Source of the DNA: Nannocystis bainbridge
GTDB lineage: Bacteria; Myxococcota_A; Polyangia; Nannocystales; Nannocystaceae
DNA length: 64,000 nt
Direction: 5' to 3'
NCBI RefSeq assembly: GCF_028368995.1
Contig: NZ_JAQNDL010000003.1
Coordinates: 1,056,001 to 1,120,000, forward strand
Shown: piece by piece, positions 1 to 64,000 of the stretch
Position numbering within the stretch: position 1 is the first letter of the stretch
How the letters are laid out: each line of letters begins with the position of its first letter
Position numbers and translations under genes: made by a program
The notes under the pieces: model-generated
Databases searched by the model: none
What the model saw: the letters and a program-made list of their open reading frames with translations, nothing else
Told to the model about the DNA's origin: nothing

Positions 1-2172
1 TCCGGGCCGCTGCCGTGGAGCCGCGCGCGGCCGGTGCTGATCCAGCTGGCAGAGGCCCTCGCCTGCGCGCACGAGCGCGGGGTGGTCCACCGCGACCTCA
101 AGCCCTCCAACGTGATGCTGGTCGGCAACCGCGAGGACGGCAGCGATCGCTGCATCCTCATCGACTTCGGCATGGCGCGCGGGCTCGTGCGCGCCGACGA
201 ATCGACCGAGCTGACGCGCACCGGAGTGGTGCTCGGCAGCCCGGCGTACATGAGCCCCGAGCAGTTCCGCGGCGAGGAGGCCGATCCGCGCTCCGACGTC
301 TACAGCCTCGGCTGCGCGGCCTACTTCGTGCTCGCGGGCCAGCGTCCGTTCGCCGGCACCACCCCGGCCGAGCTGATGTACCAACATTTGCTCGCCCCCT
401 TGCCGCGGCTGCACGCGCCCGGGCTGCCGGCGAGCACCGCCGCCGCGCTGCGCCGCTGGCTCGAGCGCGCCTGTCACAAGCGGCCCGCGCAGCGGTTTCA
501 GAGCATGGCGGCGATGCTGGCGGCGCTGCAGGCGATCGACGGCCGCTCGCGCTGGCGCGGCCTGCCGCAACTCGGCAGCGTCGCGCTCGCGCTGGGCCTC
601 GGTGTCGCGACCGTGGCCGCTGCGGGCGGCTTCGACGACCCGCCACGCGCCGAGCCCTCGCCGCCCGCGAGCGCGACGCAAGACGACGCCAGCCCCGCGA
701 TCCTCCCTGCCCCGCGCTGCGGCGATGGCCGTATCGACGGCGGCGAGCAGTGCGACGACGGCGACGCCACCCCGGCCGACGGCTGCGAGGTCGACTGCAC
801 GACCTCGGAGGTCGTCGACCTGCGCGCCGGGCCGCATTACACCTGCGTCCTGACGCGCGCCGGCCACGTGCGCTGCTGGGGCCGACAGGGCGCGCACCTG
901 GCCCAGCCGGACCACGTCGGTCACATCGGCGACGACGAGCTGCCCCACGCCGTGCCGCCGATCGACCTCGGCCCGCGGCGCGCGCGACAGCTCGAGCTCG
1001 AGTTCCTCGCTTCGCACGCCTGCGCGGTCCTCGACGACGACACCGCCCGCTGCTGGGGCAGCGACGACAGCGAGCAGCTCGGCCTCGGCCCCGGCGTGAC
1101 CCACTGGGGCGACGCCCGCGACGAGGTCCCGGCCCGCCTGCCCCCGCTCGCGCTGCCGCCGGTCCGCTCGATCGTCGCCAACGAGGCCAACACCTGCGCC
1201 CTGGCCGGCGCCCAACCAACGCGGCCCGGCGTGTTCTGCTGGGGCAGCAACAGCCACGGCCAGCTCGGCCGCGGCGACACCGAACCCCGCGCGACGCCCC
1301 CCGCCGAATCGATCGACCTCGGCGGCGCGGTGGCCACTCAGCTGTCGCTCGGGATCGCCAACGTGTGCGCGCGGCTCGAAGGCGGCGCGGTGCGCTGCTG
1401 GGGCGGCAATCGCAACCTGCACCTCGGGACAGGTTGGCCGGTGAACCGCTACGCCGGCGACGGCGTCGGCGACGGCGCCCGCGGCCGCACGCCGGACACG
1501 CCGGAGCTCGACGTCGAGGGCCTCGAGGGCTTCGAGGTGGCGGCGGTGCGCATGAACGGCGGCTGGGCGTGCGTGCTCGGGACCACCGGCGAGGTCCGCT
1601 GCTGGGGCGGCAACGACGACGGCGCGCTCGGCGAGCGCTTCGACCAGATCGCCGGCTGCGACGCGGGCAGCCACGGCGTCGGCTGCCTGGTGCCCCGCCC
1701 CGCCCGCGCGGTCGACCTCGGCGACCTCGGCGGGGCGCGGGTGGTCGACCTGCGAATGGGCCGCAAGCGAGCCTGCGTGCTCGACGACGCCGGCCGCGTG
1801 CGCTGCTGGGGCTGGGGCAAGCGCGGCAGCCTGGGCTACGGGCCGCGGCTGCAGCAGACCACCGGCCACTGGAGCATCGGCCACCACATGACGCCGGCGC
1901 AGGCGTACGCGGCGATGGGCAACGACGGGGTGGTCGACGTCGGCGACCTCGATCACGACGGGCAGATCGATCGGGTCACGCAGATCTCGCTCGGCTACTC
2001 GCACACGTGCGTGCGCACGATCGACGGCAGCGTGCGCTGCTGGGGCAGCAACTCGGAGGGCCAGCTCGGCTACGGCATGACCGAGGACATCGGCGACGAC
2101 GAGACGCCCGGCGAATACTACGCGGCCCACGGCTGCGGCGCGGTGCCAGTGTTCGCCGGCCGCGGCTGCTGA
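1..2172 (+). CDS. Ser/Thr protein kinase with TM segment, Cys-rich repeat and extracellular RCC1-like repeats (5' end outside the window)
   Basis: HRDLKPSN, DFG and GSPAYMSPE kinase motifs; hydrophobic segment; CGDGRIDGGEQCDDG repeat; repeated VRCWG..N..GQLG RCC1/BLIP-II-like units. The frame is open from base 1. Confidence 0.9.
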   Translation, partial: SGPLPWSRARPVLIQLAEALACAHERGVVHRDLKPSNVMLVGNREDGSDRCILIDFGMARGLVRADESTELTRTGVVLGSPAYMSPEQFRGEEADPRSDVYSLGCAAYFVLAGQRPFAGTTPAELMYQHLLAPLPRLHAPGLPASTAAALRRWLERACHKRPAQRFQSMAAMLAALQAIDGRSRWRGLPQLGSVALALGLGVATVAAAGGFDDPPRAEPSPPASATQDDASPAILPAPRCGDGRIDGGEQCDDGDATPADGCEVDCTTSEVVDLRAGPHYTCVLTRAGHVRCWGRQGAHLAQPDHVGHIGDDELPHAVPPIDLGPRRARQLELEFLASHACAVLDDDTARCWGSDDSEQLGLGPGVTHWGDARDEVPARLPPLALPPVRSIVANEANTCALAGAQPTRPGVFCWGSNSHGQLGRGDTEPRATPPAESIDLGGAVATQLSLGIANVCARLEGGAVRCWGGNRNLHLGTGWPVNRYAGDGVGDGARGRTPDTPELDVEGLEGFEVAAVRMNGGWACVLGTTGEVRCWGGNDDGALGERFDQIAGCDAGSHGVGCLVPRPARAVDLGDLGGARVVDLRMGRKRACVLDDAGRVRCWGWGKRGSLGYGPRLQQTTGHWSIGHHMTPAQAYAAMGNDGVVDVGDLDHDGQIDRVTQISLGYSHTCVRTIDGSVRCWGSNSEGQLGYGMTEDIGDDETPGEYYAAHGCGAVPVFAGRGC

Positions 2173-2210
2173 ACAAATACTCGCGGCGAAGTCACCGCTC
2201 GGTCGCGCCG

Positions 2211-2855
2211 TCAGCCGCTGCCGCGCGCGGCGCTCTCGATGCGGTCGCGGATCTCCCGCATGCACGCGTCGAGGCCCGTCAGCGTCGAGTCGATCAGCTG
2301 CGCCGACTCGGCCGCGCGCTGGACCGCCGCCGTCAGTCGCTGGCGCGCGCGGTTGATCCGGCTCGACATCGTGTCGCGGCCGACCTCGTAGACCTCGGCC
2401 AGCTCGCGCGACGTCATGCCCTCGTACTCCTTGAGCTCGAGCACGATCTGGTCGTCGAGCGGCAGCGAGCGCAGGGCCCGGACCAGCAGCGCCTCGCGCT
2501 GGCGGCCCATGAACAGCGAGGTGATCGAGCGCTCGACGTCCGGCAGCTCGACCGAGTGCTCGAGCGGCTCGAAGCGCTCGGCGTGCAGCCGCCGCGACCG
2601 CAGGTGGTGGACCAGCTTCCAGCGGGCGATGCCGAACAGGTAGGTCAGCACGCTCGCCTCGCCGCGGAACACCACCTTCTTGGCGCACAGCGTCTCGAAC
2701 GTCGACTGCGTCAGGTCGCGGCCGAGCTCGGGCCCGACCTTGCCGTAAAAGAACAGCAAGATCCGCCGATAGTGCCGCGTCACCAGCTGCTTGCCGGCCA
2801 CCGCGTCGCCGTCGATCCACGCCAGCAGCAGCGCCTCGTCGGTCCGCTCCGTCAT
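2211..2855 (-). CDS. ECF RNA polymerase sigma-70 factor
   Basis: Region 2-like DLTQSTF...YLFGIARWKL and region 4 HTH LPLDDQIVLELKEYEGMTSRELAEVY...SRINRARQRL. Confidence 0.9.
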   Translation of the reverse strand: MTERTDEALLLAWIDGDAVAGKQLVTRHYRRILLFFYGKVGPELGRDLTQSTFETLCAKKVVFRGEASVLTYLFGIARWKLVHHLRSRRLHAERFEPLEHSVELPDVERSITSLFMGRQREALLVRALRSLPLDDQIVLELKEYEGMTSRELAEVYEVGRDTMSSRINRARQRLTAAVQRAAESAQLIDSTLTGLDACMREIRDRIESAARGSG

Positions 2856-3626
2856 CGCTGCGGGCCTCCTGCCAAGGGATTGGCGGCGAATCGGCGGTCA
2901 CAGGGATACGAAAAGGTGCACGCGTCGGCCAAGGTCGGCGGCAACGTAGCAAAAAATGAGGCGACCCGCGCCGGAAATCCCGAAGGCCGGCGCCCACCCA
3001 GGCGCGCTCGCGCCTGCACGCCCGCCCAGGCGCGCCCGATCGCCCGCGCGGTCCAGCGAATCAAAGGGAATCTGGGTCGATTCACTGGACCATAATGGTG
3101 ACACTATTCATGTCGAGCGAATCATTCCACCGCAATAGGCATTGCTCGATTGAACAAGCAGGCCGGAGCCGCAAGGTGCAGCCGATGCTCACCAATCCGC
3201 ACACGCACGACAATGAGTCTCCGATCCCGCTCGTGTTGGCGAGCTTGAGTGCAAGCGCGGCGAAGCAAAGGCCAAAAACACAAGCATGGTCACGAGCCGA
3301 GGTCGCGGCTCGAGCGGTGCAGAAATGCGCTCTCCTCGCCCCTGGCACCTGGGACCCAGTGACTTCGTGACAGCCGTCTCGCTGGCCCGTGCGGGCGCCC
3401 CGGCGACGCGTGCTCGGGCGACGACACGACGTCGAGCGAAAGGCCGCCCACGGTGCGCGCGGCCGTCATCGATCGCTCGGTCCCGCCGCGACGCCGTCGC
3501 CACCAACATCAGGCGGACCGGCGAAGCGCCAGGGCGGGCCCGCCTCGCGCGTGGTGCACGCCTGACCTCGATGTCGCCCGGCTGCTCACGGTCCGCGGCC
3601 ACGAATCGGCTATCGTCCCGGCCGAC

Positions 3627-4217
3627 GTGCCACGTTCACTCCGCCTCGGCCTCTCGCTCGCCCTGCTGCTCGCCCCTGCCTGCAGCCCGGCACCCGCGAC
3701 ACCCGTCCCACCCGCGAGCGACGCTCTCCGCGAATTCACCGCGACCGTCCAGCTCGCGAACGACCCCCACGGCAAGCAGTTCCACGGCGTCCTGCTCCAG
3801 CCCGACGACGGCGAGGCATGGGTCGTCTCCTACCAGCCCGAGCCCTGGCTCGCCGCGTTCGCCGACCAGCGCGTGCGCGTCACCGGCGAGCCCTACACCC
3901 CCGAGGGCCAGGCCCTCCTGCGCCCGCACCTGCGCGTGCACACCCTCGCGCTCGTCGATCCCTCCCGGGCCCTCACCGCTCCCTTCGTGATCTCCGTCGG
4001 CCCCGAGAAGTCCCTGCGCGGCACCTTCACCGACGAGCCCGGCGACGAACCCCACCGCGTGTTCACCGTCGAGGGTGGCGCGACGTACCAGCTCGCCAAT
4101 GCCCCCGACGACGCTCGCCCCGGTCAGCCGCAGCAGATCGTCGCCCGCGAGGTCGAGCTGGCGCCGCAAGGCGCCCGTCATGACGGCCCGACGCTGTGGG
4201 TCCTGGCGATCCAGTGA
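3627..4217 (+). CDS. Hypothetical lipoprotein
   Basis: GTG start followed by a hydrophobic signal ending LLAPAC; GC3-rich frame. Start is inferred. Confidence 0.65.
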   Translation: MPRSLRLGLSLALLLAPACSPAPATPVPPASDALREFTATVQLANDPHGKQFHGVLLQPDDGEAWVVSYQPEPWLAAFADQRVRVTGEPYTPEGQALLRPHLRVHTLALVDPSRALTAPFVISVGPEKSLRGTFTDEPGDEPHRVFTVEGGATYQLANAPDDARPGQPQQIVAREVELAPQGARHDGPTLWVLAIQ

Positions 4218-4286
4218 CTCACGACTCCGTCGTGACCTTCGTGGAGCGACTCGAGCGGGACCGCGTCGACCTTCTCTGCGCATTCT

Positions 4287-4329
4287 AAAAAAACGAAAGG
4301 CCGGACCTCGAGCCGGTCCGGCCGCTTCG
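4287..4329 (-). terminator. Rho-independent terminator for the 4349..5479 gene
   Basis: GGCCGGACC / GGTCCGGCC inverted repeat with a 7-A run just to its left on + (U-tract on the minus transcript), 20 bp after the stop. Confidence 0.65.
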
Positions 4330-4348
4330 GCAGGCGTCCTGCCTCCTG

Positions 4349-5479
4349 CTACGATTGAGGGTCGCCGCTGCCGTTGTAGATCATGTGCGAGATGGTATAA
4401 AACGCCGCGTCGCCGAACTGCGACAGGTTGCCGCTGCACTCCGGCAGGCTGCTCCAGCCCGCCAGGTTGGCGACGGGCGGGTCGTAGACCGCGTTGCGGT
4501 GCTCGCCGCCCGGGCGCAGCGGGTGGCTGGTGAACTTGCAGCGCGCGCCGCGGCTCACGTTGCCGGTGTCCTTGTACACGGACTCGAGGATCCACTCGTA
4601 CTGGCCGAGGACCGGCGGCGGCAGCGGGATCGGGCCCACGGTGTCGAACAGCGGCGGGCTGTTGGCGGTGTCGACCACGCCGACCTTGGCCCCCAGGTAG
4701 GTCCGCGTCGCGCCGGCGAAGATCGCCTGCCAGCCCTGGACCAGCGAGCTGTAACGGGCGTGGCCGTAGCTGCGCGCGTGGCCCGAGCGCGGGACCACGT
4801 TGAGCTCGGTGACGCCCTTCGCCAGCGCGTGGCCGTCGCAGGCGATCACGAACTCGGTGCTGTCGGAGACGACCGAGCCGATGGAGCCGTTGGCGTTGGC
4901 ATGGGTGTGTGACAACAGCACCGCGTTGTTGATGCCGCCAGGGGTGATCGGGCACACGCTGTACCAGGTCTCGCCGTGGGCGACGTGGGCCGGGTGGCCG
5001 GGGCCGGGGTCGATGTTGGTGCGGATGTCGTAGCGCGTGACGTTGAAGCTCGGGGCCTCGTCGCCTGCGGAGGAGCTCCCGGTCGCGAACCAGATCTTGC
5101 CGTTCGTGGTGGCCGCGCCGTCGTTGATCTCGAGGTCGAAGCGGGCGCCGACGATCGGGACCGTCGCGCCGGTCGAGGTCGCGACGGTGGCCACGCCGTC
5201 GACGCTGACGTTGATCGAGCTGATCGTGGCGCCGCCGATCGTCCCGGTGTGCCACTGCATGCTGTACGCGCCGTCAGGGCTGTCCGCCTCGACGTCGTGG
5301 CGGTACGACTGGTTGGTGATGTCGTAGACGCCGAGGTACGGCGAGTTGAGGCACGGCGTGCCGCAGCGGAAGGCGACCGGCTCGTCAGCCTCGAGCTCGG
5401 AGAGGCCCGGCTCCTCGTCGCACGCGGCGGCGATCAGGGTGGTCAATACGAGCGACGACAGAAAAACCGAGGTACGCAT
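4349..5479 (-). CDS. Secreted lipoprotein with a divergent ADYC-like domain
   Basis: Lipobox IAAAC; VIACDGHALAKG...RTYLGAKVGVVD resembles the myxobacterial ADYC domain, but the ADYC tetrapeptide is not conserved. Confidence 0.6.
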   Translation of the reverse strand: MRTSVFLSSLVLTTLIAAACDEEPGLSELEADEPVAFRCGTPCLNSPYLGVYDITNQSYRHDVEADSPDGAYSMQWHTGTIGGATISSINVSVDGVATVATSTGATVPIVGARFDLEINDGAATTNGKIWFATGSSSAGDEAPSFNVTRYDIRTNIDPGPGHPAHVAHGETWYSVCPITPGGINNAVLLSHTHANANGSIGSVVSDSTEFVIACDGHALAKGVTELNVVPRSGHARSYGHARYSSLVQGWQAIFAGATRTYLGAKVGVVDTANSPPLFDTVGPIPLPPPVLGQYEWILESVYKDTGNVSRGARCKFTSHPLRPGGEHRNAVYDPPVANLAGWSSLPECSGNLSQFGDAAFYTISHMIYNGSGDPQS

Positions 5480-5723
5480 GGCAGTGTCTCAATCCAGGTC
5501 CGAGCAATGGGTCAGGCGGCCGGGTTCGCGCCGCGAGCGCGGCCCCTTGCCCGAACAGTGCCGCGAGCGGCCCGGTCAATTGCGGCCGCGCGAAGAATCC
5601 GGACGGACGCCGATCGGAAATCCAGCCGCGACGCCGGACAAAAAGCCCTCCGCGACCGCGGGCGATCCACGCTTGTGTGCCTGCGCCAGTTGCCGCCATC
5701 ATGGGCGGCCTCGCGGCAGCTTC

Positions 5724-8700
5724 ATGGTGCGTGACGACGACAGCCCGGGCTCGCGCGTCTCGGTCGGCTCGGACACCATGGTCGCCGATACGCTCGAGCA
5801 TTCGGCGTCCGCGGCGAGCACGCCGTCGCCCACCCTCGCGGAGCTCGACGACCGCTCCGGGACCGTCGGCCTGGCCTCGCCGCCGCCCGGCCTCGGCGAT
5901 CCGCTCGGCAAGGATCTGATGCGCCGGGCGCTGTTCCCCCGCCGCGCGCAGCCGGTCCGGATCGGCCGCTACACGGTGCTCAAGCTGCTCGGCGAGGGCG
6001 GTATGGGCGTGGTGTACGCCTGCTTCGACGATCAGCTCGACCGCAAGATCGCCGTCAAGATCTTGCACCTCGCGCGCGTCCGCGACCCCGAGCTGTCGCG
6101 CGTCCGCCTGCTGCGCGAGGCGCAGGCGATGGCCCGCCTGTCACACCCCAACATCATCACCGCGTTCGAGGTCGGGCAGGCCGGCGAGCAGGTCTACGTC
6201 GCCATGGAGTTCATCCGCGGCGCCACCCTCGACGCCTGGACCGCGCAACCTCGCAGCTGGCGCGAGGTCGTCGCCGCGTTCGTGCAGGCGGGGCGCGGGC
6301 TCGAGGCGGCGCACCGGGCCGGGCTGGTGCATCGCGACTTCAAGCCGCAGAACGTGATGATCGACGAGGACGGGCGGGTCAAGGTGCTCGACTTCGGCCT
6401 CGCGCGCGGCCAGGACAGCGCCGAAGACGAAGCGGAGCCGCTGCCGCCGAGCCCCGGGGCGCTGCTGCAGCGGCCGCTCACGCGCACGGGCGTGATGCTC
6501 GGGACGCCGGCGTACATGCCCCCCGAGCAGCGCGCCGGCCTGCCGGCGACTGCGGCGAGCGATCAGTTCAGCTTCTGCGTCGCGCTCTATCAGTGCCTCT
6601 ACGGCGGGCTGCCGTTCGCGACCGACAACTTCGGCGTGCGCATCGAGGACGTGCTGGACGGCCGCGTGATCCCGCCGCCGCCGCGCAGCCCGGTGCCGGC
6701 GCGGGTGTTCAAGGCGCTGCGGCGCGGGCTGACGGCCGCGCCGGCCGGGCGGTTCGGTTCGATGACCGAGCTGCTGGCGGCGCTGCAGCGCGACCCGGCG
6801 GCGCTCTACCGCCGCGTCGGCGCGCTGCTGGGCACGGCCGCGGTCGCCGGCGCGGTCGGCATCTACTTCGCCGGCGGCTCGGCGCTCGCGCCCTGCCCCG
6901 ACGCGCGCGCCGAGCTGGCGGGGATCTGGGACGAGGACCGCGCCCAGGCGGTGCGCGACGCGATCGCGGCGACCGGCTCGCCGCGCGCCGGGGAGGTGCT
7001 CGGGCTCGTCGAGCCGGAGCTGGAGCGCTACGCCGACGCGTGGTCGCGCATGCGCAACGACGCCTGCATCGACCACGCGCTCGGTCGCCAGTCGGCTCAC
7101 ATGTTCGACCTGCGGACCTCGTGCCTCGACCAGCGCCGCGCCGGCCTCGCGGCCACCGTCGAAGCGCTCGCCACGGCCGAGGCCAGCCGCCTCGCCGAGC
7201 TGCGAGCCGCCGTCGGTCACCTGCCGCCGCTCGACGCCTGCGCCGACATCACCGTCCTGACCGCCGCGATCGCCCCGCCCGCGGATCCGCTGCTGCGCGT
7301 GCGGGTCCAGCGGCACCGCGAGGCGCTGGCGCGGGCGCAGGTCTACGAGCACACCGGGCAGCAGGACCGCGGGCTGCAGATCGTCGGCGACGTGCTGGCC
7401 GACGTCGAGGCGGCCGGCTTCGAACCACTGCTGGCCGAGGCCCACCTGCGCCGCGGCAGCCTCGAGATGCAGGGCGGCGACTCGGCCGCGGCCGAGCGCT
7501 CGTTCGACGCCGCGCTGTGGGCCGCGTTGGCCACCGGCCACGGACCGGTCGCGGCCCAGACGAGCTCGCGCCGCGGCTTCTTGCGGGCCGTCCGGCTCGA
7601 GCGACCGGCCCAGGCGCTGGCCGACCTGCCGCTCATCACCGCGCTCAACCGCCGCGTGCAGCACGACGTCGAGCTCTACAGCGAGTACCTCAATTACGCC
7701 GGCACGATCCACGCGACCGCGGGCGACTGGGCCGAGGCGCTGCGGCTGTCCGAGCAGGCCGTCGCGCTGCGCGAGCGACACGGGCGCCTGGCCACGCCGC
7801 AGGGCATCGGCATGCTCTTCAACGTCGGCCTGATGCACCGCGAGGAGGGCCGCTACGAGCAGGCGCAGCCGATCCTCGCGCGGGCGATCGCCCTCTCGGA
7901 CGAGATCCTCGGGCGCCAGCAAGCGGAGCGCACGTTGTTCGAGGTGGTGCTCGCGCTCAACCTGCAGAGCCTGGGCCGACCCCGCGCCGCGCTCGAGGTC
8001 CTGCGGCCGCTGCTGCGCAACCTGGGGGTCGTCGCCAGCAAGGAGTATCGCAAGCTGGCCCTCGCGGTCGCCGGGATGATCGCGCTCGCCGACGGCGACG
8101 CGGCGGCGGCCCGGCGCGACCTCGAGGCGGCGCGCCAGACCAGCCCGGAGCACTTCAACTTCCTCTACTGGCTCGAGCTGATGCGCGCGGCCGCGGCGAC
8201 CGGCGATCCAGCCGCGATGCAGTCTGCCAGCGACGCGGCGCTGGCCCTGGTGACGCGGCCGCTCGACCTCCACGATTTCAACTATCAGGACTTCCTGCTG
8301 GCCCACGGCCGCGCGCTCGGCTCGCTCGGTCGCGCCGGCGCGGCCGTGCAAGCGCTCGAGCGGGTGAAGGAGGCCCTCGCCGAGGCGACAGCCCCCCGCG
8401 ACCTTCGTCGTCGCGCCGCGGTCGCGCTCGAGCTCGGCAAGCTGCGCGCGCGCCTCGACGCGCCGGCGGACGCCGAGCGCGAGCTGCTGGCCGCGCGCGA
8501 GGATCTCGATCGAGTGCTGCCGCCCCGCAACCTCGAGCACGCCGAGGTCCGCCTCGCGCTCGGCGAGCTGGCGCTGCAGCAGCGCCAGTTCGCGGCGGCC
8601 CTCACGTGGCTGAAGCAGGCGGAGTCGATCTACGAGGCCGTCGCCGAGCCCGACTACACGCCGCTCGCCCAGGCCCGCTTCGCGTCGGCGCGGGCGCTGA

Positions 8701-8831
8701 CCGGCGACGCCGCGGCCGCTCCGACCGCCGCACGCGAGGCGGCCCGGCGCGCCCTCGCGGCCCTGCGCGCCCGCTCGCGCGACGCGGCGGCCGAGGCCGT
8801 CACGGCCTGGCTGGCCGAGCACGGCGAGTGA
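5724..8831 (+). CDS. Membrane Ser/Thr kinase with C-terminal TPR repeats
   Basis: LGEGGMGVVY, AVK, HRDFKPQN, DFG, GTPAYMPPE; TM segment; long Ala/Leu-rich helical TPR region. ATG at 5724 chosen. Confidence 0.92.
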   Translation: MVRDDDSPGSRVSVGSDTMVADTLEHSASAASTPSPTLAELDDRSGTVGLASPPPGLGDPLGKDLMRRALFPRRAQPVRIGRYTVLKLLGEGGMGVVYACFDDQLDRKIAVKILHLARVRDPELSRVRLLREAQAMARLSHPNIITAFEVGQAGEQVYVAMEFIRGATLDAWTAQPRSWREVVAAFVQAGRGLEAAHRAGLVHRDFKPQNVMIDEDGRVKVLDFGLARGQDSAEDEAEPLPPSPGALLQRPLTRTGVMLGTPAYMPPEQRAGLPATAASDQFSFCVALYQCLYGGLPFATDNFGVRIEDVLDGRVIPPPPRSPVPARVFKALRRGLTAAPAGRFGSMTELLAALQRDPAALYRRVGALLGTAAVAGAVGIYFAGGSALAPCPDARAELAGIWDEDRAQAVRDAIAATGSPRAGEVLGLVEPELERYADAWSRMRNDACIDHALGRQSAHMFDLRTSCLDQRRAGLAATVEALATAEASRLAELRAAVGHLPPLDACADITVLTAAIAPPADPLLRVRVQRHREALARAQVYEHTGQQDRGLQIVGDVLADVEAAGFEPLLAEAHLRRGSLEMQGGDSAAAERSFDAALWAALATGHGPVAAQTSSRRGFLRAVRLERPAQALADLPLITALNRRVQHDVELYSEYLNYAGTIHATAGDWAEALRLSEQAVALRERHGRLATPQGIGMLFNVGLMHREEGRYEQAQPILARAIALSDEILGRQQAERTLFEVVLALNLQSLGRPRAALEVLRPLLRNLGVVASKEYRKLALAVAGMIALADGDAAAARRDLEAARQTSPEHFNFLYWLELMRAAAATGDPAAMQSASDAALALVTRPLDLHDFNYQDFLLAHGRALGSLGRAGAAVQALERVKEALAEATAPRDLRRRAAVALELGKLRARLDAPADAERELLAAREDLDRVLPPRNLEHAEVRLALGELALQQRQFAAALTWLKQAESIYEAVAEPDYTPLAQARFASARALTGDAAAAPTAAREAARRALAALRARSRDAAAEAVTAWLAEHGE

Positions 8832-8941
8832 ACGCACCGCCCCACGCGCGCAGCGGAGTCATCCATGCTCGACCCGCGAACCTCGTCGCGTCGTCACCTC
8901 GCTCGCCTTGACTCTCCACCCGAGCAAGTCACGGTTCGGAC

Positions 8942-9220
8942 ATGGACCCGCACAAGCGAACCAAACCCTCGCACGACGACACCGATCGTGACCGTGGCGG
9001 ACCGAACACCGGCCTGAACCAGGTCAACCCCAGCGACACCCCTCGTACCCGCGAGGACGGCCAAAAGGGCCACCAGGGCGGTGAGCCGCACGACGTCCGG
9101 CCGAGTCAGCTGCAGCCGAACCGCGACCGCCAGAACGACGGACACCGCGACCTCGGCTTCGACGCCTTCGATCCGCGTGAGATCCGCCGGCGCGGTACGG
9201 ATACGCAGGGCAAGCCGTGA
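8942..9220 (+). CDS. Small hydrophilic hypothetical protein
   Basis: 92 aa ATG ORF with GC3-rich codons; disordered D/R/G/Q-rich composition. Confidence 0.6.
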   Translation: MDPHKRTKPSHDDTDRDRGGPNTGLNQVNPSDTPRTREDGQKGHQGGEPHDVRPSQLQPNRDRQNDGHRDLGFDAFDPREIRRRGTDTQGKP

Positions 9221-9332
9221 GCGGCCCCCTCGCCGCGACCCCGCGTCCGTGACGGACGCGCGAGCCCTGGCCCGCGCGTCCGTCACGTCGCCGATCGCCG
9301 ACGACCGCCGCCGCCTCGCGCATGAACCGGGC

Positions 9333-10373
9333 ATGCGCGCTCGCATCGGCGTCCTCCTGGGCCTCCTGCTCTGCGGCTGTGCCGAGAGCCTCACCCGTCG
9401 CATGGTCCCTGCCGCGCTCGACGAGGGCGTCGGCTTCTTCGAGGACCCCGAGTCGCAGCGCCGCATCGAGCGCCTGATGCTCGACCCGCAGGTGCAGCAC
9501 GCCGCGCGCGAGCTCAGCAAGTCGATGGTCGGCGGCGTCGTCGACGCGGTGACCGACGACGCCCGCCAGGCCGAGCTGCGCGAGGCCTCGACGAAATACA
9601 TCGAGGCCGTCGCCGGCGCCGCCGCTCGCAGCCTGCGCAGCGACCTCGGCCCGGCCGCGGCCGAGGCCGCCCGCCACGCTGTCGCCCAGGTACTGGCCGC
9701 CGGCCTGTCCCCGGAGACACGTCAGGACATGCGCGCCCTGGCCCAGTCGTTGACGCAGGCGACCGTCGACGGCCTGATGGAGTCGGCCGGCCGCGGCCTG
9801 CGCCACCAGCTCGGCCCGGCCGTGCGCGCGGTGATCGAGGACGATCTCGGCCCGAGCCTGCGCACGATGATCGCCCGCGACGTCGCGCCGAGCCTGCGCC
9901 AGGCGCTGGCGACCGAGCTGACCCCGGCGCTGGCTCTGGCCGCGCGCGAGGTGACGCACCAGATCGTGATCGGCGGCCACGACGGCCTCGAGGAGCTGCG
10001 CTTCCGCGAGCGCGCCGGGCAGTTCCAGGTCGATTTCTGGAGCCGCCTCGACGGGCTGCTCCACAAGGGCATGCAGCTCAGCGCGCTCGTGGCGTGGGGG
10101 CTCGGCGCGGTGGTCCTGGTGCTGGCGATCCTGTTCGGTCGCGCGATCGTCCTGCGCCGCCGCCTCGACGAGGAGCGCCTCCGCAGCGAACGCATGCTGC
10201 TCGGGGTGATGCACGGCCTGCAGCAGGGCAGCGACAAGCCCGACATCGAGGCCTTCCTCGCCCACCTGCGCGAGCGCGACCCCGACCTCGCCGACGAGAC
10301 CTTCATGGAGAGCCTGGCCCGCCGCGTGTCCCAGCCCGGCGGCCGCCCCGGCCGACCCCGCCGCCGGCTCTGA
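9333..10373 (+). CDS. Hypothetical lipoprotein with helical repeats and a C-terminal TM helix
   Basis: MRARIGVLLGLLLCGC lipobox; repeated LGPA/LGPS helical units; TM segment ALVAWGLGAVVLVLAILFG. Confidence 0.75.
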   Translation: MRARIGVLLGLLLCGCAESLTRRMVPAALDEGVGFFEDPESQRRIERLMLDPQVQHAARELSKSMVGGVVDAVTDDARQAELREASTKYIEAVAGAAARSLRSDLGPAAAEAARHAVAQVLAAGLSPETRQDMRALAQSLTQATVDGLMESAGRGLRHQLGPAVRAVIEDDLGPSLRTMIARDVAPSLRQALATELTPALALAAREVTHQIVIGGHDGLEELRFRERAGQFQVDFWSRLDGLLHKGMQLSALVAWGLGAVVLVLAILFGRAIVLRRRLDEERLRSERMLLGVMHGLQQGSDKPDIEAFLAHLRERDPDLADETFMESLARRVSQPGGRPGRPRRRL

Positions 10374-10514
10374 GCATGTCCCTTCGGACATGTTTAATCA
10401 GAGGCCCGCCGCCATGTGTCACATGTCCATCAGGACATGTGACGCATGATCGATTGCATCGAGTCCCATGACCCCGCCGGCGACGATTCACATGGCCTCT
10501 CGGACATGTCCATG
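10372..10514. repeat. 14-bp-phased CATG (TGTCC-N4-GGACA) array, three pairs
   Basis: CATG pairs at 10375/10389, 10422/10436 and 10491/10505; near-perfect 36-bp palindrome at 10413-10448. Confidence 0.85.
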
Positions 10515-10684
10515 GAATCACGACGAGCGACGCCTCGCGCTCGCCTCCCCGATGCCGGCGAGCCGCCCCCGAGCTCCGTCGATCCTCGCAGCCTCGCCGC
10601 GCAGAGGCTCACCCACCGGCTCCGGACGGCGTTTGCAGCGAACGCTTGCGCGCGGTGATGCCGGCATGCACCTTCATCGGGCCC

Positions 10685-13600
10685 ATGGCGCTTCGCACGG
10701 CCCGGTCGCCCCGCCTGCTCTCGTTTTCGCGCCGCGCCACGATCGCGGCCCTCGCGGTGCTGACGGGCGGCTGCGGGGGAGACGACGCGTGCGGGTCGCT
10801 CGCGGCCCTGTGCGCCGGCGAAGCGCGCGGGCTCCAGCTCGCCACCCGGGTCACGGGCGCCGTCGCGGTCGACCTCGACGGTGACGGCGTGGTCGAGATG
10901 GTCGCGACCGGCGACCATCTGGGGCGGCAGCTCGTCGTCGGCAGCCGCGGCGGCCGGCGCTCGAGCGTGACCTTCGAGGAGATCCCGGGGCCCGTCGTGG
11001 CGCTGGAGCGCGAGTTCGCGGTGCTGTTCCCTGGCGCGCAGCGAGTGGCGATCTTCGGCCTCGACGGCGACGGGCGGCTCGAGCGACGGCGGGACATCCT
11101 GCTGGCCGATGCCCCGTCCGGGCTCGTCAGCGGCGATCTCGACGGCGACGGCCGGCGCGAGCTGGTCGTGACGATGCGCCAGCTCGGCACGGTCGCGGTG
11201 ATCGATCCACGGACCGGCGACATGCGGACCTACCCCGCCGGCAAGTTCCCCACCGGGCTCGCGCTCGGCGACGTCGACGGCGACGCGCACCTCGACGTCG
11301 TCGTCCTCGGTCGCGCGGCGCTGCAAGTGCTGCGCGGCGGCGGCGACGGCACGCTGAAGCCTCGGCGCGCGAGCCCGGCTCCGGACGACATGACGACGGT
11401 GGTGCTCGCCGATCACGACGGCGACGGCGACCTCGACGCGCTCACGCGCGGCTCCATAGAGGCCGTCGAGCTGCACCGCAACGACGGCGCGGGCCGGTTC
11501 TCGAGCCCCATCTCGCTGCCGTTCGGCGCCACGCAGCTGAGCGGCGCCGGGCTGGCGGCGGCGCCGGTCACCGCCGCGGGCCTGGCCGGCGTCAGCGTCC
11601 CGGGCGGCAGCGTGCTCACCACCTGGTTCGGCAAGGGCGCGACCTGGCTCGGGCACAGCGACGTGATGCTGCACCGCGAGTCGACCTGGGTCGGCGGCGG
11701 CACGGACAGCGGGCTGCTCGTCGGCGGCGAGGGGTTCGTGACGCCCTACGCGTACGCCCGCGGCCGGCTGCCGGTCGAGATCGGGCAGGCGGGGGATATC
11801 CACGTCACCGATGACGAGCGGGTGCTGGCGACCGGCGATCTCGACGGCGATCACCTGCTCGACGTCGTCGCCGCGGGAGCGGGGCAGGTCGGGGTGTTCA
11901 GCGGCCGCGCCGAGCCCGGGCTGCAAAAAATCACCTCGTGGTCGAGCTCGACGACGTGGGCGCTGACGATCGCCGAGCTGACCGGCGACGGCCGCCCCGA
12001 CGTCCTCGTGATGGGTGAGCAATGGCTGGCCGTCGCCATGGGCGGCGAGCTCGGGCCAGCGCCGCCGCAGGCGCCCGAGATGGTGGATGCGACGGCGCGC
12101 GAGTTGACGCCGCTGCGCACGGGGCCGGACACGCCGGCCGTCGTGGTCGCCGTGGCCGCCAACCACGCCGTCCTGCCGGCGGTGCTCGCTCCGGCGGTGC
12201 TGCTGCGATTCACCGGCGACGGCCATCTGCTTGACGAGCGTGTGCTCGGCGAGGGGCTCGCCGCCGCCCGGGTGCTCGCAGTCGACTTCGACGACGACGG
12301 CGTCGACGAACCATTGATCCTGGGCAAGCGCGACGGTGCGATCGTGCTGGTGCACGCGAGCCCCGACGGCGACGGTTACAGCCTCGGCGCCGAGCACGAC
12401 CTCGCGGCGCTGTCGGGCGTGCCCGCGGAGAAGTTCTACATCGATCGCCTGGCGGTGGGGGACCTCGACGGCGACGGCGCCCCGGAGGTCGTGGCCTCGT
12501 CGTCCGAGGGCGCGGTGGTGGTGTCGGGGCTGGCCGACGACGCGCCGACAGCGACCGTGTCGTCCGAGCTCGGCGTGCCGACCCACCTGCGCGACCTCGA
12601 CGGCGACGGCCGGCTCGACTCGGTCGCGCTCGGCAGCTACAGCTACGGCTTCCGGCGCGGGCTCGGCGACGGCCAGTTCGACGACTCGCAGGCCCCTGTG
12701 GCGATCGCCGGCGGCGCCGTGATCGAGCTGGCGGCCCGACCCGACGCGCAGTTCGACATGGTCACGCTCGGAGGCGCCGGGCTGCGGATCCACCTGCTCC
12801 GCGACGTCATGCGCCCGGCCGAGGCCGACCAGCCGTTCAACTTCCTCGGGCCGGTCGCCGAGCTCGCGTCCGCCGACATCGACGGGGACGGCCACGACGA
12901 CCTCGTGACCGCGTGCCGGCTGGAGAGCGGCGGCGTGGCGGTGGTGTGGGGCAGCGAGGACGCCCGCCTGGACCGCAGCGACGGCGAGAACGGCAGGAGC
13001 GAGAACCGCGGGCTCGCGATCGGCGATCTCGACGGCGACGGCCTGCCCGAGGTGCTTTCGGCGGCCAGCGGTTACTGGGTCCGGATCCACGACGTCGGCC
13101 GCGAACCCGCGGGCAAGTACGCGTCCCTGGACTTCCTCCACTCGCTCGAGCGCGCCGAGGACCTGGCGATCGACGACGTCGACGACGACGGCCTGCCGGA
13201 CATCCTCGCGCTCGCGTACGCCCGCGAGCCGGAAGAGCAGGTGATCCTGTACGTCGCGTACGGCACCGAGCGGCTGAAGTTCGCCCCGTGGCAGCCGGTG
13301 GCGGCGGTGCCCGGGCTCAAGCGGGGCGGGCTCGAGGTCGGCGACGTCGACGGCGACGGCGGGCTCGATCTGCTGATCCGCGCGCCCGTGGAGCACCCAT
13401 CCCTGCTGCTCCGGTCCCAGGGGCCGCGCTCGTGGACCGAGCCGCAGGCGCTGCCGGGGACCACGGCGCTGTTCGGCCCGCGCGACGCCGACGGGCGCGT
13501 CGAGCTCGTCTCGCACGAGGGCACGACGGTCTACCGCCACGTCGACGGCGACCCCGCCCGGCGGGTCGCGCTCGTGCAGCACGAGCTGCTGGTGGAGGGC

Positions 13601-13831
13601 GCGCTGCGGCAGGTCGGCGACGCTGACGGCGACGGTCGCTACGACCTCGTGACCACCGGGCCCGGCGCCACCTATGTGTGGCCGCTCGGCGACGGCGAGC
13701 CGAGGCCGATCGAGCTCTTCGACGAGAAGCTCGCCGCGGTCCAGTTCCCCGACATCGACGGCGACGGCCGCCCGGACATCGTCGGCCTGGACACCCAGGG
13801 CCGGATCGTCGTCCGCACCAGCCGCCGGTGA
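10685..13831 (+). CDS. Large FG-GAP/VCBS repeat lipoprotein
   Basis: Lipobox LTGGC and more than 15 GDLDGDG/DVDGDG Ca-binding repeats. Confidence 0.88.
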   Translation: MALRTARSPRLLSFSRRATIAALAVLTGGCGGDDACGSLAALCAGEARGLQLATRVTGAVAVDLDGDGVVEMVATGDHLGRQLVVGSRGGRRSSVTFEEIPGPVVALEREFAVLFPGAQRVAIFGLDGDGRLERRRDILLADAPSGLVSGDLDGDGRRELVVTMRQLGTVAVIDPRTGDMRTYPAGKFPTGLALGDVDGDAHLDVVVLGRAALQVLRGGGDGTLKPRRASPAPDDMTTVVLADHDGDGDLDALTRGSIEAVELHRNDGAGRFSSPISLPFGATQLSGAGLAAAPVTAAGLAGVSVPGGSVLTTWFGKGATWLGHSDVMLHRESTWVGGGTDSGLLVGGEGFVTPYAYARGRLPVEIGQAGDIHVTDDERVLATGDLDGDHLLDVVAAGAGQVGVFSGRAEPGLQKITSWSSSTTWALTIAELTGDGRPDVLVMGEQWLAVAMGGELGPAPPQAPEMVDATARELTPLRTGPDTPAVVVAVAANHAVLPAVLAPAVLLRFTGDGHLLDERVLGEGLAAARVLAVDFDDDGVDEPLILGKRDGAIVLVHASPDGDGYSLGAEHDLAALSGVPAEKFYIDRLAVGDLDGDGAPEVVASSSEGAVVVSGLADDAPTATVSSELGVPTHLRDLDGDGRLDSVALGSYSYGFRRGLGDGQFDDSQAPVAIAGGAVIELAARPDAQFDMVTLGGAGLRIHLLRDVMRPAEADQPFNFLGPVAELASADIDGDGHDDLVTACRLESGGVAVVWGSEDARLDRSDGENGRSENRGLAIGDLDGDGLPEVLSAASGYWVRIHDVGREPAGKYASLDFLHSLERAEDLAIDDVDDDGLPDILALAYAREPEEQVILYVAYGTERLKFAPWQPVAAVPGLKRGGLEVGDVDGDGGLDLLIRAPVEHPSLLLRSQGPRSWTEPQALPGTTALFGPRDADGRVELVSHEGTTVYRHVDGDPARRVALVQHELLVEGALRQVGDADGDGRYDLVTTGPGATYVWPLGDGEPRPIELFDEKLAAVQFPDIDGDGRPDIVGLDTQGRIVVRTSRR

Positions 13832-13890
13832 CGGCCGCCCGGACATCGGCCAGATCTTTGTCCGCACCAGCCGCCGGTGACGGCCGCCCG
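13763..13890 (+). repeat. Degenerate tandem duplication of the FG-GAP gene 3' end
   Basis: GTCCGCACCAGCCGCCGGTGACGGCCGCCCG at 13811-13841 and 13860-13890; GACGGCCGCCCGGACATCG at 13763 and 13830. Confidence 0.85.
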
Positions 13891-13898
13891 CCTCCGAA

Positions 13899-14047
13899 GG
13901 GCGTGTCCGCGTCGGCATGTCCTCGGAGCCACGTTCGCGGGGCGCCCCGCCCCCGCGCCTCGGTCTTCTCATGTCTTCAAGGACATGATCTCGAGAACAT
14001 GCCCTCGAGAACATGCCCTTCCAGACATGCCCCTTCGGGCATGTCCC
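13899..14047. repeat. 14-bp-phased CATG array (longest: 6 units plus 3 degenerate units)
   Basis: CATG at 13970, 13984, 13998, 14012, 14026 and 14040; CGTG/CATG/CACG at 13902/13916/13930. Confidence 0.92.
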
Positions 14048-14989
14048 TCAGAACCGGCCCTGCAGCACGAGCCCGGCCCCGCCGCGCAGCCAGGTCGGCG
14101 CCAGGCCGAGCTCGCGGCGGGCCCGCTGCTGGCCGGCCGCGCCGGCGCCGATCAGGCCGATGCCGGTGACCACCAGCACCCCGCCGGCCACCGCGGTGGC
14201 GATCGCCAGGGTGTTGGCGACGGTGCCCTGGTCGAGCAGGTCGCGATAAACAGTGGGGTCGGTGACCCCGTCGGCCTTGGCGGCCTCGCCGTCGCGGTCG
14301 ACGCGGGCTCCGCGGGCCAGGCCGAAGGCCATCACGCCGAGGGCGATCGCGCCGGCGCCGGTCAGCGCGCCGCCGGCGATCGTGAGCCGGCGCGAGCGCT
14401 TGGCCTCGCGCTCGGCGGCCGCGCGCCGGGCCTCGGCCTCGCGCGACGCGCTGGCTTTCTCGGCCGCAAGGCGGGCCTCGGCCTCGCCGTCGTCGCGGCC
14501 CTCCGCGGCCTCGGTGGCGGCCTTCTTCTCGGCCGCCTCGCGCGCCTCGGCGTCGGCGATCTTCGCCCGCAGCTCGTCGAGCGTGCCCTGCACCTTGGCG
14601 GTCGTGGTCGTGTCCTTGGCGCTGATCGTCTTGAGGTAGTTGTCGAACAGCCGCTCGGCCTTGCGCAGGTACACGAGCTGCGGGTCGAGCTCGTACGCCT
14701 CGACGCACGCCTGGGCGATCTGGTAGGCGAGCACGTTGCGCCGCTTGTCGTACGCGGCCTCGTTCGGCAGCGCCGCGTAGGCCTGCGTCCACAGCTCGAT
14801 CGCGCCGGCGTAGTCGGCCGTCTCGAAGCGCGTCTGCGCCTCCTGCGCGAGCGCGCTGATCTTCGCGTTGAGCTCGTCGCCCGCCTTCGTGGGGGCAGCC
14901 GCGCCAGCCTCGGGCACCGCTGCCGCGAGGGTCAGCGCCGCCGCGAGCCCCGCGGCCAAGCATCGCCGCCCGTGCCTCGCCATCGCCAT
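14048..14989 (-). CDS. Secreted/membrane TPR-like protein
   Basis: Signal peptide; AQTRFETADYAGAIELWTQAY TPR-like helix; coiled coil; two C-terminal hydrophobic segments ending GAGLVLQGRF. Confidence 0.75.
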   Translation of the reverse strand: MAMARHGRRCLAAGLAAALTLAAAVPEAGAAAPTKAGDELNAKISALAQEAQTRFETADYAGAIELWTQAYAALPNEAAYDKRRNVLAYQIAQACVEAYELDPQLVYLRKAERLFDNYLKTISAKDTTTTAKVQGTLDELRAKIADAEAREAAEKKAATEAAEGRDDGEAEARLAAEKASASREAEARRAAAEREAKRSRRLTIAGGALTGAGAIALGVMAFGLARGARVDRDGEAAKADGVTDPTVYRDLLDQGTVANTLAIATAVAGGVLVVTGIGLIGAGAAGQQRARRELGLAPTWLRGGAGLVLQGRF

Positions 14990-15067
14990 AAGCGGCCTCG
15001 ATACTATGCCGGCGGCCGCCACGGCGACAAGGCTCAGTTCCGCGCGAGCGCGCCGGCGGGACGTTGA

Positions 15068-15102
15068 CCGCGTGTCTTTTAGGACAGGTCCGTGCGGACG
15101 TT
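15068..15102. repeat. Degenerate 14-bp-phased motif between divergent genes
   Basis: CGTG/CAGG/CGTT at 15071/15085/15099; TGTCT-TTTA-GGACA core. Confidence 0.6.
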
Positions 15103-15137
15103 GCACCGTCGGCACTTCCTCGTCGATACTGCCGACG

Positions 15138-16283
15138 ATGGCGCGCCCGCTCCTCGTCGCCTGGGCGCTCGCGCTCAGCGCCTGCTTCACCGGCGGATTC
15201 CTGTCCGGCCAGCCCTGCACCGCCGACAGCGACTGCGGCCCGAGCCTGCGCTGCGAGGCCGGCGTGTGCGGCGGACCGACGGCGCAGACCAGCCCGACTT
15301 CGACCTCGACGGCGACCGCGACGCCGACCTCGACCACCACCGCGGGCGACGCGACCACCGTCGAGCCGACCTCGACTTCGACGACCACGACCACCGGCGA
15401 CACCACGCTGACGCCGCTGACGAGCAGCACGACGTCCACCACCGAGGACGAGACCACCGGCGGCGGCTGCGGGATCGGCCGGTGCAAGGACCTCGACATC
15501 CTGTTCGTCGCCGACAACTCGCCGAGCATGTTGATCAAGACCCTGATCCTGCTCGACTTCATCACCACCTTCGGCACCGAGATGATCCCCGAGCTGCGCA
15601 AGGCCTGCAGCGTGCACCTCGGGGTGATCACCACCGACGCCTACCCGCACAACCCGCCCGAGTGCCAGAAGATCGGCGCGCTGGTGTCCGCCGACAACAA
15701 CGAGAACGCCTGTGTGCTCGCCGAGGGCAAGCCCTACGCGACCATGGCCGACCTCGACATGCCGCTCACGCTCGAGTGCCTGTTCAACATCGGCTCCGAC
15801 GGCGACAACGACGAGCGCCCGGTCGACGCCCTGTTCTCGACAGTCGGCGCGCTCGACCCGTCGCTCAACCCCGGCTGTAACCAGGGCTTCTACCGCCCGG
15901 GCGCGTTCCTCACCATGGTCCTGGTGGCCGACGAGGACGACGACAACAACGACGCCCAGGGCCACGACGGCTCCGAAGAGATCTTCGAGTCGTTCTGGGC
16001 CGGTTCGCTGGCCAACCTCAAGCCGACCGGGATCGACGACCTCTACATGGTCGGCCTGCTCGGGGACCCCAAGATGGGCCAGCAAGCCTGCCCGTGGAAC
16101 CCGAGCGAGGAGCCCGACGGCTTCGGCACCGAGACCACCCCGAAGCTGCGCGGTTTCATCCAATCGCTGCCCCCGGAGCGCTACGCGCTCGGCACGCTGT
16201 GCAACGTGGTGCCGGGCGGCACCGCGTTCAAATCGCTGATGGAAGAGTTCCGCAACGAACTGCGCGTCGCCTGCGGGGCGTGA
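15138..16283 (+). CDS. Lipoprotein with Thr-rich linker and vWA-like domain
   Basis: Lipobox LSAC; Cys-rich N-terminus; Thr tract; DILFVADNSPSM (MIDAS DxSxS), HLGVITTD, LVADEDD. Confidence 0.8.
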   Translation: MARPLLVAWALALSACFTGGFLSGQPCTADSDCGPSLRCEAGVCGGPTAQTSPTSTSTATATPTSTTTAGDATTVEPTSTSTTTTTGDTTLTPLTSSTTSTTEDETTGGGCGIGRCKDLDILFVADNSPSMLIKTLILLDFITTFGTEMIPELRKACSVHLGVITTDAYPHNPPECQKIGALVSADNNENACVLAEGKPYATMADLDMPLTLECLFNIGSDGDNDERPVDALFSTVGALDPSLNPGCNQGFYRPGAFLTMVLVADEDDDNNDAQGHDGSEEIFESFWAGSLANLKPTGIDDLYMVGLLGDPKMGQQACPWNPSEEPDGFGTETTPKLRGFIQSLPPERYALGTLCNVVPGGTAFKSLMEEFRNELRVACGA

Positions 16284-16318
16284 GCGGCGCGGGCTGGCGT
16301 TGCGGTATCGTGATCGAC

Positions 16319-18664
<2,346 letters not shown>

Positions 18665-18749
18665 CCGCCCATGCCTGTATCTTCCCGCCAGGTGAAGGCC
18701 GCGCCGCGTGCGGGCGACGCCGGACCGCGCGGAGGACCCGATCTCTTCG

Positions 18750-18822
18750 GCTGTCCCTTCATACATGTCGAAAGAAACATGTCTGTGAGCCCATGCCCCT
18801 CAGGGCATGTCCTCTCGAACAC
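18750..18822. repeat. 14-bp-phased CATG array (4 units)
   Basis: CATG at 18764, 18778, 18792 and 18806 between convergent genes. Confidence 0.9.
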
Positions 18823-18946
18823 CCTCCCCCGCTCCGCCCTTCGGCCCCGGCGCCGGTGGTCGCGTCACGCGGCGTGACCGCGCCCGACCCGGGCAGCGCC
18901 GCCGACGCTCCGCCGGGTCAAGCTCGGCCGTCATGTCCGCCCCGGC

Positions 18947-21397
18947 TCAGCCCGGGCAGATCTGGAAGGCGTCGGCGCCGAGGTTGTTGCCGGGGTGGCA
19001 GTCGGCGATCTTGTCGTCGGGGTCGACGTCGACGAACACGTTGCCCGTGCCGGCGAGGTTGGCGACGCACTGGACGACCTCGCACTGGCCGGGTTGCAGC
19101 AGCATCGTCGTCGCGGCCTCGCAGACGACCGTGGCCATGCTGACGTCCTGGTCCAGGGTCATGGTCTCGAGGAAGGCGACGGTGACGCCGTCCTGGACCG
19201 CGTTGGTGCCGCGGTTGCACACCTCGGCGGTCAGCTCGATCTCGCCGGCCCCGAAGGAGCACAGCTCACCGATCTCCGCCAGCTCGACGGTGAGGTCGGC
19301 GATCTGCAGGGCGCCGACGTCGCCCTGGCTGTTCTGGCGCAGGTCGTTGAGGCCTGGCGTCTGCCAGTTGTTCTTGAACTCGCTGCGCGGCGGGACGCGG
19401 GCGTCGTCGGTGACGTGCGTGACGGAGTAGACGTGCTGGTTCCACACCGGCCGGGAGTTGGCCCAGCGGTCCATCGGATCGCGGTAGATGGCGAAGCCGG
19501 TCGAGGCCTTGAACGGGCCGCCCTCGGGGAACAGCGGGTCGGTCGCCGGGCAGCCGCCGGCCGGGGTGCGCGGGACGATGATCTCGGTGGCGAAGTCGCC
19601 GTCGACGTCGGCGATCGTCGGGTAGTCGAGGCCGGTCGCGCTCGAGGCCGGGGTGCTGAAGAGGACGGCGCCGGACTTGCCGTCGTAGACGCGGAGGTAG
19701 CACTCGTCGCGGTAGACGGCCTCGCCGTCGCCGTCGCCGTCGAAGTCGAAGATCGACGATCCCGTGGTCCTTGACGACTGGTCGTCCGAGGGCTGGGCCC
19801 ACAGGACGCCGTCGGGCAGGTCCTTGGCCACCTGCTCGGGGGCGCGTTCGCAGGTGCCGCCCGGGCGCTCGGGCGGGCTCATGCCCATGAGCGACGCCTG
19901 GCAGTCGGGGTCGTAGACGACGTACTGCTCGGCGCCGGCGGAGGCGAACTCGACCTGGCCGTCGCCGTCGAAGTCGCTGATCGTGATCGGGCCGCCCTCG
20001 TCGGGATCGTCGGCGGGGCCGGTCTTGTAGGTCTCGATCGGGCCCCAGACGACGGCGCCGTCGAGCGTCTGCACGCGGATCTGCCCCTTGTCGCCGGGCG
20101 CCGACAGGACGACGACCTCGGGCTGCTGCGCCGGATCGACGCCGGGGAGGTTCGAGTAGAGGCCGACGTCGGCGACGCCGGTGAAGCCGTTCAGTTGCAT
20201 CGGGTTGGCGACGAACCATGGCTTCTCGACCCACTCGGTGGTCACCTCGTCCCAGCCAGCGACGCTGCGCGCGGTCACGAGGTCCATCTGCCCGTCGAGG
20301 TCGACGTCGGCCGCGTACTCCATGCCGGTGGCCTCGCTCTTCAGCCAGGTGGTGAGCAGGCAGCCCTCGGCGTCGAACACCTGACGGCCGACGAGGATCT
20401 CCGGGCGGTCGTCGTCGTCGAGGTCGACGAGCAGCGGGCTGGCGAGGGTGCTGCCGCTGCTGAAGTAGAGCGCCATGTCGTTGTTGTCACAGTCGCGGCC
20501 GTACCACATGCGCTCGAGCACTGGCGCGTCGACCGTGGAGTCGATGCGCACGGCGTAGAGCCGGACCTCGTCGCCGTCGTCGTCGGAGTTGAGGTGGTAG
20601 CTGACGAGCTCGGGGTGGCCGCCCTGCGGGACATCGCCGTCGAGGTCGCCGACCGCCCAGGTGGCGGCGTAGGCCGGGCGGTTCTTGAAGTCGGGCTCGT
20701 CGACGCCGCCGAGGCGCATCTGCTCCTCGCAGGTGCGGCCGTCGAACACGCGGAGGGTGCCGAGGCGGTTGGCGTTGGCGACATGGAAGGTGGTGACGAT
20801 GATCGAGGGCTGGAGCTTGCCCGGGTCCTTGTCGAGGTTAAGGTCGGCGATCGACGGGGTGGTATAGATGCGGTTCGAGGCCGCGGTCGGGTCGTCGGCG
20901 GCGGTGCCCGTCCACTCGCACTGCAGGGTGGGGGTGACGCCCTCGGGGATCGGGGGCTTGGTGCAGTCGGGGTCGTTGATGACGGAGGGGGGGACGTCGT
21001 AGGGGATGCACACGCCGTCGGCGTCGCAGTAGGAGTCGCCGGGGCAATCGTCGTGGGTGAGGCAAGGACCGAGGTCGGGGATGCAGGTCTCGTACTTGCA
21101 GATGAAGTTGTCGGGGCAGCCGCCGCAGGCGGGGTCACCCGTGGTCTCGACCGTGGTCGCGGTCGGGTCCGTCGAGGTGCCGGTCGGCGGATCGACGGGC
21201 TCGGTCGTGCCGGTGTCGGGCTGAGACGTGCCGGTGGTCAGGGGCAGCGCGGTCGTGCTGCCCGGGCTCCCGGTCGGGTCGCTGGCCGTGGGATCGCCAT
21301 CGGTGCTGGAACCCGCCGAGGTGCTGCCTTCGTCGCCGCATCCGGCCGCCCACGTCACCGCACCCACCAAAACCCACGGACTCCAATGCATTCGCAT
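18947..21397 (-). CDS. FG-GAP repeat lipoprotein with a C-terminal CARDB-like domain
   Basis: Lipobox WAAGC; Thr-rich linker; DLDGD/DFDGDG repeats; SSIFDFDGDG, WNQHVYSVT; EVCNRGT...VDPDDKIADCHPGNN. Confidence 0.82.
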   Translation of the reverse strand: MRMHWSPWVLVGAVTWAAGCGDEGSTSAGSSTDGDPTASDPTGSPGSTTALPLTTGTSQPDTGTTEPVDPPTGTSTDPTATTVETTGDPACGGCPDNFICKYETCIPDLGPCLTHDDCPGDSYCDADGVCIPYDVPPSVINDPDCTKPPIPEGVTPTLQCEWTGTAADDPTAASNRIYTTPSIADLNLDKDPGKLQPSIIVTTFHVANANRLGTLRVFDGRTCEEQMRLGGVDEPDFKNRPAYAATWAVGDLDGDVPQGGHPELVSYHLNSDDDGDEVRLYAVRIDSTVDAPVLERMWYGRDCDNNDMALYFSSGSTLASPLLVDLDDDDRPEILVGRQVFDAEGCLLTTWLKSEATGMEYAADVDLDGQMDLVTARSVAGWDEVTTEWVEKPWFVANPMQLNGFTGVADVGLYSNLPGVDPAQQPEVVVLSAPGDKGQIRVQTLDGAVVWGPIETYKTGPADDPDEGGPITISDFDGDGQVEFASAGAEQYVVYDPDCQASLMGMSPPERPGGTCERAPEQVAKDLPDGVLWAQPSDDQSSRTTGSSIFDFDGDGDGEAVYRDECYLRVYDGKSGAVLFSTPASSATGLDYPTIADVDGDFATEIIVPRTPAGGCPATDPLFPEGGPFKASTGFAIYRDPMDRWANSRPVWNQHVYSVTHVTDDARVPPRSEFKNNWQTPGLNDLRQNSQGDVGALQIADLTVELAEIGELCSFGAGEIELTAEVCNRGTNAVQDGVTVAFLETMTLDQDVSMATVVCEAATTMLLQPGQCEVVQCVANLAGTGNVFVDVDPDDKIADCHPGNNLGADAFQICPG

Positions 21398-21633
21398 CGG
21401 TGCATCGTCGACAACGAGGCGGGCGACGTCAAGCCGCGACCCCGCGCGTGCGCGGTCGTCTGGCCCGAGGGACAGGTGATGAAGAATCGTGGACGGGCGC
21501 CGGGGGACGGAGGCCTCGGTCGCCCTCGACGCGCCGCGTGCACCCGCGAGCGAGCAGCGCTCGCATGCGGCGACTCCCCGCGAACGCGGACATGGCGGAG
21601 GCGCGCACCTGTCCCGGGGGACAGCGAGCGCGT

Positions 21634-24060
21634 TCAGCTCTTCGGCACCAGCGCCGCCGCGCGGACCGGGTCGAGGCCGGCGAGGCGGGCCAGCGCCGCG
21701 TCGACGATCGCCTTCTCGGCCGGCTGGGCCTTCGGCGCGCTGCGGACGTGGCCCTCGAGGCAGCGGGCCGCCAGCTCCGGCTCCCACGTCTCGAGCTGTT
21801 GCCCGTCGATCTCCGCGACCAGCCCGGCGAACAGCGAGCGGGCCAGGCCCATCTCGCCGCCGTCGAGGCACGCCTCGGCCAGCTCGACGCGGCGGAGGAA
21901 GCGGGACCGGCCGCCGGCCGCCGACTGCACACGCGCGGCTCCGAGGCGCAGGCCCTCCTCGCGCTTGCCGCGGAGCAGGCCCTTGATCTGCGCGATCGCG
22001 GCGTCGTCGATCCCGCTGGCCACCGGCGCCGCGATCACGATCTGCGCCGGCCCGCCCGCGGCCACGGCCACCGGCGCACCGCCACCACCACCGCCACCGC
22101 CGCCGCCGCCGCCGCCGAGCGCCTCGCGCTCGAGCAGCGTCCGGGTCGCGTCGTTGCACAGCGGCGCGCCCGAGTTGTCCTTCAGGTCGAAGATCTTCGG
22201 CAGCCGCGTCAGCAGGGCGCCGACCTCGGCCAGCAGGCCGCGCAGCGCCGGGTCGTGATCGGCCCCGAGGTTCTTCAGCGCCTCGACGCTGTAGCGGTGC
22301 AGGTCGAGCGTGAAGCGGTTCATCGGCAGCAGCGACTCGCTGTGCTCGACCAGCTCGGCCCACTTGCCGGCGTTCATCAGCGCCTCGAGGCGGTTGCGTT
22401 CGCCCTCGGGCAGGCCGTTGATCGCCGTGTTGCCGTCGGGCCGCGTCGGCGGCGGCGCGGCGATGTAGATCCACAGGCCCGAGCGCAGCAGCCGGTAGGC
22501 CAGCGCGTCGCTGGTCTTGGCCCGCCGCAGCGCGTGCCCCAGCTTGACCAGCTCCTCGCCGGTGTTGCGCAGGAACCGGTCGACCGCGGCCAGGTCGGCC
22601 GTCGGCGCGGCGGCCACCGTCTTGGGCGGCTCGATTACCGGCGCCGGCTTGGCCGGGCTGGCCTGAGGGACAGGTGGCGGCGCCTGCTGCTGCTGTTGCT
22701 GCTGTTGCGGCGGCGGCGGCGGCGGGGCCTCGACCTTCGGCGGCGGCGGCGGTGGCGGCGGCGCGGCCGGCTTGGGCGGCTCGGGCGCGGGGATCGTCAG
22801 CAGCAGCTGGTCGATCGACTGCAGCATCAGCCGCAGGTTGGGCGCCTGGTCGGCGTAGCGGGCCCGCGTCACCTGCTGCAGCCGCGTCGCGCTGTCCTTG
22901 AGCTGCTCGATCGCCGCGCGCTCGCTCGGCTTCGGCTGCCACGCCGCCAGCTCCGGCTCGATCTGGTCGAGCACCCCGCGCAGCGCCCCCGCGCGGCCGC
23001 GCAGGCGGGCCGCCGGCGGGAACGCGGTGTCCCAGAACGTGTCCGCGACCTCGGCGACGATCGCCAGGCCGAGCGCGAGGCCGGCGATGCCGCGCGTCTT
23101 GAAGCGCGCCAGCGCCTGGTGGCACACGACCCGCAGGTCCTTGGCCTGGGTCTTCAGCACCGTGTCGGCGTCGCGCACGATCGCCGCCCAGTCGATCGCG
23201 CCGCCGGTCGGCGACTGCAGCTTGTCGACCTCGGCCAGCAGGGTCTGGTACTCGGGCGACTCGGTCGGGTCGCGCCCGGCCGGGTTCGGGCCGACGATCG
23301 GCACCAGCCACGGGCCGGCGATGTCCTTCGGGGTCGGCTTCGGCGGCGGCTCGGGCGGCGCGGCCACCGGCGGCGGCGCGGCGGCCTCGGGGGCCTGGGC
23401 GGGCGGCGGGGCCGCGGGCGCGGCGGATGGCTGTTGGGACATGTCCGACGGGACCTGTCCCGAAGACTCTTCGGGCTGCGCCTCGGCCTTGGGCTCGGGC
23501 GGCAGGGTCGCCTGGATGCTGTCGAGGAGGTCGGTCCACTCCTTGAAGGAGGGCACGTGGTCGCCGAGCTTCTCGCGGGCGCGGCCGCGGAGCTGCTTGC
23601 TGGCGGTGACGAGGGCGGTGATCGCCGCGCGGTCGGACACCTGCGGCGTGTAGCTCTGCAGCCCGGCGGCGGCGTGCTCGAGCAGCCACTTGAGCGCGGT
23701 GCCGCGGCCCTTGAGGCGGGCGACCGGCGGGTACATCGTGTCCCAGAAGCGGTCGAACAGGCCGTCGACGACGAGGACGGCGACGGCGAGGCCGTGGATC
23801 CCGCGGGTCTTCTGCAGGGCGAAGCCGAAGTAGGCGGCGACGAGCAGGTCCTTGGCGACCTTGCCGAGGATCTCGCGGCCGAGGCTCTCGACGCGCGGCC
23901 AGCCGACGGCCTCGCCGATCGGCGAGTTCTCCTTGTCGACCTCGAGCCGCAGCTCCTGGTAGCGCTCGTCGGTGTTGGGGTTCTTGCCGCCCGGCTCGGC
24001 GGCGGAGATCGGCGCGAGCAGAGCCTCGGCCTCCTTGATGAACACCTCGGCGATCGCCAC
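21634..24060 (-). CDS. tssA: T6SS TssA with two ImpA_N domains and a VasJ-like C-terminus
   Basis: LLAPIS..PGG...YQELRLEVDK...AKDL...FWDTMYPP and a second WLVPI..PAGRD..YQTLLAEVDKL...AKDL...FWDTAFPP; C-terminal GRSRFLRRVELAEAC...LETWEPEL. Confidence 0.9.
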   Translation of the reverse strand: MAIAEVFIKEAEALLAPISAAEPGGKNPNTDERYQELRLEVDKENSPIGEAVGWPRVESLGREILGKVAKDLLVAAYFGFALQKTRGIHGLAVAVLVVDGLFDRFWDTMYPPVARLKGRGTALKWLLEHAAAGLQSYTPQVSDRAAITALVTASKQLRGRAREKLGDHVPSFKEWTDLLDSIQATLPPEPKAEAQPEESSGQVPSDMSQQPSAAPAAPPPAQAPEAAAPPPVAAPPEPPPKPTPKDIAGPWLVPIVGPNPAGRDPTESPEYQTLLAEVDKLQSPTGGAIDWAAIVRDADTVLKTQAKDLRVVCHQALARFKTRGIAGLALGLAIVAEVADTFWDTAFPPAARLRGRAGALRGVLDQIEPELAAWQPKPSERAAIEQLKDSATRLQQVTRARYADQAPNLRLMLQSIDQLLLTIPAPEPPKPAAPPPPPPPPKVEAPPPPPPQQQQQQQQAPPPVPQASPAKPAPVIEPPKTVAAAPTADLAAVDRFLRNTGEELVKLGHALRRAKTSDALAYRLLRSGLWIYIAAPPPTRPDGNTAINGLPEGERNRLEALMNAGKWAELVEHSESLLPMNRFTLDLHRYSVEALKNLGADHDPALRGLLAEVGALLTRLPKIFDLKDNSGAPLCNDATRTLLEREALGGGGGGGGGGGGGAPVAVAAGGPAQIVIAAPVASGIDDAAIAQIKGLLRGKREEGLRLGAARVQSAAGGRSRFLRRVELAEACLDGGEMGLARSLFAGLVAEIDGQQLETWEPELAARCLEGHVRSAPKAQPAEKAIVDAALARLAGLDPVRAAALVPKS

Positions 24061-24083
24061 GGCTACCTCCTATTCCCCTCGGC

Positions 24084-25526
24084 TCACTCGCGCGAGCCCT
24101 GGTTCTTCTCGAGCCGACCGAGCAGCGACAGCGTGAACGAGGCGCTGTTGTGCGTGAGGTGCGGCTGCAGCAGCAGCTGACAGCGGTACCACCCGGTCTG
24201 ACCCTCGACCGCTTCGACCTTGATCGAGGCCTTGCGCAGCGGCTTGCGGGCCCGCGTCTCCCAGTGCGGGTTCTCGACGTCGGACACGAAGCCGCGGAGC
24301 CAGTCGGTCAGCTCCTTCTGCAAGGTCTGGCGGCTGTCCCACTGGCCGAGCCGCTCGCTCTGCACGCGCTTGATGTAGTGCGACAGCCGGCACACCAGGA
24401 ACATGTAAGGCAACTGGGCGCCGAGCCGCTCCGACGCCTGGGCCGCGCGGCCCTCCTCGGTGTCGGCGTAGCGGCGCGGCTTCTGGCTCGACGAGGCCGA
24501 GTGGATCATCGCCCCGCCCGAGGCGCGGTCGTAGACGAGGGCGATGAAGCCCTCTTCGCTGAGCATGTGCTCGATGCGGCTGGTGATCAGGCACTCGAAC
24601 GGGCAGCGCGGCGCCAGCCCGGGCATCGACTGGAACCCGATCTGCGTCAGCCCCTCGATCATCCCGCCGGCGCGCGAGCCGATGATGTACACGCACCAGC
24701 GCGTGCGCGCGAAGCTGTCGATCGCCCGCACCGCGAACGCGAACGAGGCCCGGCCCCACAGGTAGTGGTCGTGGTCGTCCTCGACCCGCTCGCGGTAGCG
24801 CAGCTCCATGAACGGGTCGCCGTCGACGCGGTACGGCAGGCGCAGCAGGAACCGCGGCAGGCACAGGCCGACGTAGCGCGCGTCCTCGGTGTCGCGGAAG
24901 GCGTGCCACAGCCGGTAGCGCGGGCCGCCGAGGATCGCCCGCAGGTCGCGGACGCGTGGCATCTGGTCGAGGCACTCGAGGCCGAAGAACCCGGCCGCGG
25001 CGTTGGCGATGAACGGCGAGTGGGCCATCGCCGCGACCGCGGCGCACTGACGCAGCAGCCCGAGGTCCTCGGCGCCGGGGCCGAAGTCGTAGTCGGCCGA
25101 GATGAGCCCGTACGGCTTGCCGCCGAAGGTCGCGTAGGCGCTCGAGTACACCAGCCGGTACAGCCCCGACTGCGGGATCTCCGGCGCGTCGGCGAAGTCG
25201 TCCGCCAGCTCCTGCTTCGTCACGCTCACCAGCTCGATGAACGTGTTGTCGCCCTCGCGCACGTGCTCGACCACGAACCGCAGCCCGCGCCACGCCGACT
25301 CGAGCGCCTGCACCTTCGGGTGGTGCAGGATCAGGTCGAGCTGGCGGGACAGCCGGCGATCGAGCTCGCCGATCATGCTGTCGACGTGGACGGCGTCGAC
25401 CAGCTCCGGCTGGCGCCAGGCGGCCGCGCGGGCCAGCCCGGCGAGCACCGTCTTCAAGCCCTGGCGGACCCGCGGGCGCTGGCTCTCGGGCACGCTGTCC
25501 AGCAGTCCTTCGAGCACGGTGGCCAC
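24084..25526 (-). CDS. tssC: T6SS contractile sheath large subunit
   Basis: ILHHPKVQALESAWRGL, FGGKPYG, AAMAHSPFI, EDARYVGLCLPRFLLRLPY, QLPYMFLVCRLSHYIK; GGAGG RBS before the GTG at 25526. Confidence 0.95.
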   Translation of the reverse strand: MATVLEGLLDSVPESQRPRVRQGLKTVLAGLARAAAWRQPELVDAVHVDSMIGELDRRLSRQLDLILHHPKVQALESAWRGLRFVVEHVREGDNTFIELVSVTKQELADDFADAPEIPQSGLYRLVYSSAYATFGGKPYGLISADYDFGPGAEDLGLLRQCAAVAAMAHSPFIANAAAGFFGLECLDQMPRVRDLRAILGGPRYRLWHAFRDTEDARYVGLCLPRFLLRLPYRVDGDPFMELRYRERVEDDHDHYLWGRASFAFAVRAIDSFARTRWCVYIIGSRAGGMIEGLTQIGFQSMPGLAPRCPFECLITSRIEHMLSEEGFIALVYDRASGGAMIHSASSSQKPRRYADTEEGRAAQASERLGAQLPYMFLVCRLSHYIKRVQSERLGQWDSRQTLQKELTDWLRGFVSDVENPHWETRARKPLRKASIKVEAVEGQTGWYRCQLLLQPHLTHNSASFTLSLLGRLEKNQGSRE

Positions 25527-25528
25527 GG

Positions 25529-28500
25529 TCAGCTGCCTCCGCAGGGGGTCATGTTGGTGAACAGCCGCTTGGGCGGCAGCACGTCGGCGGCGCGGACCAG
25601 CGACAGGAACTGCTTGTTCCCGTTCGGCAGGCCGAAGAACGCGGTGCCGCCGCGGACCCGGCGCGGCCGCACGCGCACGTCGAGCTGGCCGAGGTTGTAC
25701 GACGTCATGTCGAAGCGGAAGCCGATGACCTCGTCGCCCTTGAACTCGGGCACGGTCGACGGCGGCTTCTCGAGCAGCTCGAACAGGCCCCACTCGCCGG
25801 ACATCGCCAGCACCTTGTTGGTCTGGCGGCCGTAGGCCTTGAGCGACGCGCCGTGCTCCTCCTTGCCGGGCCAGCGCAAGAGCGTCGGCTTCTCGTTGCC
25901 GCACGCGAACTCGATCTTCTTGCCCTCGACGGTGACCTCGACCTTGCTGACCTGCGGGTTGCAGGCCAGGATCATCTCGAAGTCGACGCGCAGCTCCTCG
26001 TTCTGGAAGAACACCGTGCCGATGTCCTGGGCCCGGTTGAGGAACCGGATCACGCCGGCGTCGAGCTTGGGCCCGTCGTTGCGGCCGCGGTCGCGCAGCT
26101 CGACGGTGTTGCCCTCGAGCACGACGTAGCCGGACAGCAGCTCCTCGCGGGCCTTGCGGATGAAGCCGTTCTCCGGGTGGAAGAACTCCTCGAAGTCGGC
26201 CACGGCCGCGTCGCTGCGCGAGTCGGCGGCGAACGGGTAGCGGCCGTTGAAGCGCTCGTACATCGGGTCGACGATGCGCGCGCACCAGTCGGCCACCGCG
26301 CCGGTGCCCTGGTCGCGGACCAGCATGCGCAGCAGCTCCTCGAGCGGCGTGACCAGCAGCTTGGTCGTGCCCGCGGTCCAGGTGTCGAGCTCGGCGTCCT
26401 GCACCAGCGACTTGGTGAAGTCGATCGCGCCGCGCAGCTGCTCGACCAGCGCCTTCTCCTCTTCCTTGTTCTCGAGCGCCTTGCCGATCGCGTCGCGCAG
26501 CTCCTTGAGCCGACCGTGGTACTGGTCGAGCCCCGCCATGCCCTCCTTGCCCTCGGGCGCGACGGCGAAGAGCACCAGGCGCGCGAACTCCCGCCGCACC
26601 GCGTCGGCCTTGACCAGCCCGCCGGTGTTCTTGTCCTTGTCCTTGCTCAGCAGGGCCAGCAGCGACTTGTTGTCGCCGTAGTCGTAGTCGTCGACGATCT
26701 CCGAGTGGCGCTTGAGCTCCGCGAACACCCGCCACAGCGGCAGGCGCGGGCCCTTGACCAGCTCGCCCATCAGCCGCTTGCCCTCGTCGAGGCTGGTCGG
26801 CGGGGCGATCCGCGTGCGCTGGATGAAGCGGCGCCACTCCTCCATGTACATCTTGAAGTACTCGGTCCGCATCTCCGCGCCGCGTCGGCGCTGGCGCTGG
26901 CTGGCCTGGGCCTGGTCGAGCCCGAGCACCCACGAGTCGGCCTCGAGCGCGCTCGCCAGCTCGCGCTTGACGTAGGCCCAGCCCTCGATCGTGAACGCCG
27001 GCCGCACCTCGGTGCCGTCGTTCTCGAGGTCCGGCAGGCCGGTCAGCGTGCGCAGGTTGATCTTGGCCAGCTCCTGGATGCCGTTGACCTCGTCGACGAT
27101 CTTGTCGACCTCGGCCCGCACCGAGTCCTCGCGCTTGAGGATCTCCTGCACCTGCTCGATGAGCAGCGGGTCGCGCGGCAGGTTGAAGTCGCTGTCCTGG
27201 GCGAGGTCGATGTACTTGTCGACCGCCCGCTCGATCGCGCCGTACTCGGCGGTCCCGGTCTGCGTGCGCGCGCTGCCCGACCAGCGGATCCGCAGCGTCT
27301 CGCGCAGGAACTTCGACTCGCCGCTGATCGGCTGCATCTCGTAGTTCTTCTTGTCGCCGGTGACGAGCAGGTAGAACCGCAGCGACAGCCGGTTGCGCAC
27401 CCGATCCTCGATGTCGGGGATCAGCTCCGGCGACTCGAAGCGGGCCGCGAAGTCACGCAGCTCGGCCTCGGCCTTGTCGCGCAGCGTCGACGTCACGCCG
27501 GCGAACATCGCGTCCTTGTAGAAGCCGCGCAGCGGCGGCACGACCTCGTCGCGGAACAGGCCCCACTCGCGCACGTGGTCGACGTCGCCGCCGCCCTCGT
27601 CCTCCCAGCGGGCCAGCAGCTCGCGCAGCGGCACGATCTTGCCGCTCTCGACCGGGACGCGGCGGCGCCCGCCGAGCTCGGCCGAGGCGACCGCGCTGGC
27701 GTCGGCGGTCTGCTGGTTGAGGTCGCGGTTGCGTCCGGCCGCGCCGGCCGCGTCGAGCGCGATGTAGAGGCCGACCAGCCCGAGCGACGCGCCGACGACG
27801 ACGCGCTTGACCGTCGACCGCTGCAGCGAGCGCGAGGTCCGGCGGGCCAGGCCGCCGGCCCGCAGCACGTGGGTGCCGATCAGCTCCTCGGTGAAGATGC
27901 GCTTGCTCGGGACCGGGTCGGCCGCGGCAGGCGTGAAGCTGCCGCGGGTCTTTCGGGCCAGGTTCTCGAGCACCGCGTCGACGACCGGCTCGCCGTCTTG
28001 CATCGCGCTGGTGAGGAACACGCCGCGCAGGCGCACCGGGTCGCCGCCGCGGGCCGCGAGCAGGCGCTGGGCGATGGCGGCGAGCGGCTCCTGCATGCCG
28101 GCGATCTGCTGCACGAGCGTGTAGATCCGGCCCTGCCGCGGCGGATCGGGCTCGCGGAAGCGGCTGAGCAGGCGCAGCGCGCGGCGGTCGAGCCAGCCGG
28201 CCAGCGCGTCGAAGCGCGAGCGCAGCTCCTTGACCGCGAGCTCCTCGCTGCGGCCGTCGGGCAGCTCGAAGCCCAGCGGCGAGGTCAGCGTCTCGAACGC
28301 GCCGAGCACGTCGCCGAAGCCCGACAGGCGATCGAGGCGGGTCACGACCAGGAACACCGGCGCGTGGACCTGCAGGCTCGTCACCAGGTCGGAGACCTCG
28401 GCGGCCAGCAGGTCGCCGATCTCGCCGGCGCGGGCGATCGGGTCGGACGCGGAGACGAGGTCGTCGGCGGCGACGCACACGACGATCGCGTGCAGCGGCT

Positions 28501-29092
28501 GGCGGCGCTTGCTGAGCAGCTTGAGCTCCGCGAGCCACGACTTGCGCAGGTCCTCGCGGTGCGCGAGCGCGTGCGGGACCTCGACGAACACCGCCTGGCC
28601 CGGCGCGCTGAACAGCCGCGGCCGGTCCTCCGGCGCCGCGCTGGCGTCGGCGCCCTTGACCGGGCCGTTATGATCGTACTCCGGCAGGCGCTTCGGGTGC
28701 GGCCCGCCGAGCAGGCGCGTCTTGCCCTGGCCCTGCAGGCCGAGCACCGCCACCCACGGGGCGTCGGCGCTGGCGCTGACGAGGCGCGGGCGCGCCGGCG
28801 CGGTGGCCCGCTGGTGGCGCTCGACGTGCTTGAGCGTGGCCGCGACGTCGCGCAGCCGGTTAGCGAAGTCGAGCTGCTCCTGGCTGGCCTTGGGGTTGGC
28901 CTTGTCGACCGCGGCCTTCTTGGCGCGCAGGAAGCTGACGAAGGTGATGATGCCGGCGATGATCACCACCACCGCCATCAGCGCCGCCGTCCACCACACG
29001 TACTCCTGCGGCAGCTTGAGGTAGCGGACCGCGGCGACGACGGCGGCGATCGCCGCGCCGGCGAACGTCAGGACGTAGATCATCCCCTTCAC
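25529..29092 (-). CDS. tssM: T6SS membrane subunit TssM/IcmF
   Basis: Two N-terminal TMs, Walker A GLQGQGKT, RQPLHAIVVCV, LRGVFLTSA, third TM, C-terminal GRYPF...FFHPENG and GEWGLFELL. Overlaps the tssL stop. Confidence 0.93.
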   Translation of the reverse strand: MKGMIYVLTFAGAAIAAVVAAVRYLKLPQEYVWWTAALMAVVVIIAGIITFVSFLRAKKAAVDKANPKASQEQLDFANRLRDVAATLKHVERHQRATAPARPRLVSASADAPWVAVLGLQGQGKTRLLGGPHPKRLPEYDHNGPVKGADASAAPEDRPRLFSAPGQAVFVEVPHALAHREDLRKSWLAELKLLSKRRQPLHAIVVCVAADDLVSASDPIARAGEIGDLLAAEVSDLVTSLQVHAPVFLVVTRLDRLSGFGDVLGAFETLTSPLGFELPDGRSEELAVKELRSRFDALAGWLDRRALRLLSRFREPDPPRQGRIYTLVQQIAGMQEPLAAIAQRLLAARGGDPVRLRGVFLTSAMQDGEPVVDAVLENLARKTRGSFTPAAADPVPSKRIFTEELIGTHVLRAGGLARRTSRSLQRSTVKRVVVGASLGLVGLYIALDAAGAAGRNRDLNQQTADASAVASAELGGRRRVPVESGKIVPLRELLARWEDEGGGDVDHVREWGLFRDEVVPPLRGFYKDAMFAGVTSTLRDKAEAELRDFAARFESPELIPDIEDRVRNRLSLRFYLLVTGDKKNYEMQPISGESKFLRETLRIRWSGSARTQTGTAEYGAIERAVDKYIDLAQDSDFNLPRDPLLIEQVQEILKREDSVRAEVDKIVDEVNGIQELAKINLRTLTGLPDLENDGTEVRPAFTIEGWAYVKRELASALEADSWVLGLDQAQASQRQRRRGAEMRTEYFKMYMEEWRRFIQRTRIAPPTSLDEGKRLMGELVKGPRLPLWRVFAELKRHSEIVDDYDYGDNKSLLALLSKDKDKNTGGLVKADAVRREFARLVLFAVAPEGKEGMAGLDQYHGRLKELRDAIGKALENKEEEKALVEQLRGAIDFTKSLVQDAELDTWTAGTTKLLVTPLEELLRMLVRDQGTGAVADWCARIVDPMYERFNGRYPFAADSRSDAAVADFEEFFHPENGFIRKAREELLSGYVVLEGNTVELRDRGRNDGPKLDAGVIRFLNRAQDIGTVFFQNEELRVDFEMILACNPQVSKVEVTVEGKKIEFACGNEKPTLLRWPGKEEHGASLKAYGRQTNKVLAMSGEWGLFELLEKPPSTVPEFKGDEVIGFRFDMTSYNLGQLDVRVRPRRVRGGTAFFGLPNGNKQFLSLVRAADVLPPKRLFTNMTPCGGS

Positions 29093-29757
29093 GGCACGCC
29101 CTCCTGCAGTCGGCCGGCCAGCGCCTCGGCGTCTTCGGACAGCTCGCTCTCGTAGCCGCACAGCAGCGCGACCGAGAACAGCAGCGCGAGCGCGCCGAGC
29201 CAGAGCGCCAGGTTACTGGTGTGGCCCGGCCGCTTCCACTCGGCCTCGGCCGGGGCCGGCAGGCCGTCCTCGAACGCCAGCCGGTCCTTCAGCTTGTCCT
29301 CGACGCGGCGACACAATTGGTCGAAGCCCTTCTCGTTCGAGCGGGCGACGTACTTGCCGCGGAAGCCGAGGAACAGGCAGGTCGCGTACACCTGCAGCAC
29401 GTCGAGCGCGTCCTCGTCGTCGCGGCGGGCGCCGAGCAGCTTCTCGAGGTGGACGAAGAAATTCTCGCCGGCCCGGACCTCGTTGAAGTAGTCGCGCTGC
29501 AGCAGGTGGTCGACCCAAAAGTCGGCGACCGGACCCGGGGTGGCCTGGGCGACCTCGTCGATGAAGGCCACCAGCGCGTACTTGATGAGCCGGGCGTTCT
29601 CGGCCCCGAACCCGACCTTGCGCGCCGCGGCCTCGGTCGCCTCGACCTGGTCGACCGCGCTGCGGTGGAGCGTCGCCACGTCGGTGACGCCCTCGGGCTG
29701 GTTCAGCAGGAGCGCGTGGTCGAAGCAGACCCGCGTCACCTCGTAGATCCGGTGCAT
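29089..29757 (-). CDS. tssL: T6SS TssL/DotU (no OmpA domain)
   Basis: KYALVAFIDE, LQRDYFNEVRAGENFF, LQVYATCLFLGFRGKY; C-terminal TM. Confidence 0.95.
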   Translation of the reverse strand: MHRIYEVTRVCFDHALLLNQPEGVTDVATLHRSAVDQVEATEAAARKVGFGAENARLIKYALVAFIDEVAQATPGPVADFWVDHLLQRDYFNEVRAGENFFVHLEKLLGARRDDEDALDVLQVYATCLFLGFRGKYVARSNEKGFDQLCRRVEDKLKDRLAFEDGLPAPAEAEWKRPGHTSNLALWLGALALLFSVALLCGYESELSEDAEALAGRLQEGVP

Positions 29758-29760
29758 GCG

Positions 29761-31125
29761 CTAGTCCTCCCGCGCCAAGATCCCCATGAGCGTGACCTTG
29801 GCCCGCCGCGGGTCGTAGGGCGGCTTGATGTAGATGGCGATGGTCCGCTCGTTGAGGATCTCGCGCCAGTGCGGGTCGTCGGTGGTGACGAGGAAGTAGA
29901 CCTGCCGCGGACGGATTGGGATCTCGGGCGGCGGGCGGTGAGCGGTCTTCAGCGGCACGCCGAGCACGTTGTTCTTCACGACCAGCGGGATGCGCTTCCA
30001 GCTGGCGATCTTGGCCAGCTCGGGCACCTCGTTGGCGACCTGCTGCTGCTCGCCCTCGGCCTCGACCGCGAGCACCCACTGCGTGCAGCGCTGCAGCCGA
30101 TCGTCGCGCAGCTCGCCGATCCACGAGTTGTCCTGGCGGGCCCGCAGCGGCACCGTCACGAACGCCTCCTGGATCACGAGGCCGAGCAGCCGCTTGATCT
30201 CATTGGTCAGCTTGCCGAACGCGCCCTGCAGGTCGTTGTACTGGAACGCCGGCAGCTCGGCCGGGTCGCCCTCCGACGAGAACGTCATCAGCGAGCCGCA
30301 CAGCCGCGACAGCTCGACGTAGACCGGCCACGGCGAGGTCGCGGGCGCCTCGCTGAAGTGCTTGAGCACCGGGATCGCGCCGCTCAGCGTCTGCAAAAAC
30401 AGGTAGCGCGTGATGTCCTGGGCGTTGAACTCGATGCGCACGCCGTCGCGGGTGCGCCGCTCCTCGGCCAGCCGGCGCCGCTTGGTCACCGAGAGGCTGA
30501 GCAGGTCCTGCAGCGCGGCCAGCAGCGCCGGCGCGGCGCCGATCGTCAGGCACGGCGGGATGTACTCGTCGTTGAGGCGGAACCCGCCGGTCTCGTCGCG
30601 CACGACCTCGGCGACCTTGATCGCGGCGTAGTCGTCGCGCGGCTCGCTGCCGAACAGCAGCACCAGGTTCGGCTCGCTGAACTGCAGCTCGCGCTCGCTG
30701 CGAGCCATCGTCAGGTCGAACACGTTGCGCGTGACCGTCTTGTAGCGCTGCAGCCCCGCGGTGACCTCGGCGCCGGCGTAGTTGGCCACGCCCTCGCGCA
30801 TCGTCGGCAGCGCCAGGAACACCTCGACCGAGCGCATGCTCGGCGGGAACGCCGGCGCGATCGGTCGGCTCGCCGGGCGGCTCTGGCTGGTCGCCTCGAA
30901 CATCACCGCGGTCCCGTCGGGCAGGACGCCGCGGAAGTTGGTGAGCGCGAGCTGGCCCGCCTTGATCGCGCCGGCGTCGAACGAGATCGCCGCGACGCCC
31001 CACGACAGCGCGGTCATCACCCCCAGCCGCGCCGCCAGGTTCTGCTCGTGATACAGGTCCTGCTGCTGCATGTGCTGCGGGCACAGCAGCATCCCCTCGT
31101 TCCACACGGGTCGTCCGCTCAGCAT
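29761..31125 (-). CDS. tssK: T6SS baseplate subunit TssK
   Basis: PVWNEGMLLCPQHMQQQD, GVLPDGT, YIPPCL, LCGSLMTFS, RPPPEIP. Confidence 0.95.
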   Translation of the reverse strand: MLSGRPVWNEGMLLCPQHMQQQDLYHEQNLAARLGVMTALSWGVAAISFDAGAIKAGQLALTNFRGVLPDGTAVMFEATSQSRPASRPIAPAFPPSMRSVEVFLALPTMREGVANYAGAEVTAGLQRYKTVTRNVFDLTMARSERELQFSEPNLVLLFGSEPRDDYAAIKVAEVVRDETGGFRLNDEYIPPCLTIGAAPALLAALQDLLSLSVTKRRRLAEERRTRDGVRIEFNAQDITRYLFLQTLSGAIPVLKHFSEAPATSPWPVYVELSRLCGSLMTFSSEGDPAELPAFQYNDLQGAFGKLTNEIKRLLGLVIQEAFVTVPLRARQDNSWIGELRDDRLQRCTQWVLAVEAEGEQQQVANEVPELAKIASWKRIPLVVKNNVLGVPLKTAHRPPPEIPIRPRQVYFLVTTDDPHWREILNERTIAIYIKPPYDPRRAKVTLMGILARED

Positions 31126-31144
31126 CGCGTAATCCTCTCCAGTC

Positions 31145-31990
31145 CTAGCGTCCGGGCAGCTTCGGGGCGGTCGGCGCCGTCGGCTTCGACGGCATGCTCG
31201 GCGCCGATGGGGTGCTCGGCGTCGACGGGGTCGTCGGCGTCGTCGGCGTCTTGGGCATCTGCGGCGTCTTCGGCACCTTCGGCACCTCGGCCTTCTTCTT
31301 CTTCTTCTTCGGCTTCTTCTTGGCGGTCGAAGGCGCCGCGCACACGGTCTCGAAGGTCGACAGCTCGAAGCCCGACGGCGCGAACGCCCCGCCGGCCAGC
31401 TCGCTGCGCTCGAGCGAGACGTAGAGGCACGGCAGCCGCGGCTCCTCGTCCTCGGCCACCGCGGCGCACTGGTCCTCGCGGGTGTTCGGCGGCACCGCCA
31501 TCGAGGCGTACCAGGCCGAGCCGATCTTCTCGCGGAACTGGGCCACGACCACCAGGTGCGTGGTGTTCGGCTTGAGCGCGATCGTCATCTTGTCGCGCGT
31601 CAGCTTGTCGTCGGTCGACGGGTAGGCGACCAGCTCGCGCTTGTCGACGTACTCGTCGCCGAACACCTTCTCGCCCTCGTTGGCGATCGCGTCCGGGTCG
31701 AGCGGCTGGTCGAGGCTGGTGATGCCCTTGAGCTGGTAGACCACCAGCGTCGTCGGCCACGACTCGCCGCCCTCGCCGACGTTGACCACGTCGGACACCT
31801 GAACTAGCGCCTGCACGCCCGGCTGGGCCTCGCACGGCGGCTTCGACTCGTCACCGGCCCGGCAGCCGAACGCCGCCGCAGCCAACACCAGCGCCGCGGG
31901 CCACACGACCGCCGACGGCACCCTTCCCTCGCGCCCTGTCACAGCGGCGAAGGTAGCAGAAACCGTCGCAGCTCCAGCACGGCGATTCAC
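31145..31990 (-). CDS. tssJ: T6SS lipoprotein TssJ with a Lys/Pro/Thr-rich tail
   Basis: Lipobox AFGC; VNVGEGGESWPTTLVVYQLK and HLVVVAQFR; directly upstream of tssK. The true start may be about 70 bp downstream of 31990. Confidence 0.85.
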   Translation of the reverse strand: MNRRAGAATVSATFAAVTGREGRVPSAVVWPAALVLAAAAFGCRAGDESKPPCEAQPGVQALVQVSDVVNVGEGGESWPTTLVVYQLKGITSLDQPLDPDAIANEGEKVFGDEYVDKRELVAYPSTDDKLTRDKMTIALKPNTTHLVVVAQFREKIGSAWYASMAVPPNTREDQCAAVAEDEEPRLPCLYVSLERSELAGGAFAPSGFELSTFETVCAAPSTAKKKPKKKKKKAEVPKVPKTPQMPKTPTTPTTPSTPSTPSAPSMPSKPTAPTAPKLPGR

Positions 31991-32020
31991 CGTGCGCGAC
32001 GCCGCCCATGCGCTCGCGGC

Positions 32021-33787
32021 TCACACGAGCGTCGGTGTGACACCGGTCGACTGCAGCGGCGACTCGTCGTCGGCGCGCGCGAACAGCTCCACGAGATCGC
32101 CGCGGCGCAGCTCCGCCACCTGCGCGACGATATCGCGCCCCGACAGCGAGCGACGCAGCGCCACCACGACGTCGAAGCAGCCCGCCACGTAGGCCCGCAG
32201 ATGGGTCGGATCGGCGCCCGCCGACGTCAGCGCCAGCGTGGCCTGCATCCGCTCGAGCCCGACCTCGACGTTGTCGGCCGCGAGCACCGCGACCGTCGCC
32301 CCGCCGGGGCGCCGCGCCGTCGCGCACAGCTCCGCGACCTCGACCCCGCCGAGGTCCTGTACGAACAGAAAGTCGGGTCGCATCCGCGCCGCGCTGCGGA
32401 CCGCCGCGGTGGCGTCGCGGGCCGCGTCGAGGACGATCGCCCGGCTCGCCAGCGCGGCCGCGATCGGCCCGCGGTGGACCGCGACCACCCGCGCGTCGCC
32501 GGGCAGCTCGCTGGCCATCGCCCCGAGCAGCGCGCCGGTGTCGGCGCGGGTCGATGCGCACACAAGGAAATTCAGGCGCTGCCGCAGCGCCGCGGACAGC
32601 ATCTCGGCGGCCGCGGGCGACAGCGTCTTGCGCTCGCCGAGCGCGGCCAACGACAGCGTATCGCCCGCCGCGCGGGTCAGCACGAGGATCGGGCCCGAGG
32701 CCGCGATCGGGCGCCCGATCGCGTGCACGGCCACGCCGGCCTCGGTGACGCCGTCGACGATCGGCGCCGACGCCGTCGTGCGGGTGCCGACCAGGCGCTC
32801 GAGCGCGAGCCCGACCGCCTGCTCGCACGAGAAGCGGGCCGGGTGGCGCGAGCGCTGCTCGCCGCGCCGGACCTCGATGTGGCTGGCGCCGGCGACCAGC
32901 ACCTCCGACACCGCGGCGTCGGCGAGGATGTCGTCGAGCGGACCGGTGCCCGCGACCTCCTGGGCCAGCCAATCGATCCACTGCCGCCGCTGGCGCGGAT
33001 CGGCCATCGTCAGCGTGCGCTCGACGATCTCGCGCGCGGCCGCGAGCGCGCGCACCCGCGCTTGCGGCCCCGGGGGCTCGCCGAGCAGCGCCTCCGAGGT
33101 CTGGCGGAACGCCAGCGCGAGCGCGTCGTCGAGCGTGCGCGGCGGCTCGGGGTCGGGCTCGGTGCGTCGCGGCGAGACCGCGGTGCGGCGCACATCCGCG
33201 CCGTACGGACGGGCGGGGACGTCGGGGGCGTCAGGAGAGATCCGGAACGATCCGCTGCCGGCCGGGCCGACCTGCTCGACCGTGCGGGCGGGGATGCGCT
33301 CGACGTCGTGGGCCGCGATCGGGTCGGTCGGGGTCGGCTCGGCCGAGCCGAGCAGCAAGTCCGGCGGCTCGCCGATCGGCTCCGGACCGCCCTGGAACTC
33401 GTCGTATTCGCCCTGCGGCTCGCCCTCGCCGTAGGCCTGCGGATCCTCGAAGTCAGGCCCGCCGCCATACGACTCCTGGACCTCGTGGCCCTCCTCGGCC
33501 CGCTCGAAGTGGAGCGTGAACACGCCGATGTCGACCGCGTCGTGCGGCGCCAGCACCACCGGCCCCCGCACCATCTCACCGTTGACGAAGGTGCCGTTGG
33601 TCGAGTTGTTGTCGACCAGGACGATGCCCTCTTCGTTCTCGATCACGCGGGCGTGGACGCTCGACACGCGGTTGTTCGGCAACACCACGTGGTTGCGGTC
33701 GACGCGACCGACCGTGATCTGCGGCAGCGTGAACTCGTGAACCTCGTCCTGACTGGAGTCTTGGCGGCGGATCGTGACGCGGATCAT
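32021..33787 (-). CDS. FHA domain fused to a degenerate CpaF/TadA-family secretion ATPase
   Basis: FHA motifs VGRVDRN, VSSVHA, NSTNGTFVNG. CpaF-like GTGPLDDILADAAVSEVLV, PIVDG, RMRPD, FDVVV. Walker A and His boxes are not conserved. Confidence 0.85.
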   Translation of the reverse strand: MIRVTIRRQDSSQDEVHEFTLPQITVGRVDRNHVVLPNNRVSSVHARVIENEEGIVLVDNNSTNGTFVNGEMVRGPVVLAPHDAVDIGVFTLHFERAEEGHEVQESYGGGPDFEDPQAYGEGEPQGEYDEFQGGPEPIGEPPDLLLGSAEPTPTDPIAAHDVERIPARTVEQVGPAGSGSFRISPDAPDVPARPYGADVRRTAVSPRRTEPDPEPPRTLDDALALAFRQTSEALLGEPPGPQARVRALAAAREIVERTLTMADPRQRRQWIDWLAQEVAGTGPLDDILADAAVSEVLVAGASHIEVRRGEQRSRHPARFSCEQAVGLALERLVGTRTTASAPIVDGVTEAGVAVHAIGRPIAASGPILVLTRAAGDTLSLAALGERKTLSPAAAEMLSAALRQRLNFLVCASTRADTGALLGAMASELPGDARVVAVHRGPIAAALASRAIVLDAARDATAAVRSAARMRPDFLFVQDLGGVEVAELCATARRPGGATVAVLAADNVEVGLERMQATLALTSAGADPTHLRAYVAGCFDVVVALRRSLSGRDIVAQVAELRRGDLVELFARADDESPLQSTGVTPTLV

Positions 33788-33873
33788 CAGTGGTTGCTCC
33801 CGCGCGCGCGCGGCGGTCTGCTCGACATGATTGACTCGAGTCGGGCGGGAAGGTAAGGACCCTATGGTACCCA

Positions 33874-34566
33874 ATGAGCCAGGTGGAGCGGCACATGAAT
33901 CTGCGGGCGCCTGCGAACTCCGACCTTCGAGGCAAGCTCGCCTGGCGTCGGCCCCTCGCGGTGCTCCTCCTCACGGCCACGGCGCTGGTCGCGAGCGCAT
34001 GCGCTCGCCGGCTCGATCTCACTCCGGGTGAGTTCGGGCGCATCAAGGACAAGGACTCCGAGCTCAAGACCCTGCGCGTGGTCCCCAACAAGACGCTCAT
34101 CTCGATTTACCGCGAGTCGTCGGTCAATCAGAGCTACGAGGTCAACAAGCGCAAGATCACCGAGCGCGGCGCCTACCGCCCGCTCGAGCGCATCATCGGC
34201 AAGAACACCCCCGGCAAGGTCGTCGGCACCAGCGAGCAGAACGGCATGCCGGTGCTGTGGGTCAGCTTCGACAACGAGTGCGAAGACACGGCCTGCAGCT
34301 ACGCCTTCGCCCAGACCGAGCTCGATCGCTACACCTTGATCAAGGTCCCCGACCGCGAGAAGTACGACGAGCCGGTCAGCTACCGCCGCAACTCCTTCAA
34401 GCGCAACCAGCTGCGCTACACCAAGCAGCGCTCGCTCGCCGAGGCCAACGAGGTGTTCGCGGTCGTGCGCAAGTCGGGCAAGGTCCTCACCATCGACCTG
34501 CAGATCCGCAAGGACGTCTACCGCCCGACCCGCTCCGCCGTCGAGCGCGCCGGCGGCGCCGACTGA
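33874..34566 (+). CDS. Hypothetical lipoprotein
   Basis: Signal with LVASAC; strongly GC3-biased codons; basic composition. Confidence 0.75.
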   Translation: MSQVERHMNLRAPANSDLRGKLAWRRPLAVLLLTATALVASACARRLDLTPGEFGRIKDKDSELKTLRVVPNKTLISIYRESSVNQSYEVNKRKITERGAYRPLERIIGKNTPGKVVGTSEQNGMPVLWVSFDNECEDTACSYAFAQTELDRYTLIKVPDREKYDEPVSYRRNSFKRNQLRYTKQRSLAEANEVFAVVRKSGKVLTIDLQIRKDVYRPTRSAVERAGGAD

Positions 34567-34577
34567 ACCTGTCCGTA

Positions 34578-34713
34578 CGGACAGCTCCCTCCCGCCCCGC
34601 GCGATCGCCTGACCCTCGAGTCAGGTGGTCGCGCGCTCGCGTTGCTCCCGCCCCCGCGCGATCGCCTGACCCTCGAGTCAGGTGGTCGCGCGCTCGCGTT
34701 TGCCCGGACAGCT
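34578..34713 (+). repeat. Tandem pair of ~56-bp hairpin units flanked by 9-bp direct repeats (REP/BIME/MITE-like)
   Basis: Units at 34589-34643 and 34645-34700, each with a 16-bp stem CGCGCGATCGCCTGAC/GTCAGGTGGTCGCGCG; CGGACAGCT at 34578 and 34705. Confidence 0.85.
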
Positions 34714-35025
34714 GCCCGCGGCGGCCCTCCGGCGGCAGATCTGCTCCCGCGCCGAAGCGCCCGTTCGATCGGCCGGGCGAACCCCAGTTCGCCGGATGTC
34801 CCCGCGCCACCCGGTGCGGGCGTCGATCTCCTCGGCCCCGCGTCGTCGAGGATGATCTCGTCGCCGGCGCTGCCGGTCCCATGCACCGCGACGTGGGCAG
34901 CACGTCCCGGACTCTGTCGTCCCCGCACCGCTGCAGCCGTCCCCGCCCGTGCCCGCCGGTCCGGCTCGCCTTTCGTGACGTCCATCGGACAGACCTCCGC
35001 CGATCACTGCGTGCCGCCCTCGGCT

Positions 35026-35064
35026 ACGCATGTCTTATGAGACATGTTTCAATGGACACATGAC
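35026..35064. repeat. 14-bp-phased CATG array
   Basis: CATG at 35029 and 35043, CACA at 35057. Confidence 0.75.
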
Positions 35065-35155
35065 CGTGTTGCTCTCCGCTCGCCGGCGCAACTCATGAGC
35101 GACCCCATCGACGAGCATCACCCGGGATCGACCCGTGCTCCTGCTCTGCCGCCCT

Positions 35156-36493
35156 TCACGGATCGACGCGATAGCGATCGATGAACGGTCCGCGATCGTC
35201 CGACTCGTCGTCCTCGGTGCCGTTGTCGTCGAGCCACAGCGAGACCAGCAGATCGACCGTGCCGTCCGGCTGCGGATCGGCGAAGACCCCCGCCGGCTCG
35301 AGGTCGAGCGGGAGCTCGATCGCCTCGTCCCCGCGCGTGCGACCGACCTGCGGATGCACCACCAGCTTGCGCGGCTCGGGCAGCGCGTACACCAGCGCCG
35401 GGTAACCGCTCGCGTCGAGGTCGAGCAGCACGAGGTGGACGTAGTAGACGGGCGGGCCGAACGGCGCGTTCGTCTGCGTGGGGCCCGCGTCGGTCCAGGC
35501 GGCGACCCGGGTGAACCTCCCGCCTGTCTCGCCCCGCGCGACCGCAAACTCCCCCGGCTGCTGCCCCTGTCCGGCCACGAACGTGGTCGCCGCGCCGACG
35601 AGGTCGACGACACCATCGGTGTCGACATCCCGTGCGAGCACCGTCGCCGCCATGGGCGGCAACACGGGCGCGTCGTTCAGCGTCCCCGGCGTGAGCATGC
35701 CTTGCGCGTCGCTCCACATCGTCCACACGCGCCCGACTCCGTCCACGAGCACCAGGTCGTCGCGCCCGTCGGCGTCGAGGTCGACGACCACCGTGACGAT
35801 GTTGTCCCGCGCCACGAATGGCCCCAGATCCAGCTCTTGCTCGAGCTCGAACATCTGCCCCGGCGGCGCGCCCGGCTTCGCCCGAAACACGTACGCCCGG
35901 TGCAGGTTGGTCGCGAACACCAGATCGGTTGCGCCGTCGCCGTCGAAGTCGCCGAATGCCCCGTCGAACCGGCTCTCCGGGTCGCCGTGGTACTCCGGCC
36001 TGTACTCCCAGAACAGGTACCGCTCGTAGTCGAACTGGTACCCCGGGCGCGTATGGAGCACGATGCCGCCGAACGCGACTGCCTGGACGTCGTACGACCA
36101 GTACTCGTACTGCATCAGCGCCAGCAGGTCGCTGAAGCCATCACCGTCGAAATCTCGGCCGCTCGCGCGGTAGACCGTGTGTTCCAGGCCGTCCTCACCG
36201 CGAAACTCCCCCCGGTACAAAACATCCCAGGAGTGCGGGCCTTCCCTCGTCACGCGATAGTTGCCGCTGTACCCCTCCCCATCCACGTAATAGTCGCGCG
36301 AACCATCACCGCCGAAGTCGCCCGCGAGGAAGACCCCGCCGCCGATTGGGGTCGGCTTCCGCTCGACCTTGAGACAGACCTCCCCATCGACCGAGATCCC
36401 GTCGCCGCAGTGGCGGAACGATGGCGACGGCGCCATCTCGTCGCCGCAGGCGGCAACGAGTACGAGCACGGCCAGCGCTCGTCGAAGGGGCAT
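35156..36493 (-). CDS. FG-GAP repeat lipoprotein
   Basis: MPLRRALAVLVLVAAC lipobox; DFDGDG, DLDADG and DVDTDG repeats. Confidence 0.8.
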   Translation of the reverse strand: MPLRRALAVLVLVAACGDEMAPSPSFRHCGDGISVDGEVCLKVERKPTPIGGGVFLAGDFGGDGSRDYYVDGEGYSGNYRVTREGPHSWDVLYRGEFRGEDGLEHTVYRASGRDFDGDGFSDLLALMQYEYWSYDVQAVAFGGIVLHTRPGYQFDYERYLFWEYRPEYHGDPESRFDGAFGDFDGDGATDLVFATNLHRAYVFRAKPGAPPGQMFELEQELDLGPFVARDNIVTVVVDLDADGRDDLVLVDGVGRVWTMWSDAQGMLTPGTLNDAPVLPPMAATVLARDVDTDGVVDLVGAATTFVAGQGQQPGEFAVARGETGGRFTRVAAWTDAGPTQTNAPFGPPVYYVHLVLLDLDASGYPALVYALPEPRKLVVHPQVGRTRGDEAIELPLDLEPAGVFADPQPDGTVDLLVSLWLDDNGTEDDESDDRGPFIDRYRVDP

Positions 36494-36618
36494 GGTCCGA
36501 CACCCTAGCGCGCGCATGTGTGCCTGTCCAGGTCGCGCCGACGACGACGGAGGAACAGGGGCGCGAGCCCAAGGAGCCACGCGCCGCTCGCGGGTTCCGT
36601 CGCGCAGCCGCAGCGAGG

Positions 36619-37206
36619 CTACACTTGCCGGTCGGGATCGGTCCGTCGTCGGTCGGGACATAGCCGGGCTCGGTCGGCCGTTCGTCGAGGAAGCTGCGGA
36701 TCTGGCTGGCATTCGCGACGCAGTTCGGCCCGTGAACAGGGGTCGATACGCCCGCGTTGGCGATCTGCGAGATCGCGCTGCACTTGTTGTCGTAGGTGAG
36801 CTCGGAGTACAGGCGCCCGATAGCGAACGTGCCCATGAAGTCGGCGAGTGTCTCCCTCAAGGAGAGGCTCTCGTCGGTGCTGTCGAGCACGCAGGCCGGC
36901 TTGCACATCATGTCCCCGGGGCCCCCGCAGCCGCTGCCGACGACGCCGTAACCCGGCGCCCTCAGCCATCGGCACGGCGATCGGCGCCCCGCGGCGCAAC
37001 CAGCCGACGGGAGACCCGTTGCCGTGCACGAAGACCTCCGTACAGCAGCTCGCGCCCGGGGCACAGGGCTCGTCACACGAGTCCGCGGCGGCCTCGATCG
37101 CCCGCGCCCCGACCTCCTCCGCGCTATCATCACAACCGGCCGATAACGCCAACGCCAACAAACAAACCTGTGAGTCACGCACCTGCTCGATTCCTCCTGC
37201 CACCAT
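36619..37206 (-). pseudogene. Frameshifted Cys-rich lipoprotein gene
   Basis: The N-terminus (LLALALSAGC, Cys-rich) reads in one frame; coding-like codons switch frame at about 36952-36954 (GYGVVGSGCGGPG...). Confidence 0.6.
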
Positions 37207-37393
37207 GGGCATACGCGAGTGAAGCAGCGTCACCCGCCCTGTCCAGGCACCGCCCATTTGCGTTCCCACGCGAACAGCCGTTGGGGGTACGCAGCTCGGG
37301 TTGCAGGTGTAAACGACGTCCGAGGCTTCGCGCTCCCTCGCTCGCCTCCAGAGCGCTGGCCCCCGCCCTCGTGATGCGGAGGCTGCGCTCAGT

Positions 37394-37440
37394 ATCATGC
37401 CGAGCGATAGGACATGTTCACAAGAACATGTCTGTTCGGA
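37394..37440. repeat. 14-bp-phased CATG array
   Basis: CATG at 37413 and 37427 (GGACATGTTC-ACAA-GAACATGTCT). Confidence 0.8.
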
Positions 37441-37461
37441 GTCCCGCGACCTCGCGGTGGT

Positions 37462-38409
37462 CTACCCGCCTGTGGGCACCTGCGTCGTGTTCTCGAGCCG
37501 CGTGCGGGTCCAGGCGCTGCGCGGGGCGATGAACACCCCGTCGCGGAACACCAGCGGGCGCTTCTCGGCGGCGTCGATGCGCTCCTCGCAGGGCGTCGCG
37601 GTGTTCTTGGGGTCGCAGTCCTTGCTGCGGATCGTCTCGTCGACGATCGGCACGCCCTTCTCGAACTTGAGCAGGCGGACCAGGTCGTAGCGGCGGATCC
37701 ACCCGTCCTTGAGCGTCAGCTCGAAGTGGTCCGAGAGCACGAAGCGAGCCGGGCCGATGTCGACCCCGTCCTCGATCATCGGCGCGCTGACGAACCGCTG
37801 CTCGACCAGCGGCAGCAGCTGGGCCTCGCGCGAGCACTTGGCCCCGGGCTGGTCTTTGGGACAGTTCTCGCTCTCGACCACCAGCACCTTGGCGTCGACG
37901 CCGAGCGGCTCCAGGCGCAGGCGGGGCCGCTGGGCCGGGGCCTGGACGCTGCCGATCCCGCGGACCTCGAGGCCGCGCTCGACCCATCGGACCAGCGCGA
38001 CCGGGCCGAGCGCGTCGCCGTTGCCGAGGTCCTGGATCCGCGCCCACACCAGCAGCGCCCCGTCCTCGCCCTGCGTGAACGTCACGTCGCCGTCGCCGAG
38101 GCGGCGCTTGTCGAGCGGTCGCGCGGTGGCCCGCGGATCCTCCTTGAGGTTGTCCGGCCAGGTCACCTCGATCGGCCGGCCGCTGCACTCGCGCGGCTCG
38201 TCCGGCGGCTCCATCGCCATGCGATTGAAGTTGCGGACCAGCACCGAGTACCACACGTCGACCGGCAGGGTCTGGGTGTCCGCCTCGTTGGCGCGCTCGG
38301 CCGCCACCATCGACGGGCAGACCGGCATGTCGCGGTCCTTCGGCTTGCAAGCGCCGGCGGCGAGGAGCAGCGCCGTCCCGGCGAACATCGTCATCATCGA
38401 CCTACGCAT
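37462..38409 (-). CDS. Uncharacterised lipoprotein coupled to the T6SS FHA gene
   Basis: Lipobox AAGAC; start overlaps the stop of tagH by 8 bp; six further Cys. Confidence 0.8.
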   Translation of the reverse strand: MRRSMMTMFAGTALLLAAGACKPKDRDMPVCPSMVAAERANEADTQTLPVDVWYSVLVRNFNRMAMEPPDEPRECSGRPIEVTWPDNLKEDPRATARPLDKRRLGDGDVTFTQGEDGALLVWARIQDLGNGDALGPVALVRWVERGLEVRGIGSVQAPAQRPRLRLEPLGVDAKVLVVESENCPKDQPGAKCSREAQLLPLVEQRFVSAPMIEDGVDIGPARFVLSDHFELTLKDGWIRRYDLVRLLKFEKGVPIVDETIRSKDCDPKNTATPCEERIDAAEKRPLVFRDGVFIAPRSAWTRTRLENTTQVPTGG

Positions 38410-39775
38410 CTTCGTCCTCCTCGGCGTCTTCGCCGGACTGCACGCGGATCCCGGCGCGCGCGAGCTCCTCGCGGATCGCTCGCCCGGCCGCCGTGCGGAA
38501 CACCTTGCCCAGACCCTCGTCGCCGTCGCCGAACACCGACTCGTAGCGCTCCTCGAAGCGGCGCCACAGCGCCCCCGCGCGGGTCGGCCAGGCCGCCGTC
38601 ACCGAGCGCTCGATCTCCCGCGGCGACAGCGTCTCGCCGACCTTCTGCCCGCCGCTCACCGTCCCGCGCAGCGCCCCGCGCAGGTGGGCCATCGCCGCCG
38701 CGAACACCTCCGCCAGCTGGTGCGCCCGCTCCTCGCGGGTCGCTCGCCAGTCGAGCAAGTAGCGCAGCAGGTCCGCGTCCGACTCGGCGATCAGCAGCGG
38801 GTTCTCGTCGCCGTCGACGCGCACCCCGAGCTCGCCGCCCTGGCGGTGCATCAGCTCCTGCAGCTCGACGGTGGCGACCGCGAAGGCCCGCAGCGCGGCG
38901 ACGCAGCGGTCGAGGAAGCGGCGGGTCTCGTCGACGTTGCCGGGCGGGCGCAGGCCCTCGAGCAGCTGCTCGGCCGCCTGCGCGACCGCCCCGAGCTCGG
39001 CCTGCTGATAGAACTCGGCGCCGCCGTGGTCGAGCGCGGCCGGGCCCTCGCTACCTGTCCCGAAGGACAGCGGCGGGAACTCGCGCTGCAGCAGCAGCGC
39101 CTCGCCGCGGTCGCGCCCGGTCGACAGCTCGGCCATCGACTCGCCGAGGGCCGCGTCCCAGGCCATGTGGCCCTCGCGCAGCTTCTCGTACAGCGGCCGC
39201 AGGCGCAGGATCGCCTGGTGCAGCCGCGACAGGTTCATCTGCTGCGTCCCGCCCTCGGGCATCAGCGACGGCGGCTCGTCGCCGTCGCCGAGCTCGCCCT
39301 GCGCCGACCGGCGGTCGCGCATGTGCAGCTCGTCCGGCGGCGTCGGCCCCGGCGCCCCGCCGCGCGGGCGGGCCCCGCGAGGAGCTGGCTCTTCGAACAG
39401 GTCCGGAGGGCCAGATTGCTGCTGTTGCTGCGGCTGCTGGGCGCCCTCGACCTTGTGCTCGATCAGCAGCTCGACCGGGCCGATGGCGATCTTGACGCGG
39501 CCGCGGACCTCGACCCGGCCGCCGGACGCGACCCGCTGGCCGTCGACGCTGAGGCCGTTGGCGCCGCCGAGGTCCTCGACGCGGGCGCCGCGGGCGTCGA
39601 ACTTGGCGACCGCGTGCCACGACGACACGAACTTGTAGGGCAGCTGCAGCTCGTTGCCCGGGTCGCGACCGATGCGCACCGGGCCGCGCTGGAACTCGTG
39701 GCGCTTCGAGCGGTGCTCCTCGGTGTCGATCACCGTCACGACCAGGCTGAACTTCGGGACCTGTCCTTTGATCAA
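38402..39775 (-). CDS. tagH: T6SS-associated FHA protein (TagH/Fha-like)
   Basis: FHA motifs IGRDPGN, VSSWHA, GGANG; C-terminal ENPL...HLRGALRG...LSPREIE...LWRRFEERY. TTG start overlapping the tssG stop is inferred. Confidence 0.8.
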   Translation of the reverse strand: MIKGQVPKFSLVVTVIDTEEHRSKRHEFQRGPVRIGRDPGNELQLPYKFVSSWHAVAKFDARGARVEDLGGANGLSVDGQRVASGGRVEVRGRVKIAIGPVELLIEHKVEGAQQPQQQQQSGPPDLFEEPAPRGARPRGGAPGPTPPDELHMRDRRSAQGELGDGDEPPSLMPEGGTQQMNLSRLHQAILRLRPLYEKLREGHMAWDAALGESMAELSTGRDRGEALLLQREFPPLSFGTGSEGPAALDHGGAEFYQQAELGAVAQAAEQLLEGLRPPGNVDETRRFLDRCVAALRAFAVATVELQELMHRQGGELGVRVDGDENPLLIAESDADLLRYLLDWRATREERAHQLAEVFAAAMAHLRGALRGTVSGGQKVGETLSPREIERSVTAAWPTRAGALWRRFEERYESVFGDGDEGLGKVFRTAAGRAIREELARAGIRVQSGEDAEEDEDA

Positions 39776-40806
39776 GCCGCTCCCTCGCGCCGCTTGCCCA
39801 TCGGCACTGCCATGCGGGTGGTGAGGCCGGCCTGCTTGCTGCGGGCCAGCCACAGATCGTCGGCCAGCCGGCGCTCGCCGAGGCGGGCCGGCGGGTACGT
39901 CATGTCCTGGATCTCGAGGATCATGTCGAGGTGGAGCGGCTCGTCGAGGAAGGTGTCGAGCACCTCCGCCGCGCGCTCGTAGGCGCGGCCGCCGGGCGTG
40001 AAGTCCTTGTAGTTGTCGCCCGACAGCGGGCCGACCACCACCCGCGCCGCGCCGGAGCGGTGCATCACGCTGGTGCCGAGCACCGACGTCGCCCCGACGC
40101 TGGCCGTGCCGCCGCCGAGGCGCGACCACTCGGCCGGGTCGATCGGCATCCACTCGCCGGTGAACGGCTCGCAGCGGATCTGCGCGGCGCCGAGGCAGTC
40201 GTCGAGCGCGATCCGCAGCGCCGCCTCGAGCATCTGCGGCGAGCGCACGCCCGACGCCAGCACCGGCGCCAGGCGCAGCAGGTGGCCGATCGACAGCGCC
40301 CGCGCCCGCTCGCCGACCCCGAGCAGCGCCAGCACGCGCAGCGTCCACGGATCCTTGCCGTCCTCGCGGAAGCCGCCCGGGTAGTCGAGCTGACGCACCC
40401 CGCGGTACAGCAGGCTGAGGAGGCGGTGGTGGAACAGCCCCAGCACCCCGCGCACGACCTCGCCGTGGTCGTCGTCGCGATCTGCCTCTTCGGCCATGTG
40501 CAGCGGCAGCGGCGTGGCCGCGCCGGTGAGGCCGAAGAAGTCGGCGACCAGGCGCGCGCGCAGGCCGTCGGGCCCGCGCTCGAGCGCCACCGACTCGACC
40601 TCCGCGCGCAGGAACCCGAGCCCCGGCGCGTGGCCGAGCAGCACCCGCTCGTCCTGGAAGCGCTCGCCGGCCCCGAGCTCGCCGCCGCCGGTGGCGGCCG
40701 TCAGCACGTCGACCGCGGTGAAGAAATCGACCAGACCTGGCGCTTCGGCCAGGCGCTCGGCCCACGACTCCGCCGTCTCCTTTACAGGCCGATCTGCACG
40801 GGCCAC
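39772..40806 (-). CDS. tssG: T6SS baseplate subunit TssG
   Basis: DFFTAVDVL, FFGLTGAATPLPLHMAE, LFHHRLLSLLYR, VVGPLS...FTPGG; GTG start (MARADR) overlapping the end of tssF. Confidence 0.93.
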   Translation of the reverse strand: MARADRPVKETAESWAERLAEAPGLVDFFTAVDVLTAATGGGELGAGERFQDERVLLGHAPGLGFLRAEVESVALERGPDGLRARLVADFFGLTGAATPLPLHMAEEADRDDDHGEVVRGVLGLFHHRLLSLLYRGVRQLDYPGGFREDGKDPWTLRVLALLGVGERARALSIGHLLRLAPVLASGVRSPQMLEAALRIALDDCLGAAQIRCEPFTGEWMPIDPAEWSRLGGGTASVGATSVLGTSVMHRSGAARVVVGPLSGDNYKDFTPGGRAYERAAEVLDTFLDEPLHLDMILEIQDMTYPPARLGERRLADDLWLARSKQAGLTTRMAVPMGKRREGAA

Positions 40807-42512
40807 GCGAACTCCGCCTTGGAGGGGACGAGGGTGATGACGACCTCGCTGGCCGCGTTGAGGCTGACGAGCGAGCCGAACAGCGCGTTGAGCACCCCGC
40901 CGAACACGAACGCGTTGCCGGCCGAGGGGAAGCCCGACTCGTCGAGCTCGATGCGGGTGCGCACCGCCCGGATCGGGATGCCGTAGACCAGCCGCGTCAC
41001 CGTCTCGCGCTGCAGCCGGCGCACCGACTCGATCTGGCGCTCGTTGCCGCGGCCGATCTGCACGTTGCCGAGGCCCTGGAGGTTGTAGAGCCCGAGCAAC
41101 GCGCGCAGCGCCTCGACCTCGACCAGGCCGCGCTGGCCGATCGCCAGATGCGACAGCATGCGCCACAGCGCCTCGGACCCGAGCGGCACGCGGATCGGCG
41201 CCGTCACCTGGGTGATGTTCTCGTAGCCGCGGAACATCGCGCCCGGGGTGGTCTCGGTGATCTGGCCCGGCTGCAGCTCGCGCGGCAGGCCGCGGTTGGT
41301 GCACACCAGCTCGATCGACACCGACTCTTCTTGCGTCGGCGCCGAGCCGGCCGGCTCGTCGAGCGTGATGTACGTGTCGACCCCGTCGTCGATCGCCTCG
41401 ACCCGGCGCAGCGAGTAGTGCGGCGTCGACCGGGCCGCGCCCGCGTGGGTGAAGCGGTAGAACGGCAGGAACTGGCGCCGGGTGTTGGTCGCGCGCCCGA
41501 CCCCGGTCACGCCGCGGACCTCGTAGACCTCCATGTGCCGCGGGTCGACCCCGTCGGCGCGCAGCAGGTGCTCGCGCTCGAGCGGCGAGTACTGCACCGG
41601 CTCGGCCGCGACCTCGAACAGGTTGACCGCGGGCGTGCAGTGGAGGCGGAACGTGTCCTTGCCGACCTGGGTCGGCAGCGGCGGCGGGCGCTCGAACTCG
41701 AGGCGCAGCGTCAGCTCGTTGGTGGTCAGCTTGACCTTGTCGAGGCCGAGCAGATCGAAGAAGTGGTACTTCTCCGGCAGCGTGAAGTACTCGAGGATCG
41801 CGCGGTAGCCGGTCGGCGCCGTGTCGGGCCACGGGAACACCGCCGTGTCGCGCGACAGCCCGACCAGCTCGATCGCCTTGGCCCCGAGCTGGACCGTCCC
41901 GCCCTCGCCCTCGCCGGTCTTGGCGCTCGCGCCGGTGAAGTGGCGCGACAGCCACATCATCAGCGTCGCCGGCAGCGACGGCTCGCGGTGGTGGAGGAAG
42001 AACCGCAGCCGCTCGCACTCGGCCAGCACGCCCTTGCCGGTCTCCGACAGCCGCAGGGTGATCTTGATCGCCGGGCGGGCCGCCACCGAGTCGTCGAGCG
42101 TCGCGTCGACCACCTCGACCGGCGCGAGGTCGACGTCCCAGCACGTGCGGAACTTGCAGGCTGTCCCTTCGACCAGGCGCGACTGCAGCACCCGGCCCTT
42201 CGCCACCTTGTGGCGGTTCCGCAGCGCCCGCATGTTGGGCTGGAACTCGACGATCGTGGCCGCCGGCAGCGGCCGCAGGTAGTGCGGCAGCAGCAGCTCG
42301 GCCAGCCCGTGGACGATGCTCGGCGCCACCGCGTCCATGCGCGCGCGGATGCCGGCGGCCTGGAACGCGAACGCCTCGATCAGCCGCTCGACGTCGGGGT
42401 CGCTGCTGCGCTCCTTGAGCAGGCCGGCGGTGGCGGGGTTGGCCTCCGCGAACGCGCGCGCCATCTCGGTGATGAACGCGAGCTCGCTCTTGTAGTAGTG
42501 CGAAAAGCTCAT
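40782..42512 (-). CDS. tssF: T6SS baseplate subunit TssF
   Basis: YYKSELAFI, DPDVERLIEAFAF, PHYLRPLPA, GYRAILEYFTLPEKYHFF, LHCTPAVNLF, CTNRGLP. Confidence 0.96.
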   Translation of the reverse strand: MSFSHYYKSELAFITEMARAFAEANPATAGLLKERSSDPDVERLIEAFAFQAAGIRARMDAVAPSIVHGLAELLLPHYLRPLPAATIVEFQPNMRALRNRHKVAKGRVLQSRLVEGTACKFRTCWDVDLAPVEVVDATLDDSVAARPAIKITLRLSETGKGVLAECERLRFFLHHREPSLPATLMMWLSRHFTGASAKTGEGEGGTVQLGAKAIELVGLSRDTAVFPWPDTAPTGYRAILEYFTLPEKYHFFDLLGLDKVKLTTNELTLRLEFERPPPLPTQVGKDTFRLHCTPAVNLFEVAAEPVQYSPLEREHLLRADGVDPRHMEVYEVRGVTGVGRATNTRRQFLPFYRFTHAGAARSTPHYSLRRVEAIDDGVDTYITLDEPAGSAPTQEESVSIELVCTNRGLPRELQPGQITETTPGAMFRGYENITQVTAPIRVPLGSEALWRMLSHLAIGQRGLVEVEALRALLGLYNLQGLGNVQIGRGNERQIESVRRLQRETVTRLVYGIPIRAVRTRIELDESGFPSAGNAFVFGGVLNALFGSLVSLNAASEVVITLVPSKAEFAWPVQIGL

Positions 42513-42519
42513 CGCTGCC

Positions 42520-42939
42520 TCACCGCCCCGAGACCTGGATCTTGCCGGTCGAAGTCATCTCGGTGCGCACGCGGAACACCCCGCGCTGAGCCCCGCTGGC
42601 CAGCCGCGCCGACACCTCGAACGCGATCATCAGCGTGTCGCCGCTCGGGACCGGGTGGACCGAGACGTTGCGCAGGCGCGGCTCGTACTTGAGGATCGTG
42701 GCGCGGATGCTCTGCTGCAGCACCTGCGTCGCCTCGGGAAAATTGTGGACGACGTCGGCGAAGTCGACGATGCCGAAGTCCGACGCCGACAGCGACTCGC
42801 CGGAGCGCGTGTTGAGCAGCTCCTGCAGGTGCGTCACGATCGACTCGAGCTCGCCGATCCGCTGCCCGCCCGTCGACAGTCGCGCCAACAACCCCCGGCG
42901 CGGCGCTTTCGGGCCCGACCCCTGGCTCGTGGAATTCAT
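42520..42939 (-). CDS. tssE: T6SS baseplate subunit TssE (gp25-like)
   Basis: SIVTHLQELLNTRSG, DFGIVDF, ILKYEPRLRNVSV. Confidence 0.93.
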   Translation of the reverse strand: MNSTSQGSGPKAPRRGLLARLSTGGQRIGELESIVTHLQELLNTRSGESLSASDFGIVDFADVVHNFPEATQVLQQSIRATILKYEPRLRNVSVHPVPSGDTLMIAFEVSARLASGAQRGVFRVRTEMTSTGKIQVSGR

Positions 42940-43097
42940 CGGCCTGCTCGATCCCCCCGTCGGTGCGCGCGACGCCGCGCCTCCCGGCCCGGCGGACTGC
43001 GACGATAGCAGGCGGGCGGGGCCGCGGACCAGACGGCTCCGCCTCGCGCCCCCGCGCGCACGCGCGCATGCGAGCGCGCGGCGGACGCCCGCCCACA

Positions 43098-43122
43098 TCA
43101 CATGACCAATCGGACAGGTTCT
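43098..43122. repeat. 14-bp-phased motif pair upstream of tssE
   Basis: CATG at 43101 and CAGG at 43115 (TGACC-AATC-GGACA). Confidence 0.55.
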
Positions 43123-43406
43123 GAAATTTGGCCGGAGGCCGCGGCCCGACGCCATGACTCTGGCGAACGAAGCGGAGCGCGGGCCCGCCCCGATCTGCCT
43201 CCGCGCCTCCTCGCGGCGTCGACGCGGAGGCGGCGGCGCGCCTCGCCGGGGCGCCTCGCGGATCTCCTCGCACACGCGGCTCCGCGCCTCGCCCCCGCGC
43301 CGGACCGGCCCCGGCGCCGCGATCTCGGCGCCGTCGGTCCGCGCTCCGCCGCGACGCGCTCGCTCGCGGCGCCGCCAAAGGCGATCGGCCGGGCCGGTCC
43401 ACCCAC

Positions 43407-43456
43407 CACCCTGTCCCGAAGGACATGTCCGAACGCTCACTCCGTCCGGACATCCA
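43407..43456. repeat. 14-bp-phased motif array
   Basis: Perfect TGTCC-CGAA-GGACA at 43412-43425, followed by TGTCC. Confidence 0.8.
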
Positions 43457-43480
43457 GCCCTCCACCGGCTCGCTACGCGC

Positions 43481-43888
43481 TCACGTCGGGTCCCTGGCGA
43501 ACGCCGTGACCTCTGCCGGCAACTGCACCCACGCGTGGCGGCGGCAGTCGTAGACCGAGTCCTGCGGCGGCGGGAAGCTCGGGTCGGCGAACGCCCCGAC
43601 CGCCACCAGCACCGGCGCGCCCTCGTCGCCCTCCTCCGTGTGGAACACCGACGACCCGCACACCGGGCAGAACCGGAACCTGAAGCTCGCCCCGCGATCG
43701 CCGGTCCGCACGTACTCGCTCGCCGCGCCGGTCACCGCGTACGGCCCCGCGAACGCCGCCAGGGCCGCGAACACGCTGCCCGTGCGCTGCTGGCAGGCGA
43801 GGCAGTGACACACCCCGACCCCGAGCGGCTCACCGTGGACTTCGATGCGCAGCTGGCCGCAGCAACAGGACGCCGTTCGCGAACGCAT
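43481..43888 (-). CDS. GFA (glutathione-dependent formaldehyde-activating/CENP-V) family protein
   Basis: SCCCGQL, CHCLACQQRTGS and FCPVCGS zinc-binding motifs. Confidence 0.92.
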   Translation of the reverse strand: MRSRTASCCCGQLRIEVHGEPLGVGVCHCLACQQRTGSVFAALAAFAGPYAVTGAASEYVRTGDRGASFRFRFCPVCGSSVFHTEEGDEGAPVLVAVGAFADPSFPPPQDSVYDCRRHAWVQLPAEVTAFARDPT

Positions 43889-43949
43889 GGTGGTTCTCCT
43901 CGGCGAGCGTAACCCACGCCGGCCCGGCGGGGCAACCACCGGGGCTCCG

Positions 43950-44001
43950 AGGACATGTCTCCATGAACATGCTCCAAAGCACATGCTCCAAAAGCCATGC
44001 C
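43950..44001. repeat. 14-bp-phased CATG array (4 units)
   Basis: CATG at 43954, 43968, 43982 and 43996. Confidence 0.9.
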
Positions 44002-44305
44002 GTCATCGATCCTGCCTCCTCGCTATGATCGCCAATGGTGGGACCATCGATCGACTCGCATCGACCTCCCGGCTGCGCAATGATGGCAACCGGCGCAACG
44101 CCTCGGCCGGACTCGCGCCGAGCGCGAGCTGGGTCGCCGGATCGGGGTTCTCTCGCTCGGGCGAGTCCGCCGCCGCTCGCCGGTATCGCGCACTCGACAT
44201 TGCCGGCGCCCCGGTGCCCGCTCCCCGATTCAGGACTTCCGACGCGCCCACGACAAAGCACCCCGCGCTGGAGTACCGTGGCCTGGCTCGTCCGAGCCGA
44301 CTCGC

Positions 44306-45235
44306 ATGGCAGGCACCACGCTCTTCACCCTCCTCGACGACCTGGCCGCGCTGCTCGACGACGTCGCCGTCCTTACGAAAGTGGCGACCAAGAAGACCGC
44401 CGGGGTGCTCGGCGACGACCTGGCCCTCAACGCCGAGCAGGTGGCGGGCGTCATCCCGGAGCGCGAGCTGCCGGTCGTGTGGGCGGTGGCCAAGGGTTCC
44501 ACCGTCAACAAGGTGATCCTCGTGCCGTGCGCCCTGCTGATCAGCGCCGTGGCGAGCTGGGCGATCACCCCGCTGCTGATGCTGGGCGGCGCCTTCCTGT
44601 GCTACGAGGGCTGCGAGAAGCTGGCCCACCGCTGGCTCGCGCCGGCCGACGACGCGCGCCGCGAGGCCGCGCTGGTCCAGGCGATCGCCGACCCCGCCGT
44701 CGACATGGTCGCCTTCGAGCGGGACAAGATCCGCGGGGCCGTGCGCACCGACTTCATCCTCTCGGCCGAGGTCATCGTGATCTCGCTCGGCGCGGTCGCC
44801 TCGGCGCCGTTCCCCACCCGCGTGCTGACGCTCGTGACGGTCGCCCTGCTGATGACCATCGGCGTCTACGGCCTGGTCGCGGGCATCGTCAAGCTCGACG
44901 ACCTCGGCCTGCACCTCAGCAAGCGCACCGGTGTGACGCGACGGATCGGCGAGCTGATCTTGCGCGGCGCGCCCTACCTGATGAAGGGCCTGTCGATCGC
45001 CGGCACCGTCGCCATGTTCCTGGTCGGCGGCGGCATCCTCGTGCACGGGATCCCCGGCGCCGAGGCGCTCGGCCAGCGGCTCGCCGCCGTCGCCATCCCG
45101 GGCGCCAGCTTCATCCTGCCCAGCCTGTACAGCGGCCTCGTCGGCCTGCTCGTCGGCGCGCTCCTGCTCGCCGTCGTCACCGGCGTCCAGCGGCTCGTCC
45201 GCGGCTCGCGCGAGGCCACCGGCGGGTCCGCCTGA
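44306..45235 (+). CDS. yedI: DUF808 family inner membrane protein (YedI-like)
   Basis: LLDDVAVLTKVATKKTAGVLGDDLALNAEQV, GAVRTDFILSAE, GIVKLDDLG. Confidence 0.9.
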   Translation: MAGTTLFTLLDDLAALLDDVAVLTKVATKKTAGVLGDDLALNAEQVAGVIPERELPVVWAVAKGSTVNKVILVPCALLISAVASWAITPLLMLGGAFLCYEGCEKLAHRWLAPADDARREAALVQAIADPAVDMVAFERDKIRGAVRTDFILSAEVIVISLGAVASAPFPTRVLTLVTVALLMTIGVYGLVAGIVKLDDLGLHLSKRTGVTRRIGELILRGAPYLMKGLSIAGTVAMFLVGGGILVHGIPGAEALGQRLAAVAIPGASFILPSLYSGLVGLLVGALLLAVVTGVQRLVRGSREATGGSA

Positions 45236-45498
45236 GCTGCAGATCCGCGCGCCGCGCCTCACCGTTCGCGGCGGCGGAGCCGCTTGGGACAGCGTCGCAG
45301 CCTCGGCGACCGTGACGGGTCACGCTGCGGCCGGCCCGGCTCGGCGGCTGCGATTGGGCACAGCGTCTCCAACGATTCGCAATCGTAGCACTCGCCCTCG
45401 CCGCATATCTCGACACCGGGCGCCGCTCGGCGAACCGCTCATTCTCGGCGGGCATCGGCGAGCGCCCACCCATGCAGCGCCGGACCCGCGCCCGGCGT

Positions 45499-45834
45499 TC
45501 ACGGCGACGGCGGCGGCTGGTTCTTGAGCGCCTCGATCCGCTGCTTCTCGGCCGCCTCCATGTCCTGCACTTCCTGGCTCTTGGGCCGCGGGGTCGACTT
45601 CATCCACGTCTTGCCCCGGTCATCCAGCTTCGTGTCGTAGCCCATGTTCCTGCAGCGCAGGGCCCCGGCCTCGTTGTTCTCCTCGAAGAACGTCGAGGGC
45701 GCGGGGCAGGCGTTCTTCTTGATCTCGACGCCGCAGGTCGACCCACCGTCCGGAAACTGGTGGATGCAGGTGCCGTCGGGGTTGCAGGCGGCGAGAACGG
45801 GGACCAGGAACAGGGCGAGGACGTACCGTGACAT
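45499..45834 (-). CDS. Small Cys-containing lipoprotein
   Basis: MSRYVLALFLVPVLAAC lipobox; GC3-rich codons. Confidence 0.75.
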   Translation of the reverse strand: MSRYVLALFLVPVLAACNPDGTCIHQFPDGGSTCGVEIKKNACPAPSTFFEENNEAGALRCRNMGYDTKLDDRGKTWMKSTPRPKSQEVQDMEAAEKQRIEALKNQPPPSP

Positions 45835-46744
45835 GGAGCTGGACGGTACGAGGGACCTTCGTGGCGCGTCAAGCGGCAGCCCCCCCTGGGCCCACGCGCA
45901 CGGCCGCCTGAAGCGACGATGGCGATAAAGACAGCGGCGGCGAATCACCGCGTCGGCTCAGCGTTCTCGGGGGTGGCGAGCCCCGAGCGCCCGATTGGCG
46001 CGCGCAGCCGGAGACGGGCGTGGCCCACTGCGGCATCGTCCCCGCGAGTCCGTCGAGCTGCGCGAGGGCGTCGCGCATTGCCGGGACCTCCGCGGTGACT
46101 CTCTCCCTGTGGGTGACCCGAGGCGCCGAAGCTCGCGGCGCATGAATGTCGGAGATCGGGAGCCCGAAGTCAGAGACATCAGCGAGCGCGCACGATGTCT
46201 GTCTCGATCTCGCCTGACGCACGCCGCCGCGAAGATCATCGCGACCGCGGCCGATGATGACTCGCCGTCGCCATGCACGGTGGCAGCCCATCGTGTCGGG
46301 CGTGCCAGGGACCTGCCGCGATCGACAGGTCCCTCGCACGAGGGCCGCGGCGGTCGCGTCCGCCGGCTCTCCGCATCGGCGCCGCGGACCGGCGACGGCG
46401 GGCTCATCCTCGACGACCTCGGGCCGTAACCACCCTCATGCAGAGCCCGGCGGAGCATCGCGCATGGCGACCTGATCATCCGCGGACCCGGGTTGACATT
46501 GTGGACGTCCGGCTATCACCTCATTCGCGGTCCGATGACTCGTCACGCGCCAAGCGTGGTGGCGAAAATTGCGCCACGACCCCCAAATCCTTCGTATCGA
46601 GCCACCGCCGCCGCCTCGCCGCCCCGAGCACGACTTGCCCGGTGATTCTCCGCAAGTGCTGTCCTGCGCGGCGCGGCGGGACGCCGACCTGCACGGGCGC
46701 GGGTGCTTCTCAGTCCGACCTCGGTGGGGTAATGGACATCCACC

Positions 46745-49700
46745 ATGGCGCTCGACTCGGATGCTCTCCCCAGCCGCTCGGGTCGGCTGCACGTGCTCGC
46801 CGGTGGCGGCGAGATGGGCGCCCGCATGCGGGAGATCGACTGGGCGGCCACGCCGCTCGGCCCCGTCGACGCCTGGCCGCAGAGCCTCAAGACCTGCGTC
46901 CGCATCATCCTGACCTCGCTCCAGCCGATGTTCGTCTGGTGGGGCGACGACCTCATCAATCTTTACAACGACGCCTACAAGTCGATCGTCGGCGGCAAGC
47001 ACCCGGAGGCGCTCGGCCAGCCCGCCTCCGTCGTGTGGCGCGAGATCTGGGATCAGGTCGGCCCGCGCGCCGCCTCGGCGATGCGCCTCAACGAGGGCAC
47101 CTACGACGAGGCCCTGCTGCTGATCATGGAGCGTTACGGCTACCCGGAGGAGACGTACTACACGTTCTCCTACAGCCCGGTGCCGAACGATCAGGGCGGG
47201 ACCGGCGGCATCATCTGCGCCAACACCGACGACACCCAGCGGATCCTCGGCGAGCGCCAGCTCGCGCTGCTGCGCGAGCTCGCGGCCCGCACCGCCGACG
47301 CACGCACCTGGGCGGAGGTATGCGCTCGCGGAGCGGCGTCGCTGCAGACCAACCCCAAGGACCTGCCGTTCGCGCTGATCTACATCGCCGACGCCGACCG
47401 GCGCCGCGTGCAGCTCGCGGGGGCCGCCGGGCTCCCGCCTGGCCACGCCGGCGCGCCCGAGTTCGTGTCGACGCTCGAGGACTCCGTGTGGCCGTTCGCC
47501 GAGGCGCTACAGGGCCACGAGCGCGTGGTCGAGCTGCCACCTGTCCTCAAGGACATCCCGTCCGGCGCCTGGCCGCGGCCGCCGACGCACGCCGTCGCGC
47601 TGCCGATCTCCCCGTCGGGCGAGACCGGCCGCGCCGGGGTCCTGATCGTCGGGCTCAACCCGTTCCGTCAGCTCGACGACAACTACCGCGGCTTCTTGCA
47701 GCTGGCCGCCGGGCAGCTCGCGGCCAGCATCGCCAACGCGCTGGCGTACGAGGAGGAGCGGCGGCGGGCCGAGGCGCTCGCCGAGCTCGATCGCGCCAAG
47801 ACCATCTTCTTCAGCAACGTCAGCCACGAGTTTCGCACCCCGCTGACGCTGATGCTCGGCCCGCTCGAGGACGCGCTGTCCTCGGCGCAGCGCCGGCTCG
47901 TGGGCGCCGATCTCGACACCGCGTACCGCAACGCCGTCCGCCTGCTCAAGCTCGTCAACGTGCTGCTCGACTTCTCGCGCATCGAGGCCGGCCGGATCCA
48001 GGCCTCGTACGAGCCGACCGACCTGGCGGCGCTGACCACCGACCTGGCGAGCGCGTTCCGCTCGGCCATCGAGCGCGCCGGGCTCGTCTTCACCGTCGAT
48101 TGCCCGCCGCTGCCCGAGCCGATCCACGTCGACCACGACATGTGGGAGAAGATCGTGCTCAACCTGCTCTCGAACGCGCTCAAGTTCACGTTCGAGGGCA
48201 CGATCGCGGTCGCGCTGCGCCTGCACGGCGACCAGCTCGAGCTGGCCGTGAGCGACACCGGCACCGGCATCCCCGAGCACGAGCTGCCGCACCTGTTCCG
48301 GCGCTTTCATCAGGTCCAGGGCGCGCGCTCGCGGACGCACGAGGGCTCGGGCATCGGGCTCGCGCTGGTCCACGAGCTCGTGCGCCTGCACGGCGGGACG
48401 CTCCACGTCACCAGCGAGGTCGGCGTCGGCACCACGTTCACGGTCGCGATCCCTCGCGGCCACGCGCACCTGCCCGCCGATCGGCTGGGCGCCCGCCGCA
48501 CCCAGGTCTCGTCGGCGACCGGCGCGGCGCCCTACGTGCAGGAGGCGCTGCGCTGGCTGGCCGGCCCGCAGCAAGACGACGACCTCGGCGAGGACGCGCT
48601 CGGCCCGGCCTCCGATCCGGGGCTCGACGCCGGACCGCCGGCGCGCATCCTCCTCGCCGACGACAACGCCGACATGCGCGACTACGTCGGCCGCGTGCTG
48701 CAGCAGCGGTGGATCGTCGAAGCCGTGCCCGACGGCGCCGTCGCGCTCGCGACGGCCCTCGATCGCCCGCCCGACCTCGTCTTGACCGACGTCATGATGC
48801 CGAACCTCGACGGCTTCGGCCTGCTCCACGCGCTGCGCGAGGACCCGCGCACGCGGCGGATCCCGGTGCTGATGCTGTCGGCGCGCGCCGGCGAGGAGTC
48901 GCGCATCGAGGGCCTCGAGGCCGGCGCCGACGACTACCTCGTCAAGCCGTTCTCCGCCCGCGAGTTGGTCGCCCGCGTCGCCACCCACCTGCAGATCGCC
49001 CGCCTGCGCGCCGTCGCCGAGCACGAGCGCGCCAAGCTGTACGACCTGTTCATGCAGGCGCCCGTGCCGATCGCCGTGTTCGTCGGTCCGGAGCACCGCT
49101 ACGAGGTCGCCAACCCGCCGATCTGCGAGATGCTCGGGCGCCCGGAGCTGGTCGGCAAGACCATGCGCGAGGCGTTCCCGGAGATCGGCGAGCACGCCGT
49201 GATCGCCTCGCTCGACGCCGTGCTGGCGACCGGAGAGCCGGTCCACGTGTTCGAGCTCAACATCCCGCTCCTGCGCCACGGCGCGATCCGGGACGCTTAC
49301 TTCAACTACGTCGCCCAGCCGATCCGCGACCCCAGCGGCGCGGTCACCGGCGCCATGGTCGTCGCCTTCGAGGTCACCGAGCAGGTGCTCGCGCGCCACC
49401 GCGTCGAGCGGCTGTCCGAGGAGCTGGCCCTCTCCAACAAGGAGCTCGACCAGTACGCCTACGTCGCCTCGCACGACCTCAAGGCGCCGCTGCGGGGGAT
49501 CGCCAGCCTGTCGCAGTGGATCGAGGAGGCGCTCGGCGACAAGCTCGACGAGGAGTCGCAGACGCACATGCACCTGCTGCGTCGGCGCGTGTTCCGCCTC
49601 GAGACACTGATCGACGGGATCCTCCACTATTCGCGCGCCGGCCGGGTCCGCGTCGACGCGACCACCGTCGACACCGGCCAGCTGCTCGCCGAGGTGGTCG

Positions 49701-50104
49701 AGCTGCTGTCCCCGCCGCCCTCCGCGCGGATCTCGATCGCCCCGGGCATGCCGACGCTGACCACCGAGCGCATCCCGCTCCAGCAGGTGTTCCAGAACCT
49801 GATCGGCAACGCCCTGAAGCACGCGCACCGCGACGACATCCAGATCGCCGTCACCGGCCGCGACGCCGGCCAGCTCTACGAATTCTCGATCCGCGACGAC
49901 GGGCCGGGGATCGCGCCGGAGTTCCACGAGCGGATCTGGGGCCTGTTCCAGACCCTCGAGTCGCGCGACAAATTCGAGGGCGCCGGGATCGGGCTGTCGG
50001 TCGTCAAGAAGATCGTCGAGAGCCGCGGAGGCAGCGTCGCCCTCGAGTCGCGACCCGGCGCGGGCGCGACGTTCCTCGTGCGCTGGCCCAAGCGCTCCGG
50101 CTGA
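46745..50104 (+). CDS. Hybrid sensor histidine kinase (PAS/GAF-HK-REC-PAS-HK)
   Basis: SHEFRTPL, NLLSNALKF, DTGTGI, GSGIGL; REC LLADDN..DVMMP..KPF; second H-box SHDLKAPL with NLIGNALK and GAGIGL. Confidence 0.95.
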   Translation: MALDSDALPSRSGRLHVLAGGGEMGARMREIDWAATPLGPVDAWPQSLKTCVRIILTSLQPMFVWWGDDLINLYNDAYKSIVGGKHPEALGQPASVVWREIWDQVGPRAASAMRLNEGTYDEALLLIMERYGYPEETYYTFSYSPVPNDQGGTGGIICANTDDTQRILGERQLALLRELAARTADARTWAEVCARGAASLQTNPKDLPFALIYIADADRRRVQLAGAAGLPPGHAGAPEFVSTLEDSVWPFAEALQGHERVVELPPVLKDIPSGAWPRPPTHAVALPISPSGETGRAGVLIVGLNPFRQLDDNYRGFLQLAAGQLAASIANALAYEEERRRAEALAELDRAKTIFFSNVSHEFRTPLTLMLGPLEDALSSAQRRLVGADLDTAYRNAVRLLKLVNVLLDFSRIEAGRIQASYEPTDLAALTTDLASAFRSAIERAGLVFTVDCPPLPEPIHVDHDMWEKIVLNLLSNALKFTFEGTIAVALRLHGDQLELAVSDTGTGIPEHELPHLFRRFHQVQGARSRTHEGSGIGLALVHELVRLHGGTLHVTSEVGVGTTFTVAIPRGHAHLPADRLGARRTQVSSATGAAPYVQEALRWLAGPQQDDDLGEDALGPASDPGLDAGPPARILLADDNADMRDYVGRVLQQRWIVEAVPDGAVALATALDRPPDLVLTDVMMPNLDGFGLLHALREDPRTRRIPVLMLSARAGEESRIEGLEAGADDYLVKPFSARELVARVATHLQIARLRAVAEHERAKLYDLFMQAPVPIAVFVGPEHRYEVANPPICEMLGRPELVGKTMREAFPEIGEHAVIASLDAVLATGEPVHVFELNIPLLRHGAIRDAYFNYVAQPIRDPSGAVTGAMVVAFEVTEQVLARHRVERLSEELALSNKELDQYAYVASHDLKAPLRGIASLSQWIEEALGDKLDEESQTHMHLLRRRVFRLETLIDGILHYSRAGRVRVDATTVDTGQLLAEVVELLSPPPSARISIAPGMPTLTTERIPLQQVFQNLIGNALKHAHRDDIQIAVTGRDAGQLYEFSIRDDGPGIAPEFHERIWGLFQTLESRDKFEGAGIGLSVVKKIVESRGGSVALESRPGAGATFLVRWPKRSG

Positions 50105-50197
50105 GGGCGAGCCGGCGCAGCTTGATTTCTTGGCCCGACGCACCGAAGCTGAAACACCCTCCATCCTCCCGGCGACCGGCACGACAACGAGCCCACG

Positions 50198-50611
50198 ATG
50201 GACAACCGCGAGCTACACATCCTCCTGGTCGATGACGACGAGGTCGACGTCCTGACCATCAAGCGCGCCTTCCAGCGCAACCGGCTGACCAACCCGATCC
50301 ACGTCGCCCACAACGGGCTCGAGGCGCTCGAGCGCCTGCGCGACGGCTCGCTGGGGCCGCGCCGGCTGGTGCTGCTCGACATCAACATGCCGAAGATGAA
50401 CGGCATCGAGTTCCTGCGGGCCGTGCGCGCCGACCCGGCGCTGCAGGCCACCTCGGTCGTCGTGCTGACGACCTCGAACGAGGAGCGCGACCGCGTCGAC
50501 GCGTTCAAGCTCAACGTCGCCGGCTACCTGCTCAAGCCGGTCAGCTTCGGCAACTTCATCGACCTGATGGCGACGCTCAACAAGTACTGGACCCTGGTCG
50601 AGATGCCGTGA
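50198..50611 (+). CDS. Single-domain response regulator (Rcp1-like)
   Basis: ILLVDDD, LLDINMPKMNG, VLTTS, YLLKP. Confidence 0.95.
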   Translation: MDNRELHILLVDDDEVDVLTIKRAFQRNRLTNPIHVAHNGLEALERLRDGSLGPRRLVLLDINMPKMNGIEFLRAVRADPALQATSVVVLTTSNEERDRVDAFKLNVAGYLLKPVSFGNFIDLMATLNKYWTLVEMP

Positions 50612-52107
50612 CCACGCCTCACCCCGACCTGGACTACGTTTCGAACCCGCGTCCCGGCGAGCCGGTGCGCGTGCTGGTGATCGACGACGACGAGGTCGAC
50701 CGCGAGCTGGTGCGGCGGGCCTTCGCCAAGTCCGGCCTCGAGGTGACGCTGATCGAGGACGACGACCCGATCGCCGCGCTCGAGCGTCTGCGCCGGTCGC
50801 CGGTCGAGGTCGTGCTGCTCGACTATCAGTTCCCGCGCCACGACGGGCTGGTCGTGCTGCGCGGGCTGCGGGAGCTCGACGTGTTCGTGCCGGCGATCGT
50901 GCTCACCGGGCACGAGGACACCGCGCTGGCGGTCGAGCTGATGAAGAACGGCGCGGTCGACTACATCGCCAAGGGCGCGCTGACGCCTCAGCGGCTCGCG
51001 CAGAGCGTCCGCCACGCCCTGCGCCTGCGCGCCTCGGAGCTGGCGACCCGCGCCGCCCAGGAGGCCCTGCGCGCCAGCGAGGAGTTCAGCCGCCGGATCT
51101 TCGAGTCGAGCCACGACGGCATCATCGTGCTCGACCTCGAGGGCCACATCCTTTCGATCAGCCCCGGCGGCCTGCGCCTGCTCGGCGCCGCCGGGCCCGA
51201 CCAGCTGCGCGGCCGCTCGTGGGTCGACCTGTGGAGCAGCGCGCACCGCCAGGAGGTCGCCGGGGCGCTCGCCGAGGCGCTCGCCGGCAAGGTCGGTCGG
51301 GTCGTCGGCCTCGGTCCCACCCTCGACGGCGCGCAGATGTGGTGGGACGTCATCGTCTCGCCGGTGCTCGCCGCCAGCGGCAAGCCCGAGCGGCTGGTCG
51401 CCACGGCGCGCGACGTCACCGAGCAGCGGCGGCAGGCGGAGTTCGAGCAGCAGCTGATCGGCATCGTCAGCCACGACCTGCGCAACCCGCTGTCGGCGAT
51501 GCTGACCGGCGCCTCGCTGCTGTCCGAGCTGCTGCCGCCCGACTCGCCGCTCGCCGAGATCGTGCAGCGCATCGATCGCAGCGGTCAGCGCGCGACCCGG
51601 CTGATCCGCGACCTGCTCGACTTCACGCAGGTGCGCGCCAGCGGGCGGCTCCCGATCGATCCGCAGCCGGTCGAGATCCACGAGGTGTGCCGCCAGGTGG
51701 TCGACGAGGTGGCGCTCAACCATCCCGACCGCCTCATCGTCCATCAGCCCGAGGGCGACGGCGAAGGCAATTGGGATCCCGATCGGCTCGCCCAGGCCGT
51801 CGGCAACCTCGTCCACAACGCGCTCAGCTACGGGCTCTCCGGCACGCCCGTCACCGTGCGCAGCGTCTGCCACGGCGCGCGCGCGCAGGTGCTCGTGCAC
51901 AACATGGGGCCGCCCATCCCGCCGGAGTCGATCCCCTGGCTGTTCCAGCCGTTCCGCCGCGGCGAGCAGCGCCTCGATCGCGAGCGCAGCATCGGCCTCG
52001 GCCTGTTCATCGTCCGCGAGATCGTCGACGCCCACGGCGGGCACGTCGCCGTGCGCTCGGCCGCGGGCGAAGGCACGACCTTCCACATCGAGCTGCCGCG
52101 CGCCTAG
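50608..52107 (+). CDS. Hybrid histidine kinase (REC-PAS-HisKA-HATPase)
   Basis: VLVIDDD, LLDY, SHDLRNPL, NLVHNAL, GLGLFIV. Confidence 0.93.
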   Translation: MTTPHPDLDYVSNPRPGEPVRVLVIDDDEVDRELVRRAFAKSGLEVTLIEDDDPIAALERLRRSPVEVVLLDYQFPRHDGLVVLRGLRELDVFVPAIVLTGHEDTALAVELMKNGAVDYIAKGALTPQRLAQSVRHALRLRASELATRAAQEALRASEEFSRRIFESSHDGIIVLDLEGHILSISPGGLRLLGAAGPDQLRGRSWVDLWSSAHRQEVAGALAEALAGKVGRVVGLGPTLDGAQMWWDVIVSPVLAASGKPERLVATARDVTEQRRQAEFEQQLIGIVSHDLRNPLSAMLTGASLLSELLPPDSPLAEIVQRIDRSGQRATRLIRDLLDFTQVRASGRLPIDPQPVEIHEVCRQVVDEVALNHPDRLIVHQPEGDGEGNWDPDRLAQAVGNLVHNALSYGLSGTPVTVRSVCHGARAQVLVHNMGPPIPPESIPWLFQPFRRGEQRLDRERSIGLGLFIVREIVDAHGGHVAVRSAAGEGTTFHIELPRA

Positions 52108-52143
52108 GCGTCCTCGACGGCCGCGCACGCCGCCGCCGGCGAA

Positions 52144-53703
52144 TCAATCGTAGCGAGTGTCGACCGTCAGGGTCAGCCGCGTGACGGCGCCGCTGGCTGC
52201 GCCCCCGAGGTCCTCGACGGCGAGGAACCAGGTGCCGCCGGCGCTCTCGTCACCCGGCACGCCGACCTTGAACAGCTGCAGATCGATCACCGGCCCGTCC
52301 GCGGTGATGACGGCCGAGCTGGTCCCGGTCGGATTGACGAGGTGCACGGCGAGGCTGTTGGCCGCGTCCTGCACGATCTGCAAGTCGAGGTACGCGGCCG
52401 TCGGCACGGTCGCCACGCCGGAGGCGAGGATCGGCAGCAGCAGCGTGCCGGCGGCGACCAGCTGCGAATCACCGGCAGGGCCGGCGAAGCTGCGGCGCAT
52501 CCAGCCCGGTCGGCACACCCCGTCGCCCTCGCCCTCGAGCCGGTCGAGGCACAGCAGGCCGTTGGCCGGCACGCAGTCGGCGTGCGCGCTGCAAGCTTCA
52601 CCGTCGCCCGGGATCGCGGCCTGGGACACGCAGGTGCCCGGCGCGAGCACGACCCCGCCCTCGCCCTCGAGCACGTCGAAGCACGTGTGCGAATCGCCGC
52701 ACGTCAGCGCGTCCTCGCAGGGCTGGCCCTCGATCGTCTGCTCGACCCCGCAGCGGGTGAACACGTCGGCCTCGATCGCGCCGGCGATCGTCAACGTGTG
52801 CCAGAAGAACAGGCGGCCGTGGCGGGCCCCGTCGTAGCGCGCCGAGAACAGCACGAGCACGCGGTCGGTGCCGACGTCGAGGACCGTGAGCAGCTCGACC
52901 TCGCCCTCGTCGGTGGCGCTCAGGGCCGCTTCCACGGAACCGCTGTCGACCCCGATCTCCGCGCTCGCCCGCAACAGTTGCTCCTGCTCGGTCGCGTCGA
53001 GCTCGGCGGCGCTGGTCACGATGCGCCGATCCATCAGCACGATCCCCGGCGCGAACAGCAGCCCGTCGTACGAGTCCGGCAACAGGCACACGTCGGTGAA
53101 CAGGATCGTCTGCGCGCGACTGATGCACGCCGGCAGCACGGTCTCGACGAACTGCGGATACTCGAGGTCGCAGATCGGGTCGTCCGGCGCGCTCGCGCAG
53201 TGGGCGTCGTAATCGTCGGCGACCGGCTCGGCGTCGCTGCACATGAACAGCAGGTCGAGCAGGAAGTTGCCCGGGGCCAGCTCGGGGTCGCTCTGCAGCG
53301 CGGCGACGCAGGCCAGGATCGCCTGGTCGATCGCCTCGGGGCACTGCAGCGGCACATCGGGATCGCCGGTGGTGCCGGTGGTGCTCGTCGTGCTCGTCGT
53401 GTCCGTGTTCGTCGTGTCCGTGCTCGTCGTGTCCGTGCTCGTCGTGTCCGTGCTCGTCGTGCTCGTGATCTCCGGGCCGGTGGTCGGTTCACCGGTCGTG
53501 ACCTCGCCTGTCGTGACCTCGCCCGTCGTGACCTCGCCCGTGCTCGTCGAGGTGCTCTCCGCCGGCTCGCCGCTGGTCTCGCTCGAAGTCCCCGTCTCGC
53601 CGGCGCTCGTCGTCGCCCCGGTGCCGCCAGGCTCCCCGGCGCAGGCCGTGGCGACGAGCAGAGTGAGCGGGACGAAGCGGGACAGCGCGGCGAAGTTCGA
53701 CAT
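52144..53703 (-). CDS. Lipoprotein with Thr-rich linker, Cys-rich region and C-terminal proprotein-convertase P-like domain
   Basis: Lipobox VATAC; TTSTD/TTGEV 15-bp repeats; LVNPTGT...GDESAGGTWFLAVED. Confidence 0.75.
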   Translation of the reverse strand: MSNFAALSRFVPLTLLVATACAGEPGGTGATTSAGETGTSSETSGEPAESTSTSTGEVTTGEVTTGEVTTGEPTTGPEITSTTSTDTTSTDTTSTDTTNTDTTSTTSTTGTTGDPDVPLQCPEAIDQAILACVAALQSDPELAPGNFLLDLLFMCSDAEPVADDYDAHCASAPDDPICDLEYPQFVETVLPACISRAQTILFTDVCLLPDSYDGLLFAPGIVLMDRRIVTSAAELDATEQEQLLRASAEIGVDSGSVEAALSATDEGEVELLTVLDVGTDRVLVLFSARYDGARHGRLFFWHTLTIAGAIEADVFTRCGVEQTIEGQPCEDALTCGDSHTCFDVLEGEGGVVLAPGTCVSQAAIPGDGEACSAHADCVPANGLLCLDRLEGEGDGVCRPGWMRRSFAGPAGDSQLVAAGTLLLPILASGVATVPTAAYLDLQIVQDAANSLAVHLVNPTGTSSAVITADGPVIDLQLFKVGVPGDESAGGTWFLAVEDLGGAASGAVTRLTLTVDTRYD

Positions 53704-53816
53704 GGCGACTTCTTACGCCATGCCGGCAGGCGCCGCACCCGGTGAACGCCCGCGCGCTGTCGACGATCGCTCACCGAGCTGTACAGCGCGCCGCTCCGTC
53801 CGATATATGAGCGGGG

Positions 53817-55928
53817 ATGTCGAGGCTCTCGCTGTTCGCGTTCGTGCTCGCTTGCACGACGGCATGCCGTCCGTCCCCGAAGCCTGCCTCGCCGGCCGCG
53901 GCCGTGAGCGAGGGCGCCACGAGCCCGGCGTCGGGCGTTCCCCCGCGCGCGGCGAGCGGCGAGCCTGCCAGGCGCGAGGCGGTCGAGACCACCGTCTTTC
54001 ATCTTCACAAGTTCCTGCAGCGCATCGGCGTCGAGCGCGACACTTACACGCGCGACGGCGCGGGCGAGATCGAGGCCAAGGCGTCGTTCGGGTTTCAGGA
54101 CCGCGGCAGCCAGGTCACGCTCGCGGCCTCGTTCCGCCTCGGGCCCGACGGCATGCCGCGCGACTACCAGGCCTGGGGCCGCACCTCGCGGCACTCGTCC
54201 ATCGACGAGCGCATCACCCAGGAGCCTGACGGCTCGTTCACGCACAGCCGCGTCGGCGAGGCGCCGGTGCACGCCGGGGCCCCTGCCGCGTCCGTCATGG
54301 CCTCGGGCTACGCCCCGCTGCTCGCCCAGGACCTGATGCTGCGCGCCTGGGTCGCGCGTGGCCGACCGGCGACCATGACCTTGTTGCCCGCGGCGACGTT
54401 GACGATCGAGACGCGCGGCAAACACGAGCACGAGGTCGAGGGCAAGCGCGTGACCCTCGAGCACGTGAGCGTGCGCGGGCTGGTGTGGGGCCGCGAGGAC
54501 GCGTGGCTCGACGACGCCGGCAAGCTCGTCGCGGTGGTGACGCGCGACGCCGAGTTCGACCACTTCGAGGCCGCGCGCGAGGGCTTCGTCGCGCTCCTGC
54601 CGGAGCTGGTGGCGCGGGCCGGTGCCGACGGCGCCGCGTGGCTGTCGGAGGTCGGTCAGTCGGCGTTGCAGGGGCCGGCCGGGGTCGTGGCCCTCGTCGG
54701 CGCCGACCTCGTCGACGGGACCGGGCGCGCGCCGGTGCGGGACGCCGTCGTCGTCTACGACGGCGACAAGATCGTCGCCGCGGGGCCCCGCGCTTCGACG
54801 CCGATCCCCCCGGGCGCGACCACGATCGACGTCTCGGGCAGCACGATCATACCTGGCCTCTGGGACATGCACGCGCACGTCCAGCAGGTCGAGCAAGGCG
54901 CCGCGTATCTCGCGGCCGGCGTGACCACCGTCCGCGACCTCGGCAACATCCTCGAGTTCGTGACCGGCATCCGCGACGCCATCGACGCCGGCGCTGGCCT
55001 GGGGCCGCGGATCCTCGTCAGCGGCATCGTCGACGGCGACGGCCCTCGTGCTCTCGGCACGGTCCGGATCAAGACCCGCGAGGACATCGCCCCGGTGCTC
55101 GATCGCCTCAAGCGCGCCGGGTGCCTCGAGGTCAAGCTCTACTCGAGCATCGCGCCCTCGCTGGTGCGGGCCATCGCCGAAGCGGCGCATCGCCGCGGCA
55201 TGCGAGTGGTCGGGCACGTGCCGGAGGGCATGCGCGTGCTCGAGGCGATCGCGGCCGGCTACGACGGCGTCAGCCACGTGACGTTCCTGTTCGAGCCGCT
55301 GTTCGCCCCGGGCGAGGCGGCGAAGCTGTCGCGCGAGGCCAGGGGTCGCCGGATCGCGGACGCCGACTTCACGAAGCCGCCGCTCGCGCAGGTGATCCGC
55401 ACCTTCGCCAGCAAGAAGGTGATGCTCGACGACACCCTCGCGCTGTTCGAATTGCTGAACCACACCGCCGACGACAACGCGCGCCGCGAGCCCGGCCTCG
55501 CCAAGCTGCCGCGCGAGCTCCAGGGCCTGTTCGACGGCTCCTCGCCCGAGCAAGCCGCCCTCGACGGCGCGATCTTCGACCGCTTCCTGGCGTTGGTGGG
55601 CGAGCTGCACCGCGCCGGCGTCCCGATCGTCGCGGGCACGGACATCTCGGTGCCCGGCCACTCCTTGCACCGCGAGCTCGAGCTCTACGTCCAGGCCGGA
55701 ATCTCGCCGATGGCCGCGATTCAGGCCGCCACGAGCGTGCCTGCGCGCTTGATGGGGCTCCAGGCCCAGGTCGGCACCGTCGAGCCGGGCAAGCGCGCCG
55801 ATCTGGTGATCGTGAAAGGCGACCCGATCGCCGACATCCGCGCCGTCCGCAAGGTGACGCGGGTGGTCGCGCGCGGGCGCATGTACGATCCGTCCGCGCT
55901 GTGGCGAATCGCTGACTTCGTGCCGTGA
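53817..55928 (+). CDS. Secreted amidohydrolase family protein
   Basis: IIPGLWDMHAH, GVTTVRDLG, VAGTD, GTVEPGKRADLVIV; lipobox TTAC. Confidence 0.92.
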   Translation: MSRLSLFAFVLACTTACRPSPKPASPAAAVSEGATSPASGVPPRAASGEPARREAVETTVFHLHKFLQRIGVERDTYTRDGAGEIEAKASFGFQDRGSQVTLAASFRLGPDGMPRDYQAWGRTSRHSSIDERITQEPDGSFTHSRVGEAPVHAGAPAASVMASGYAPLLAQDLMLRAWVARGRPATMTLLPAATLTIETRGKHEHEVEGKRVTLEHVSVRGLVWGREDAWLDDAGKLVAVVTRDAEFDHFEAAREGFVALLPELVARAGADGAAWLSEVGQSALQGPAGVVALVGADLVDGTGRAPVRDAVVVYDGDKIVAAGPRASTPIPPGATTIDVSGSTIIPGLWDMHAHVQQVEQGAAYLAAGVTTVRDLGNILEFVTGIRDAIDAGAGLGPRILVSGIVDGDGPRALGTVRIKTREDIAPVLDRLKRAGCLEVKLYSSIAPSLVRAIAEAAHRRGMRVVGHVPEGMRVLEAIAAGYDGVSHVTFLFEPLFAPGEAAKLSREARGRRIADADFTKPPLAQVIRTFASKKVMLDDTLALFELLNHTADDNARREPGLAKLPRELQGLFDGSSPEQAALDGAIFDRFLALVGELHRAGVPIVAGTDISVPGHSLHRELELYVQAGISPMAAIQAATSVPARLMGLQAQVGTVEPGKRADLVIVKGDPIADIRAVRKVTRVVARGRMYDPSALWRIADFVP

Positions 55929-56101
55929 AGAGCTCCCGCGCGCGACCGCGGAGCGCCCGGGCCATTTCGCGCCCGGCATCGGCCGAGGAGCTCACCACGG
56001 GCAGAAATGCGAGCTCGCAGGTCCTGTCCTGGATCCCCCGACGTCGCGGTCGCACACGACCTCGCCCGCCCGGGTCCTTGCTCGAGTTAGCCTGGGAAAC
56101 A

Positions 56102-57436
56102 ATGACGCTCTCGCGTGTGCCCCTGGTCCTGCTCGGCTGCTTCGCATCGCTCGCCGTCGTCGCCGGCTGCGGAGCCCAGCCCGCCGACCCCACCGCGAGC
56201 GACAGCGCAGCCACCGAAGAGCCCCCCAGCACCACCAGCACCACCGGCACCAGCACCCCCGCTCCCACCACCAGCACTGGCACCACCAGCGACAGCCCCG
56301 ACGGCACCACCAGCAGCACCGCCGCCGATGACCCCACCACGACGACCACCACCAGCACCACCGACACCAGCGGCGGCCCCGTCGAATGTGGTGACGGCGT
56401 CGTCGGGGTCGGCGAGGAGTGCGACGACGGCAACCTCGTCGACGGAGACGGCTGCGAATCCGACTGCAAGATCGGCGACGTGCTCTGCGGCAACGGTGTG
56501 ATCGACGCGGGCGAGGCTTGCGACGACGGCAACAGCGACCCCGACGACGGCTGCGGACCTGGCTGCGCCACCGAGTGCGGCTTTTTGTGCCTCGAAGGCG
56601 GCGCGCCCTGCATCCCTGGCTTTCACGCGGTCCAGTGCGCCTCTCCCGGCGCGCCCTTCGGCCAGGCGAGCCCGATCGCCAACGAATGCCAGCTCGCCAC
56701 CCTCTCGGTCGCCGGTGACCACATTGCCCTGAGCCCGGGTACCACCATCGACGGCCAGCCCCGCCACCTCGACGCCATGTACACCGACCCGAGCAACGCC
56801 GTGTTCGGCTTCGCCGGCGACACCGAGGATATCGCAACGGGCAGCCGGCTCGTCGCCGTGAACACCGGCACCGGCGAGCTGACGCCCGTGGGGCAGAGCC
56901 TGGGCGCCTGGATCATGGGAGCGGCGATGAACGACGAGGGCGAGCTCTGGGTCACCGTCTTCGACACCTACGAGCGCAATCAGACCACCGAAGTCAGCAT
57001 CGCCCGCATCGACCCCGACTCGGGCGAGTTCATCGCCGGCCCGACTCCGCTCACCGAGGGTGGCGAGCCCGTCACCGTGTGGTCGACCCATGTCAGCGAC
57101 GTCGCCTTCCGCTTCGACGGCTCGATGTTCATCTCGGCCAACGAGCCCGGACCGCCGCCGCCCGAGCCGCTCAGCCGCTACCTCGAGGTCGACCGGGCCA
57201 CCGCCACCGTGCTCTCCGCGGTCGAGGGCCCCGACGATCTCTACGCCGCCGGCATCGTCTTCGTCGGCGACGCGCAGCAGATCATCGCCATGGACATCCG
57301 CGGCGAGGACGACATCTTCATCCTCGATCTCTCGGCGCCGCCCACCTTGAACGAGACCCTGCTCTACGCCGACCCGATCCCCACCAACAGCGGGACCTCC
57401 GACCTCGCCGGCTGCTCCAAGCTCGTGCCGCAGTGA
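56102..57436 (+). CDS. Lipoprotein with Myxococcus Cys-rich (DUF4215-like) repeats and a beta-propeller-like C-terminus
   Basis: Lipobox VAGC; Thr tract; CGDGVVGVGEECDDGN and CGNGVIDAGEACDDGN. Confidence 0.8.
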   Translation: MTLSRVPLVLLGCFASLAVVAGCGAQPADPTASDSAATEEPPSTTSTTGTSTPAPTTSTGTTSDSPDGTTSSTAADDPTTTTTTSTTDTSGGPVECGDGVVGVGEECDDGNLVDGDGCESDCKIGDVLCGNGVIDAGEACDDGNSDPDDGCGPGCATECGFLCLEGGAPCIPGFHAVQCASPGAPFGQASPIANECQLATLSVAGDHIALSPGTTIDGQPRHLDAMYTDPSNAVFGFAGDTEDIATGSRLVAVNTGTGELTPVGQSLGAWIMGAAMNDEGELWVTVFDTYERNQTTEVSIARIDPDSGEFIAGPTPLTEGGEPVTVWSTHVSDVAFRFDGSMFISANEPGPPPPEPLSRYLEVDRATATVLSAVEGPDDLYAAGIVFVGDAQQIIAMDIRGEDDIFILDLSAPPTLNETLLYADPIPTNSGTSDLAGCSKLVPQ

Positions 57437-57539
57437 GCGAGCCCCGCCGCGCGGCGCCGTGCGACGCTGGGACGCGGCCTGCAGGCGAATCGAGCGGTCG
57501 CCGTTTCGCGCCCGGGGCTTCCCGCGTACATTGATTGCC

Positions 57540-58355
57540 GTGTCTGCCGAGATCGATCTCCCCGCCTATCTCGAGCGCATCGGCCACGTCGGTCCCACCG
57601 CGCCCACGCTCGCCACGCTGGCTGCCCTGGTGAAGGCCCACGCGGCCGCGATCCCGTTCGAGAACCTCGACCCGCTGATCGGCCGCACCCCGGCGCTCGA
57701 TCTCGCCGGCCTCCAGCGCAAGCTCGTGCACGGCGGCCGCGGCGGCTACTGCTTCGAGCACAACCTGCTGCTCTCGCACGTCCTGCGCGCCCTCGGCTAC
57801 GCGGTGCGCGGCCTCGCGGCCCGCGTCACCTGGAATCAACCCGAAGGCCACGTCGGCCCGCGCAGCCACATGCTGCTGCACGTTGTGCTCGACGGTCAGC
57901 CGCACCTCGTCGACGTCGGCTTCGGCGGCATGACCCTGACCGGCGTCTTGCGCCTCGTCGTCGACGAGGCCCAGCCGACCCCGCACGGGCCGTTCCGCCT
58001 GCGCGAGGACGGCGGCTATTTTCTCATGCAGGCGCAGGTGCGCGGCGAATGGCGCGGCCTCTACCGCTTCGATCTGGCGGAGCAGATCCAGCCCGACTAC
58101 GAGGTCTCCAACTACTTCCTGTCCACCCACCCGGCCTCGCACTTTCGCACCGGCCTGATGGCCGCGCGCACCCTGCCCGACCGCCAGCTCGCCCTCGCCG
58201 ACCGCCGATTCGCGATCCACCACCTCGGCGGCGACACCGAGCGCCACGTGCTCGACAGCACCGACGCGCTGCGCCGCGTCCTCGCCCACGAGTTCGAGAT
58301 CGCCGTGCCCGCCGACCCCGAGCTGACCGCGGCCCTCGACTGCCTGCAGCGGTGA
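57540..58355 (+). CDS. Arylamine N-acetyltransferase
   Basis: YLERIG, IPFENLD, RGGYCFEHN (catalytic Cys), HMLL, VDVGFG. Confidence 0.95.
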   Translation: MSAEIDLPAYLERIGHVGPTAPTLATLAALVKAHAAAIPFENLDPLIGRTPALDLAGLQRKLVHGGRGGYCFEHNLLLSHVLRALGYAVRGLAARVTWNQPEGHVGPRSHMLLHVVLDGQPHLVDVGFGGMTLTGVLRLVVDEAQPTPHGPFRLREDGGYFLMQAQVRGEWRGLYRFDLAEQIQPDYEVSNYFLSTHPASHFRTGLMAARTLPDRQLALADRRFAIHHLGGDTERHVLDSTDALRRVLAHEFEIAVPADPELTAALDCLQR

Positions 58356-58400
58356 ATGACTCTCGGGACATGTCTAAACAGGCATGTCCCGAGAGACACC
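58355..58400. repeat. 14-bp-phased CATG array / palindrome
   Basis: CATG at 58369 and 58383 in TCTCGGGACATGTCTAAACAGGCATGTCCCGAGA. Confidence 0.85.
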
Positions 58401-58442
58401 TCCTTGACCCGGCGCCGCGCTTGGCCCGCGGAGCCGCGGAGC

Positions 58443-58940
58443 TCAGGTCCCGGCCAGGGTGCGGATGTGCTGCACGAGCGCGGGGTACGCGGCGGCCGCG
58501 GCCTGCAGCGTCTCCTGGGCGGTGCCGAAGCTGCGGCCCGGATCGAGCGTGCGCACCCACGCCTGCATCGGCGCCGAGGCCTCGAAGGGATCGCGCAATT
58601 CGCCGTTGTCACCGACGCCGATCGGCTCGACCCCGCAGGCGATGAGCCAGGCGAAATCGATCAGGTCGCGGCCGAGCACCGCCACCTCGCCGTCGCGGCC
58701 GAGCTTGACGACAGGGGCATGGTCGCCATCGAGTTCGCCCACCAGGTGCAGCGCATACTGACCGCCGGCGCCGTCCTGCACGAAGGTGAAGAACTCCTCG
58801 TCGGCGGCAGGATTGCGCATCCAGTGCGACGGCCGGTACTCCTGATTGTACTGCTCGTAGAACTCGAGGTCGCTCACGGTGCAGCGCCCGTTCATGACCC
58901 AGTCAGAGAGCTGTTCGACGAGAGAGGGAAACGCCTTCAT
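58443..58940 (-). CDS. SMI1/KNR4 (SUKH)-like putative immunity protein
   Basis: FVQDGAGGQYAL...PVVKLGRDGEVAVLGRDLIDFAWLI resembles the SUKH-type signature. Confidence 0.65.
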   Translation of the reverse strand: MKAFPSLVEQLSDWVMNGRCTVSDLEFYEQYNQEYRPSHWMRNPAADEEFFTFVQDGAGGQYALHLVGELDGDHAPVVKLGRDGEVAVLGRDLIDFAWLIACGVEPIGVGDNGELRDPFEASAPMQAWVRTLDPGRSFGTAQETLQAAAAAYPALVQHIRTLAGT

Positions 58941-59161
58941 GCCTACCCGATAGCACGGCGCCGCGCCGTCGTGGCGAAAATCACCCGCGGCGCGGCGACC
59001 CACGGCAACCTCGGCGAAACTCGCCGACGAACGATCGCGGCGCCGCGGTTTCGCCAGGGCGCGAATGTCCGGAGTCGCAGGCTCACAAACCGATCGCGGC
59101 CGGAGCGGGCATCCTGTCCTTCATACGTCGCGCCGGACATCCCGGCGCCTGAGGAATAACC

Positions 59162-60418
59162 ATGCCTAAAGACTCGAACCCGACCACGAATTGCAATGTC
59201 CACACCTTCAACCCGTACGACGGCGAGCAGCTCCGCGACCCGCACGCGATGTTCGCCGAGATGCGCCGCGATCGGCCGGTGTTCTGGAGCCCCGAGCTCG
59301 GGATGTGGGTCGTCAGCCGTCACGGCGACATCTGCAGCGTCCTCCGCGACCCGGCCCGCTTCTCCTCGCAGGACGCCTTCGCTATCGGCGCCGACCTGAC
59401 CCCCGAGGCCACGGCGCTGCTGGCCACCGGTCACCCGCACACGCGCACGCCGATCGACAGCGACGGGCCTGAGCACGCCCGCCTGCGGCGGATCGTCGGC
59501 AGCGCGCTGAACGGCAAGATGGTCGAGCGGTGGGGTCCGCGGATCCGCGAGCTCGCGCGCGAGCTGCTCGACGGCTTCGCAGACGCCGGTCGGGTCGACA
59601 TCGCCGCCGAATTCGCGGAGCCGTTCCCGTTGCGGGTGATCCTCGACATGCTCGGCGTGCCGCTGGCCGACCTGCCGCAGATCAAGCGGTGGAGCGACGA
59701 CTGGTTCGAGCTGATCTTCGCCCGCGTGCCGCCCGCGCAGCACGTCGCGCGCGTCGAGAGCTACCTCGAGTTCCAGCGCTATTGCGAGCGCATGATCGCC
59801 GCGCGCGAGGCGAACCCGGGCGAGGATGCCATGAGCGAGATGCTGCGGGCGGGGCGCGAGGAATCCGTGCCGCCGTCGCGCGCCGAGCTGATCTCGCTGA
59901 TCGCCGGGGCCTTCATCGCCGCCGGCCACGAGACGAGCAGCCGCATGCTCAGCAACACCATGCGCGTGCTGCTGACCACGCCCGGCGCGTGGGCGGCGAT
60001 CGTCGCCGACCCGACCCGGATCGCCCGCGATCTCGAGGAGGCGCTGCGTTTCGAGAGCACGGCGCTCGGCATGGTCCGCGTCGCCACCGCGGAGGTCGTG
60101 GTCGGCGGTCAGACCATCCCCGCCGGCGCCCGCCTGTACCTGCTGTACGCCTCCGGCAGCCGCGACGAAGCCCAGTTCCGCTGCCCGGCGAGCTTCGACC
60201 CGGCGCGGGCCAACGTCATGGACCACCTCGGCTTCGGCCGCGGCGCGCACTACTGCGTCGGCGCCCTGCTGGCGCGCGCGGAGGCCCGGATCGCGCTCGA
60301 GCTGTTCGCCGAGCGCCTGCCCGGGCTGCGCCTCGCGGCCGAGCCGGACCCGGTCCATCGCTCGCACACGACGATCCGCGGCCCGGTGTCGATGTGGGTC
60401 GAGTGGGACGTCGCCTGA
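59162..60418 (+). CDS. Cytochrome P450
   Basis: AGHETS (I-helix), EEALRF (ExxR), FGRGAHYCVG (heme Cys). Confidence 0.97.
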   Translation: MPKDSNPTTNCNVHTFNPYDGEQLRDPHAMFAEMRRDRPVFWSPELGMWVVSRHGDICSVLRDPARFSSQDAFAIGADLTPEATALLATGHPHTRTPIDSDGPEHARLRRIVGSALNGKMVERWGPRIRELARELLDGFADAGRVDIAAEFAEPFPLRVILDMLGVPLADLPQIKRWSDDWFELIFARVPPAQHVARVESYLEFQRYCERMIAAREANPGEDAMSEMLRAGREESVPPSRAELISLIAGAFIAAGHETSSRMLSNTMRVLLTTPGAWAAIVADPTRIARDLEEALRFESTALGMVRVATAEVVVGGQTIPAGARLYLLYASGSRDEAQFRCPASFDPARANVMDHLGFGRGAHYCVGALLARAEARIALELFAERLPGLRLAAEPDPVHRSHTTIRGPVSMWVEWDVA

Positions 60419-60461
60419 TTGTCTCCAAGGACATGTTCGAATGAACATGTCCTGAGAGACT
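60418..60461. repeat. 14-bp-phased CATG array / palindrome
   Basis: CATG at 60432 and 60446 (GGACATGTTC-GAAT-GAACATGTCC). Confidence 0.85.
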
Positions 60462-60480
60462 CCTCGGCACCGCGGCGCCC

Positions 60481-61257
60481 TCAGCCGCGGTGCAGGCGGA
60501 ACCCCTGCTGCCCTGCCTGCTCGAGCCCAGCTCTCAGCGTCATCGAAGGGATCTCGTAGTCCCCGCCGTTCTGCTGGCGGTACGCGATCGGCGGTTCGAC
60601 GAACAGCCCGCGCATGCGGCGGTCGAGCTCGGCCCCCACCGCCGCGAAGCGGGCCGCGTCCATCCGCCCCGCGCGGTAGACCACGAACGGGTCCATCACC
60701 GCGAACCCGGGGTAGAACAGGATCCCGTGCTGGATCGGGAACAGCAGGTCGTCGATCGGCCCGTTGATCCCGCGCTCTTGATAATGCTCCTCCCAGCCGC
60801 CGGTCGTGACCACCAGCATCGCTCGCTTGCCCGCGAACACCCCCTCGCCGTAGCGGTCGCCCCAGCGCCGGTCCGAGTGCTCGCCGCGGCCGTAGGCGAA
60901 CCCGTGCGCGTACACCCGGTCGACCCAGCCCTTGAGGATCGCCGGCATCGAGAACCACCACAGCGGGAATTGCAGGATCACCGCATCGGCCCACAGCAGG
61001 CGCCGCTGCTCCTCCGCCACCTCGGCCGGCTGCGTGCCCTCGGCGAACGCGCGGTGCGACGCCGCGACGACGTCGAGCTGCTCGCCGGGCTCGCCCGGGA
61101 AATCGGCGCCGTCGAGGCTCGCCTTCCAGCCCTGCGCGTGGAGGTCGGACACGATCACCGCGTGCCCCTCCGCGGTCAGCGTCGCGACCATGCGATCGCG
61201 CAGCGAGGCGTTCAGCGAGCGCGGCCCGGGGTGGGCGTAGACGACGAGGATCTTCAC
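60481..61257 (-). CDS. NAD(P)H-dependent quinone oxidoreductase (flavodoxin_2 family)
   Basis: ILVVYAHP..SLN, QFPLWWFSMPAILKGWVDRV, TTGG. Confidence 0.95.
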   Translation of the reverse strand: MKILVVYAHPGPRSLNASLRDRMVATLTAEGHAVIVSDLHAQGWKASLDGADFPGEPGEQLDVVAASHRAFAEGTQPAEVAEEQRRLLWADAVILQFPLWWFSMPAILKGWVDRVYAHGFAYGRGEHSDRRWGDRYGEGVFAGKRAMLVVTTGGWEEHYQERGINGPIDDLLFPIQHGILFYPGFAVMDPFVVYRAGRMDAARFAAVGAELDRRMRGLFVEPPIAYRQQNGGDYEIPSMTLRAGLEQAGQQGFRLHRG

Positions 61258-61357
61258 GGCAGGGTCCTTTCGCCAGGCGGTTCCGCCGGGCCCGCGAACG
61301 CTACGCCGGGCCCCCGCCGCGTTGAAATCGTAGTTCTTGTGTGCTGGTATCACCGCC

Positions 61358-62260
61358 GTGGATAGCAGCCGCCTCGACCTCAACCTGCTCGTCGCGCTCG
61401 ACGCCCTGCTCGCCGAACGCAACGTGACGAAGGCCGCCCGGCGCCTGGGCCTCAGCCAGCCCGCCTTGTCGGCCCAGCTCCAGCGGCTGCGCGACCTGCT
61501 CGGCGACCCGCTGTTGCTGCCAGCGCAGCGCGGCATGACCCCGACCGCGCGCGCGCTCGAGCTGCAGGCGCCGCTTCACGACGCGCTCGACGGCGTGCGC
61601 GCCGTGCTCACCGCCGGCGCCGGCTTCGACCCCGCCACCGCCGCCCTGACGGTCGCCATCGCCGCCTCCGACTATGTGCAATACGCCCTGCTCATGCCGC
61701 TCGCCCTCCAGCTCCGCCGCGAGGCCCCCGGCGTGCGGCTGGCCTGGCGGGCCCTCGACGCCGCCCAGCTCGCCGCCCAGGCCGAGCGCGGCGACGTCGA
61801 CCTCGCCTTCCTCACCCCCGAGACCGCGCCCGAGCAGCTGCGCAGCCGCAAGGTCCTCGACGAGCGCTACGTCGTCATCGTCCGCCGCGACCACCCGCAC
61901 GTGTCCGGCCCTATCGATCTCGACGGGCTGTGCGCGCTCGACCACGTCGTCGTCAGCCCGCGCGGCGGCGGCTTCGCGGGCCCCACCGACGCTGCCCTCG
62001 CCAGCCACGGCCGCGAGCGCCGCGTGGTCCTCTCGGTGCCCTCGTTCCTCATGGTCCCCGAGCTGGTGGCCCGCTCCGACCTCGCCGCCCTGGTCCCCGA
62101 ACGCATCGCCCGCGACCGCGCCGACCGCCTGCAATTGCTCGAGCCCCCGATCGCCGTCCCCGGCTTCGCAATCGCCATGGTCTGGCACCGCCGCGCCGCC
62201 AAGCACCCGGCCCTCACCTGGCTGCGCGAGCGCGTGCGCGCGTTCGCCAGAGGCGCCTGA
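61358..62260 (+). CDS. LysR family transcriptional regulator
   Basis: LDLNLLVALDALLAERNVTKAARRLGLSQPALSAQLQRLR; divergent from the oxidoreductase. Confidence 0.96.
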   Translation: MDSSRLDLNLLVALDALLAERNVTKAARRLGLSQPALSAQLQRLRDLLGDPLLLPAQRGMTPTARALELQAPLHDALDGVRAVLTAGAGFDPATAALTVAIAASDYVQYALLMPLALQLRREAPGVRLAWRALDAAQLAAQAERGDVDLAFLTPETAPEQLRSRKVLDERYVVIVRRDHPHVSGPIDLDGLCALDHVVVSPRGGGFAGPTDAALASHGRERRVVLSVPSFLMVPELVARSDLAALVPERIARDRADRLQLLEPPIAVPGFAIAMVWHRRAAKHPALTWLRERVRAFARGA

Positions 62261-62264
62261 TCAT

Positions 62265-62292
62265 CGAGACATGCCCGAGAGGCCATGTCTGA
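62265..62292. repeat. 14-bp-phased CATG pair
   Basis: CATG at 62270 and 62284, just after the LysR stop. Confidence 0.75.
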
Positions 62293-62781
62293 AAGTTTAT
62301 CTCGTGATTCAATCCATCATCGACAGTGGGACGCCGACCGGCAGCGAGTAGTGGACGTGGACGATGTGCCAGTCGGCTCCGTCCTTCTCCAGCACCGCGG
62401 TGAGGCGCACGCGGGCGAACCGATCCCTCGTATATGCCCGCTGTTTGGAGATCCGCGGCGTTCCGCGTATTGGGGGCTTTTCCGAGGGATCGCGTCCCGA
62501 TTTTGTCGCGAATTTGGCTGTTTTCGAGACGGCGCCTCGAATTCGGGCTCGCAGGTGGGTCTAGCGCCGCCGAGCTCGAAAGGCTGCGCGGCCTTAACGC
62601 CGCGCTCGAGCGCCTCCGGGCGGAAGATGAAGCCGAGCCCGCCGAGCTGTCCGCCCGGAAGGACTGGAGTTTCGGCCGCAAGCTCCTGTTCGGCGTGTCG
62701 TGTGTCGCTGCGGGCGCGGGTGCTGCGGCCATCGTCATGCAGTCTCGGGGCCGCTCGTAACGCGCGACTCTGCGACCCACC

Positions 62782-63525
62782 TCATGCGGCAGGCCCAAAG
62801 CTGCAGCAGGTCGCAGCCAGGTCTACCAGCATCTGGAAGCTGTCGAGATCCGTCAGCTTCGCGCAGATCGCTTCGGATGCGCACGTCCCGGTCGTGCTGC
62901 CGTCTTCGATGCAAGTACAGGTCTCCGTGTCGCACTGCATCGCCTGCGGCGGCTCGCCGATGCACTCGAAATCGATCGAGCAGGCGCTGCCGTCGACGTT
63001 CCCGCTCGCTTCGTGGTCGCAGGCGTTCTCGCCAGTGCAGATCTTGACCTCCTGCGCGACGGCTTCGGAACAGGGCCCCGGATCGTCCTCGTTGAAGAAG
63101 ACCGAGATGTCGTCGCAGCTCATGCTGGCGAAGCACATGTGGCGGGCATCGGTGGCCGCCACACACGCCGGCGTCTCGTCCTCGTCTCCGCAGAACTCCG
63201 CGATGCATTCCGTGACGATGACCATGGGAAAGCAAGCAGTGGCGGCAGCGCAGAAGGACGCGCAGGCATCCTGGTCGCCGGTATCGCCGGAGCTCACTGC
63301 CGTATCGGTCGTGGGCTCGACCGCACCGGTGGTGCTCTCCAAGCTCGTACTCCCGGGCTCCGTGGTGCTCGTGGTGACGCCGGAGGTGCCCTCGGTGCCG
63401 CCGCTCGATCCGCTGCCTGCATCGCCGCAGGCGCCGGCCGCGATGGCGGCCCAAAGGAGGTATCCGGCCCCCGTGCCCTGGGGTCGACATTTCCTATTCA
63501 GTGCTCTGTTTTTGGCTCGTTGCAT
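62782..63525 (-). CDS. Cys-rich lipoprotein
   Basis: Lipobox AAGAC; Thr/Ser linker; many Cys. Start is uncertain. Confidence 0.7.
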   Translation of the reverse strand: MQRAKNRALNRKCRPQGTGAGYLLWAAIAAGACGDAGSGSSGGTEGTSGVTTSTTEPGSTSLESTTGAVEPTTDTAVSSGDTGDQDACASFCAAATACFPMVIVTECIAEFCGDEDETPACVAATDARHMCFASMSCDDISVFFNEDDPGPCSEAVAQEVKICTGENACDHEASGNVDGSACSIDFECIGEPPQAMQCDTETCTCIEDGSTTGTCASEAICAKLTDLDSFQMLVDLAATCCSFGPAA

Positions 63526-63604
63526 CGATGGCGCGTGAACCCGACCGCGTCTCGCCCTATTCCTCTCGACAGGCGTCGCGGCTCCTGGGGCACTCGAGCG
63601 AAAG

Positions 63605-64000
63605 TCATGAAGGCTCGACCGTACACGGCGACCCATCGACGGAGAAGAGGGTGCTGGCTTGCGCCTCCAACCACGTCCACAAATTCTTGCCCCCGAGCAT
63701 GACGTCGGAGTTGCGGAGCTCCGCCTCCTCGATCTCACCGTCCGCATTCGCATCGCTCGCCGCGAAGGGATCGAAGACGAGTTCTTCATCGCCGAACAAC
63801 CTATCGCCGCGCACGCTGATCGTGACTTGCGGCTCCTCGTCCGCGAAGCTGGTCTGGGAGATACAGTCCCTGTATGCGTTTCCGGCGGTCAGGCCCCAGG
63901 AGAAGTCTTTGGTCTCTCCGCCGCGCTGCGCCGTACCCTCCACGTAGACCGAGTACGAGCCGGCACGCATCCGTTCGACGTCCGACTCGTCGACATTGCC
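63605..64000 (-). CDS. C-terminal part of a hypothetical protein (5' end outside the window)
   Basis: Frame is open to the window edge; contains the EF-hand-like DANADGEIEEAEL. Confidence 0.6.
   Translation of the reverse strand, partial: GNVDESDVERMRAGSYSVYVEGTAQRGGETKDFSWGLTAGNAYRDCISQTSFADEEPQVTISVRGDRLFGDEELVFDPFAASDANADGEIEEAELRNSDVMLGGKNLWTWLEAQASTLFSVDGSPCTVEPS

Follow-up and report, generated by a model that had tools for sequence, protein, structure and literature searches.

Phased arrays of a 14-bp palindrome lie behind genes in Nannocystis genomes

Results

Palindromic elements in a 64-kb window

The window analyzed here is a stretch of 64,000 nucleotides from Nannocystis bainbridge, and within it copies of the palindromic module TGTCC-N4-GGACA, perfect or with one mismatch, occur alone or in arrays with CATG at 14-bp intervals. 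The first element, GAGCATGTCC-CTTC-GGACATGTTT (10372..10395), starts 2 nt after the stop of a plus-strand gene whose end was placed at 10373 by GC3 frame analysis, and its predicted fold is a hairpin of 11 bp (-14.6 kcal/mol, z = -6.3). Between this gene end and an FG-GAP gene, the perfect module at 10424 is part of a two-unit element (10419..10442), and another such element (10488..10511) includes the one-mismatch module TGGCC-TCTC-GGACA at 10493. The convergent gap between gene ends at 13831 (plus strand) and 14048 (minus strand) is filled by an array with six CATG in 14-bp register (13967..14046), the last unit of which adjoins the stop codon of the minus-strand gene. All relatives examined carry an array in this gap, with differing unit numbers and spacers. 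An isolated one-mismatch module, TGTCT-TTTA-GGACA (15073..15086), has an ambiguous gene context.

A perfect module at 18280..18293 is found inside the plus-strand gene 15881-18664, in an indel-rich stretch encoding many Pro, Glu and Lys residues. Its stems are identical in all four relatives with a spanning alignment, while the flanks are rich in indels and substitutions; a rare CCT codon is retained, and one loop base differs in one relative. About 100 nt past the end of the same gene, at 18664, there is an array of four CATG and a terminal one-mismatch module (18761..18821).

The perfect isolated module at 21610..21623 lies 11 nt downstream of the stop of a minus-strand T6SS gene (TssA/ImpA, 21634-24069); every relative has at least one module 3' of this stop, at differing distances and with differing loops. 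Another perfect isolated module (34570..34583; predicted hairpin -8.7 kcal/mol) starts 4 nt past the stop of a plus-strand gene ending at 34566, and four of four relatives have it at the same place with identical stems and variable loops (GTAC, GCAA, GCGA). The intergenic stretch that follows, from 34567 to ~35135, holds a two-unit element at 35026..35049. A conserved minus-strand T6SS block starts at ~37463, and some 30 nt beyond this low-coordinate end lies the two-unit element GGACATGTTC-ACAA-GAACATGTCT (37410..37433), which is missing at the same spot in three of four relatives, the fourth having other modules nearby. Within the coding sequence of the block, the perfect module at 39056..39069 is identical in three of five named Nannocystis species, carries one stem change in the other two, and is lost in a metagenome-assembled genome of 75% identity.

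Our module scan also found the one-mismatch module TGACC-AATC-GGACA at 43103..43116, and a perfect module followed by TGTCC (43412..43425) is located in sequence specific to this genome. An array with four CATG (43951..44002) has an uncertain gene context, as it could follow the ORF 43154-43912 or belong to the upstream region of a gene at ~44084; the named relatives do not have it at the corresponding place. A perfect module (47542..47555) lies inside the hybrid histidine-kinase gene 46733-50104. Toward the right end of the window, two CATG units plus a one-mismatch module (58366..58398) begin 11 nt past a plus-strand gene end at 58355, modules at 60420..60452 fill the 62-bp convergent gap between a P450 gene ending at 60418 and a minus-strand gene ending at 60481, and a two-unit element (62267..62290) begins 7 nt past a plus-strand gene end at 62260.

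An earlier note on this DNA had listed CATG cores at 14-bp spacing, and every set is present. The window holds 19 occurrences of CATG-N10-CATG, a count reached in none of 100 window shuffles (expectation 0.52 +/- 0.73). They comprise single pairs at 10375, 10422, 10491, 35029, 37413, 58369, 60432 and 62270 and runs at 13970-14026 (five pairs, six CATG), 18764-18792 (three pairs, four CATG) and 43954-43982 (three pairs). The eight perfect modules reported by eye are exactly where they were said to be, at 10377, 10424, 18280, 21610, 34570, 39056, 43412 and 47542, and the hand estimate of ~0.05 per 64 kb agrees with our shuffle expectation of 0.06. Allowing up to two mismatches, RRRCATGYYY-N4-RRRCATGYYY matched 20 times vs 0.10 expected. 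The sites listed as CAGG/CCTG variants turned out to be perfect or one-mismatch modules (15073, 21610, 34570, 43103) with C...G flanks in place of CA...TG. While the sets described as ten intergenic sites do exist, the modules at 18280, 39056 and 47542 lie within coding sequence, and the arrays are not merely dispersed, as first described, but cluster directly 3' of stop codons. The earlier note missed this bias toward gene 3' ends and convergent gaps, as well as the hairpin potential, the restriction to one genus, the selected intragenic copies and the true primary unit.

Spacer length and abutment are fixed genome-wide

Next, we scanned the whole genome assembly (11.05 Mb in five contigs), which TssF identity places in Nannocystis, and found 1,987 perfect copies of TGTCC-N4-GGACA. 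At any other spacer length from 0 to 17 the same half-sites occurred 0-19 times, and the inverse arrangement GGACA-Nx-TGTCC occurred 956 times at x=0 vs 11-18 times at x=1-3. Because x=4 and x=0 dominate these counts, both the spacer length and the abutment are exactly held. Abutment of the 14-bp palindromes creates the CATG junction and the 14-bp phase; the unit is TGTCC-N4-GGACA, and the RRRCATGYYY decamer, previously taken as primary, is not. The predicted autocorrelation of CATG at 14 and 28 bp is seen genome-wide (3,736 and 2,073 counts) and continues at 42 (1,586), 56 (751) and 70 bp (383), against ~60-130 counts at other distances, rising to ~250-320 where the distance is another multiple of 3. 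Between elements, spacings in steps of 14 bp are the only ones favored (485, 305, 232, 128 and 64 for 14, 28, 42, 56 and 70 bp), except for a minor 36-bp repeat family. Isolated elements are mainly of the N4 type (1,145 vs 196 of the abutting type). Isolated perfect modules often lack CATG, although flanking bases complete it in about half of them, and the extended consensus is cATGTcc-N4-ggACATg.

The central 4 bp are near-random in sequence (the commonest 4-mer accounts for 131 of 3,736) and have 54-55% G+C vs 71% in intergenic DNA. In a simple tandem repeat the copies would be alike including the spacer, but here the spacers differ and the cores are kept. This upholds the earlier view that the arrays are not slippage microsatellites: among the arrays of the window TRF detects just 13983-14032, a part of the array at 13967..14046, and neighboring spacers are identical in 75 of 1,670 cases. 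Near-perfect recent duplications do occur among the arrays, for instance eight units with the same spacer at G000:C3:1085843, where G000 denotes this genome. The arrays have the build of an operator lattice, with dyad symmetry, N4 only, abutment only and multiples of 14 only. The inner-pair match is lower in longer arrays (.43/.58/.57 for n>=3 vs.59/.73/.57 for n=2), and weaker individual units in longer arrays are a prediction of cooperativity.

Elements concentrate at gene ends and are evenly spread along the chromosome

Using gene calls from a crude GC3-based caller that covers only 74% of the genome, we found elements in 469 of 813 convergent gaps of 20-500 bp (58%), 453 of 1,897 tandem gaps (24%) and 73 of 636 divergent gaps (11%). 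The first element usually starts 2-40 nt past the stop codon. Strict canonical terminators form a separate class, present in 192 of 5,147 3' regions of protein-coding genes, and where elements and canonical terminators occur near each other (n=83) the element lies after the terminator in 30 cases, before it in 16 and over it in 37. tRNA genes commonly use terminators consisting of a GC-hairpin and a T-run, and an element follows within 120 nt in only 5 of 102. In 331 oriented arrays, the downstream sequence was not enriched in T. The elements were rejected as intrinsic terminators, since the combination of a G+C-rich hairpin and a T-run was not found at the arrays.

Each of the five contigs carries ~18 sites per 100 kb (2-43 in individual 100-kb bins). 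The density does not change at the two GC-skew switch points, from which alone origin and terminus could be placed because the assembly is in five contigs, and it dips only in islands of 69% GC. We therefore rejected positioning sites of the Noc/SlmA/MatP type, since the sites are evenly spread with neither macrodomain confinement nor exclusion.

The motif is restricted to Nannocystis and selected within genes

The motif is present in every Nannocystis genome searched and was not found in 46 genomes of the family, ~250 others of the class and 120 of the phylum; across this sample the motif family is thus restricted to the genus. We found no published description of it in the literature searched. 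Among 72 orthologous gaps, elements were present in both genomes in 22, in one only in 10 and in neither in 40 (odds ratio 42), and unit number at the same gap varies between species.

About a quarter of the perfect sites are intragenic: 521 lie in trimmed coding sequence vs 11-16 after synonymous shuffling, and of the 542 intragenic sites that were examined, 328 are flanked by coding-like sequence on either side. Intragenic sites are overrepresented where the coding sequence is permissive and in the reading frame in which they use preferred codons. When 31 such sites were aligned with a relative (G005), the stems were identical at 296 of 310 positions vs 1,048 of 1,240 in the flanks (Fisher p = 3.5e-8), and the loops at 99 of 124. 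At third-codon positions, 112 of 118 stem bases were identical vs 346 of 440 elsewhere (p = 1e-5). These sequence alignments show purifying selection on the motif, independent of coding, even within genes.

Stem variation and strand bias

Conservation in the stems follows single bases rather than pairs. When the remaining nine stem bases were held constant, the frequency of the consensus base was.90 (T),.988 (G),.68 (T),.89 (C) and.74 (C), so that the mid-stem position is the least conserved; it takes all three other bases. Single variants that break pairing far outnumber compensated ones (at positions 3/12, C:A 381, T:C 451 and G:A 335 vs C:G 146). Compensated pairs nevertheless exceed independence 1.7 to 2.8-fold (observed/expected: C3:G12 146/86, T4:A11 38/13.5, G5:C10 49/27). 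There is no complementarity in the flanks beyond the consensus, and no covarying extension of the stem. Every module is a potential hairpin, and arrays fold well as RNA (z -3.3 to -6.6).

Where the stem is variable, the variant with G, which is compatible with G.T or G.U pairing, outnumbers that with C on both the sense strand and the G-rich replication strand, and the G:C counts are 71:6 when genes are co-oriented and 29:37 when they are head-on. The neutral loops show replication skew only (+0.18 and -0.15). The excess of G over C beyond the loop skew hints at selection in a single-stranded state.

Searches for a cognate factor

A report on PadR-family regulators gives their operator as ATGT-N8-ACAT, with a dyad range of ATGT-N8-10-ACAT (PMC3506622). 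By that description the operator is contained exactly in cATGTcc-N4-ggACATg, both being 14-bp-class dyads. The PadR profile PF03551 had no match in the genome (13 candidates scored) and was found in 14 of 14 control genomes, and we rejected PadR as the cognate protein despite the matching operator geometry. PadR operators are single promoter sites bound by a winged-helix dimer. The RAYT/Y1 transposase profile PF01797 likewise had no match in the genome (three candidates scored, 90.5% complete), and the control was found in 6 of 14 genomes. The genome has 13 HTH_Crp_2 matches.

The junction decamer GGACATGTCC corresponds to the p53 consensus half-site RRRCATGYYY, whereas the primary unit in Nannocystis is the N4 dyad. 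The p53 domain profile PF00870 had no match here, nor did it match any control genome, and of the 47 papers that contain the p53-like decamer, the 20 listed all concern p53 or unrelated eukaryotic work. As far as tested, the likeness is coincidental.

Discussion

We propose, as a reading with nearly an even chance of being correct, that the modules are operator-like sites, and the arrays cooperative lattices, for a putative dimeric DNA-binding protein acting at transcription-unit ends. This reading is suggested by the position-specific conservation, the exact N4 spacer, the exact abutment and the weak covariation. It is also backed by the A+T-enriched centers, the weaker units of long arrays, the coding-independent selection, placement, positional stability and genus restriction. 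It keeps the earlier proposal of protein sites in fixed register, but not the suggested Noc/SlmA/MatP-like factor, which does not fit; a recombinase found no direct support. Counted against it are the missing PadR match, the hairpin potential, the REP- and terminator-like positions, the strand bias and the enrichment of compensated pairs.

The protein would recognize TGTCC-N4-GGACA in double-stranded DNA, binding as a symmetric dimer to half-sites 9 bp apart and leaving the A+T-enriched 4-bp center uncontacted. At abutting sites (...GGACA|TGTCC...) dimers would sit side by side, strictly 14 bp apart, and build cooperative lattices of 2 to 12 units. The arrays lie 3' of stops and above all between convergent genes, where promoters and reading frames would be disturbed least. 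There they could act as a two-way barrier, either by blocking read-through and convergent transcription or as a boundary of supercoils or of the nucleoid, and transcribed copies might also form RNA hairpins. A more elaborate version, which we consider rather unlikely, is a genus-specific chromatin system in which an abundant, sequence-specific protein would polymerize on the 14-bp lattices where most convergent transcription units end. It would work there as a roadblock terminator in both directions or as a topological insulator, single intragenic sites serving as weaker pause or anchoring points.

The main rival to the lattice reading is that the modules work as REP-like hairpins in single-stranded nucleic acid, either in 3' untranslated RNA (end protection or termination) or in ssDNA at replication forks, with arrays resembling BIME clusters and a factor that recognizes the hairpin sequence-specifically and perhaps spreads it. 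We regard this as possible but doubtful. The position directly 3' of stops and in 58% of short convergent gaps, the lineage-specific sequence, the thousands of copies and the stable predicted folds are all consistent with it, as are the modest enrichment of compensated pairs and the excess of G.U-type over A.C-type variants, which is seen relative to both the transcription and the replication strand and goes beyond the skew of the neutral loops. The rarity of strict canonical terminators after protein-coding genes, compared with tRNA genes, fits as well. However, the middle pair of the 5-bp stem is the least conserved, all mismatch kinds are common there, and a covarying stem extension is missing. 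A hairpin does not demand a 0-nt linker, and since neighboring units share CATG, only alternate hairpins can form fully. Hundreds of conserved copies are intragenic, 30 of the 83 co-occurrences place the element after a canonical terminator, few tRNA genes are followed by one, and the genome lacks a RAYT match.

A 'self' motif maintained by drive, through a receptor or recombination bias as in DUS/USS, would accumulate wherever copies are tolerated, each with no local function. This is very improbable, even though the motif is genus-specific with ~10^3 copies, occurs in coding and non-coding DNA, favors permissive coding stretches and the preferred-codon frame, has an even density that dips in atypical 69%-GC regions, and appears to be under purifying selection at individually dispensable sites. 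Independent sites would not hold exact abutment while their spacers randomize, and the per-base density is ~20-fold higher in non-coding than in coding DNA (a rough estimate from the quarter or so of sites in coding DNA and an assumed coding share of the genome).

Already disfavored, and very improbable, is a functionless by-product in which slippage would multiply 14-bp units within permissive intergenic DNA before they decay. Near-perfect duplicated arrays do exist (G000:C3:1085843 and window 13983-14032) and species can differ in the number of units they have in the same gap, but spacers are randomized with cores retained, species agree in which gaps hold elements, and purifying selection acts on the synonymous sites of intragenic copies. 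We give hardly any credence to an epigenetic system that reads phased methylation of CATG (or RCATGY), since CATG, although the most conserved part of the arrays with TG and CA best kept, is the junction of two modules, and flanks complete it in only about half of the perfect isolated ones. A term search of the N. exedens genome announcement (PMC5658511) returned no word starting with 'methyl'.

Lineage-specific dispersed palindromes are a known kind of element, REP and DUS being counted among them. What distinguishes this one is an exact 14-bp register over arrays despite randomized spacers, occupancy of more than half of the short convergent gaps in genomes of 11-13 Mb, and hundreds of intragenic copies whose synonymous positions are under selection. 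All this points to a trans-acting factor, so far unsought, that has thousands of targets. If it is a DNA-binding protein, as in the lattice reading that we favor, it would represent a new bacterial way of marking or insulating transcription-unit ends; a factor acting on RNA or single-stranded DNA would represent a REP-like system without a RAYT. The motif could be used as pull-down bait and as a host signature by which metagenomic contigs and mobile elements can be assigned to Nannocystis and, because its density falls in atypical regions, as a marker of foreign DNA within Nannocystis genomes.

Several known systems share parts of this organization. MetJ met-boxes, ParG/omega/ParR iterons and Fur box arrays bind cooperative small dimers at a handful of promoters or plasmid centromeres; they too have short boxes in fixed register with free or A+T-rich spacers, weak singly and strong in arrays, but Nannocystis has ~2,000 arrays, which are underrepresented in divergent (promoter) gaps and cluster where genes end. 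Sites for Noc, SlmA, MatP, ParB and RacA are likewise scattered 12-16-bp dyads, some intragenic, whose dimers can spread or bridge; they number in the tens and are confined to origin, terminus or non-terminus regions, whereas the Nannocystis sites are in the thousands and evenly spread. The REP/BIME palindromes of enterobacteria and pseudomonads are short, imperfect and strictly extragenic, with stems kept by pairing, number hundreds to thousands, and lie mostly at gene 3' ends and in convergent gaps, often in clusters of alternating orientation, usually flanking an IS200/IS605-like RAYT gene. Both families are lineage-specific, high-copy and clustered, and lie outside promoters, downstream of or between convergent genes. 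The Nannocystis module differs in its 14-bp length, free 4-nt center, exact register and lack of strong covariation, and about a quarter of its copies are intragenic and conserved; a RAYT was not found. Neisseria DUS and Pasteurellaceae USS are likewise specific to a genus or family, present in ~10^3 genic and intergenic copies, frequent behind genes and conserved across species, but to our knowledge uptake sequences are asymmetric rather than palindromic and are not phased, in contrast to the Nannocystis motif. Intrinsic terminators share a hairpin-capable sequence a few nt past the stop codon, but the Nannocystis arrays have no T-run and their sequence is fixed rather than free. The proposed chromatin system would be a bacterial counterpart of mTERF/Reb1-type terminators or of eukaryotic insulators.

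Sequence and spacing of the dyad

All of the phased CATG arrays reported in the earlier note were recovered at their coordinates in the window, where CATG-N10-CATG occurs 19 times compared with 0.52 expected. The palindrome TGTCC-N4-GGACA (the dyad: two 5-mer stems around a 4-nt loop or spacer) is found eight times compared with 0.06 expected, at precisely the eight positions named before, and the double decamer RRRCATGYYY-N4-RRRCATGYYY, with two mismatches at most, 20 times compared with 0.10. Sites previously described as CAGG/CCTG variants are covered by one-mismatch dyads. The window spans G000:C2:1056001-1120000 in a genome of 11.05 Mb, five contigs and 71–72% G+C, across which we counted 1,987 perfect dyads, 956 copies of GGACATGTCC, and 4,258 nine-of-ten dyad matches versus 201 with a reversed control pattern. 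The genome-wide CATG autocorrelation proposed as a check has peaks at 14, 28, 42, 56 and 70 bp (3,736, 2,073, 1,586, 751 and 383 pairs) over a background of about 60–130, or about 250–320 at other multiples of three. Chaining exact CATGs in 14-bp register gave 2,066 arrays, with two (1,265), three (328), four (213), five (159), six (75) or seven (22) units and a maximum of 12. The dyad is a real, strongly non-random and genus-wide feature.

Its spacing in this genome is all-or-none. With x=4, TGTCC-Nx-GGACA is found 1,987 times; no other value of x as far as 17 gives more than 19. GGACA-Nx-TGTCC is found 956 times at x=0 and 11–18 times at x=1–3. Multiples of 14 are the sole standouts among distances between elements (dyad matches, perfect or nine-of-ten), apart from a small 36-bp repeat family, and isolated elements are mostly N4 dyads (1,145) rather than abutting decamers (196). 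Because of this spacing and this preponderance, the 14-bp dyad is the primary unit; the CATG, and with it the p53-like decamer, is the junction of two abutting dyads. Decamers in 14-bp phase do exist, as first noticed, but as a product of the junction and not as the unit. When the nine other bases of the stem are kept constant, the consensus is retained at frequencies of T.90, G.988, T.68, C.89 and C.74, while spacers carry near zero information and have 54–55% G+C, versus 71% in their surroundings.

Some departures from the 14-bp register were seen. Tandem repeats of 36 bp (G000:C2:1185895-1186111, on contig C2 of the genome holding the window) and about 80 bp (G000:C2:995658-996053) carry one dyad per unit, and the 36-bp family accounts for peaks at 36, 72, 108 and 144 bp when distances between elements are tallied. 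In several relatives, the region matching window 21500-21634 has dyads 7 nt apart instead of abutting (GGACA-N7-TGTCC, e.g. GGACAtgtcacaTGTCC), a spacing that is rare in the genome holding the window (19 cases).

Placement relative to genes and chromosome

Genes were positioned with a crude home-made GC3/ORF caller (6,255 genes, 74% of the genome) that over-extends 5' ends and misses genes, errors that all gap-type and intragenic counts inherit. By this caller, convergent gaps (1,277 in the genome) hold 770 arrays, tandem gaps (3,208) 681 and divergent gaps (1,069) 139; a further 475 arrays are inside called ORFs and one is at a contig edge. Among gaps of 20–500 bp, at least one nine-of-ten element is present in 469/813 of the convergent ones (7.0 elements per kb), 453/1,897 of the tandem ones (2.4 per kb) and 73/636 of the divergent ones (0.8 per kb). 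An element lies within 150 nt of the stop codon in 1,855 of 6,253 called genes, typically starting 2–40 nt past it. We also looked for promoter operators of an autoregulated regulator among element-rich 'divergent gaps', but these are mostly gaps of more than 1 kb containing genes that the caller overlooked.

Elements do not have the appearance of ordinary terminators. No T-run was found downstream of oriented arrays, and 3' regions of protein genes (n=5,147) contain 192 strict canonical terminators and 1,798 elements. Of the 83 regions with both, 37 have the two overlapping; the element follows the terminator in 30 and precedes it in 16. tRNA genes are followed by ordinary hairpins with T-runs, and elements within 120 nt were seen for just 5 of the 102. 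About 28 tRNA genes are densely packed into some 2.6 kb (aragorn; G000:C2:2556665-2559233), where G+C is lower than elsewhere in the genome; this tRNA array may derive from a mobile element or phage. A look for sequencing runs that cover the sequence listed six (shares 0.06–0.08), none recorded as RNA, which has no bearing on expression.

On the chromosome scale, every contig carries perfect sites at about 18 per 100 kb, with dips in bins of 69% G+C. This density does not shift at the two GC-skew switches, so there is no macrodomain pattern, contrary to the Noc/SlmA/MatP-like positioning factor once envisaged. GC skew itself is strong (about ±0.08 overall, ±0.13–0.17 at neutral sites), and sampled genes have no orientation bias relative to it (493 vs 484 and 143 vs 133).

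Turnover at intergenic places

Intergenic arrays seldom align between this genome and a relative (G005); their locations are stable nonetheless. Among 72 orthologous gaps that did not align, elements are shared by both genomes in 22, confined to one genome in 10 and lacking in 40 (odds ratio 42, p = 1e-9); unit numbers at orthologous gaps also correlate between the genomes. All relatives examined carry arrays between the genes that end at window 10373 and 14048, with differing unit numbers and spacers; the additional DNA separating array parts is about 300 bp long in two of them and here consists of a 3.5-kb FG-GAP gene. This FG-GAP-repeat gene (window 10472-13831, Pfam) has no counterpart at the orthologous place in the relatives examined, where just an array, or about 300 bp, separates the two flanking genes; copies 72–79% identical occur elsewhere in two relatives. 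The gene has the look of an insertion between parts of an array.

Synteny blocks within the window break at array-bearing gaps. The T6SS cluster (window 21634-43290; TssA/ImpA, TssM/IcmF and TssF by Pfam) is 93–95% identical to four relatives and its flanks are 79–89% identical or unalignable, with segment 18850-21520 missing in two of the four. Directly past the module at 34570, a 57-bp unit is tandemly repeated (34589-34700; 2.0 copies, 98% match) that is single-copy in relatives.

Copies inside genes

To count intragenic copies we trimmed the first 300 and last 60 nt of each coding sequence, leaving 5.9 Mb. These contain 521 perfect dyads, 193 decamers and 283 CATG-14-CATG pairs, compared with 11–16, 14–23 and 33–52 after synonymous shuffling. 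Of the 542 intragenic dyads examined, 328 are bordered on either side by 150 nt of coding-like sequence in one and the same frame. The dyads fall in all three frames and encode diverse peptides.

For conservation, which was assessed where flanks were coding-like or coding blocks aligned, 900 kb of the single relative G005 was compared, 398 kb of which aligned at ≥80% identity. In the 31 intragenic dyads covered, stems were identical at 296/310 positions, flanks at 1,048/1,240 and loops at 99/124 (stems vs flanks, Fisher p = 3.5e-8), and both stems were intact in 24. Four relatives have an alignment that spans the dyad at window 18280, which lies in an indel-rich linker, and all four keep its stems unchanged, a rare CCT codon included. 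Intragenic stems are evidently under selection other than protein-coding selection, because third-codon positions are better kept in stems (112/118) than in loops and flanks (346/440; p = 1e-5). The 14-bp dyad is under selection; it builds phased lattices at transcription-unit ends and persists inside genes too.

Duplex site or single-strand hairpin

Several properties argue for recognition of the duplex. Conservation is base-specific; at the mid-stem pair, where variation is greatest, every base is tolerated; single non-pairing variants outnumber compensated doubles; and no covarying stem extension was found. Dyads abut exactly, which no hairpin model requires, individual units are weaker in longer arrays, and elements occur past terminators and inside genes.

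The chief rival, a REP-like hairpin element lacking its RAYT (REP-associated Y1 transposase, PF01797), is in our view the less likely reading. All arrays do fold well (z −3.3 to −6.6), and compensated stem pairs exceed independence by factors of 1.7 to 2.8. Variants with G outnumber those with C at the variable stem position, on the sense strand as well as the G-rich strand (71:6 in skew-co-oriented genes, 29:37 head-on); the only skew in loops is linked to replication (+0.18 and −0.15). No RAYT was found in the genome. We read the dyad as a putative duplex-binding site whose transcribed or unwound form would also be under mild selection to remain pairable.

The earlier note had proposed sites of a cooperatively polymerising protein. 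We tentatively suggest, at close to an even call, that a putative dimeric DNA-binding protein would bind the dyads cooperatively and that the bound dyads would act as a barrier or organiser at gene ends. CATG methylation marks and an uptake-type drive are minor alternatives to such binding. So is functionless slippage. As noticed at the outset, the arrays are not microsatellites: neighbouring spacers are identical in only 75/1,670 cases and Tandem Repeats Finder calls only 13983-14032 among the window arrays.

Distribution and relation to known systems

The TssF protein is 97–99% identical to that of five named Nannocystis records, which places the organism in this genus. A four-CATG pattern matches 10 of 10 same-genus genomes (869 times in the genome holding the window, 409–527 times in five large genomes, 1–13 times in fragmented MAGs), but none of eight genomes of other genera in the family and none of 12 from other families. 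In a class-wide sample of 301 genomes it matches 5/5 of the same genus and, 1–10 times each, 13 others; among the matches listed, the latter are either unrelated sequence or tandem repeats with different 7- or 14-bp units. A double-dyad pattern (16 matches in the genome holding the window) is absent from 120 other genomes of the phylum, and a strict 25-base double-module pattern had no exact match in viral contigs, which is weak evidence. When spaced inverted 5-mers were ranked by enrichment in 200-kb samples, the motif came first in both this genome and G005 (113 and 132 times expectation); in two sister genera nothing exceeded 7–11 times, a scan that rarer motifs could escape. One sister-genus sample (G031:C1:1-200000) contains a 7-bp microsatellite with GGTT, TTCT and TCTC and self-distance peaks at 7, 14 and 28 bp.

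Search listings of openly accessible articles on Nannocystis repeats, palindromes and genomes, on the decamer and on myxobacterial REPs gave no description of the element; as far as could be searched, it is undescribed. No Rfam family reaches its gathering score within the window. The p53 domain (PF00870) had no match in the genome, although the control for this search was uninformative. The dyad resembles a PadR-family operator, yet no PadR domain (PF03551) was found in the 11-Mb genome; the control matched 14 of 14 genomes. Either the family is truly absent or the search is blind to it here. FNR-type sites share the half-site spacing of the dyad, and a profile search located 13 HTH_Crp_2 matches in the same genome.
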